Source of the DNA: a virus
Lineage: Duplodnaviria; Heunggongvirae; Uroviricota; Caudoviricetes
Direction: 5' to 3' (one strand)
Virus record (IMG/VR): IMGVR_UViG_3300038443_000757
Location: 1-20,613 of that record
DNA length: 20,613 bases
In this document: positions 1 through 20,613 of the stretch, piece after piece
Layout of the letters: every line of letters begins with the position of its first letter
Numbering within the stretch: position 1 is the first letter of the stretch
Position numbers and translations under genes: made by a program
Notes under the pieces: generated by a model
Told to the model about the DNA's origin: nothing
Seen by the model: only the letters and a program-made list of their open reading frames with translations
The model's database searches: none

Positions 1-8
1 TTGCGGAA

Positions 9-24
9 TGTTTCACGTGGAACA
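9..24. other. parS: parS-like site (Spo0J/ParB box)
   Basis: TGTTTCACGTGGAACA, the reverse complement of TGTTCCACGTGAAACA; lies between module core and RBS. Confidence 0.85.
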
Positions 25-55
25 TTCTAGCCTAAAAATAGAGGATGGATGAAAA

Positions 56-268
56 ATGATAATCAATAATAAACTGCTTAAAGCGTTAGATAATGCGGCT
101 ATTGAATATAATGTCGATTGGAACGCCGTTCATACGCCATTCGGAATTGTTTACGACATGTCTGATTCTTTTACAGGCAAAGAGCGCTATGAATTCGAAA
201 ATGGTTACACTTGCTTAACAGTCGAAAGTGTAGTTAAAGGATTGGAAGAAATGGCCGCTGATTTTTAG
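56..268 (+). CDS. Hypothetical protein, 70 aa, acidic
   Basis: RBS AGGATGGATGA then ATG; module hairpin overlaps the stop. Confidence 0.85.
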   Translation: MIINNKLLKALDNAAIEYNVDWNAVHTPFGIVYDMSDSFTGKERYEFENGYTCLTVESVVKGLEEMAADF

Positions 269-314
269 CGGCTTGTGTTGCGTGACCACTAAACAGCTAA
301 AGGATGGATGACAA

Positions 315-476
315 ATGACGTATCAAGTAGCAGTATGGGAAATCGGCAATAAATATAGTGGACAATGGATAACTGTACATAATGTGAAAAGCGAAAAAAG
401 TGCTCGTTCTACTGTTCGTCTTTCATATCCGCCGGACAAATACAAACAAGGCAAAGTAAAACAAGTAAACAGTTAA
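315..476 (+). CDS. Hypothetical protein, 53 aa, basic (MTYQVAVWEIGNKYSGQW...)
   Basis: Read by hand; RBS at 301-311, ATG 315, TAA 474-476. Confidence 0.8.
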   Translation: MTYQVAVWEIGNKYSGQWITVHNVKSEKSARSTVRLSYPPDKYKQGKVKQVNS

Positions 477-483
477 ATAAAAA

Positions 484-499
484 TGTTTCACGTGGAACA
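484..499. other. parS: parS-like site
   Basis: TGTTTCACGTGGAACA; its left half also forms the module hairpin with CGTGAAAC at 504-511. Confidence 0.85.
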
Positions 500-553
500 A
501 TCGCGTGAAACGTGTTGCGGCACTGCCGACAAAACTTAAAGGATGGATGAACA

Positions 554-820
554 ATGAGACTTACAAAAGAGGAAATGAAAGAACAACCTAGCAAGCCTTA
601 TGCACTTTGCGCAACTTCGTATCATGCTAAAATCGAAGTTTGGACTATTAACCATTTAGACTTTGATATCATCACTGCATCTATTGACAGCGGAGATATT
701 CGCAAATTTAAAATTCAAGAGGACAAAGAAGAACGTCAATATTTCACGATTCAAGGCAGGCGCGTATATTTGGATGAATGCGTTAAATATGGTTCGCCAT
801 GGCTTGCCGCTATTGAATAA
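554..820 (+). CDS. Hypothetical protein, 88 aa
   Basis: ORF track; module RBS at 540-550. Confidence 0.85.
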   Translation: MRLTKEEMKEQPSKPYALCATSYHAKIEVWTINHLDFDIITASIDSGDIRKFKIQEDKEERQYFTIQGRRVYLDECVKYGSPWLAAIE

Positions 821-890
821 CCTTAATAAGCTACGCCTAAACAGCGTAGCGTGTTGCGGTACCACTAAACAATAGAGGATGGATGATAAA

Positions 891-1121
891 ATGACACAAT
901 TTACAATGGAACAGCTTAAACAGAAAAACGCGTATGTAAAAATGGATACGGGTATTGGTTTTCCTGTCTACTTTACACGAACGCAAGCAGGAACATGGAA
1001 GCATAGCAAATTTGGTTATGAAATGTCATGCGGCGATTTACTGGATAGCATGAACAGCGGATTGTATAGCGCTGAACTATTGATTGCTAAAGACTTCGAT
1101 AATGACTATGCCGCATTTTAA
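891..1121 (+). CDS. Hypothetical protein, 76 aa
   Basis: ORF track 879..1121, start moved to the ATG after the RBS. Confidence 0.85.
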   Translation: MTQFTMEQLKQKNAYVKMDTGIGFPVYFTRTQAGTWKHSKFGYEMSCGDLLDSMNSGLYSAELLIAKDFDNDYAAF

Positions 1122-1168
1122 TGCGGCTTGTGTTGCGGTACCACTAAACAATAGAGGATGGATGAACA

Positions 1169-1369
1169 ATGTATGTAGTAGAATGCGAAGCTTTTATAAA
1201 TCGTGAACAAGAGGCATACGAAATGTCAAATGGAGGACGCATTTATGATATTTTATATTTCGTTGCTGTTAATGGTAGTCATGTCGTTAGTTCGATGCAA
1301 GAGGTATCAAAAGTAATAGATTTACTTTGTGAGGCTGGTTATGTTGTTAATATAAGCCGTTTTTCTTAA
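1169..1369 (+). CDS. Hypothetical protein, 66 aa
   Basis: ORF track; module RBS at 1155-1165. Confidence 0.85.
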   Translation: MYVVECEAFINREQEAYEMSNGGRIYDILYFVAVNGSHVVSSMQEVSKVIDLLCEAGYVVNISRFS

Positions 1370-1412
1370 ACAGGTTGCCCACTATTGATATAGTGGGCAG
1401 TGTTGCGGAAAA

Positions 1413-1428
1413 TGTTTCACGTGAAACA
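1413..1428. other. parS: parS-like site
   Basis: Perfect palindrome TGTTTCACGTGAAACA between core (1400) and RBS. Confidence 0.88.
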
Positions 1429-1460
1429 TTTCTAGCCTAAACAGAACAGGAATGATGAAC

Positions 1461-1841
1461 ATGGCAGTAACGACACGTAAAGCATTCAAGGAACAAGTAC
1501 AAGAACATATTTTATACATTATGTCAGATGAAGAAACAAATGACGTTAAAGAACAATTACAAAACGTTGTAGACGGTTTCAATAACTGGTACGATGCATA
1601 TGAAAAGAAACAGAATCCTAACAGATGGGCGGCTATGGCTGATTGGTTCATGGGCTTGCCTTCTGAAATTAGCGTTGAATATCGTCACTATGCAATTAGC
1701 GCACTTTTGCAACAATGGTTTGAAAATTGCGGCGAAGAATACAAGGAACGCGAAGGTAATGAAGAACAAACGTTTTATAATTCCTTGATTATTCGTGAAT
1801 TCCTTGTATTGTGCCGCAAATATGGTATTAATGCTTATTAA
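1461..1841 (+). CDS. Hypothetical protein, 126 aa, phage-type (DWFMGLPS motif)
   Basis: ORF track 1452..1841; RBS AGGAATGATGA at 1448-1458. Confidence 0.85.
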   Translation: MAVTTRKAFKEQVQEHILYIMSDEETNDVKEQLQNVVDGFNNWYDAYEKKQNPNRWAAMADWFMGLPSEISVEYRHYAISALLQQWFENCGEEYKEREGNEEQTFYNSLIIREFLVLCRKYGINAY

Positions 1842-1915
1842 AATTGTAAGGCCCGCCTAAACAGCGGGCAGTGTAGCGGACATACCGCAATAACATAAAA
1901 GGAATGATGAATAGT

Positions 1916-2131
1916 ATGACTAAAGTAGAAGCGGAAACAATGTTTAAAATGGAAATACTGCCGGGGCTTATTCGCGGTTTGGAATCTAATGGAATTATTG
2001 ATAAACCAGCACGTCGCATGGCATGGAATAACTTTGTGCAGGCATTATATGAAGACGGCGACATAACAGAAAAGCAATGTTATTCATGGGGCCATCCTGT
2101 ATGGCTTGAAACATGTTCCCCAAAAGGCTAA
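1916..2131 (+). CDS. Hypothetical protein, 71 aa (AWNNF...DGDITEKQ...W motif, reminiscent of small phage proteins)
   Basis: ORF track 1904..2131; RBS at 1900-1910. Confidence 0.85.
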   Translation: MTKVEAETMFKMEILPGLIRGLESNGIIDKPARRMAWNNFVQALYEDGDITEKQCYSWGHPVWLETCSPKG

Positions 2132-2147
2132 ACAACTAGGCCCAAAT

Positions 2148-2163
2148 TGTTCCACGTGAAACA
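2148..2163. other. parS: parS-like site
   Basis: TGTTCCACGTGAAACA at the centre of the extended inverted repeat 2140-2171. Confidence 0.9.
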
Positions 2164-2213
2164 ATTTGGGCAGTGTCGCGTTACCACTAAAAAATAGAAT
2201 GGATGGATGAACA

Positions 2214-2426
2214 ATGAGCATGAGAAATGAAGCCGTGAGAAGACTGGAAGCATTGCGGGAACGTGGTATTTCTGATACAGAAATATTAGAATACATTCTA
2301 TATCATTATTTAAGCGGCGACGCATCATGCGAAACGCTGGAAGCATTCGCACATTATGAATGTGATTTCTCTTTTGAAGAGGAAGAGGAAACAGAAGAGG
2401 AAACAGAAGAAGAGGAAGAGGATTAA
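2214..2426 (+). CDS. Hypothetical protein, 70 aa, with poly-Glu acidic tail
   Basis: ORF track; ends EEEEETEEETEEEEED. Confidence 0.85.
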   Translation: MSMRNEAVRRLEALRERGISDTEILEYILYHYLSGDASCETLEAFAHYECDFSFEEEEETEEETEEEEED

Positions 2427-2492
2427 AAGACGTGCCCGCCTAAACAGCGGGCCGTGTCGCGTTACCACTAAAACTTAAAGGATGGATGAAAA

Positions 2493-2663
2493 GTGAGATT
2501 ATACGTAGAAGAACAACATGTTGTAAATTCGAATGAGGTAGATTCTTTTATTGAAACAAAAGAGAAAAACGGGTTTACAGTCAAAGACATTTCATATTAC
2601 GTAGTTGACGAAAAAGTTAAAAAGCTTGTCATTATTGAAAAATGGAATAAATCAATTAGTTAA
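2493..2663 (+). CDS. Hypothetical protein, 56 aa (GTG start, MRLYVEEQHVV...)
   Basis: Read by hand; RBS at 2479-2489, TAA 2661-2663. Confidence 0.8.
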   Translation: MRLYVEEQHVVNSNEVDSFIETKEKNGFTVKDISYYVVDEKVKKLVIIEKWNKSIS

Positions 2664-2665
2664 AA

Positions 2666-2681
2666 TGTTTCACGTGGAACA
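2666..2681. other. parS: parS-like site
   Basis: TGTTTCACGTGGAACA; its right half pairs with ATGTTCCA (2689-2696) to form the module hairpin. Confidence 0.85.
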
Positions 2682-2736
2682 TTATCAAATGTTCCATTGT
2701 GTCGCGTTACCACTAAAACTTAAAGGATGGATGAAA

Positions 2737-3024
2737 ATGAAAACAGAATTTATCTATGTTAACGAAACGTCGAAGTTTTGGAAGCACTCATACAAAGTTT
2801 GGTTATCTGAATTTAATTACGTTATTGTTAATGCTGACTATGAACAAGATGCATTAGATTTTGCTATTGATTATGCAGAATCTCAAAATTGGAATGGATT
2901 ATTTTTAACAGAAGAAGAAAGAAAAGAAATAGAAAACGATGGTTTTTTAGATGACTATGTAAGTGGAGGTAATCACGGAAAATATCTTTCATCATTAAAT
3001 GTTACAATCGTTCAATTAGATTGA
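2737..3024 (+). CDS. Hypothetical protein, 95 aa, acidic
   Basis: 3' part of track ORF 2605..3024; start placed after the module RBS at 2724-2734. Confidence 0.85.
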   Translation: MKTEFIYVNETSKFWKHSYKVWLSEFNYVIVNADYEQDALDFAIDYAESQNWNGLFLTEEERKEIENDGFLDDYVSGGNHGKYLSSLNVTIVQLD

Positions 3025-3095
3025 ACCTAAACAGCCGCATAGTATTTATGCGGCTTGTGTTGCGTCATACTCTAAACAGAATAGGAATGATGAAT

Positions 3096-3329
3096 ATGGA
3101 AATTATCAAAAGGAAAACAGTGGAAATTAATAAATATGTGCATGTATCAATTGCCCATCGTAGCGATGGATTATTTGATGTTGCAGTTAAAACAAATTAT
3201 TTCCCTCCATTGACAAAATGGGAAATAGAAGAAAGTGAAGTACCAGCACGGGAAGGCATTTCAAGTATGCAGGTATATGGATATATTGAATACGAAGTTA
3301 AGCCAGCTTATTTATTTGAGAAAATTTAA
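3096..3329 (+). CDS. Hypothetical protein, 77 aa
   Basis: 3' part of track ORF 3021..3329; RBS at 3083-3093. Confidence 0.8.
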   Translation: MEIIKRKTVEINKYVHVSIAHRSDGLFDVAVKTNYFPPLTKWEIEESEVPAREGISSMQVYGYIEYEVKPAYLFEKI

Positions 3330-3340
3330 ACAAAACAAAA

Positions 3341-3356
3341 TGTTTCACGTGGAACA
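3341..3356. other. parS: parS-like site
   Basis: TGTTTCACGTGGAACA, inside the 71-bp repeat shared with 480-550. Confidence 0.85.
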
Positions 3357-3410
3357 ATCGCGTGAAACGTGTTGCGGCACTGCCGACAAAACTTAAAGGA
3401 TGGATGACAA

Positions 3411-3764
3411 ATGCAAGAACAAAAACAACTTATTACAGACGTTGAAGGCTTCGAACATGTAGAAGCGTTTTTAGTGCAAGCAGTGGGGAAACCGCTAAAG
3501 TTGCATATGAAAACATGCATGCCTAACAGCGATGAAACTTTTGTTGTTATTGCTGGCTTCGTTCATTCGTTTGAAATTCAGACATCATGCAATCGCGAAG
3601 GTTTTTGCATTCAATTAAGAAAACGTAACAGCGGATTATTTGACGGTACAGAAAACTTTTACGGCAACTTCGAAAAATTCGAATTGAAAACGTATGGAAT
3701 AAGTAAAGTTTTACGTGTTCTTTATAAAGATAAATCATTCTTTGAAATTGAAGTATTCATGTAA
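3411..3764 (+). CDS. Hypothetical protein, 117 aa
   Basis: ORF track; module RBS upstream. Confidence 0.85.
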   Translation: MQEQKQLITDVEGFEHVEAFLVQAVGKPLKLHMKTCMPNSDETFVVIAGFVHSFEIQTSCNREGFCIQLRKRNSGLFDGTENFYGNFEKFELKTYGISKVLRVLYKDKSFFEIEVFM

Positions 3765-3829
3765 TAATCTTGCCACGCTAAACAGCGTGGCGTGTCGCGT
3801 GACAACTAAAATAGATGGAGTGATGAAAA

Positions 3830-4018
3830 ATGGTTAAAGTTAATGAAATTGAAACTAGCTTTTACGAAGGCAAAGAAGTTAAAATAGTTTGCTTTTCTTG
3901 CCATCATGCAATATCTACACATGAAGTGACATTTGAAAGTGTTGTTAATAAACAGCGTATTCCACTATGTTATGAATGCCTTAAACAACTATTTAAAGAA
4001 ACAGCCGCTAATATATAG
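3830..4018 (+). CDS. Putative zinc-finger protein, 62 aa (CxxC...CxxC)
   Basis: CFSC...CYEC; RBS GGAGTGATGA. Confidence 0.75.
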   Translation: MVKVNEIETSFYEGKEVKIVCFSCHHAISTHEVTFESVVNKQRIPLCYECLKQLFKETAANI

Positions 4019-4070
4019 CGGCTTGTGTCGCGGTAAAACCGCTAAAACAAAAACAAAGGATGGATGACAA

Positions 4071-4499
4071 ATGTCTAAAGTAGAACACTTTCAATCTATT
4101 GTTAAATCTTATGGTGGATTTATTTTAAGCGATGGCACATGCAATCTTCAGCACATATTACCTAAAGCGTATGATTTATTAGAAGGCATGGAAGCTAACG
4201 AAGAATTACGCGCCTCTATCCTTACATGCTTCAACATTGAGGACATGGAATATGTTGAAAGTCATGGCTTGTTCATGTCACAATATCATGGAGAAGCTAC
4301 AATTCAAGAAAGTGCATATGAATCAGCTTCTTATGTTTGGAATGAAGACGTTTATAATTATTTCAACAACATTGCGCCTAGCGGCTATTATTTCGGCAGT
4401 AGTGAAGGCGATGGAGCTTGTATTGGATGGTTTAAAATTGAAGAAGAAGAATGTGAATGTGGAGATTTTGGTTGTAAAGTTTGTGGGGACGATGTTTAA
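4071..4499 (+). CDS. Hypothetical protein, 142 aa, acidic (APSGYYFGSSEGDG motif)
   Basis: ORF track; module RBS upstream. Confidence 0.88.
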   Translation: MSKVEHFQSIVKSYGGFILSDGTCNLQHILPKAYDLLEGMEANEELRASILTCFNIEDMEYVESHGLFMSQYHGEATIQESAYESASYVWNEDVYNYFNNIAPSGYYFGSSEGDGACIGWFKIEEEECECGDFGCKVCGDDV

Positions 4500-4568
4500 A
4501 ACACTAGGCACACTAAACAGTGTGCCGTGTCGCGTTAAACCAAACTAAACAGAATAGGAATGATGACT

Positions 4569-4691
4569 ATGCAAGAATTGAAAAACTATAAGAAAATGGA
4601 TTTAATTATTTTTATTTCTATTATATCTATCCCATTTACATTAGCTTTAATTGCTATCATTTATGCTATCTCATTTTTAGCGGCTAAATAG
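4569..4691 (+). CDS. Small membrane protein, 40 aa
   Basis: Read by hand; hydrophobic run LIIFISIISIPFTLALIAIIYAISFL; RBS at 4556-4566. Confidence 0.75.
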   Translation: MQELKNYKKMDLIIFISIISIPFTLALIAIIYAISFLAAK

Positions 4692-4738
4692 CCGCTTGTG
4701 TCGCGTTACACTCTAAAACAAAAAGGATGGATGAATGA

Positions 4739-5026
4739 ATGATTAAATTGACGCTTGAAGAATTGAAACAGCGTAAAGATAAATGGAAAACGGCTGTTAT
4801 TGTATTCGATCAAAAGAGTTTTGACGGGAATACTTACACACATGAAGAACGTTCTTACAAAGTTTCAAGCGATGCAAAATGGTTCGATGATAGTATGATT
4901 GGCATGTCTCTTATTGGCAACTGCTTGGACGGTATAGATTTAGGCGTTCGCCTTGACTTGTACATGAGATTGCTTCCAAGTGAAGGAACGCGATGGATTG
5001 TAGAATATTGCTACATTGTCGAATAA
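4739..5026 (+). CDS. Hypothetical protein, 95 aa (LDGxDxGVRLD...W-x-VEYCY motif, reminiscent of Bacillota mobile-element proteins)
   Basis: ORF track; module RBS at 4724-4734. Confidence 0.88.
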   Translation: MIKLTLEELKQRKDKWKTAVIVFDQKSFDGNTYTHEERSYKVSSDAKWFDDSMIGMSLIGNCLDGIDLGVRLDLYMRLLPSEGTRWIVEYCYIVE

Positions 5027-5093
5027 AACACAATGCCACGTATATAACGTGGCGTGTCGCGTTACCACTAAACAGTTAAAGGATGGATGAAAA

Positions 5094-5345
5094 ATGAAAT
5101 TGCAAAATGAGCTTCAAAATGTAGTTGATAAAATGGAAGAAATTAAAGAGAAGATTGGAAAACACGCGATAGCATTGAAAGAAAGTGGAAAATTTAAGGA
5201 CTTTGAAACAAGGCTTGCATGGGATTGCTTATATGCAGTAGTTGGAAGCAATACTATTTGTGAATGGTACAAAAAATATGACTGTAACGATAGTCATATT
5301 GAAACATTAGCAAAGAAAGCATTAAAGAAAGTTTATCAAATATAA
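5094..5345 (+). CDS. Hypothetical protein, 83 aa (RLAWD...NDSHIET motif)
   Basis: ORF track; module RBS upstream. Confidence 0.88.
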   Translation: MKLQNELQNVVDKMEEIKEKIGKHAIALKESGKFKDFETRLAWDCLYAVVGSNTICEWYKKYDCNDSHIETLAKKALKKVYQI

Positions 5346-5415
5346 ATAGAATGCCGCATGTTTTACATGCGGCTTGTGTTGCGTCAAACTACAATAACAA
5401 AGGATGGATGATAAA

Positions 5416-5625
5416 ATGATTAAAGTAACAGATAACGCATTAAACAAAGTTGGTCAAAGTGTAGATATTATTGTTCCTGTTTCACTCTTTAACAGAACAA
5501 AGAAAACAGTTAAACGTGTATTACATAAACGTCAAGCATTCGGCATGGATTTACTCTATGTACATTATGACGGTTTAAGTTTATTCGTAACAGAAGGCAA
5601 GAACGAAACATTTGTAATGCTTTAA
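5416..5625 (+). CDS. Hypothetical protein, 69 aa
   Basis: Track ORF 5404..5625, start moved to after the RBS. Confidence 0.85.
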   Translation: MIKVTDNALNKVGQSVDIIVPVSLFNRTKKTVKRVLHKRQAFGMDLLYVHYDGLSLFVTEGKNETFVML

Positions 5626-5639
5626 ATGTTTTATTGGAT

Positions 5640-5655
5640 TGTTTCACGTGAAACA
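5640..5655. other. parS: parS-like site
   Basis: TGTTTCACGTGAAACA inside the perfect 28-bp palindrome TTGGATTGTTTCACGTGAAACAATCCAA (5634-5661). Confidence 0.9.
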
Positions 5656-5704
5656 ATCCAAGTGTTGCGGACATACCGCAAATAACAGTAAGGGAATGAT
5701 GAAT

Positions 5705-5785
5705 ATGGCAAGTATGACAATTGAACAAATTAAACAATTAACGAGTAAAACAGTATGCCGCGCATGTCGCGGCAGTGTTGCGTGA
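5705..5785 (+). pseudogene. 26-codon ORF running into the next module; probable truncated cassette or micro-peptide
   Basis: MASMTIEQIKQLTSKTVCRACRGSVA; its TGA lies just after the core at 5775. Confidence 0.5.
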
Positions 5786-5812
5786 CCATTATAAAATAGA
5801 GGATGGATGAAA

Positions 5813-6061
5813 ATGAAAAACATTAAAACAGCAATAATTAACGTTTACGTTGAAATGGCTGGCAATACAGATGTTGTACTATTTGACAAACAATATTCTA
5901 AAGCTTTCTACATACCAGTAAGAGGACTAGAACACGAAAGCTTAAAAGAGTTAATCGAATTAGAATACTATGACGTTGAAGAAGTTAATGACACTATGAT
6001 TAATGAAATTATTTCCGCTATTAAATCAGTGGCATTACAGTTATCATTTATTGGCGACTAG
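5813..6061 (+). CDS. Hypothetical protein, 82 aa, acidic
   Basis: Track ORF 5807..6061; RBS at 5800-5810. Confidence 0.85.
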   Translation: MKNIKTAIINVYVEMAGNTDVVLFDKQYSKAFYIPVRGLEHESLKELIELEYYDVEEVNDTMINEIISAIKSVALQLSFIGD

Positions 6062-6165
6062 TTTTCTAGTCGCGGCGAAATTACAGATATGAAATAACAC
6101 AAACAGCCGCATGTTTTACATGCGGCTTGTGTCGCGGTACATTAAACAGTAAAGGATAGATGATG

Positions 6166-6309
6166 ATGAAAAAGATTAAAGTAAAACATACTTATACTTG
6201 TGTTGGATGCAAAGAACGAATTACAAGCAACATACCAAATAATACATTATGTTTATGGTGCCGTGCTAAACAGAACAGCAATAAAGAGTTAATGGAGGCT
6301 GTTAAATGA
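6166..6309 (+). CDS. Putative zinc-finger protein, 47 aa (CVGC...CLWC)
   Basis: Read by hand; RBS AGGATAGATGA. Confidence 0.7.
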   Translation: MKKIKVKHTYTCVGCKERITSNIPNNTLCLWCRAKQNSNKELMEAVK

Positions 6310-6395
6310 ATTACAACTATCGTTTAAATCGTAGCTTATTGGTCCTAGCATTCATTAATGGATTATTCTTATTATTCTACAAATTAGCGGCATAA
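6306..6395 (+). CDS. Small hydrophobic peptide, 29 aa
   Basis: Read by hand; GGAGG at 6294-6298; ATGA overlap with the upstream gene; ends inside the module hairpin. Confidence 0.6.
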   Translation: MNYNYRLNRSLLVLAFINGLFLLFYKLAA

Positions 6396-6450
6396 ACAGC
6401 CGCTAGTGTCGTGGTACATACCACAAATAACAGAAAAAGGAATGATTGAT

Positions 6451-6660
6451 ATGCAGAATTGGTATTTCGTTTGTTTTGTAAATGATAGGGTAATTCATGC
6501 CCAACATTTCCATACTGGTTATGAGAATGCACAACAAATTGCAAGCAACATGTATAATTTTGGTATAATTATTGAAGGCGAAACAGTAGAATTTACACGT
6601 GTTGTAGCTATATCAGAACAGCATGAAATTGCATTCGACGTTAGAGGACAAATTGACTAA
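6451..6660 (+). CDS. Hypothetical protein, 69 aa
   Basis: 3' part of track ORF 6406..6660; RBS AGGAATGATTGA. Confidence 0.82.
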   Translation: MQNWYFVCFVNDRVIHAQHFHTGYENAQQIASNMYNFGIIIEGETVEFTRVVAISEQHEIAFDVRGQID

Positions 6661-6722
6661 GCCGCTTATGCGGCTTGTGTCGTGGTACATACCACAAATA
6701 ACAATGAAGGATGGATGATAAA

Positions 6723-6971
6723 ATGAACGCGAAAAGAATTGTAGCATTAGGTGAAGAGGCAAACAAGTTTATTAGAAACATTGACAAGGTTGAAGCGCTG
6801 GAAAACAAAATTTCCGATATACTGGATAAAACGAAAGAAGCGGACTATTACGCTAATGATTTACAGAATTTATATGAAGCACTTACGACATTGCGCGAAG
6901 CAATGCAGGACGTGGACAATGCAATATCAAACATTCATTCCAGTGTTGAAGAGGATGAAGATAATTTGTAA
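6723..6971 (+). CDS. Hypothetical acidic coiled-coil protein, 82 aa
   Basis: Track ORF 6711..6971; heptad-like Leu/Ile pattern. Confidence 0.85.
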   Translation: MNAKRIVALGEEANKFIRNIDKVEALENKISDILDKTKEADYYANDLQNLYEALTTLREAMQDVDNAISNIHSSVEEDEDNL

Positions 6972-7030
6972 GCATAGCGCCTTAATTGGCGCGTGTCGCG
7001 TTACCATTATAAAACAAAGGAATGATGAAT

Positions 7031-7303
7031 ATGTGGCGTATTACTTATGATTGGCTAGACAAGAAAAAGATTAACATTCAATCTGCTAACTTCGATCAAA
7101 AAAAATGGGATGAATTGCCTAAAGAAGAAAAAACAAAAATCAAACTTTATGATGACGATGACAATCTGTATTACGATGGTGAAACGTCTTGGATTAATGC
7201 AGGCGAATCAAAAGCATTTCAGCCGCTTGACTGGGCGGCAGGATATGCAGGATGTACTTACATGAAGTATAAGGACAAAGATGGAGAATGGAAGGTGTTG
7301 TAA
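7031..7303 (+). CDS. Hypothetical protein, 90 aa (LYDDDDxxYYxG...PLD...AGCT motif)
   Basis: Track ORF 7022..7303; RBS upstream. Confidence 0.88.
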   Translation: MWRITYDWLDKKKINIQSANFDQKKWDELPKEEKTKIKLYDDDDNLYYDGETSWINAGESKAFQPLDWAAGYAGCTYMKYKDKDGEWKVL

Positions 7304-7304
7304 A

Positions 7305-7580
7305 ATGGGCAGAAGAAAAGTGGCTTATACAAAAGCAGAATGTCCACATTGTAAAAAATATTTCGGTAGAAATATGCTGGAGTATCATATTAGAGAAAAA
7401 TGTGTAATTGCAAAGAACAAGACTAATGGGTCAAAGGAAAAGATGCTTGCAGACAGATTAGAATATGTAAAAACTGCTACATTCGATGATTTAACATTAA
7501 CAATTGGTGAGATTCAAAAGGCTGGAAGATTAGAAGAATTCCAAGAATATTTTAAAAACATTACTAAACCCGCCGAATAA
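7305..7580 (+). CDS. C2HC-type zinc-finger protein, 91 aa
   Basis: CPHC-x11-H-x4-C; ATG 1 nt after the upstream stop. Confidence 0.75.
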   Translation: MGRRKVAYTKAECPHCKKYFGRNMLEYHIREKCVIAKNKTNGSKEKMLADRLEYVKTATFDDLTLTIGEIQKAGRLEEFQEYFKNITKPAE

Positions 7581-7608
7581 AGCGGGTTTTGTGTTGCGGA
7601 CTTCGCAT

Positions 7609-7624
7609 TGTTCCACGTGGAACA
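7609..7624. other. parS: parS-like site
   Basis: Palindrome TGTTCCACGTGGAACA between core (7591) and RBS. Confidence 0.85.
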
Positions 7625-7653
7625 TTATCAAACAATAGAGGATGGATGATAAA

Positions 7654-8091
7654 ATGAAATTGTTAGCAGATGTAGTAAAACGTGCAGAAGAAAAACAAAA
7701 CGCTGTTAATGCTACACATGTAAGAAAGGAAGAAGTTGAACAACTTTTCCTTTCCATCTGTTACAAGCACATGACAGAATTTAAATCAATCTTTAAAGTT
7801 GTGGAAACAAAAGATGCAATTAATAATAATGACCGCTGTTATGGTGCATTGATTCGCATTGCCGATCGTCCTACTTCATGGAGTAGTGATGGATGGAAAA
7901 TTGCAATTTCTGATACTTACAATAGAAAGACATGGGAAAAGGATGTTAGTTTACGTGTTGGATATAATGCTGGGACGTATGACGGCAAAAAGATTCCATT
8001 CGACTACAATCAAACAGATGTTCAACTTACATTATTGTTTGAAAATGCATTACGCTTGCTTGCTTCAATGAAACTGAATAGAATGATTTAA
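7654..8091 (+). CDS. Hypothetical protein, 145 aa
   Basis: Track ORF 7642..8091, start moved to after the RBS. Confidence 0.87.
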   Translation: MKLLADVVKRAEEKQNAVNATHVRKEEVEQLFLSICYKHMTEFKSIFKVVETKDAINNNDRCYGALIRIADRPTSWSSDGWKIAISDTYNRKTWEKDVSLRVGYNAGTYDGKKIPFDYNQTDVQLTLLFENALRLLASMKLNRMI

Positions 8092-8157
8092 CCTAAACAG
8101 CGGACATTAATTGTCCGCTTGTGTTGCGGTACCATTAAACTTTAGGGGATGATTGAA

Positions 8158-8439
8158 ATGATTATTGTATTCGAATGTGGTATGTCTAAAGGACAAATAG
8201 TTGAAGTTGATTCAGATATTACACGTACTTATTGGCGCTTCGTTGTTAAAATGGAAGACAACAAAGTCTTTGAAGGCGAATCATATTCGACGCCTAAACA
8301 TTGGAGCAATGAACGTGTGGCGAAGGAATTGATTGAATGGGGAATTCATGAGTTGGGCGAAGAAATTGATTATTACGGAATATTCAATCTTAACGATGAA
8401 GATAGTCCAATCATTGATTCAATTCACGTGCTCGCATAA
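8158..8439 (+). CDS. Hypothetical protein, 93 aa, acidic
   Basis: Track ORF 8149..8439; exact start uncertain. Confidence 0.82.
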   Translation: MIIVFECGMSKGQIVEVDSDITRTYWRFVVKMEDNKVFEGESYSTPKHWSNERVAKELIEWGIHELGEEIDYYGIFNLNDEDSPIIDSIHVLA

Positions 8440-8489
8440 TGCGAGCAGTGTCGCGGTATACACAAATACAAAAATAAATGATGATGGAC

Positions 8490-8519
8490 TTGCATAATTC
8501 AACGGGATACGTGTATACT
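8490..8519 (+). promoter_or_regulatory. Possible sigma-A promoter for the helicase
   Basis: TTGCAT-N18-TATACT. Confidence 0.5.
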
Positions 8520-8570
8520 AATAAGAGTTAGACAAATGCAATATAAAACAAGCTAATGGAGATGATGAAG

Positions 8571-10610
8571 ATGGCACGTACACCAAAAAAGGTTGTAGTA
8601 CCAATGAAAGATGAATTACTCAAAGGATTGAATGAATCGCAATTGAAAGCTGTTCTTGCAACGGAAGGTGCAATTCAAATTTGTGCAGTAGCGGGAAGTG
8701 GAAAAACGCGCGTACTTACTACGCGAACAGCGTACATGATTAACGTACTTAACATCATTTCTGATTCAATTGCACTTATGACATTCACTAAAAAAGCCGC
8801 TACTGAAATGGAAGAACGTTTGAAGCCTCTTATTAGTAAAACAGATTTAGAAGCAATGTTTTGTGGCACTTCTCACTCGTTTGGCTATAAAGTATTGGCA
8901 CGTGAATACAAAGCAATGAACCATCCTTTGCAGGACTTTTGCAATCCGAAGCGTGATGCAAAAAATCCCGGTGTTCTTATTGGTAACAGTCAAATGTGGT
9001 TTGCTGAAGAAGTAAAACAGAACTTGCTTAAAAGCTTTATGATTGAAGCAGACGTAAAGAAGGCATTAAAAGATGCACACAACAAAGTGTTGTTAGCAGT
9101 AGTTGGGAATGCAAAGAACAAAGGTATGGATTGCAATCAATTTGAAGCAGAACACGCAATGGATGCCTCTCCTACAATGTGGGCATACATTAACTTTTAC
9201 AAGCAATATGAACAAATGAAATATGCAAGGCTTGCAATTGATGGTGATGATATGCTTTTCCTCACTGTTCGTTTGTTTCGTGAACATCCAGAAATTCTTA
9301 AAAAGTATCAAGGTAAAATTAAGTACATTATGATTGACGAAACACAAGACAACAATCCTACGCAATACGAATTAGCAAAAAAACTTATTCATCCTGAAAA
9401 CAACATTTTTGTTGTTGGTGATGACGATCAATCCATGTATAGCTTTCGTGGCGCTTCGCCTGAATCTTTCGTACAATTTGACAAACTGTTTTCAAATGTT
9501 CAAATGATTGGCTTGGAGCATAATTATCGTAGCCATCCTGAAATTCTGAATGTTGCAAACAAACTAATTGAAAATAACAAATTCAGAATTCAAAAGAAGC
9601 TTATTCCGCATAGTCAAGCAGATGGCAAGGCTGTTTTCTACTCGCACCATAAAAATGAAACAGAAGAAGCAAATGAGGCAGTAGAGGAAATTAAGACGTT
9701 GAAAGAAATTAAAGGCATTGAATACAAAGACATGTTTGTACTTTATCGTACCAATGCTCAAAACAAAGAATTTGAAGATGTTCTTATCTCTAATGGCATT
9801 CCATACGTTATTCATGGCGGTATGTCATTTTATGAGCGCAAAGAAGTAAAAGATATTATGTCATACCTTCGTCTTGTACTGAATACAAGTGACGATGAAG
9901 CATTTGAACGAGTATACAATACTCCAAGCCGCTATGTAGGTAAAGCATACCTTGCTAAATTGAAGGCAGTTAAAGGGTGTTCTTTGTGGGATGCAGTAAA
10001 CAAAGTAAATCTTACGCCTACAGAAAAAACAGCAAGTAACAGCTTCAAAGTATTGGTTAACAGCATGAAACAGCTTATGAAAGAAGATAACAAAACGGCG
10101 GCAGATTTAATTAAATACTTGCTTGAAAATGGTTATGCTGAACATTTGAAAAAGAATGATGATGAAGACGAAGAAGAAAAGGAAAATCCAATCGTTAACA
10201 AAATGATTCACTTTGCAAGCCGTTTTGAAAAGCTTGACAGTCTTGTGAAATATGTTGACATGATGATTAAGAAAAGACGTTCTAGTGTCAATGGCGTTCA
10301 GATGATGTCAGTTCATCGTAGTAAAGGATTAGAGGCTGAAGTTGTTTTTGGAATTGGTGTAAATGAAAATCTTCTTCCGCACTACAAGTCAATTGAAAAG
10401 GAAATTTGTGGTGATGATTCAGCAATTGAAGAGGAAAGAAGACTTGCTTATGTGCTGGTAACACGTGCTAAACAGTTATGCTTCCTCTCTTCAACGTCAA
10501 CATTCAATGGAAAAGATTGTGGTGCTAGTCGATTCATTGAAGAAATGGGATTAGAAGCTGTTATTGATGAAGACAAAGAAATTGAAGAAAATGAGGAAGA
10601 AGCGGTTTAA
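8571..10610 (+). CDS. Superfamily 1A ATP-dependent DNA helicase, UvrD/PcrA/Rep family
   Basis: Motifs AGSGKT (I), TFTKKAA (Ia), DETQD (II), VGDDDQSMYSFRGA (III), NYRS (IV), MSVHRSKGLE (V), EERRLAYVLVTRA (VI); RBS GGAGATGATGA. Confidence 0.95.
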   Translation: MARTPKKVVVPMKDELLKGLNESQLKAVLATEGAIQICAVAGSGKTRVLTTRTAYMINVLNIISDSIALMTFTKKAATEMEERLKPLISKTDLEAMFCGTSHSFGYKVLAREYKAMNHPLQDFCNPKRDAKNPGVLIGNSQMWFAEEVKQNLLKSFMIEADVKKALKDAHNKVLLAVVGNAKNKGMDCNQFEAEHAMDASPTMWAYINFYKQYEQMKYARLAIDGDDMLFLTVRLFREHPEILKKYQGKIKYIMIDETQDNNPTQYELAKKLIHPENNIFVVGDDDQSMYSFRGASPESFVQFDKLFSNVQMIGLEHNYRSHPEILNVANKLIENNKFRIQKKLIPHSQADGKAVFYSHHKNETEEANEAVEEIKTLKEIKGIEYKDMFVLYRTNAQNKEFEDVLISNGIPYVIHGGMSFYERKEVKDIMSYLRLVLNTSDDEAFERVYNTPSRYVGKAYLAKLKAVKGCSLWDAVNKVNLTPTEKTASNSFKVLVNSMKQLMKEDNKTAADLIKYLLENGYAEHLKKNDDEDEEEKENPIVNKMIHFASRFEKLDSLVKYVDMMIKKRRSSVNGVQMMSVHRSKGLEAEVVFGIGVNENLLPHYKSIEKEICGDDSAIEEERRLAYVLVTRAKQLCFLSSTSTFNGKDCGASRFIEEMGLEAVIDEDKEIEENEEEAV

Positions 10611-10640
10611 GCCGCTTCTTCCCTTTGGGGAGGAATTGTG

Positions 10641-10844
10641 ATGAACAATATAGATAAAGTATTCAATGCACTTCCAGATGGAGAAGAATTAAAAGCTGAA
10701 TTGAAGCAATTAGAAGACATGAGAACACTGCATGCAAGACGACAAAGTGAAGTGGTTGCCTTTTATTACATTGAACTTATTAGATTTTGGGAAAAAGTAG
10801 CGGTTAAATTGGAGGAAGTAATTTCTGAAAATATGGAATGGTAA
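10641..10844 (+). CDS. Hypothetical protein, 67 aa
   Basis: ORF track; RBS GGGGAGGA. Confidence 0.8.
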   Translation: MNNIDKVFNALPDGEELKAELKQLEDMRTLHARRQSEVVAFYYIELIRFWEKVAVKLEEVISENMEW

Positions 10845-10860
10845 GGCAGTAAAAATAATT

Positions 10861-10945
10861 TGAGAGAGTAGCATAAAGCTACTCTCTCATTAATAGAATA
10901 ATAGTGTAGCGGATAACCGCAAATAACAACGTGGAGTGATGAACA
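10861..10945 (+). repeat. Outlying module: 12-bp stem hairpin, GTGTAGCG core (10904), GGAGTGATGA RBS
   Basis: TGAGAGAGTAGC/GCTACTCTCTCA; here the core is 14 nt from the hairpin; core tail GTGTAGCGGATAACCGCAAATAAC resembles those at 1871 and 5662. Confidence 0.8.
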
Positions 10946-11188
10946 GTGACAACGGCAACGGCTAATGCGACTTGGACAATGGAGAAGTCAATCATTGTAG
11001 GCAATGCATTCCTGTATGATAAGGCTGGCAAACGGCATTATGTCCATTTCCAAATTCCTGATCAAAAGGACAGAATACTAGTCACGACTATCAAAGGGAT
11101 GAAACCTGCAAAGCTTACAAAAGGTGTCATTTCAATGGTCCAAGAACAAGTTAAGGCGTGGACAGGAGAAGAAAAGAAAGTGTATTAA
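10946..11188 (+). CDS. Hypothetical protein, 80 aa (GTG start)
   Basis: ORF track; module RBS. Confidence 0.8.
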   Translation: MTTATANATWTMEKSIIVGNAFLYDKAGKRHYVHFQIPDQKDRILVTTIKGMKPAKLTKGVISMVQEQVKAWTGEEKKVY

Positions 11189-11194
11189 ACAGTG

Positions 11195-11259
11195 AAGAGG
11201 CGCTAACTATGCGCCTCTTTTGTGTCGCGTGACCAAAAAAATTAAGGGAGATGATTAAA
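11195..11259 (+). repeat. Outlying module: hairpin + GTGTCGCG (11222) + RBS
   Basis: AAGAGGCGC/GCGCCTCTT, then TTGTGTCGCGTGACCAAAA. Confidence 0.85.
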
Positions 11260-11796
11260 GTGAAAAAGGGTTTTGTTATTAGCACTGCAATTGCAATGAC
11301 GTTCGCACTGTCTGCTTGTGGTAGCAATGGAAACGTACTAAACAGCAACAAATCTGCATTGCAACAAAATGTAAAGGTTGAACAGGTTGACGCTTCGCTT
11401 ATTACTGCTGATGAACAGAAATATCTTGATGATTTAAGTAGTTACATGAACAATATGCAAACGTCACTGGATGCGCTTAAACAATTGCTTGACAGTCTTA
11501 GTCTTAAAGATACGGAATTGTGGCAAAAGCAATTTTCTGATATTACGGAAGTATACAGATTGTATATTGAAATTCTTAAGGCACAACCTTATCCTGAACG
11601 CCTGAAAGATGTTCACGATGCCTTCCTTGAAGCTACTACTGAACAATATAATGCTATTTTGCTACTGAAAGAAGGGCTTGACAATTCTGATTCTTCTAAA
11701 GTGAGTGAAGGTGTTGAGCACTTGAACAAGGCTAAAGTTGAAATTGAACGTTATGGCCTGTATGTTACAGAATTTAAAACTGGCAAACATAATTAA
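11260..11796 (+). CDS. Putative lipoprotein, 178 aa, alpha-helical
   Basis: MKKGFVISTAIAMTFALSAC: basic N-terminus, hydrophobic core, lipobox LSAC. Confidence 0.85.
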   Translation: MKKGFVISTAIAMTFALSACGSNGNVLNSNKSALQQNVKVEQVDASLITADEQKYLDDLSSYMNNMQTSLDALKQLLDSLSLKDTELWQKQFSDITEVYRLYIEILKAQPYPERLKDVHDAFLEATTEQYNAILLLKEGLDNSDSSKVSEGVEHLNKAKVEIERYGLYVTEFKTGKHN

Positions 11797-11797
11797 T

Positions 11798-11813
11798 TGT
11801 TCTACGTGAAACA
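11798..11813. other. parS: parS-like site, one mismatch
   Basis: TGTTCTACGTGAAACA within TAATTGTT...AACAATTA. Confidence 0.7.
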
Positions 11814-11838
11814 ATTAAAATTTTTTCTTATATTTGTC

Positions 11839-11867
11839 TTGACATTATTAGGAATCGGGAATAAAAT
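11839..11867 (+). promoter_or_regulatory. Sigma-A promoter
   Basis: TTGACA-N17-TAAAAT with upstream AT-rich tract. Confidence 0.8.
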
Positions 11868-11900
11868 ACAAGTAACAGAATAACAAAGGAGAGATGGACA

Positions 11901-12341
11901 ATGCCAAATTATGTGCCATTCACACGTGAAGAGTTTGAGCTTGAACTTGATGCAATTGCACACATGAATGAATTGAAGGTTAAAACAGTCAAGAAGACAG
12001 GCGTGTATGAAATCATGTATGACTTATCTACTGCCAATCCTGCAATTCACTGTCTTATCTACTCCACCATTCCAAGCGGACAAAACAATGAAGCACGTGA
12101 CGCTGGAAAGGATGCTGTTCGTGTTCAACTTTGGATTAAAACGGAAGATGAAGTAAAGTTCAAGAACTTTAAAACTCATTATAGAACGGAAAACTTCTTT
12201 AAGAATTTGGCAAAAACAATTGACGAAGTGCAGGAATATGTGAATGGCGATCTTGCTAAAAAATGGTTGTGGGCCGCTAACAAAACAGCAAGAGAAAAGG
12301 TTAAAGCAGAACAAAAGAAAGCGGCTAATAATAATTGGTAA
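11901..12341 (+). CDS. Hypothetical protein, 146 aa (IYSTI...ARDAGKDAVRV motif)
   Basis: ORF track; RBS AAAGGAG. Confidence 0.88.
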   Translation: MPNYVPFTREEFELELDAIAHMNELKVKTVKKTGVYEIMYDLSTANPAIHCLIYSTIPSGQNNEARDAGKDAVRVQLWIKTEDEVKFKNFKTHYRTENFFKNLAKTIDEVQEYVNGDLAKKWLWAANKTAREKVKAEQKKAANNNW

Positions 12342-12394
12342 TAAATTTAGTCTAAATAAAATGTGAGTTCAATTTAGAAGGGAGTAGTAACAAA

Positions 12395-12532
12395 ATGATT
12401 CAAGTATCCAAGGAAGAGTATGACGTTATCAAAAAAATTCTTATTGATGGAACGAATGAAGTCTATGTAACCATTACAGATGGCGAGAGAGAAATTGTAA
12501 TTATCATGGAAGATGCTTACGAAAAAAACTAA
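12395..12532 (+). CDS. Hypothetical protein, 45 aa, acidic
   Basis: Read by hand; RBS AAGGGAG at 12378-12384. Confidence 0.65.
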   Translation: MIQVSKEEYDVIKKILIDGTNEVYVTITDGEREIVIIMEDAYEKN

Positions 12533-12692
12533 TTATCCAAATGGAACTAAGCAGATTACAGATAAATCCAAAGTTACTGGCGTTTCGTGGGATAATATAG
12601 AACGATTTTCGTGGGAAAACAGATGCGGCTTCCCAGTGAAGCCAAGCAATATAAGGAATTTTATAGTGTCCCAAACTTCTTGACAAAATAGT

Positions 12693-12711
12693 GAGCGGCT
12701 ATTTGCCGCTC
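12693..12711 (+). terminator. Hairpin, possible terminator
   Basis: GAGCGGC-TATTT-GCCGCTC; no strong U-tract and no GTGTYGCG core. Confidence 0.4.
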
Positions 12712-12741
12712 TACATATTATTCTAATAGGAGAGTGTTAAT

Positions 12742-13017
12742 ATGAAGCATTTTATTTCTGATGAACATTACAAGGACGAAAGTATGTTTAAACGTGATTT
12801 CGAATTGGCTGACAGGAAGACTATGCCGCATTTAAAACTTGAAAGCATGTTCTGTGAACGAAAGATTAGACAAAACCTTGAACAAATTGATAGAATGCTT
12901 GACAAAATTAACTCTACTACTGATGAACAAGTTATAGAGGCTTGCAAACGCTCTATTGAAAGAGCCTATAATTTTCTAGTCGAAGCAGAATATTATCCAG
13001 CTAAAATTAGTAGTTGA
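12742..13017 (+). CDS. Hypothetical protein, 91 aa
   Basis: ORF track; RBS AGGAGAG. Confidence 0.85.
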   Translation: MKHFISDEHYKDESMFKRDFELADRKTMPHLKLESMFCERKIRQNLEQIDRMLDKINSTTDEQVIEACKRSIERAYNFLVEAEYYPAKISS

Positions 13018-13042
13018 CAAGTATTGTTATTTTTAATAGATT
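13014..13042 (+). promoter_or_regulatory. Probable sigma-A promoter
   Basis: TTGACA-N17-TAGATT. Confidence 0.55.
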
Positions 13043-13081
13043 TATAGATATAAAATAAAACAAATGAAAGAGGTAATGAAA

Positions 13082-13732
13082 ATGTCTGTTGCAATTGCTG
13101 AACTTCTTAATCCATCTATGCTTAATAAAATTAATGGAGTTGCTGAAAGCGTTATTGAAGGAGCTAAGAAGGGATTGAATCCTGATGTTATTCTAATGAC
13201 TGACCATGCCTACAGTCGTGCAAAATCACGCTTTGGACTTAAGGAAGAGCCAGTGGCATTAGAACACTTCAGGAATCTTTTAAAACGTGCAATCTTTATT
13301 TCTGAAACTGTATGCGAAGAGACTGAAAGAAGAGCTTGTATGTATGGAGTAAGAGGAACTTCAGGACATATTTGCATTATTGTAAGTTTGGACTTTCTGG
13401 AAATTTTAACAGTTTACAATGTCAGAACAATGACATTCGCAGAAGTGTTAAAAGATAAAGTTAAAAATATGTACAATTCAGAATTGCGTAAAGCATTACG
13501 TAAAGAACGTGGATTATTAAAAAAGAAACCTATTATTGAAACTGATGCTTACGCTAAAATTTATACTTCTAAATTAAATATTCTTAAAACCGTTTCTAAG
13601 AAGAAAATTGCAATAGAAAAAGAAATTATTGCTGAGAATGAAGCAATAATTGCTAACTTTGCCAAAGAACTAGAATCTATTCAATCTGCCATTAGAAGTT
13701 TGGCGCGTGCTGTAATTGGACTTATAGAATAG
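13082..13732 (+). CDS. Hypothetical protein, 216 aa; N-terminal TxHAxxR motif (DUF4258/RelE-like?) and C-terminal coiled coil
   Basis: LMTDHAYSRAKSRF; family assignment is tentative; RBS GAGGT. Confidence 0.75.
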   Translation: MSVAIAELLNPSMLNKINGVAESVIEGAKKGLNPDVILMTDHAYSRAKSRFGLKEEPVALEHFRNLLKRAIFISETVCEETERRACMYGVRGTSGHICIIVSLDFLEILTVYNVRTMTFAEVLKDKVKNMYNSELRKALRKERGLLKKKPIIETDAYAKIYTSKLNILKTVSKKKIAIEKEIIAENEAIIANFAKELESIQSAIRSLARAVIGLIE

Positions 13733-13769
13733 ATGTAAGATAAAATAAATCTTAGGAGAGATGATTTAG

Positions 13770-14405
13770 ATGACCTTGAAAATTGTCCAAACTATCAATC
13801 AATCCATTGTTGATTATGTAGCTAAGGCAATCGAAGAATATGAAAAAGGCAGAGAAGGTTACATTGACAACTATGAAAGAGCAAGTATGTATAAACCTTT
13901 GTCAAGCTACTTCACTAAGCAAATTGGTGGTGGGTGTAATGGAGAAGTATTTGAATATGAAGGTTATGCTGTCAAATATTTTTCTGGTGCTGAACAATAT
14001 TGCAATGATGGTAAAATGCTTGAAGCTCTTAATGGTTCTCCGTACTTCCCTACAGTATATGCCCATGATAAAGATTTTATGATTATGGAAAGAATAATTG
14101 GATACTCTTTAGATGATTATTGTGTAGAATACGATAAGTTAAAGAATAAACTTCAAGTTTCTCCAGCTTTTAAATATCACCTAGAGAAAGCGTTTGAGCA
14201 TGCTGACAAAAGAGGCGTGGAGCTTACTGATTTAAAGAAAAGTAATATCATGATAAATGAAAGCGGCCTTCCTGTTATTGTTGATGCTGGAACATTTTAC
14301 CTTAAAGGTGAATTCCCTCCATTTAATATTGGCGGCAAGAGTTATTGCCTTGGATGGTGCAAGGAATTCATGGAGCAATATTGTAAATTTGAACTTGCAG
14401 TCTAA
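13770..14405 (+). CDS. Ser/Thr protein-kinase-like protein, 211 aa
   Basis: IGGGCNGEVF (Gly loop), AVKY, DLKKSNIM (catalytic loop), IVDAG (DFG-equivalent). Confidence 0.88.
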   Translation: MTLKIVQTINQSIVDYVAKAIEEYEKGREGYIDNYERASMYKPLSSYFTKQIGGGCNGEVFEYEGYAVKYFSGAEQYCNDGKMLEALNGSPYFPTVYAHDKDFMIMERIIGYSLDDYCVEYDKLKNKLQVSPAFKYHLEKAFEHADKRGVELTDLKKSNIMINESGLPVIVDAGTFYLKGEFPPFNIGGKSYCLGWCKEFMEQYCKFELAV

Positions 14406-14429
14406 TAACCAATAAGGGAGATAATGACA

Positions 14430-15110
14430 ATGGAACATATTAAAAATGAAACTGTTATTGTCGGCGGCATTAGTAAGATGCTTGTTCAAAAGATTGAAAA
14501 AATGATTGATGAACATGGCATTAATAATCTTAAAAAACTTGGATATGGCGCATTTGGAATTGTTTATGCACTTGGGAATTATGCAATTAAAATTTATGCA
14601 GGTTGTTTCAATGAAGATGAAGAATCTAATTGGGATGCTGTTAACTTGTTAAAGCTTCAAGGAAAAGATTCTCCATTCCTTAAATTATATGCTTATCATC
14701 ATAAAAAATTCATGATTTACGAGCGAGTGATGACAAAAAATTTGAGTACTTATAATTATCAATCTCCAATTTTGCATAGCCTTGATTTGAAGAAGGGTTT
14801 TGCAGAACACTATATGAATTGTTTGAGATATGCATTTGAGAGAGGATTATTGCCTTTCGACGCTAAGACTGACAATGTAATGATCAAGAACGGACTTCCA
14901 GTTATTGTTGATGTCGGCAATTTCTTGGAAAATGGTGGAACTTTCTATGGTGAAACATACTCTTATAAAACTTTTGAAGACTTCTTTGCCGATAGACGTT
15001 TTGACAATAAACTTAATGAGAAGAAAGTTAAGGAATTTTATCAAAATCATGTAAGTAAGGGGTATTCAATTAAGGAAACGCATGACACACTGAAAGAATT
15101 CGTAATGTGA
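14430..15110 (+). CDS. Ser/Thr protein-kinase-like protein, about 226 aa
   Basis: LGYGAFGIVY, AIKIY, DAKTDNVM, IVDVG; alternative start at 14424. Confidence 0.88.
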   Translation: MEHIKNETVIVGGISKMLVQKIEKMIDEHGINNLKKLGYGAFGIVYALGNYAIKIYAGCFNEDEESNWDAVNLLKLQGKDSPFLKLYAYHHKKFMIYERVMTKNLSTYNYQSPILHSLDLKKGFAEHYMNCLRYAFERGLLPFDAKTDNVMIKNGLPVIVDVGNFLENGGTFYGETYSYKTFEDFFADRRFDNKLNEKKVKEFYQNHVSKGYSIKETHDTLKEFVM

Positions 15111-15117
15111 CATAAAT

Positions 15118-15133
15118 TGTTTCACGTGGAACA
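15118..15133. other. parS: parS-like site
   Basis: TGTTTCACGTGGAACA, 7 nt after the kinase stop. Confidence 0.85.
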
Positions 15134-15192
15134 TTTTCCGTTTTGCGTGAAACCGTACATATACCTTATTATATGAAATGGAGAGTGATGGC

Positions 15193-15384
15193 ATGTCTCA
15201 ATTTAAAGTTTGGGGAAATGAAAATATAATGGATAATAATAAATTGGTGGAATACTTAATCAGTAAGCATGGATATAATAAGGAAGAAGCAATTAAGTGC
15301 ATGAGACTTGCTGACAGTAAGAAAGGCGTAGCAGAATTCTTGGAGAACAAGAAGTATGCTAGGAAGATTTTTAAACTTTATTAA
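15193..15384 (+). CDS. Hypothetical protein, 63 aa
   Basis: Track ORF 15178..15384; RBS GGAGAGTGATG. Confidence 0.78.
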   Translation: MSQFKVWGNENIMDNNKLVEYLISKHGYNKEEAIKCMRLADSKKGVAEFLENKKYARKIFKLY

Positions 15385-15397
15385 GGAGATGATTGAA

Positions 15398-15547
15398 ATG
15401 ACAATTGAAGTTATTTCCACTACGAAGATTCCGTTTAGAAAGAAGGATAAGCTTCATTATCATGCTGGAAAGATTTATCAAAATGTTGAGAAGAGAGTTG
15501 CTGAATACTTAATTGGAAGTGGGTTTGCTAAGCTGGTGGGCAGATGA
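15398..15547 (+). CDS. Hypothetical protein, 49 aa
   Basis: 3' part of track ORF 15356..15547; RBS AAGGAG. Confidence 0.72.
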   Translation: MTIEVISTTKIPFRKKDKLHYHAGKIYQNVEKRVAEYLIGSGFAKLVGR

Positions 15548-15840
15548 GTCAACTAATCAATAACGCCATTGAAGCACGTATGGCCCTTAGACGCTCACAA
15601 ATGAGGTATAAAGCGATCCTCATGATAGGGTGTGGGTTTACCCTAAATGATGGCTTGTGGCGTTCTGGAGGGCATTGTATGGACGACAGAACGTATCGCA
15701 AGCTAGACTATGACAGTCTGGTTCAGCTTCTGAAGTGGATGGGAGTGTTAGAAAATAAAGTTTTAAAAACGTTTGACACTTTGGGGATTATCGCATACAA
15801 TAAGAACATGAACAACACGACAAACGAAAGAATAAATTAA
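15544..15840 (+). CDS. Hypothetical protein, 98 aa
   Basis: ORF track; ATGA overlap; the 3' end contains a promoter and low-complexity Asn/Thr codons. Confidence 0.65.
   Translation: MSQLINNAIEARMALRRSQMRYKAILMIGCGFTLNDGLWRSGGHCMDDRTYRKLDYDSLVQLLKWMGVLENKVLKTFDTLGIIAYNKNMNNTTNERIN
15773..15801 (+). promoter_or_regulatory. Sigma-A promoter inside the 3' end of the upstream ORF
   Basis: TTGACA-N17-TACAAT. Confidence 0.78.
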
Positions 15841-15858
15841 ACGAAGGGATTGATCATC

Positions 15859-16008
15859 ATGAAAAACCCACAAGAAAAGTTGGCGGCAATCGTAGGCAAG
15901 GAGAATGCAGAGCAGTATGTGAGTACCGTCAAGGCAATGATTGAAGCTGATGACTTCATGAATCAAGAGCAGGTGGACGAAAAGATTCCCGCACAATATG
16001 AGGTATAA
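15859..16008 (+). CDS. Hypothetical protein, 49 aa, acidic (MKNPQEKLAAIVG...)
   Basis: Read by hand; RBS AAGGGA; downstream of the 15773 promoter. Confidence 0.7.
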   Translation: MKNPQEKLAAIVGKENAEQYVSTVKAMIEADDFMNQEQVDEKIPAQYEV

Positions 16009-16095
16009 AAAAGTTCACTGCGGCATACAATGATAACATGAAGCACAAACGGCAACTAAGTCAGACAGATAACAAATAAAATTAATAAAAATTGT

Positions 16096-16124
16096 TTGAC
16101 AGCAAGAAATGATTGTGGTAAGAT
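16096..16124 (+). promoter_or_regulatory. Sigma-A promoter with extended -10
   Basis: TTGACA-N17-TAAGAT, TG at the extended -10 position. Confidence 0.8.
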
Positions 16125-16183
16125 GAAATCAAGTTAATGAATGAAAGAAAAACCCAAACCAAACTAAGGAGAAGTGATTAAAG

Positions 16184-17344
16184 ATGGCAAATCAAACAAT
16201 GGTAGCAGTTCCAAGTAATGGTGTTGTAGTAGGCAAGATGAAACGTACCAACTCCACCAAGACAATCAAACAAATCATGAAAAACGAAAGCAAGTATCGC
16301 TTCGATCTGGCAATTCAGCGCAACACTGTATGGAGCGATATTCAAAAATCGATGCTGATCAACTCCATCATGGAAGAGTTTCCAATTCCTCTGGTGTTCA
16401 TTCGTGCTACGGATGACGGATACTTTTGGATGATCGATGGTAAACAGCGCTTCACAACAATCTTCGACTTCATCAATGAAAAATTCCCGCTTCACAAAGA
16501 TACACCTTCCGTAACAGTGGAGCGCGTAATCAAAATTGAAGGAAAAGAAGATCAAACAGCCATTGAAGAAGTTGAAGTTGAAGGTAAGTATTTCTCTGAA
16601 CTTGACAAAGAGCTTCAAGATGACATTCTTGATTATAGCATGTCAATTGTTGAAATCAAGAATATCACTGATGAACAAGTCGAAGAACTTTTCCAGCGTC
16701 TGAATGCTGGTTCGCCTCTCACGGCAATGGAGTTGACACGTGCAATGTCTGGAACGAAGACGATGGAATTCGTTGATAAAATTTCCAAAACGACATTCTT
16801 CTCCGACTTCGCTTCAATTAGCGTAGCTCAACGGAATCGTTACACGGACAATGAGCTTATCATGCAAATTATGATGTTGCTTGCAGGCCGTCAAAGTGAT
16901 CTTGGTTCCAAGGAAATCAAAGAATTTGCCTCTTCGCTTCGTGAAGTTGGTATTGAAACAGTTGTTGATGAAACTCCTTTCTTCGCTACGATTGATTACC
17001 TTGAAAAAGCTTTTGAAACATTTGATGGTACGGATGCTGAAAAGAACCGTAAAATCCGTAACAGAATGCTTAAAAAGGTACACATTCCAGTGTTGTTCTT
17101 GACAGCACAAGAAACAGCGGCGGCTGGCGTTGATCCTGTCGAATTTGGCAAGTGGGCATATCAATTCTTGGTAGTTGACAAGAAGAAAAATGGCACGAAC
17201 GGAGCGACTTACAACAATTACTGCGGAAGCGCTACGCATAAGTGGAATAAGGTTGCTGGACGTATCAAAACGATGCAAGCTTCTGCGCGTGAGACGTTCA
17301 ACCTGACGGCTCAACAAGAAGTGGCGGCAAGCACTGAAGAATAA
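16184..17344 (+). CDS. DUF262-domain protein (ParB/Srx-like fold, as in the GmrSD N-terminus), 386 aa
   Basis: IQRNTVWS, FPIPLVFI, IDGKQRFTTI, LFQRLNAGSPL motifs. Confidence 0.88.
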   Translation: MANQTMVAVPSNGVVVGKMKRTNSTKTIKQIMKNESKYRFDLAIQRNTVWSDIQKSMLINSIMEEFPIPLVFIRATDDGYFWMIDGKQRFTTIFDFINEKFPLHKDTPSVTVERVIKIEGKEDQTAIEEVEVEGKYFSELDKELQDDILDYSMSIVEIKNITDEQVEELFQRLNAGSPLTAMELTRAMSGTKTMEFVDKISKTTFFSDFASISVAQRNRYTDNELIMQIMMLLAGRQSDLGSKEIKEFASSLREVGIETVVDETPFFATIDYLEKAFETFDGTDAEKNRKIRNRMLKKVHIPVLFLTAQETAAAGVDPVEFGKWAYQFLVVDKKKNGTNGATYNNYCGSATHKWNKVAGRIKTMQASARETFNLTAQQEVAASTEE

Positions 17345-17351
17345 GAAATTG

Positions 17352-17383
17352 GGGCACATGATCGATCAAGTGGTTGTGTGCCC
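17352..17383 (+). terminator. Hairpin after the DUF262 gene
   Basis: GGGCACA...TGTGCCC. Confidence 0.55.
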
Positions 17384-17403
17384 TTCCTACATACAAAAAT
17401 AAT

Positions 17404-17432
17404 TTGACTTCATTTCTTACAAATGATATAAT
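17404..17432 (+). promoter_or_regulatory. Sigma-A promoter with extended -10
   Basis: TTGACT-N17-TATAAT with TG. Confidence 0.85.
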
Positions 17433-17462
17433 AAATTAAAACCAAATCAAGGAGAGATGAAC

Positions 17463-18152
17463 ATGTCTGACATGATTCGTAAGATTCAAATGCTACTCCG
17501 TAAAACGCCTGAAAATGGAGCTACGGAGGCTGAATCACAGTCCGCATTGTTGATGGCTCAAAAGCTTATGCTTCAACACAATTTGACAATGGACGATGTT
17601 GAAGAGATTGAAAGTGATAAAAAGATTCCGCTTAATATTCGTAAAGAAGCATATAAAAAACCTGTAACAAATTACATGAATCTTCCTTGGTGGTACGGTT
17701 CGTTGGCAATGATTATATCTGAAAACTTCAGGTGCTTTTGCTTTAAACAAACAGATTGGAGGAACGGTAAAGGTAAACGTCTTGTATTTCTTGGCCTGAA
17801 AGAAGATGCGCAAATTGCAAATGATGTATTCCATTTCGCTGTTAAGTGCATTGAACATTTGTCTAAAGGATATCTTAATGACAATCTTGTTTCAACAAAG
17901 AAAATGACACGAACAAAAAATGATTATATATTTGGCTATCTTGATAGTCTTACAGAATTATTCAAAAAACAAGTTGAAGACAGTTTTCAACTTGCACTTG
18001 TCAAAGATGAAATTGTTGTTTCTGAATATGATAAAATAAAATTAAAAGATGCACGTAAAACAAAAATAGGCATTGCTGGCGATAATGATGCATATGAAAC
18101 AGGGTTTGAGGATGGTAAAAACTTCAACTATGGAGCTAAGGCATTGAAATAA
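17463..18152 (+). CDS. DUF2786-domain protein, 229 aa
   Basis: N-terminal KIQMLLRK...EAESQSALLMAQKLMLQHNL; start after RBS AAGGAG. Confidence 0.78.
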   Translation: MSDMIRKIQMLLRKTPENGATEAESQSALLMAQKLMLQHNLTMDDVEEIESDKKIPLNIRKEAYKKPVTNYMNLPWWYGSLAMIISENFRCFCFKQTDWRNGKGKRLVFLGLKEDAQIANDVFHFAVKCIEHLSKGYLNDNLVSTKKMTRTKNDYIFGYLDSLTELFKKQVEDSFQLALVKDEIVVSEYDKIKLKDARKTKIGIAGDNDAYETGFEDGKNFNYGAKALK

Positions 18153-18153
18153 T

Positions 18154-18169
18154 TGTTCCACGTGAAACA
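18154..18169. other. parS: parS-like site
   Basis: TGTTCCACGTGAAACA, 1 nt after the stop. Confidence 0.9.
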
Positions 18170-18230
18170 TTTTGTATTAAATGTTCCTGAGAGAACATAT
18201 ACATTATAAAAACTATTGGAGGTTGAATAA

Positions 18231-18350
18231 GTGAATAATGACAACAAGAACAAGCCAAAAGAAAATGTTGATGGAACAGAGTTGATTGTTGTATTCTTTG
18301 CCTTTATACTGGTAGTAGTGGTACTTGGTGTCATTACTCGGGGAGGCTGA
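18231..18350 (+). CDS. Small membrane protein, 39 aa (GTG start)
   Basis: Read by hand; GGAGG RBS; hydrophobic run LIVVFFAFILVVVVLGVI. Confidence 0.72.
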   Translation: MNNDNKNKPKENVDGTELIVVFFAFILVVVVLGVITRGG

Positions 18351-18356
18351 ACCATC

Positions 18357-18521
18357 ATGGAGAATTTGAAAATCATAATATTTACAACTGATGAATTAAA
18401 AGCTTTACAATACTGGTTCGCGATGGCGCATGCGGGTAGAGCGGTTAATGGATTCATGCATGATGATGTTGACAATTCGGCCCTTGAAAAGATACAAGAA
18501 GCAATAGAAGAAAGATTTTAA
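18357..18521 (+). CDS. Hypothetical protein, 54 aa
   Basis: Read by hand; GGGAGG RBS. Confidence 0.75.
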   Translation: MENLKIIIFTTDELKALQYWFAMAHAGRAVNGFMHDDVDNSALEKIQEAIEERF

Positions 18522-18536
18522 AAAGGAGTTAACATC

Positions 18537-18794
18537 ATGGAAAACTTAACTTTAAAAGGTTTGCGTCAAATGGCTGAAATGAGAAGCAAAACGTTAAGCA
18601 GTGATGAACTTTACATTCTTCGTATTGAAGAAGAGCTTGACAAGCGGCAATATGACTATGATCAATTAGAGGATATCATTGTTGCACTGTTGGCCTTGCT
18701 TATGCGTGGTGAGATGGTTGACGCTATTAGATTGAGTAAAATGTTAAGTGAACCAAATGGTATTGTTCAATTCTTTAATTTCATGGGAGAGTGA
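18537..18794 (+). CDS. Hypothetical protein, 85 aa
   Basis: ORF track; AAGGAG RBS. Confidence 0.82.
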   Translation: MENLTLKGLRQMAEMRSKTLSSDELYILRIEEELDKRQYDYDQLEDIIVALLALLMRGEMVDAIRLSKMLSEPNGIVQFFNFMGE

Positions 18795-18797
18795 AAA

Positions 18798-19061
18798 ATG
18801 AAATTGGCTTATCCAAAACATTATATTGTTGTCATTGGTAAACCGCTCGTATCTCTTGAAGGTCTAGGTCTTGACTGTCAATGTCAGACATTATATACTG
18901 AAGAAAGATTCTTTCCACGTATCTTAGTTGATCTTGAAGTATTCCCGTCTGTATCAGAAATAAGAAAAAATAGAAAAGAATTAGTTAAAACATTTGACAA
19001 ACTTGATTTTATTACATTTAAGATTGGAACTAGGGTAGTTGATGTTGTAGTGGGAGAGTGA
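18798..19061 (+). CDS. Hypothetical protein, 87 aa; C-terminus weakly resembles S4-like RNA-binding segments
   Basis: ILVDLEVFPSVSEIRKN...FKIG; resemblance only. Confidence 0.75.
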   Translation: MKLAYPKHYIVVIGKPLVSLEGLGLDCQCQTLYTEERFFPRILVDLEVFPSVSEIRKNRKELVKTFDKLDFITFKIGTRVVDVVVGE

Positions 19062-19065
19062 GGAA

Positions 19066-19386
19066 ATGCTTTATGCTTGCATATGTTGTAACAAGCTGAC
19101 AGAGCAGTCATTAATAGAAGAATATACACATAAAATTATACCAGAATATTTTATACCTATCGGAAGTCTTGGCTGGCTTGGTAGCACTTATATCTGTCCA
19201 TTGTGCAATGAAGAAAATGCTGGATACGATCTGCGTACAGAGGATTATTTCTTTAAACGTTACTTAGTGCAATGGAAAGATGGCGGAAACGATACATTTG
19301 AAGGCGTTGATATTGTTGACGCTCTCAAACGTATTGATTCTGTAGATAAAGTAAGTAATATAAAAATATATAAGGAGGTTTCTTAA
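19066..19386 (+). CDS. Putative zinc-ribbon protein, 106 aa
   Basis: CICC...CPLC. Confidence 0.75.
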   Translation: MLYACICCNKLTEQSLIEEYTHKIIPEYFIPIGSLGWLGSTYICPLCNEENAGYDLRTEDYFFKRYLVQWKDGGNDTFEGVDIVDALKRIDSVDKVSNIKIYKEVS

Positions 19387-19608
19387 ATGTATCCAAAGGT
19401 ATTTTTAAATAAAGCTAACTTCATTGAGTGTATTGAATTACCTGATGGAAGAATTAGCAAGCGTAACTATGGAGTTCTTCCTGAGTTAAGTTTGCTTGAT
19501 GAAGTTATTGATCAAGAATTTGAAATTTATGATGCATCTGGTGAAAAAATTAAACACTGTTTACTTTTGGAAGTAGAGAGATATAAAATTAGGTATGACG
19601 TAATTTAA
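19387..19608 (+). CDS. Hypothetical protein, 73 aa
   Basis: ORF track; AAGGAGG RBS. Confidence 0.82.
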   Translation: MYPKVFLNKANFIECIELPDGRISKRNYGVLPELSLLDEVIDQEFEIYDASGEKIKHCLLLEVERYKIRYDVI

Positions 19609-19627
19609 TATAGTCAAGGAGGTGTTC

Positions 19628-19798
19628 ATGGTGAAAGTGCGATATGAAAGTGATTTAGGTCATTTCGATGGATTAACTTATGGACTTGTTTACGAAGTCA
19701 TTGACGAAAATGAAACACAATACATCGTTTTCCCAAATGACTTAGGTGCAAAAAGTGCGATTCAGAAATCGAAGTTTAGTATTTTTGAATCGAAGTAA
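19628..19798 (+). CDS. Hypothetical protein, 56 aa (beta-rich, possibly SH3-like)
   Basis: Read by hand; AAGGAGGTG RBS. Confidence 0.75.
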   Translation: MVKVRYESDLGHFDGLTYGLVYEVIDENETQYIVFPNDLGAKSAIQKSKFSIFESK

Positions 19799-20053
19799 TT
19801 CAATGAATAGGCGGTGAACATTATTTATGCCTGATTATATAAAATTACTAATTGATAAGTGGGCTAATGGAAAGATAGACAACGATAAGTTATGTAGACT
19901 GAGTGATAAATTTAATTCTTGGAAAGGTGTTCTCAATCAAAAAGAAGCTGATTCCAAGATATCAAAATGAATATTCAAGAATATTAGTAGTTCTAAATGA
20001 ATCATAAAATGAATATAATAAACTAAGAAAACATTATAGGAGGATGATTTTAA

Positions 20054-20470
20054 ATGGTTAAAGCATCTTTTATTAGAAGGTTTGCGGCACTGGTAGCAGA
20101 CGGATTTATTTTAGGCGTAATTAGCACCGTCATTGGAGCTATCATTGGATTCGTATTTGGAACTATTGGCGCTGATGAAGGCTTTATTACGCTTCTAAGC
20201 TTCGTTGTTGGTCTTGCATGCGGTTGGTTCTACTATGTAGAAGTTCCTGTCATGAACAATGGTCAGACGCTTGGAAAGAAATTATTCCATATTCGTATCG
20301 TTAAAGAAACTGGTGAACTGACAAGAACGACAATGTTTGTACGTGAGTATATTGGAAAGTTTTGTTCTGGAATCATCTTCCTTATTGGTTATCTTATGGC
20401 TCTTGGCGATTCGCGTAAAGCTTTGCATGACAGATTTGTTGATACAATTGTAGTCAAAGTTGATGTATAA
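20054..20470 (+). CDS. RDD family membrane protein, 138 aa
   Basis: RRFAALVAD...GQTLGKKLFHIRIV...RKALHDRFVDTIVV; hydrophobic helices. Confidence 0.9.
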   Translation: MVKASFIRRFAALVADGFILGVISTVIGAIIGFVFGTIGADEGFITLLSFVVGLACGWFYYVEVPVMNNGQTLGKKLFHIRIVKETGELTRTTMFVREYIGKFCSGIIFLIGYLMALGDSRKALHDRFVDTIVVKVDV

Positions 20471-20484
20471 ATAAATTAAAAAGG

Positions 20485-20518
20485 GGCACAATATCATCTG
20501 AAAGGATGGTGTTGTGCC
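20485..20518 (+). terminator. 14-bp hairpin with G-U pairs after the RDD gene
   Basis: GGCACAATATCATC-TGAAAG-GATGGTGTTGTGCC. Confidence 0.55.
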
Positions 20519-20613
20519 TTCAGCGGCAAAGTACATTTAACTGTTGGTGTTTTGTTGTGGCTGATATCAATGTATCATAATCAAGATTTAAACCTGCTTG
20601 CAGTGGCTATAGG

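Follow-up and report, generated by a model that had tools for sequence, protein, structure and literature searches.

The window analyzed here, a 20,613-nt stretch of phage DNA, opens with an array of 28 small same-strand open reading frames (ORFs) of 26-149 aa (56..8439, + strand) that are punctuated by a module consisting of a hairpin, the octamer GTGTYGCG, a linker, and a ribosome binding site (RBS). Judged from sequence comparison, this module most likely marks up one long mRNA rather than acting as a promoter or a cassette recombination site. It is tentatively proposed to punctuate, at the RNA level, a single long operon with about 30 accessory genes, and in this best explanation the source is a large temperate uncultured Bacillus-type siphovirus distantly related to Tyrovirus.

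Organization of the array

Exact octamers number 25 in the window; 23 lie on the + strand within 1-8455, where dinucleotide shuffles averaged 0.59 and never exceeded 4, and the punctuation described in the original prediction is confirmed. Three further modules have one-base variants of the octamer (GTGTAGCG at 1871 and GTGTCGTG at 6406 and 6677), and the window start cuts one copy short (TTGCGG at 1-6), the full copy being at genome position 169035. Counting the variants and the truncated copy, 26 of the 28 ORFs have their own module upstream and a 27th module closes the array, as had been predicted; the two ORFs without one (6306-6395 and 7305-7580) both abut the preceding gene. All modules are on the coding strand, 3' of a stop codon and 5' of the next start, and N genes carry N+1 modules, one ahead of the first gene and one behind the last. 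A genome-wide scan confined the modules to about 11.7 kb of the 169-kb genome (168768 to 11229), a range that begins two modules before the window start, across a 182-nt contig-end overlap. Matches elsewhere in the genome, such as 31180, 117563, and two on the - strand, lack an adjacent hairpin or RBS and look like chance occurrences. The ORFs had been described as dissimilar to each other, and no mutual similarity was detectable among the 28. The cargo had been suggested to comprise host-takeover or anti-defence genes; none of the 28 proteins matched a Pfam family, and nine matched PHROGs of unknown function.

Anatomy of the module

Of 49 modules in three phage lineages, 45 carry a perfect Watson-Crick stem of at least 6 bp that ends no more than 3 nt from the octamer; the same holds for 0.8% of shuffled flanks and for 1.6% of positions picked at random from the genome. 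Stem length ranges from 5 to 14 bp (mean 8.7), loops average 5.4 nt, and non-Watson-Crick appositions in the stems comprise five G.U and one A.C. Stem sequences at orthologous positions are wholly different between lineages, and the parS palindrome can double as a stem; the hairpin appears to be conserved as structure rather than sequence. The conserved block, GTGTYGCG-K-T-A-C, is about 12 nt and sharply bounded. One correction applies to the predicted arrangement of hairpin, 0-2 nt, and octamer: in three modules the block is 11-14 nt away from the hairpin, and it is therefore more than a hairpin tail. For 24 of 27 genes, the octamer ends 29-38 nt before the start codon. The RBS GGATGGATGA has 18 copies in the genome, 17 of which are inside the array, and the strong array-specific Shine-Dalgarno sequence (SD) is GGAUGGAUGA.

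All modules described below are on the + strand of the window. In some, parS lies in the linker: the first module (1..55), truncated to the octamer tail TTGCGG, with RBS GGATGGATGA and a full copy with hairpin at genome 169012-169042; the module at 1376..1460 (hairpin, octamer 1400-1407, RBS GGAATGATGA); and that at 7566..7653 (hairpin with a T-run, octamer 7591-7598). In others it coincides with the hairpin, which is built on a parS half-site at 485..553 (octamer 512-519, linker GCACTGCCGACAAAAC, RBS), has 14 bp around parS at 2140..2213 (octamer 2173-2180), overlaps parS at 2674..2736 (octamer 2699-2706), and surrounds it at 5634..5704 (octamer 5662-5669). Further modules with a hairpin are at 3033..3095 (octamer 3057-3064, RBS GGAATGATGA), 3772..3829 (octamer 3792-3799, variant RBS GGAGTGATGA), 4507..4568 (octamer 4527-4534), and 8099..8157 (octamer 8121-8128, RBS GGGGATGATTGA). 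At 4679..4738 (octamer 4698-4705) the hairpin contains the stop codon of the preceding gene, at 6977..7030 (octamer 6993-7000) it is a 5-bp GC hairpin, and the module at 5756..5812 (octamer 5775-5782) lies inside a 26-aa ORF (5705-5785). The closing module (8429..8489; hairpin, octamer 8448-8455) has no gene of its own, and its tail, GTATACACAAATACAAAAATAAATGATGATGGAC, is conserved in the related lineage L057. Two outlying modules follow: one at 10861..10945 (12-bp hairpin, 14-nt spacer, GTGTAGCG at 10904-10911, RBS GGAGTGATGA), which has an orthologue at L057:6735, and one before a lipoprotein gene at 11194..11250 (hairpin, TT, octamer 11222-11229).

Hairpin and linker types combine independently of each other, switching at the octamer. 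The module at 3342..3410 (octamer 3369-3376) is a near-copy of that at 485, 95% identical. The modules at 830..890 (hairpin with a CTAAACA loop, octamer 851-858, GTACCACTAAAC linker, RBS) and 1110..1168 (octamer 1130-1137) have the same linker and different hairpins, as do those with the variant octamer GTGTCGTG at 6385..6450 (6406-6413) and 6659..6722 (6677-6684). The hairpins at 5353..5415 (octamer 5376-5383) and 6105..6165 (octamer 6129-6136, RBS GGATAGATGA) are in common while the linkers differ; the hairpin type of 1851..1915 recurs at 2434..2492 (octamer 2454-2461) with a different linker, which in turn is that of the 2674 module. The linker at 5035..5093 (hairpin, octamer 5054-5061) is 91% identical to that at 253..314 (hairpin 253-272, TT, octamer 275-282, linker, RBS). 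Identical linkers also stand before unrelated ORFs, so the RBS and start codon are further breakpoints.

Class B modules have a small second hairpin built from the 3' half of the octamer: GCGG-ACATA-CCGC at 1851 (variant octamer GTGTAGCG at 1871-1878) and 5634, GCGG-TAAAA-CCGC at 4003..4070 (hairpin, octamer 4025-4032), GCGG-ATAA-CCGC at 10861, and GTGG-TACATA-CCAC at 6385, where the C-to-T change in the octamer is compensated. The two arms covary, with GCGG..CCGC five times, GUGG..CCAC four times, and mixed pairs never. No consistent pairing partner for the octamer was found in class A modules, in which GTGTTGCGGTACCACTAAAC, as read from the sequence, is an imperfect palindrome (14/20) around GGTACC. 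Such a palindrome, and a sharply bounded block of a size typical of a protein site, could belong to a double-stranded DNA operator at which a phage or host protein silences or times the block, for example in lysogeny, possibly with ParB at parS; parS studs the array, and the array adjoins a control region full of palindromic sites. The single orientation, the fixed place between hairpin and RBS, and the compensated C-to-T change point instead to a single-stranded reading, and palindromy around the octamer is weak or absent in the TTACCAC variants, making an operator improbable.

Transcription signals

No sigma-A-like sites (at least 10/12) were found on the + strand in the 9 kb of the array; in the next 12 kb they occur at gene starts (11839, 13014, 16096, and 17404). 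The first host-type promoter downstream, directly behind the last module, is the sigma-A-type TTGCAT-18-TATACT (8490..8519, + strand) of a UvrD/PcrA-like helicase gene (8556-10610); it is conserved in L057 and L066 and resembles the ACTTGCATA promoter of the more distant relatives L059, L061, and L062. Upstream, a host-type candidate with a poor -10 (TTGACG-16-TGCTAT) lies at genome 167971, approximately 800 nt before the first module, followed by an untranslated leader of about 760 nt. The relative L213 has TTGCAT-17-TAATAT at the matching place, and both leaders start with TATCAACACG about 0.8 kb before the array. The hairpins are without U-tracts, and only one of 30 met the d'Aubenton-Carafa intrinsic terminator score. 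Searches of the phage found no Sigma70 r2, r4, or r4_2 domain, T7-type RNA polymerase, DxDGD motif, or NusG. The original idea of a terminator joined to a promoter that an element-encoded polymerase or sigma factor would read is, with neither these homologues nor U-tracts, the least supported of the three functions suggested for the module; RNA processing or antitermination fits best, given the promoter-free array, the upstream promoter and leader, and the RNA hairpins of relatives.

An array without sigma-A promoters, in a phage that uses sigma-A elsewhere, would also be expected if the octamer and KTAC were a lineage-specific single-element promoter and each gene its own transcription unit, as in the T4 promoter-early stem-loop (PeSL) cassettes and in phage Kirov. 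The reader would be host RNA polymerase with a small phage sigma-like or appropriator protein, or an alternative host sigma factor. The order of hairpin, conserved element, RBS, and ORF is that of PeSLs and Kirov, a module is present upstream of the first gene, the interval between octamer and start codon has room for a short leader, and it is only on the downstream side of the octamer that insertions (parS, 16-25 nt) are tolerated, which would suit a 5' UTR. However, no sigma or polymerase homologue was detected in the phage, there is no second conserved element at -35-type spacing from the octamer, and the GC-rich octamer resembles no Bacillus sigma consensus known to us. The sigma-54 spacing, as read from the sequence, is off by 2-3 nt, and the tight 0-3 nt coupling to the hairpin is unneeded for a promoter. 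A promoter and long leader also already lie upstream, positionally homologous to a lineage with plain RNA hairpin modules. A promoter at each module is therefore considered unlikely, although a hairpin-plus-promoter design is a live alternative because the equivalent array of the characterized relative Kirov uses ordinary promoters and hairpins.

About equally doubtful is that the modules are sites of factor-dependent pausing or weak termination that processive antitermination, established in the long structured leader, overrides, such that only polymerase started at the regulated upstream promoter reads the whole array. The octamer fills exactly the 7-9 nt after the stem where a terminator has its U-tract, TT to TTTT followed by GTGTT is seen in some modules (7591, 11222, and genome 169035, among others), and TGCG agrees with the consensus elemental pause (G-10, Y-1, G+1). 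The leader is ORF-free, 55-58% GC, and, for the + strand alone, more stably folded than its shuffles (z -1.9 vs +0.4), but its sequence conservation in a related lineage stops after the first 30 nt or so, no Rfam family matched, 29 of 30 modules fail the classical terminator score, and the phage has no detected NusG factor.

Conservation and exchange among relatives

Three related metagenomic phage lineages with 62-74% helicase identity keep the octamer and, 0-3 nt before it, a hairpin; almost nothing remains of the hairpin sequence or of the cargo genes, other intergenic sequence is randomized, and the flanks are syntenic. Relatives at 53% helicase identity (L059, L061, and L062) have at the same intercistronic positions a bipartite hairpin of about 65 nt, with compensatory changes at 10 of 11 predicted pairs and frequent G.U pairs, an RNA structure resembling an RNase III site.

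This turnover agrees with part of the original suggestion that each gene is a mobile cassette, for which the hairpin and octamer would be a single-stranded DNA site for a tyrosine or HUH recombinase (integron, attC, or REP-like). The genes are promoterless, co-oriented, and flanked by N+1 sites, module types recombine at the octamer, the phage encodes two tyrosine recombinases, and metagenome contigs have module sequence of the window's type beside cargo of no known identity, a weak observation on short sides. The recombinases, however, are 14 kb and 26 kb from the array, no Y1 transposase was found in the phage, and the stems are perfect and sequence-variable, with no extrahelical bases, no R/L boxes, and no complementarity of the octamer to the 5' flank. 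An indel (window 4025-4568 against the 2289/2293 junction in L057) left no module behind in L057, unlike site-specific insertion or excision, and the breakpoints at RBS and start codon are as homologous exchange would give. Since the window and L057 have their five common genes in strictly collinear order, homologous exchange of the kind seen at T4 PeSLs would fit better than an integron-like system. Cassettes are thus mobile in a weak sense only, and site-specific recombination at the module is very improbable.

Comparison with known systems

T4-type PeSL cassettes (Arbiol et al. 2010, PMC2839356; Comeau et al. 2014, PMC4122927) likewise have a repeated stem-loop, conserved element, and RBS between small variable ORFs of a hyperplastic region, and relatives differ by gene replacement beside units whose repeats are points of homologous exchange. 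PeSLs bear a host sigma-70 early promoter, whereas here there is no -35/-10, the octamer is GC-rich, and a single upstream promoter and leader appear to supply the whole block. T7 and the SPO1-group phage SP82 have RNase III sites between early genes, in SP82 with an adjacent 5' stabilizer. As there, a polycistronic RNA would be punctuated by intercistronic hairpins followed by a strong SD, products would bear 3' hairpins and protected 5' ends, and the hairpins of L059, L061, and L062 are of RNase III-site type; however, stems of 5-14 bp are too short for RNase III, and specificity would lie in the single-stranded octamer, a target of no known Bacillus RNase. Small same-strand ORFs after a long non-coding control region of a large Bacillus phage are also found in the early-gene arrays at Tyrovirus genome ends (Kirov genes 262-275) and in the SPO1 host-takeover module. 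One cargo gene (1452-1841) is 47% identical to Kirov_266, but Kirov has ordinary sigma-A promoters and hairpins and no GTGTYGCG. Integron attC cassettes are similar in having promoterless co-oriented ORFs, each followed by a hairpin site with a conserved 3' core at which mosaic segments meet; absent here are the R''/L''-L'/R' boxes, GTTRRRY/RYYYAAC pair, extrahelical bases, adjacent integrase, attI, and Pc, and gene order is kept between relatives. Intrinsic (Rho-independent) terminators share the GC-rich 5-14 bp stem with a 3-10 nt loop after the stop codon and a conserved tract within 8 nt of the stem, but GUGUYGCG is not a U-run and can stand 11-14 nt away.

Proposed role in RNA punctuation

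The preferred reading, punctuation of one long mRNA, is supported by the constancy of strand and position, hairpins kept as structure, and an octamer conserved in three lineages; by the lack of sigma-A sites in the array, of U-tracts, and of polymerase, sigma, or NusG homologues, with one hairpin of 30 scoring as a terminator; by the upstream promoter and leader; and by covariation in the second hairpin and in the hairpins of relatives. Counting against it, the G.U excess is small, the stems are apart from this perfect inverted repeats and could function as DNA, the -10 of the upstream promoter is poor, the class A octamer has no consistent pairing partner, and no RNase III was found in the phage, where the only recognizable RNase-type gene is PIN_4/YlaK-like. 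To our knowledge, no B. subtilis endonuclease has specificity for the octamer, which also counts against this reading. Stem-loops at the 3' end of B. subtilis RNAs stop 3' exonucleases, while RNase J1 is held off by a stem-loop close to the 5' end or by a ribosome bound there; the SP82 early-RNA stabilizer adjoins an RNase III site. RNase Y weakly prefers UU-G↓A, EndoA cleaves UACAU, and RNase III requires a long duplex (PMC11780869).

Transcription would most likely start at TTGACG-16-TGCTAT and run through the leader into the array as one unit. Each hairpin would be a generic, sequence-independent RNA structure that does not terminate efficiently and shields the 3' end of the upstream cistron, while GUGUYGCG(K)UAC would be the sequence-specific site for a putative trans-acting factor, most likely an endoribonuclease or RNA-binding regulator, that cuts or marks the RNA between hairpin and RBS. 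Cleavage would yield monocistronic messages, each ending in a 3' hairpin and shielded at its 5' end either by the second hairpin (class B modules) or by a ribosome occupying the strong SD 18-25 nt away. As a by-product, the repeated modules would provide short homologies where genes get swapped.

Module anatomy and distribution

The octamer GTGTYGCG occurs 23 times on the plus strand of positions 1-8455 of the window, compared with 0.59 copies expected; counting three one-base variants (1871, 6406, and 6677) and a copy truncated at the start of the window, there are 27 modules for 28 small ORFs. The original observation that 26 of the ORFs have their own module and that a 27th closes the array was borne out, and the remaining two ORFs abut their upstream neighbors. 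In the complete virus record (169,219 bp, 35% GC), of which the window is the first 20.6 kb, the array starts two modules earlier, at genome position 168768. Two outlying modules (10904 and 11222) lie beyond the UvrD/PcrA-like helicase gene (8556-10610) that follows the array; elsewhere in the 169 kb the octamer has only isolated chance matches.

Each module consists of a stop codon, a hairpin, 0-3 nt, the octamer, an A/C-rich linker, a Shine-Dalgarno (SD) sequence, and a start codon, the last 29-38 nt past the octamer. Conservation of the octamer reaches further, to GTGTYGCG-K-T-A-C. The hairpin stem is 5-14 bp long (mean 8.7), and a perfect stem of at least 6 bp no more than 3 nt from the octamer is present in 45 of 49 modules from three lineages, compared with 0.8% of shuffled flanks. 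These statistics are per-sequence stem counts used in place of an alignment fold; when the modules were aligned with MAFFT, RNAalifold returned no structure because the stems are out of register. Since three modules have the octamer 11-14 nt away from the hairpin, it is more than the tail of that hairpin. The SD takes the form GGATGGATGA or GGAATGATGA, with GGAGTGATGA in two modules (3792 in the array and the outlying 10904). Within the array are 17 of the 18 genome copies of GGATGGATGA, and GGAG precedes 64 of 167 long ORFs, but none of the array ORFs of at least 100 aa. One ORF of 26 aa (5705-5785), which has an RBS of its own and encodes a CxxC motif, runs through a hairpin and octamer and ends at the adjacent TGA.

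In nine modules (class B), a CCGC further downstream pairs with the 3' half of the octamer, making a second small hairpin. C7 is replaced by U in four of the nine, and the partner there is CCAC; this compensated change argues for a single-stranded reading, most simply as RNA. Minimum free energy folds contained no consistent octamer partner in class A modules, which have a GGTACC-centered sequence. A double-stranded operator would be in keeping with the conserved sequence of the octamer, but given the compensated change it is distinctly unlikely.

The modules are a real, strongly non-random, lineage-specific family of cis-elements. Scans for the class A pattern across 185,579 species genomes (GTDB), JGI metagenomes, and IMG/VR gave isolated chance matches only; with this pattern, no bacterial genome had the motif in repeated form, which argues against a host-chromosomal repeat. 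A second repeated sequence, the Bacillus-type parS palindrome TGTTNCACGTGNAACA, has 12 copies (window 9-24, 484-499, 1413-1428, 2148-2163, 2666-2681, 3341-3356, 5640-5655, 7609-7624, 15118-15133, and 18154-18169; genome 168792 and 169046), ten of them inside modules, either as the hairpin or inserted in the linker. All four modules of the metagenomic relative L066 also have parS. This suggests recruitment of host ParB/Spo0J by the phage, probably a plasmid-prophage, and a hairpin slot that any palindrome can fill.

Identity and occurrence of the phage

A 930-aa ORF at 137-140 kb shares approximately 51% identity with the Tyrovirus TrwB-like ATPase (Tsamsa, Kirov, Thrax, FADO, and others), which disposed of this previously unannotated ORF as a polymerase candidate. 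This match and the helicase neighborhood place the phage as a distant uncultured relative of the giant temperate Bacillus siphoviruses (Tyroviruses). The record, classed as linear in IMG/VR, has ends that overlap by 182 nt: window 1-182 repeats genome 169038-169219 except for one G/A mismatch, at window 128. The overlap may come from a short terminal repeat that was collapsed, comparable to the 284-bp repeats of Tyroviruses, or from the assembly of a circular or concatemeric molecule. The same phage was found in several soil and rhizosphere metagenomes, and no RNA run was among the listed sources of the window. In DNA contigs from four such metagenomes, the repeated modules and parS were merely points where contigs broke, and the joints seen had untrustworthy sides of 20-44 nt. 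Soil Bacillaceae are candidate hosts, given the Bacillus-type parS and the Noc-site-like palindromes of the phage. No further relatives emerged from blastn searches of 50,697 phage records, in near or distant mode, or from a search for related loci with the helicase as query. The words intergenic, hairpin, promoter, and terminator are absent from the papers describing Tsamsa (PMC3903500) and the Tyroviruses (PMC9703825).

Relatives with the same and different punctuation

Relatives were gathered by anchoring on the helicase just downstream of the array. The same module is present in L057/L058 (helicase 74% identical; 14 + 2 copies) and in L066 (67% identical; four copies, in a dialect with TTGTWGCGTTACCAYTA and GAGAGGATTGATT). 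Hairpins at orthologous positions are unrelated in sequence, as at the closing module, where CTCGCATAATGCGAG of the window corresponds to GCCATACAGAAATGTATGGC of L057 although both keep the octamer and closing tail. Selection therefore acts on the stem as structure and on the octamer as sequence.

The octamer is absent from lineages with 53% helicase identity (L059/L060, L061, and L062). At the same positions, the intercistronic unit of L059 (353-9365), L061 (508-4370), and L062 (903-5353) is a bipartite hairpin of approximately 65 nt, with an outer stem TCAGAA/TTCTGA, an internal loop ATACTATG/CATAAATG, and a variable inner stem. Compensatory changes are present in 10 of 11 predicted pairs and G.U pairs are common, so this hairpin is an RNA structure resembling an RNase III site, and probably serves for processing by that enzyme. 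RNase III sites in T7 and SP82 have a duplex of about 20 bp or more (about two helical turns), often with an internal loop; the long duplex is thus a feature of the L059, L061, and L062 units rather than of the octamer modules with their shorter stems. In Kirov, a characterized Tyrovirus, the equivalent array has ordinary sigma-A promoters and hairpins. Some cargo genes are common to lineages of different punctuation.

None of the 28 array proteins matches a Pfam family, and nine match PHROGs families without an assigned function; a host-takeover or anti-defense role for the cargo, as originally proposed, is a guess. Further downstream are a GmrSD_N gene (DUF262, ParB-like nuclease fold; 16184-17344) and a DUF2786/DUF7168 gene (17457-18152), each with a strong sigma-A-type promoter ahead of it; L059 and L061 have the same conserved pair. 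Two adjacent paralogues (13770-14405 and 14424-15110), 34% identical, each have a weak, sub-threshold protein kinase domain match.

Transcription of the array

A consensus scan found no plus-strand sigma-A-like site of at least 10/12 in the array. Such sites are found at gene starts in the next 12 kb (11839, 13014, 16096, and 17404), and TTGCAT-18-TATACT, conserved in L057 and L066, lies directly past the closing module. Upstream of the array, across the contig junction, is a 3-kb non-coding control region (L065:5600-7990; genome 165.6-168.0 kb) with a perfect Noc-binding-site-like palindrome ATTTCCCGGGAAAT at 166149, a DnaA box at 166751, 76-nt tandem iterons, and nine of the 14 genome copies of the palindrome AAGCGCTT (cre-like TGTAAGCGCTT); palindromes of this kind also lie ahead of the array in L213, a contig of the L059 lineage. 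A candidate array promoter, TTGACG-16-TGCTAT, and its leader occupy genome 167971-168767 (L065:7972-8768). The leader is approximately 760 nt, ORF-free, and 55-58% GC, opens with CA-rich repeats (ACGCAAGGCA x4), and has no match in Rfam; it is more stably folded than its shuffles on the plus strand alone (z of -1.9, versus +0.4 on the minus strand). L213 has the same layout, with TTGCAT-17-TAATAT and a leader start approximately 0.8 kb ahead of the array. The leader start is TATCAACACG in both the window phage and the L059 lineage, and the remaining leader is unalignable.

Promoter-early stem-loops (PeSLs) of T4-type phages also place a stem-loop between ORFs of a variable region, but there it is followed by the -35/-10 of a host sigma-70-type promoter, which is absent here, the octamer being the sole conserved element. 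The octamer could itself be a lineage-specific promoter, with a copy ahead of nearly every array gene; no sigma domain, T7-type RNA polymerase, DxDGD motif, or NusG was detected in the phage, and this reading is rather unlikely. Several promoter readings failed on inspection by eye: the octamer or hairpin in the place of a sigma-A -35, a TRTG -16 region, sigma-54 (the GG-to-GC spacing is 2-3 nt short), and an ECF-type TGAAAC-N16-CGTA (matching only the two parS-derived modules). The one weak match to a sigma r4 domain is an HNH homing endonuclease.

Intrinsic terminators have a GC-rich hairpin with an immediate U-tract, but 29 of the 30 module hairpins fail the classical terminator score, since their stems are followed by GUGUYGCG in place of a U-run (d-score above 0 in 1/30; n_T 0.5-3.2 versus 5.8 for a full T-run). 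Pausing or weak termination with leader-dependent antitermination is about as improbable as the promoter. The lack of array promoters, the upstream promoter and leader, the failure to detect a phage polymerase, and the poor terminators together favor a single long transcript that reads through the modules.

Cassette behavior and possible recombination

Hairpin and linker types assort independently within the window: modules 851/1130, 2454/2699, and 6406/6677 share a linker and have different hairpins, 1851/2434 and 5353/6105 share a hairpin and have different linkers, and modules 485 and 3342 are 95% identical over their full length. Given this independent assortment, breakpoints are concentrated at the octamer, as well as around the RBS and start codon. 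The window and L057 have only five array genes in common and none of the four helicase-adjacent ones; the rest of the cargo is almost wholly different, and the helicase and downstream genes are syntenic. Cargo differs between lineages that keep the modules; the relatives at hand (50-78% amino acid identity) are too diverged for the breakpoints of indels and replacements to be placed. The combination of mosaic linkers and hairpins with cargo turnover is the pattern of PeSLs in T4-type phages, in which it is generally ascribed to homologous exchange between repeats (PMC4122927).

The suggestion that each gene is a mobile cassette finds limited support in the cargo turnover and the breakpoints at the octamer, with several results against an integron-like site-specific system. 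Gene order between relatives, expected to be fluid as in integrons, is the same for the five genes common to the window and L057, with a single swap relative to L059, and one indel between relatives leaves no module behind. Integron attC sites have R''/L''-L'/R' boxes, extrahelical bases, and GTTRRRY/RYYYAAC cores, while the stems here are perfect (421 Watson-Crick, 5 GU, and 1 AC appositions) and variable in sequence, and nothing 5' of the hairpin is complementary to the octamer. Integrons have an adjoining IntI-type integrase, attI, and Pc, where this array has a non-coding region upstream and the helicase gene downstream; no recombinase is near the array, the only Phage_integrase matches being at 25.1 kb and 142.5 kb. 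REP/BIME elements with RAYT, and IS200/IS605-type ends, combine a conserved hairpin sequence with a guide or flanking motif and a HUH transposase of the Y1 type; here the hairpin sequence is not conserved, and there is no match to Y1_Tnp. Collinear genes, the indel without a module, perfect variable stems, and the lack of Y1 and of a nearby recombinase all disfavor an integron-like system. A dedicated recombination site is very unlikely; the bolder idea that the hairpin and octamer make cassettes mobile by recombination of single strands is less probable than the address tag proposed below.

Possible functions of the octamer

RNA-level punctuation, whether processing, stabilization, or coordinated control, is tentatively preferred because of the covariation in the second hairpin, the octamers detached from their hairpins, and the logic of two stable products. 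In B. subtilis, a 3' stem-loop stops exonucleases that act from the 3' end, while RNase J1 is stopped by a stem-loop near the 5' end or by a ribosome at a strong SD. A transcript cut between the hairpin and the SD would consequently yield two stable products. The octamer matches the specificity of no known Bacillus endonuclease (PMC11780869), and the only recognizable RNase-type gene in the phage is PIN_4/YlaK-like.

A more specific proposal, with a fairly low chance of being correct, is that the octamer is a shared address tag on approximately 30 accessory-gene messages, by which a sequence-specific factor would cut, stabilize, or silence the whole block. Such a reader might be encoded by the phage, as an endoribonuclease or a regulator of translation comparable to T4 RegB/RegA, or it might be a host enzyme of undescribed specificity. 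The system would be one of several interchangeable ways of punctuating the accessory operons of phages, since related lineages have the RNase III-type hairpin or ordinary promoters instead. Two octamer-lineage-specific proteins were considered as trans factors. A 181-aa protein (11251-11796), with an outlying module ahead of it and conserved in L057, was rejected as it is a predicted lipoprotein (signal peptide, LSACG lipobox) and is instead a candidate superinfection-exclusion protein; an 80-aa protein has no family match.

Position 5 of the octamer is never G, as at the hammerhead NUH site, which prompted a test for ribozymes. Ribozyme and trans-RNA readings were rejected: Rfam covariance models gave nothing at gathering score and only chance-level matches (E up to 5), and neither a CUGANGA..GAAA hammerhead core nor an antisense octamer partner is present. 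ARAGORN found no tRNA or tmRNA, and no tRNA-like minihelix was found. Chi, Ter, primase (T7 GTGTC), and oriT-nick sites were considered and set aside because they leave the fixed intergenic position beside a hairpin and RBS unexplained.

The array is best filed with the punctuated early or accessory gene arrays of T4 (PeSL), T7, SP82, and SPO1, from which it is set apart by the promoter-free design and conserved octamer. Large phages hold their fastest-evolving genes, for host takeover, anti-defense, and superinfection exclusion, in such arrays; to our knowledge, expression and reshuffling are understood in detail only for a few model phages. Here, one genomic slot with three punctuations (octamer and hairpin, RNase III-like long hairpin, and promoter and hairpin) provides a clean natural comparison. 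If the module is a weak terminator or stabilizer, the result is a useful but ordinary annotation. Multi-gene operons for Firmicutes could also be constructed with the module as a compact part. In the octamer lineage, a 12-nt signal is present in approximately 30 copies, and identifying what reads it might uncover a new activity of Bacillus or its phages, sequence-specific and acting in RNA processing or regulation.

Follow-up and report, generated by a model that had tools for sequence, protein, structure and literature searches.

The window, a stretch of 20,613 nt analysed here at its full length, forms the early-gene end of a tailed phage whose 169,219-bp record was recovered from soil and rhizosphere metagenomes. 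The record carries terminase, portal, and tail genes and is rated complete by CheckV; on these grounds we reject the possibility that the window is host chromosome beside oriC. An earlier note on this DNA assigned the region to the accessory part of a mobile element, but it is an array of early phage genes and not plasmid accessory DNA. The two ends of the record share a 182-bp overlap with one mismatch, and their junction is unbroken in a contig from another sample (L141).

Eleven parS boxes lie in the window, ten of them exact to TGTTNCACGTGNAACA and one, at 11798, with a single mismatch (Table 1). By comparison, 100 dinucleotide shuffles gave a mean of 0.05 boxes and a maximum of 2. Two extra boxes occur in the whole record: an exact match at 168792, and one at 169046 that is site 9 again, read through the terminal overlap. 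On the circular map of 169,037 bp there are thus 12 unique sites within 18.4 kb (11% of the genome) and none in the remaining 150.6 kb; elsewhere in the genome, even the two-mismatch level is reached at only 2 additional places. The chance that all 12 fall in this region, allowing for the genomic distribution of intergenic DNA, is P ~1.7e-9. All 11 window sites are intergenic in a region that is 16% intergenic (chance P ~2e-9). The 12 sites vary only at positions 5 and 12, where natural chromosomal parS vary too (PMC7022226). Seven of them are identical to TGTTCCACGTGAAACA, the B. subtilis site inside spo0J, which ParB binds tightly in vitro (PMC4333373). Eleven fit the 16-bp palindrome TGTTNCACGTGAAACA, the consensus for chromosomal parS (PMC7022226, PMC7383237), exactly, and 11798 fits it with one mismatch. 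Judged by sequence, these boxes are genuine, nonrandom parS sites of the chromosomal type. The earlier note was therefore right about the 11 window boxes, their coordinates, their host-type character, and their intergenic placement, and the count over the whole replicon that it proposed adds one site. Its label "Bacillus subtilis Spo0J box" is too specific, since the box is the general chromosomal parS consensus (PMC7022226).

Table 1. Positions and local context of parS sites and associated features in the window
Feature	Position	Strand	Match to TGTTNCACGTGNAACA	Context
Short early-gene array with repeated module	1..11260	+		GC hairpin, then GTGTYGCG, ~20 nt, RBS GGATGGATGA, ATG
parS TGTTTCACGTGGAACA, type A	9..24		exact	3 nt 3' of GTGTTGCG box; 31 nt 5' of next start codon; repeated at record end (169046)
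parS, type B	484..499		exact	left half pairs with downstream CGTGAAAC; the resulting module hairpin runs right up to GTGTTGCG (512)
parS, ideal palindrome TGTTTCACGTGAAACA, type A	1413..1428		exact	5 nt after GTGTTGCG at 1400
parS TGTTCCACGTGAAACA, type B	2148..2163		exact	tip of extended palindrome GCCCAAAT..ATTTGGGC, ending 1 nt before GTGTCGCG (2173)
parS, type B	2666..2681		exact	right half pairs with downstream TGTTCCA; hairpin ends 2 nt before GTGTCGCG (2699)
parS, type B	3341..3356		exact	copy of module at 484
parS, ideal palindrome, type B	5640..5655		exact	extended palindrome TTGGAT..ATCCAA adjoins GTGTTGCG (5662)
parS TGTTCCACGTGGAACA, type A	7609..7624		exact	10 nt after GTGTTGCG at 7591; 17 nt before next start codon
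Degenerate parS TGTTCTACGTGAAACA	11798..11813		one mismatch	1 nt past stop codon; 25 nt upstream of best sigma-A-like promoter match (TTGACA-17-TAAAAT, 11839)
parS outside module array	15118..15133		exact	7 nt past stop codon; extra half-site CGTGAAAC 12 nt downstream
DUF262/GmrSD_N protein	16184..17344	+		ParB/Srx-fold NTPase domain and helical C-terminal half
parS outside array	18154..18169		exact	1 nt past stop of DUF2786/DUF7168 gene; L146 carries an exact parS in an almost equivalent slot

The early genes are separated by copies of one intergenic module. Its GTGTYGCG box occurs 26 times, always on the + strand, from genome position 168768 to 11222. Nine of the 12 parS sites occupy one of two fixed places in the module, 17–54 nt 5' of a start codon (types A and B in Table 1). 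Each of the five type-B modules uses parS, or one half of it, as the hairpin that ends 0–2 nt before GTGTYGCG; at this position other modules have an unrelated GC hairpin of free, GC-rich sequence. The module at 484 and that at 3337–3410 are 98.7% identical over 75 bp. The other three parS sites lie outside the array, and each follows a stop codon. No canonical promoters were detected within 1–8.5 kb, and Rfam matched nothing in either the window or the final 19 kb of the genome. A scan of IMG/VR for the module motif GTGTYGCGKTACCAYTAAA returned three chance single matches, none accompanied by an array or by parS. Having parS at fixed places within a repeated intergenic module is new.

The phage encodes two tyrosine-recombinase-like genes and a TubZ-like GTPase and is therefore probably temperate or plasmid-forming; it also encodes a SpoVK-like ATPase that scores under the family cut-off. 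A soil bacterium of Bacillales type is its probable host. Among isolates, a Brevibacillus phage is the nearest, and the hosts of the nearest isolates are Brevibacillus, Bacillus, and Alicyclobacillus; with these isolates and the metagenomic source, B. subtilis as host, implied earlier, is not supported. A 3-kb ORF-free region adjoining the parS cluster contains repeats, one exact DnaA box, and exact sites for Bacillus-type host proteins, including Noc and Fur. These sites point to a Firmicute host, Noc being confined to Firmicutes (PMC7383237), and to a phage that habitually makes use of the DNA-binding proteins of its host. The hosts of the nearest isolates, the exact Noc site, and the SpoVK-like ATPase are indirect hints of a spore-forming host. 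DnaA boxes are not enriched. The Spo0A box TGTCGAA occurs 20 times genome-wide on both strands, versus ~21 expected, with a single inverted pair (167063/167089) in the upstream control region, and a RacA ram-type palindrome is absent. A junction just upstream of the parS cluster marks a switch in both gene orientation and cumulative GC skew. By this switch the cluster may be origin-proximal, as chromosomal parS are, although skew in this genome follows transcription. The whole window had no megablast match in the phage and plasmid collections. Searches by helicase among viral contigs and by PolIII-alpha among genome contigs returned no relatives, and no prophage relative to point to a host; the region was in none of the RNA runs listed.

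The earlier statement that the window has no parAB genes holds for the whole genome: six-frame searches of all 169 kb found no ParB_N (PF02195), HTH_ParB (PF17762), or AAA_31/ParA (PF13614) domain, and the controls were positive. An element-encoded ParB specific for the box had been named beforehand as a finding that would overturn the proposal. The sole ParB-fold candidate in the phage is the DUF262 protein, encoded between two parS sites, which we examined by Pfam, NCBIfam, co-occurrence, structure prediction, and fold search. Pfam recognizes GmrSD_N only, with neither a ParB_N CTPase domain nor HTH_ParB. In a fold search with the predicted model (pLDDT 84.6), BrxU and SspE came first, and ParB N-domains were weaker (TM ~0.2). 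Homologues occur in PJN02, FADO, 2S-4, Sundance, KKP_3916, L151, and L153, seven phage genomes or loci that are all without parS. On this evidence we judge the protein unlikely to be a parS binder. It shares the GmrSD_N/DUF262 ParB/Srx-fold domain of the GmrSD/BrxU/SspE NTPases (PDB 7p9k, 6jiv) but differs from them in having no recognizable DUF1524/HNH nuclease half.

Relatives show how the sites have been kept. The L149/L150 contig, with a helicase 75% identical at the amino acid level and neighboring genes that are 30–78% identical or replaced, retains the modules and four exact parS in 9.5 kb, in intergenic slots other than those of the phage. A second relative (L146), with 51% amino acid identity in DUF262, has one exact parS. 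The number and density of parS are thus kept in relatives while positions turn over, a pattern better suited to a loading platform than to promoter-specific operators. Relatives with 53–54% helicase identity have neither modules nor parS, and Tsamsa, Sundance, PJN02, FADO, 2S-4, KKP_3916, and MTATph1 are all without parS; the trait is therefore young and dispensable for this type of phage. parS and the module array co-occur in one sub-lineage.

It is useful to compare this arrangement with known systems. The phage phi29 is a small protein-primed podovirus with a genome of about 19 kb. It has 5 sites in that length, whereas here 12 sites occupy 11% of a 169-kb tailed phage; the "unusually high density" of the earlier note is thus only ~2.5-fold that of phi29. 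As a precedent, phi29 is valid: it has five parS sites and Spo0J-dependent prespore segregation (PMC2731898), and Spo0A boxes lie at its early promoters. PMC2731898, citing Meijer et al. 2005, presents phi29 and Nf as virulent Bacillus phages with host-type parS and Spo0J-dependent spore entrapment. These phages and ours are alike in carrying several host-consensus parS on a genome with no ParB gene, host Spo0J/ParB being the expected binder. We propose that they may also be alike in using parS in cis on a transcriptionally silenced genome. Unlike phi29, our phage has recombinase-like genes and a TubZ-like motor of its own, most of its parS are built into a repeated intergenic module, and Spo0A boxes, placed at the early promoters of phi29, are not enriched. 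The idea that the element hijacks host ParB is partly supported, by real, host-type boxes in a phage without ParB, while B. subtilis as host is not supported and the density was overstated.

The B. subtilis chromosome carries 10 parS, 8 of them in the origin domain (PMC7022226). The phage shares with chromosomal ParABS-SMC systems the same 16-bp sequence, clustered on one side of an orientation and GC-skew switch. However, chromosomal sites are tens of kilobases apart, whereas spacing on the phage is 0.25–4 kb; the phage replicon has no parAB; and its sites are all intergenic, whereas at least one chromosomal parS lies within a gene, parB itself (PMC4333373). The KorB-OB system of RK2 likewise has many ParB-family sites scattered over a mobile element, in its intergenic and regulatory DNA, and by analogy clamp sliding could regulate phage genes at a distance. 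RK2, in contrast, encodes KorB and the clamp-locking KorA, whereas no ParB-family DNA binder is detectable in the phage. Nor does the phage carry the ParB and ParA of an autonomous P1/N15-type ParABS cassette.

Because the phage has no ParB, host ParB (Spo0J) is the expected binder, and it would likely bind the phage sites. All 12 sites would serve as nucleation points, at which ParB would form a closed CTP clamp before sliding; with sites so closely spaced, one large ParB–DNA complex would cover the whole 18-kb early region. Genes in this region are read from one strand and should be silent while the genome is dormant or lysogenic, and the complex would therefore form during phage quiescence. 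It would then tie the phage DNA to the host origin-segregation apparatus (ParA/Soj, SMC), so that the phage would be passed on together with the origins of its host; if that host forms spores, the forespore would capture the phage, as it does phi29. Taken whole, the account in which loading of host ParB across the silent early region links the phage to origin segregation is an even call. A purpose in segregation or entrapment is put forward tentatively, as falling somewhat short of probable. Counting against the account, the phage has a TubZ-type motor of its own, so that plasmid maintenance does not clearly call for another partition system borrowed from the host. The Spo0A boxes that partner parS in the phi29 strategy are not enriched, and there is no RacA ram-type site. 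The 53–54% relatives and the seven named phages do without parS. Finally, the sites lie inside transcribed intergenic modules, which is equally compatible with a transcriptional role.

Such a role could take the form of borrowed global repression, in which clamps from the intergenic parS slide over, or block, the early cassettes, silencing the host-takeover genes whenever ParB is available, much as KorB acts from its dispersed OB sites on RK2 but with a clamp that the element does not encode. We consider this unlikely, since canonical chromosomal ParB is a weak repressor, no KorA-like clamp-locking partner is known in the phage, there are no canonical promoters in 1–8.5 kb for ParB to occlude, and the slots differ in the 75% relative, which is unexpected for gene-specific operators. 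It nevertheless draws on the intergenic position of every site, the two fixed places shortly before start codons, and the out-of-array sites that follow stop codons, one of them just upstream of the best sigma-A-like match. Moreover, KorB-CTP clamps silence promoters at a distance (PMC11790492), and chromosomal ParB of P. aeruginosa is reported to repress parS-adjacent promoters (PMC5521831). Repression and segregation could also be combined: a host centromere wired into the phage transcription-unit module, either as its hairpin or between the GTGTYGCG box and the RBS, would let borrowed ParB clamps switch the takeover array off or on in a KorB-like manner and also mark the silent genome for segregation. 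This is quite improbable; if true, it would tie phage early-gene expression to ParB, the chromosome-segregation protein of the host.

The array could instead be a weapon, with 12 sites on each replicating copy titrating host ParB, freeing Soj/ParA, and upsetting SMC loading, replication control, and entry into sporulation, so that the cell stays productive. Many sites on an amplifying replicon, placed in the early region that would enter first, would suit this end, and B. subtilis parB mutants are defective in sporulation and SMC loading and over-replicate (PMC7022226). However, titration requires no set placement, whereas the sites are clustered and apparently origin-proximal, not spread; a protein inhibitor would be a cheaper route; and the parS of phi29 work in cis for segregation (PMC2731898). 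Titration is an improbable explanation as well. Least of all do we expect the boxes to be unrelated to host ParB, as operators of an unrecognized phage protein or as RNA or DNA hairpins required by the module, with an incidental match to parS. The five type-B modules do use parS or its half where other modules have an unrelated hairpin, parS and array share a sub-lineage, and a ParB/Srx-fold protein is encoded between two sites. Yet the exact centromere 16-mer is found only in these 12 sites and 5 in relatives, varying only at known degenerate positions; type-A and out-of-array sites are not at the hairpin position; and a perfect, loopless 16-bp palindrome makes a poor RNA hairpin alone. The DUF262 protein, for its part, has homologues in parS-free genomes, a fold nearer BrxU and SspE, and no HTH_ParB.

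The published cases in which phage-borne parS give access to host ParB are phi29 and its near relatives. That twelve sites occur on a 169-kb phage lacking a ParB, and that a relative maintains parS as well, suggests that the trick extends well beyond the phi29 family, here in a new, denser, and modular form of the same principle. With parS at this density, the resulting centromere-like complex should equal that of the host in size. The phage might gain inheritance, spore entrapment, SMC loading, gene silencing, or host sabotage from host ParB, and the fixed parS-in-module placement allows mutations to separate the function of the DNA site from that of the module. Logan contigs of four soil runs match the window in fragments, and the parS 16-mers are where many of their joints and loose ends fall. 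Some of these lead into sequence of high GC, the likely source of which is other soil organisms with the same 16-mer. None of the base differences listed falls inside a parS box, at a divergence too low to weigh as evidence. Joints between modules, with short sides of 20–44 nt, hint at cassette rearrangements.

Every one of the eleven parS-like boxes reported in the earlier note was recovered at exactly the position it had been assigned. The search used TGTTNCACGTGAAACA with up to 2 mismatches, and 100 dinucleotide-preserving shuffles of the window returned a mean of 0.05 boxes, compared with the 11 found. Ten of the 11 match the degenerate consensus TGTTNCACGTGNAACA exactly, and the box at 11798 does carry the additional mismatch described for it. 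Of the 12 sites in the whole genome, seven have TGTTCCACGTGAAACA on one of their strands, which is the parS within the B. subtilis parB gene used in ParB binding studies (PMC4333373); two read TGTTTCACGTGAAACA, the ideal parS palindrome (PMC7383237); and two read TGTTCCACGTGGAACA. Variation is therefore limited to positions 5 and 12, the degenerate positions of the natural parS consensus (PMC7022226). All 11 sites are intergenic, as had been claimed, with a stop codon 1–43 nt before each and, for those with a downstream gene called, the next start 17–151 nt beyond. Because 16% of the region is intergenic, such placement has a chance probability of ~2e-9. In five sites an extra half-site (CGTGAAAC or TGTTCC) follows 4–12 nt downstream, producing "1.5-site" arrangements able to fold as hairpins.

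The window makes up the opening 20.6 kb of an IMG/VR virus record (169,219 bp; complete according to CheckV). The two ends of the record share 182 bp, with a single mismatch, and L141, a contig obtained from a different sample, continues across their junction without a break. The map, which has 169,037 unique bp, is therefore circular or concatemeric. Among its genes are those for terminase, portal, and tail proteins, PolIII-alpha, ribonucleotide reductase, and RecD2-like and UvrD-like helicases, together with nine tRNA genes and two tyrosine-recombinase-like genes. By PolIII-alpha, Brevibacillus phage Sundance is the closest cultured relative (58% amino acid identity); for the UvrD-like helicase, Bacillus phages of the CP-51 and SPO1 types reach 45–48% identity. 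Given these genes and relatives, the window is phage DNA, neither the mobile-element accessory region that had been proposed nor that of a plasmid; the same evidence rules out host chromosome beside oriC. The source DNA was recovered in at least 11 soil or rhizosphere metagenome runs.

A count over the whole replicon, the check proposed alongside the original claim, gives 12 unique parS sites across 18.4 kb spanning the junction: the 11 in the window and one at 168792 (a further hit, at 169046, repeats site 9 because the record ends overlap). The other 150.6 kb contain no parS and reach the 2-mismatch level at two places only. Given where the intergenic DNA of the genome lies, the probability that all twelve would fall in this region is ~1.7e-9. 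The sites are packed most tightly where the early array begins, with seven in 3.6 kb, and become sparser towards 18 kb. To the right of the junction (1–80 kb) genes are almost all on the + strand, to its left (83–165 kb) they are mostly on the − strand, and cumulative GC skew reverses at ~168 kb and ~80 kb. The parS cluster therefore adjoins the divergence point of two arms, much as chromosomal parS sites lie beside oriC. Because skew follows transcription here, this position is consistent with an origin and is no proof of one.

The early array, which runs from genome position 168768 to 11222, consists of short + strand genes separated by a repeated module. Its order is a GC-rich hairpin of free sequence, 0–4 nt, GTGTYGCG, ~20 nt (often GTACCACTAAAC...), the unusual RBS GGATGGATGA, and ATG. 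On the + strand of the record GTGTYGCG occurs 28 times, 26 of them in the array; the − strand has 2. Nine of the 12 parS sites lie within modules, at two positions (types A and B in the table). In all five type-B modules a hairpin forms from parS, or from a parS half together with the extra half-site, and ends 0–2 nt before GTGTYGCG, in the slot that an unrelated hairpin occupies in other modules. Thus, a palindromic centromere has been fitted into the only free-sequence part of the module. No promoter-like site scoring at least 10/12 is found on the + strand in 1–8.5 kb, so the array may be a single long transcript punctuated by modules, for which a leaky terminator, a processing site, or a special promoter are candidate roles. 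The best sigma-A-like promoter match lies 25 nt downstream of site 11798. Some module copies are nearly identical (484–560 and 3337–3410, with 98.7% identity over 75 bp; also 9–45 and 1400–1450), and Logan contigs of other soil samples contain short-sided joints between modules; together these hint that modules are shuffled as cassettes by recombination between them. Two tandem short kinase-like genes (13770–15110; phrog_18305 "kinase," with weak Pkinase and ABC1 matches) also lie inside the parS-bearing region.

Positions of parS sites and other features; G000 is the whole viral record, of which L136 and L138 are parts
Feature	Position	Detail
parS, type A	168792, 9, 1413, 7609	between GTGTYGCG and RBS
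parS, type B	484, 2148, 2666, 3341, 5640	upstream of GTGTYGCG
parS outside array	11798, 15118, 18154	directly after stop codons
parS box	11798	TGTTCTACGTGAAACA, one extra mismatch
parS + extra half-site	484-525, 2666-2697, 3341-3382, 15118-15153, 18154-18187	
Module array	window 1-11260 + G000 168768-169037	+ strand only, 26 copies
GmrSD_N/DUF262 gene	window 16184-17344	386 aa, ParB/Srx-fold NTPase domain
TubZ-like tubulin/FtsZ-family GTPase	G000 132,571-134,013 (L136:12571-14013)	
ORF-free control region	G000 165,700-168,800 (L138:15700-18800)	3 kb, directly upstream of window across junction
Putative Noc-binding core	166149	ATTTCCCGGGAAAT, exact
Putative Fur 7-1-7 boxes	166104, 166966	two, exact
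Putative DnaA box	166751	one, exact
Putative Spo0A boxes	167063/167089	inverted pair

Six-frame profile searches, which did score hits in control genomes, detected no ParB_N (PF02195), HTH_ParB (PF17762), or ParA-type AAA_31 (PF13614) domain anywhere in the genome, which extends the absence of parAB genes reported for the window to the whole phage. The earlier note had also held that a parS-specific ParB encoded by the element would count against host ParB, and none materialized when the DUF262 protein was checked for this role. Its AlphaFold model (pLDDT 84.6) matches BrxU and SspE first and the N-domains of ParB, Noc, and KorB weakly, and HTH_ParB is absent from it. Despite encoding DUF262 homologues (31–36% identity), the whole genomes of PJN02, FADO, 2S-4, Sundance, and KKP_3916 have 0 parS at up to 1 mismatch, and two relatives with syntenic DUF262 genes (L151 and L153) have none in loci of 17–22 kb. 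Fold, domain, and co-occurrence results therefore make it unlikely that this protein reads parS, and we rejected it as the likely binder. No nuclease half was detected in it. Its gene is followed by a DUF2786/DUF7168 gene (pair at 16184–18152), an arrangement kept in L146, L151, and L153; distant DUF262 homologues adjoin SSB and RadC genes on plasmid-like contigs (L147/L148), with a ParA-type gene ~5 kb away on one such contig. This conservation and these neighbors suggest an anti-defence or leading-region type of function for the pair.

The closest metagenomic relative (L149/L150; helicase 75% identical, neighboring genes 30–78% identical or replaced) retains ten copies of the GTGTYGCG module, and its 9.5 kb include four exact parS, in type A, type B, and after-stop placements. 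One L149 parS occupies a module that separates the homologues of the genes at 10946 and 11251, a slot that is empty in the window; conversely, the window has a parS after the gene at 11251, where the L149 slot is empty. In L146 (DUF262 and DUF2786/DUF7168 genes 51–54% identical), a single exact parS lies one gene beyond the counterpart of the 18154 site. The more distant L151–L154 (helicase 53–54%; one from a 170.5-kb contig) have no parS, no module, and no other repeated palindrome. No parS occurs in Tsamsa (a tyrovirus), PJN02, FADO, 2S-4, KKP_3916, Sundance, or MTATph1, and the tyrovirus papers do not mention it. Presence in close and absence in distant relatives marks the array as a young, lineage-specific acquisition, in which parS density is kept while single sites turn over. 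Other viral contigs, too, carry host-type parS without ParB. In an IMG/VR scan, 9 of the 118 stretches listed had at least 3 sites, with a maximum of 5 among them; the five richest records tested (L099, L014, L037, L038, and L094) have 3–5 exact parS each and no ParB_N. L099, complete at 15,876 bp and carrying inverted terminal repeats, resembles phi29 in size and ends.

Nucleation of ParB dimers at parS is followed by CTP binding, clamp closure, and sliding; the resulting complex covers many kilobases, is moved by ParA, and loads SMC (PMC8367383, PMC7614844, PMC7022226). In phi29, five parS sites together with host Spo0J bring the silenced genome into the prespore (PMC2731898). In the present phage, host ParB would load at the twelve sites and coat the 18-kb early region, chiefly while this is untranscribed because the phage is dormant, lysogenic, or maintained as a plasmid, and the complex would link the phage genome to host origins. 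That host ParB binds these putative sites we consider likely. The earlier interpretation is supported in part, with the proposed hijack of host ParB as the best reading. As for its purpose, linkage to host origins in a quiescent state, serving inheritance or capture in the forespore, is a tentative proposal to which we give somewhat less than an even chance. Against a segregation purpose, the phage carries a TubZ-like motor of its own. Upstream of this gene comes one of 100 aa, a candidate TubR, so that the locus resembles a segregation module belonging to the phage; an M23 peptidase and an ORF of at least 880 aa lie nearby. Spo0A boxes are no more frequent than expected (20 found vs ~21 expected).

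Borrowed host ParB clamps might instead silence genes in the manner of KorB (PMC11790492), and the fixed placement of parS in transcription-unit modules favors this; conserved density with positional turnover suits a loading platform better than it suits gene-specific operators. The array could also titrate ParB, deranging Soj, SMC, and sporulation. Least likely, the match to parS is incidental, and the boxes serve a phage protein or act only as hairpins. With host ParB as the reader, the array would, relative to published cases, be a new form of the phi29 host-parS principle: larger, denser, integrated into a repeating module, shared with a relative, and carried by a phage with its own segregation motor.

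Putative sites for other host DNA-binding proteins lie in the ORF-free control region, suggesting that the phage may exploit several of them. Nine of the 14 AAGCGCTT cre-like palindromes of the genome lie there too; an equally plausible role for these is as operators for a repressor encoded by the phage itself. Noc is restricted to Firmicutes (PMC7383237); the Noc site, a SpoVK-like ATPase scoring under its family cut-off, and the fact that the nearest isolates infect Bacillales point to a probably Bacillus-like host. Also in the control region are a G-rich tract and three ~40-bp inverted repeats. Its GC-rich stretch at 167,990–168,700 (L138:17990–18700; ~49% vs 35% genome-wide) follows a TTGACG-17-TATGGT promoter-like site and leads directly into the early-gene array. 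Rfam returned no match to this stretch, for which a structured leader or an ncRNA is a possible identity.

Follow-up and report, generated by a model that had tools for sequence, protein, structure and literature searches.

The gene array and its repeated module

The window, by which we mean the whole analysed stretch of 20,613 nt, is the opening of a 169-kb phage record, in which the first 182 nt return at the end with one mismatch. A temperate, plasmid-like lifestyle of the phage is suggested by a TubZ-like gene and by tyrosine recombinases. From distant phage relatives only, the nearest of which have Bacillus, Brevibacillus and Alicyclobacillus as hosts, we infer a Bacillus-type host.

The window begins with an array of small genes (Table 1), most of whose proteins fall in no known family. 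Its intergenic spacers measure 60-180 nt, most of them 60-105, and carry a repeated module with a fixed order of parts: GC-rich hairpin 1, a core (GTGTYGCG), an optional hairpin 2 that uses the last bases of the core as its 5' arm, then a leader rich in A, and finally a strong RBS (GGATGGATGA). With TGT[TCA]G[CT]G as the core pattern, 28 cores are found in the window and two more just upstream in the record, making 30 modules. Every module has its hairpin (dG about -13), followed by a tail, UUGUGUYGCG, that is U-rich only in part. The two module halves, hairpin and core-to-RBS, assort independently. No sigma-A promoter with at least 10 of 12 matches is present on the plus strand of positions 1-8450; such promoters occur from 11.8 kb onward.

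parS sites and the hairpins that hold them

The phage record contains 11 distinct perfect parS sites (TGTTNCACGTGNAACA) and one site with a single mismatch, where dinucleotide shuffles of the window give a chance expectation of 0.05 matches. The consensus tested was TGTTNCACGTGAAACA, and the count of perfect sites allows A or G at its position 12; variation occurs only at positions 5 and 12, which are N positions of the search pattern as written. All 12 sites are confined to one 18.6-kb stretch, and the rest of the 169 kb holds no further site with fewer than two mismatches. The match at 169046 is the same site as that at 9, because the record end repeats the record start. The cluster adjoins an iteron region that is AT-rich and located at a strand-switch point. 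Every one of the 12 sites is wholly intergenic; with 12.9% of the span open to such a placement, P is ~2e-11 if sites are placed uniformly.

Eight of the sites (9, 484, 1413, 2148, 2666, 3341, 5640 and 7609) had been listed in the earlier note, and all are exact matches at the right coordinates. Modules hold nine of the 12: five are hairpin 1 itself, and four lie at or just behind the small hairpin 2. The other three (11798, 15118, 18154) are found outside modules, where they make up the stems of terminator-like hairpins directly 3' of stop codons.

Table 1. Position of the gene array, of parS sites with their hairpins, and of the DUF262 gene (window coordinates unless noted; dG in kcal/mol)
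Feature	Position	Strand	Remarks
Gene array	1..11250	+	~30 small genes, module between genes
parS (TGTTTCACGTGGAACA)	9-24	.	Position 2, between core (cut by window start) and RBS; palindrome lengthened by flanks GAA/TTC
Hairpin 1	484..511	+	parS 484-499 plus extra half-site CGTGAAAC 504-511, with which GTTTCACG pairs; dG -12.6; abuts core 512
parS	1413..1428	.	Position 2; apex of extended hairpin starting in core 1400
Hairpin 1	2140..2171	+	Inverted repeat centred on parS 2148-2163, flanks GCCCAAAT/ATTTGGGC; dG -17.2
Hairpin 1	2666..2697	+	parS 2666-2681, right half TGGAACAT pairs with ATGTTCCA at 2689-2696; dG -11.4; precedes core 2699
Hairpin 1	3341..3368	+	Exact duplicate of 484 parS hairpin; GTTTCACG pairs with CGTGAAAC at 3361-3368
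Hairpin 1	5634..5661	+	Inverted repeat centred on parS 5640-5655, flanks TTGGAT/ATCCAA; dG -14.9
parS	7609..7624	.	Position 2; behind small hairpin GCGGACTTCGC starting in core 7591; 17 nt ahead of start codon region
parS-like, one mismatch	11798..11813	.	1 nt after stop codon; outside modules; AAT/ATT extension, then T-run, then sigma-A-type promoter (11839-11867)
parS hairpin	15118..15153	+	parS 15118-15133 plus half-site CGTGAAAC 15146-15153; terminator-like; outside modules; 7 nt after kinase-like gene; dG -19.3 (folded 76-nt segment 15105-15180)
DUF262/GmrSD_N protein, 386 aa	16184..17344	+	Between parS 15118 and 18154
parS	18154..18169	.	1 nt after stop codon of DUF7168 gene; T-rich tail; outside modules
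parS	168792 of record		Just upstream of window; fourth core-to-RBS copy

Five copies (484, 3341, 2666, 2148 and 5640) had been proposed to form the hairpin just before the core. Their pairing is confirmed, and each ends 0-1 nt ahead of the core, as the ordinary hairpins do. By itself parS folds poorly (dG -3.4 to -6.3 kcal/mol), and complementary flanks or an extra half-site lift this weak stem to ordinary module-hairpin stability (-11.4 to -17.2 for parS hairpins, -13.3 +/- 2.3 for ordinary ones). The copies at 9, 1413 and 7609 do lie between core and RBS, and this second position is, judged by its sequence, a hairpin apex: in the relative L125 we read GCGGT[parS]CTCCGAC where parS-free modules read GCGGCACTGCCGAC or GCGGCAATAGCCGAC. 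The proposed placement of parS at two fixed points of the module thus stands: both are hairpins, stability and register are matched, and the design is repeated in at least two relatives. Structure and energy show that each parS site has an RNA-level hairpin role.

In the simplest case the palindrome would do nothing as DNA: it would have been captured once as a handy hairpin and spread passively by module duplication and gene conversion. The modules of 484 and 3341 share an identical run of 71 nt, core and leader included, those of 9 and 1413 are clear homologues of each other, and in the relative L141 near-identity is seen between modules 1 and 3. To this extent the earlier suggestion that the module is a vehicle multiplying parS holds, but it does not extend to the other sites, whose flanks are unrelated; module duplication appears to account for only some copies. 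Against purely passive spread there are also three different hairpin designs, and 14 specified consensus positions are invariant across lineages, whereas ordinary hairpin 1 stems are free to differ in sequence. Further, the RNA stems at 2148 and 18154 contain a C-A mismatch, as expected if DNA and not RNA pairing is constrained. Since bare parS makes a poor hairpin, it would not have been a convenient choice. We regard the passive explanation as the least probable of those considered here. Letter-perfect conservation points instead to a second role of each site, presumably as a protein site on DNA.

Turnover among relatives and the search for a reader

Four parS sites are present in L125 (helicase 75% identical). 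L141 (67%) has five in 3.4 kb, one directly behind every stop codon, and the contig L185 has one, likewise behind a stop codon. None was found in a 54% relative or in nine other large Bacillales phages. The design recurs at non-orthologous junctions, on contigs of at least two relatives and on a fourth contig, while gene content and order of the array region differ among relatives. At one orthologous junction the window (11188/11251) is without parS and L125 (7008/7102) has one. Such gain and loss of sites between relatives argues that their number or density is selected, not the control of particular genes.

This bears on a further suggestion of the earlier note, that ParB loaded at module sites could spread and gate expression, be it transcription or translation, or recombination of the cassettes, thereby coupling the cargo genes to Spo0J state. 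It is true that four sites occupy the core-to-RBS leader, and a clamp bound to the DNA there could obstruct RNA polymerase. Moreover, ParB-family proteins with operators of their own, KorB of RK2 and SopB of N15, regulate transcription in other replicons. Silencing by N15 SopB serves as an assay in 10.1101/862136. Gating is nevertheless hard to reconcile with the distribution of sites: only 9 of the 30 modules bear one, three or four follow unrelated genes away from any module, and orthologous junctions do not keep them. As the module halves assort independently, a parS site is not tied to one gene. Spreading of Spo0J, as Breier and Grossman reportedly found in 2007, also has little effect on the expression of neighbouring genes. 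We therefore consider gating unlikely.

Which protein would read the sites? ParB_N and HTH_ParB profiles gave zero matches in the six frames of the 169-kb record, so the reader would have to be a host protein, most likely host ParB/Spo0J. A phage-encoded reader of the 16-mer, either the DUF262 protein or a small early protein, seems very doubtful to us. The DUF262 gene does lie inside the parS cluster, and the many array proteins outside known families leave room for such a reader. For residues 20-177 of the DUF262 protein, alignment to the ParB/Srx NTPase fold gives a Z of about 8 with 92-97 residues aligned. The alignment with ParB, Noc and KorB, however, covers only their N-terminal NTPase domain and not the parS-binding HTH; no ParB-type parS-binding HTH was detected in the protein, the fold of its C-terminal helical part having been barely compared. 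Its best whole-protein match is BrxU/GmrSD, and the parS-free relatives L127 and L142 carry a DUF262 gene at the same place. A letter-perfect pan-bacterial consensus is likewise best explained by a host protein. The DUF262 protein of the cluster can be described as nuclease-less, with a ParB-like NTPase domain.

Possible recruitment of host ParB/Spo0J

On balance, we lean towards the view that the sites are loading sites for host ParB/Spo0J, placed where a palindrome is tolerated, selected for their number and serving inheritance of phage DNA. The lineage would have accumulated perfect copies of the chromosomal loading site, written in as apex or one arm of hairpin 1 and, in the case of hairpin 2, at its apex or immediately behind it. 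To the 3' side of the array, parS would make up the stem of terminator-like hairpins right behind stop codons. Because the spacers are short and parS is a 16-bp palindrome, it would persist only where a hairpin already belongs, and every site would double as RNA-level hairpin and DNA-level protein site. The early genome end might in this way become an oriC-like loading domain for ParB (and SMC). The presumed benefit is inheritance of phage DNA, via forespore capture or plasmid-like segregation of a prophage, as in phi29, and selection would act on site number or density.

In the virulent Bacillus phage phi29, parS sites and host Spo0J have been implicated in moving phage DNA into the prespore (Meijer et al. 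2005, as summarised in PMC2731898). A search of phi29 with the pattern used here gives four perfect and one imperfect parS in 19.3 kb; both phages have several exact chromosomal 16-mers and no phage ParB, and phi29 site 17243 lies directly behind a stop codon, beside a terminator. The density of parS is 2-3 times higher in our phage and about 13 times higher in L141. Three of the four perfect phi29 sites are within genes, whereas here all are in intergenic hairpins, mostly of a repeated module. The phi29 strategy further depends on Spo0A boxes, for which this phage shows no enrichment (TGTCGAA on both strands, 20 seen vs 20.2 expected from base composition; none at array modules); RacA ram sites were not found in the phage either. 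Finally, phi29 is a 19-kb protein-primed podovirus, and the present phage, with 169 kb, encodes TubZ and recombinases. This TubZ-type gene for segregation counts against recruitment, as it leaves no obvious need for a further system borrowed from the host.

Other systems share single aspects. Chromosomal parS sites of B. subtilis are mostly intragenic and scattered across hundreds of kb, whereas in the phage 11 sites share 18.6 kb, every one of them intergenic and hairpin-embedded, in a replicon without ParB. The origin-proximal cluster of B. subtilis is nonetheless similar in its 16-bp consensus and in the clustering of sites in one part of the replicon. Multiple palindromic ParB-type sites scattered among genes are also known for N15 SopB (four IR sites, 10.1101/862136) and RK2 KorB (OB sites), and raise the same question of coupling partition to gene control; these replicons, however, have their own ParB-family protein and private sites, and this phage uses the host consensus without such a protein. 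The T4-type PeSL cassettes (PMC2839356, PMC4122927) resemble our modules: in both, an intergenic stem-loop motif of composite make-up recurs beside small non-essential genes, and the region is plastic. PeSL copies recombine with one another and so shuffle genes; in our phage the two halves of the module assort independently, and relatives differ in gene order. Each PeSL has a strong early promoter of sigma-70 type, but none of sigma-A type could be detected in the modules described here. We know of no PeSL with parS.

A single parS is reportedly sufficient to stabilise a plasmid in B. subtilis, as attributed to Lin and Grossman in 1998. Eleven sites, or one per gene as in L141, thus exceed the need of partition, which would equally well fit a rival proposal: the dense array, multiplied as the phage replicates, would titrate ParB/Spo0J off oriC as part of host takeover. 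Such titration is, in our opinion, rather unlikely, and so are its expected effects, namely deranged segregation, SMC loading and Soj control and, to the benefit of the phage, blocked entry into sporulation. In its favour, the 11 perfect phage sites outnumber the nine on the whole B. subtilis chromosome (PMC12988329). Loss of ParB lowers sporulation 80-200 fold via misregulated ParA (PMC12988329). The sites lie among small genes of an early region, where takeover functions are usually encoded, and they turn over while density stays, which fits a dosage device. On the other hand, parS is to our knowledge used as a decoy by no phage, and harming host segregation would be costly for a phage with the suggested temperate, plasmid-like lifestyle. 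From sequence alone, titration is not separable from recruitment for inheritance.

Rather unlikely as well is a broader variant, in which the array is no passive handle but engages host ParB actively: ParB-CTP clamps sitting at almost all intercistronic hairpins would either be soaked up in bulk or form a dosage-sensitive switch of early transcription; the DUF262 protein might cap or co-opt the clamps. If the soak-up version is true, then a spo0J-null-like state would follow, with sporulation blocked and origin segregation deranged. If the switch version is true, the clamps would let the phage read the ParB/Soj state of its host.

Returning to recruitment for inheritance, phi29 is so far the one worked-out case of a phage that borrows the host partition protein via parS. 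Our results suggest that large phages of plasmid-like character use this strategy too, at far higher site density. The design rule would be to place the palindrome in RNA hairpins that the intercistronic module already needs. This offers a genetic handle, because parS and hairpin can be changed independently and DNA-level recruitment of ParB thereby separated from RNA-level function. It also calls for caution in annotation, as terminator-like hairpins of phages can conceal protein-binding sites.

The repeated module between genes of the early array

Roughly 30 small plus-strand genes form an array that runs from record position 168768 to about window position 11250, with a single type of module between them. 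Each module starts with hairpin 1, GC-rich and freely variable in its stem sequence, immediately followed by the core GTGTYGCG. Because one relative has TTGTWGCG or ATGTTGCG, the constant core is TGT[TCA]G[CT]G. Next comes KTACCAYTAAA or, alternatively, a small hairpin 2 with the core end as its 5' arm (GCGG-loop-CCGC, or GTGG-loop-CCAC by compensatory change), and an A-rich leader and the RBS block GGATGGATGA complete the module. The spacers measure 60-180 nt, most of them 60-105 nt. Hairpin and core-to-RBS halves assort independently: modules with cores at 2454 and 2699 share 39 identical nt starting at the core and differ in their hairpins, and modules 5376 and 6129 have the hairpin alone in common.

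No sigma-A-type promoters are detectable inside the array; good ones appear from 11.8 kb onward. A phage sigma factor able to read the core as promoter found no match, nor did a T7-type RNA polymerase, the latter search being uninformative since its RNA-polymerase control matched nowhere either. Rfam returned no family for the array and its upstream region. Module patterns, searched in IMG/VR, GTDB genomes and JGI metagenomes, gave nothing beyond single chance matches, none of them near a parS or RBS block. Like the PeSLs of T4-type phages (PMC2839356), the module is an intergenic cassette present in repeated copies; PeSLs, however, carry a promoter that our modules do not have. Tentatively, we read the module as RNA punctuation between cistrons that joins a 3' hairpin to a conserved leader and a strong Shine-Dalgarno sequence. 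The argument on parS is independent of this RNA role.

Another module component is CTAAACAG, found 18 times in the whole 169-kb record, of which 14 copies are in the array. Its place there is the hairpin-1 loop, the bases immediately 5' of that hairpin, or the interval from core to RBS. Because it supplies a T-rich tail on the minus strand, many array hairpins score as minus-strand terminators. AGCGG, the Chi sequence of B. subtilis, is enriched on both strands of window 1-10000, with 17 and 14 copies (about 4-5 per 10 kb elsewhere), as many hairpin-1 stems read AGCCGC...GCGGCT. In one place two modules lie 113 nt apart around a tiny ORF (ATG at 5705), perhaps a cassette in decay or a minimal one.

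Coordinates of parS sites and other features (window or record positions unless a contig of a related phage is named)
Feature	Coordinates	Remarks
parS as hairpin 1	484, 2148, 2666, 3341, 5640	n=5
parS between core and RBS (position 2)	168792, 9, 1413, 7609	n=4
parS outside any module	11798, 15118, 18154	n=3; 1-7 nt past stop codon
Complementary flanks of parS	2140-2171, 5634-5661	
Added half-sites	504-511, 3361-3368, 2689-2696	
Added half-site outside array	15146-15153	
CTAAACAG copies	837-844, 1857-1864, 2440-2447, 3027-3034, 3072-3079 and others	
Two-module stretch	5662-5775	
UvrD-type helicase	8556-10610	
Helicase promoter	8448-8556; L125:4289-4400; L141:1240-1368; L127:9211-9365	
Analogous module of L127	L127:350-9000	170-kb contig
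Kinase-like paralogues	13770-14405, 14424-15110	mutual identity 34%
DUF262/GmrSD_N protein	16184-17344	386 aa
TubZ-like protein	132886	
Region 5' of array	166400-168700; L123:1-1180	includes an AT-rich stretch of 23-36% GC
AGCGCTTTC iterons	167760-167867	x5
Non-coding stretch	168001-168600	600 bp, 57% GC

Placement of parS in hairpins

The parS sequence TGTTNCACGTGNAACA occurs at 11 distinct places in the whole record, all of them within the span from 168792 to 18169. At 11798 a twelfth site departs from this sequence by a single mismatch; the rest of the record offers at best 2-3 mismatches, and shuffles of the window yield 0.05 parS matches. All 12 sites are wholly intergenic. As no more than 12.9% of the positions across this span would permit that, the probability of such placement is about 2e-11. 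The coordinates that the earlier note had listed are all correct. At the three sites outside modules, parS makes terminator-like hairpins followed by T-rich tails. The asymmetric parS variant is found in 9 versus 3-4 copies per orientation, partly through duplication, and this bias is not significant.

On its own, parS is a weak hairpin (-3.4 to -6.3 kcal/mol). The five hairpins 1 that are built on it have folding energies of -11.4 to -17.2 kcal/mol (mean -13.7), indistinguishable from those of 25 ordinary hairpins (-13.3 +/- 2.3 kcal/mol), and like these they stop 0-1 nt 5' of the core. The extra stability comes either from complementary flanks of parS or from an added half-site pairing with one parS half. 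Position 2 is a hairpin as well, with parS at the apex of hairpin 2 or just behind it. In L125, a contig of a related phage, position 2 reads GCGGT-parS-CTCCGAC and GCGGAAAT-parS-ATGCCGAC, the parS-free counterparts being GCGGCACTGCCGAC or GCGGCAATAGCCGAC. Because both positions are hairpins, we conclude that the 16-bp palindrome is placed only where the fold of the spacer tolerates a palindrome. The proposal that parS is built into the module thus holds, and hairpin compatibility accounts for its positions.

An RNA-level constraint on parS hairpins is visible in the folding energies. There is a second one at the level of sequence: the 14 specified consensus positions are invariant, whereas ordinary stems are free to vary. 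Sites 2148 and 18154 have a C-A mismatch in the RNA stem, as expected if DNA sequence and not RNA pairing is kept.

The earlier note had offered, as an alternative, that the module is simply a vehicle multiplying parS. This applies to two pairs only, 484/3341 with an identical run of 71 nt and 9/1413.

Turnover of sites among relatives

The contigs of relatives all come from exact-protein look-ups and from one sampling project, which is also the source of the window; a helicase-based search of IMG/VR for the locus gave no match. In L125/L126 (helicase 75% identical) the module is present, and parS occurs four times: twice in position 2, once as hairpin 1 and once outside a module, after a stop codon. 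L141 (67% identical) has five parS in 3.4 kb, every stop codon being directly trailed by one; the four sites 5' of a module all form hairpin 1 via their right half. Contig L185, found through the DUF262 protein, carries a single parS after a stop codon near a DUF7168 gene and may belong to either of these lineages. Neither core nor parS is present in L127/L128, L142 and L143 (53-54% identity).

The parS sites of relatives are non-orthologous. At the junction of orthologues of 10946-11188 and 11251-11796, L125 has a position-2 parS and the window has none. Conversely, the window has parS hairpins behind genes 2493-2663 and 5404-5625, where L125 has ordinary hairpins or none. Sites that come and go at a maintained density point to selection on how many there are, and speak against control of particular genes. 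The suggestion that ParB gates expression of the cargo genes is accordingly unsupported.

L127 (helicase 54% identity) has an analogous module of another type, built from a long hairpin whose outer arms are conserved and an RBS block of its own. The outer arms TTCAGTGA ... TTACTGAAT enclose a variable, co-varying inner stem and are followed by AAAGGATGATAACACATG; the hairpin looks like a double-strand RNA processing site. A sigma-A-type promoter of the helicase gene, 3' of the last module (TTGCAT, 17 nt, TATACT or TATAAT, upstream TG), is kept in all four lineages, that with the different module included.

Beyond these relatives, among the matches listed in an IMG/VR scan for parS, many unrelated contigs have 1-5 sites and none has the module. 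Tsamsa and three other Bacillus siphoviruses of about 165 kb have no parS. In all, nine large Bacillales phages other than the present one (1.58 Mb total) have no perfect copy.

Readers of the sites and their presumed function

The window covers bases 1-20613 of an IMG/VR virus record that is 169,219 bp long and judged complete. The first 182 nt of the record recur as its last 182 nt with one mismatch (unique length 169,037 bp), and the map is therefore circular or permuted. GC content is 35%. In the GenBank phage collection, neither megablast nor blastn found a close relative at the DNA level. The helicase shares 43-48% identity with its counterparts in SPO1-like Bacillus phages, and the closest relatives of the DUF262 protein are in Alicyclobacillus, Brevibacillus and Bacillus phages. 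Tyrosine recombinases and a TubZ-like protein are encoded. The latter gene is genuine, but its top phage match (Bacillus phage G) is only 30% identical and Tsamsa has no parS, so kinship with tyroviruses was rejected. We take the record to be a novel large phage with plasmid-like traits and an inferred Bacillus-type host. Two neighbouring paralogous small kinase-like genes give weak matches to Pkinase and phage kinase families.

No ParB_N or HTH_ParB domain is encoded in any frame of the record. The sole ParB-like fold belongs to the DUF262/GmrSD_N protein, whose gene lies inside the parS cluster. Its single-sequence model (pLDDT 36) was of no use; the alignment-based one (pLDDT 85) matches BrxU/GmrSD over about 290 residues, and ParB, Noc and KorB in the N-terminal NTPase domain only (92-97 residues, Z about 8), with no match to their parS-binding helix-turn-helix. 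On these grounds the protein is unlikely to be a hidden ParB. The protein lacks the C-terminal DUF1524 nuclease of its BrxU/GmrSD-like kin. A DUF262 gene stands at the corresponding place both in relatives that have parS and in those that lack it. Taken together, these findings make host ParB/Spo0J the most economical candidate reader of the phage sites.

There is a precedent in phi29, whose genome has parS sites and Spo0A boxes and where Spo0J is implicated in DNA segregation into the prespore (PMC2731898). Our direct check of this genome gave four perfect matches to the 16-mer and a fifth, imperfect one. Three of the four perfect copies are inside genes and one is directly past the gene 16 stop, beside a bidirectional terminator, whereas the sites of the present phage are all intergenic and hairpin-embedded. 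Its parS density is 2-3 times higher than in phi29, and that of L141 about 13 times. The present phage is also large and has recombinases as well as the TubZ-like gene. Its Spo0A boxes show no enrichment (20 seen, 20 expected), and RacA ram sites are absent. Noc sites, DnaA boxes and SpoIIIE SRS show no enrichment either.

Directly 5' of the array lies an AT-rich region with iterons (AGCGCTTTC, three copies of AATGTAAGCGCT, and GGGGTAT repeats), a non-coding GC-richer stretch 3' of the AT-rich one, and a switch of gene orientation. This part of the record may be a replication origin, a genome end or regulatory DNA.

What might the sites do for the phage? The main rival explanation is a sponge: on the B. 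subtilis chromosome parS occurs nine times, and cells that lose ParB sporulate 80-200 fold less because ParA is misregulated (PMC12988329), so that 11 sites per phage copy could soak up host ParB. Most likely, the sites attract host ParB to the early genome end, which would help the phage DNA to be inherited. If the region upstream of the array is an origin, then the parS cluster is origin-proximal, like in bacterial chromosomes.
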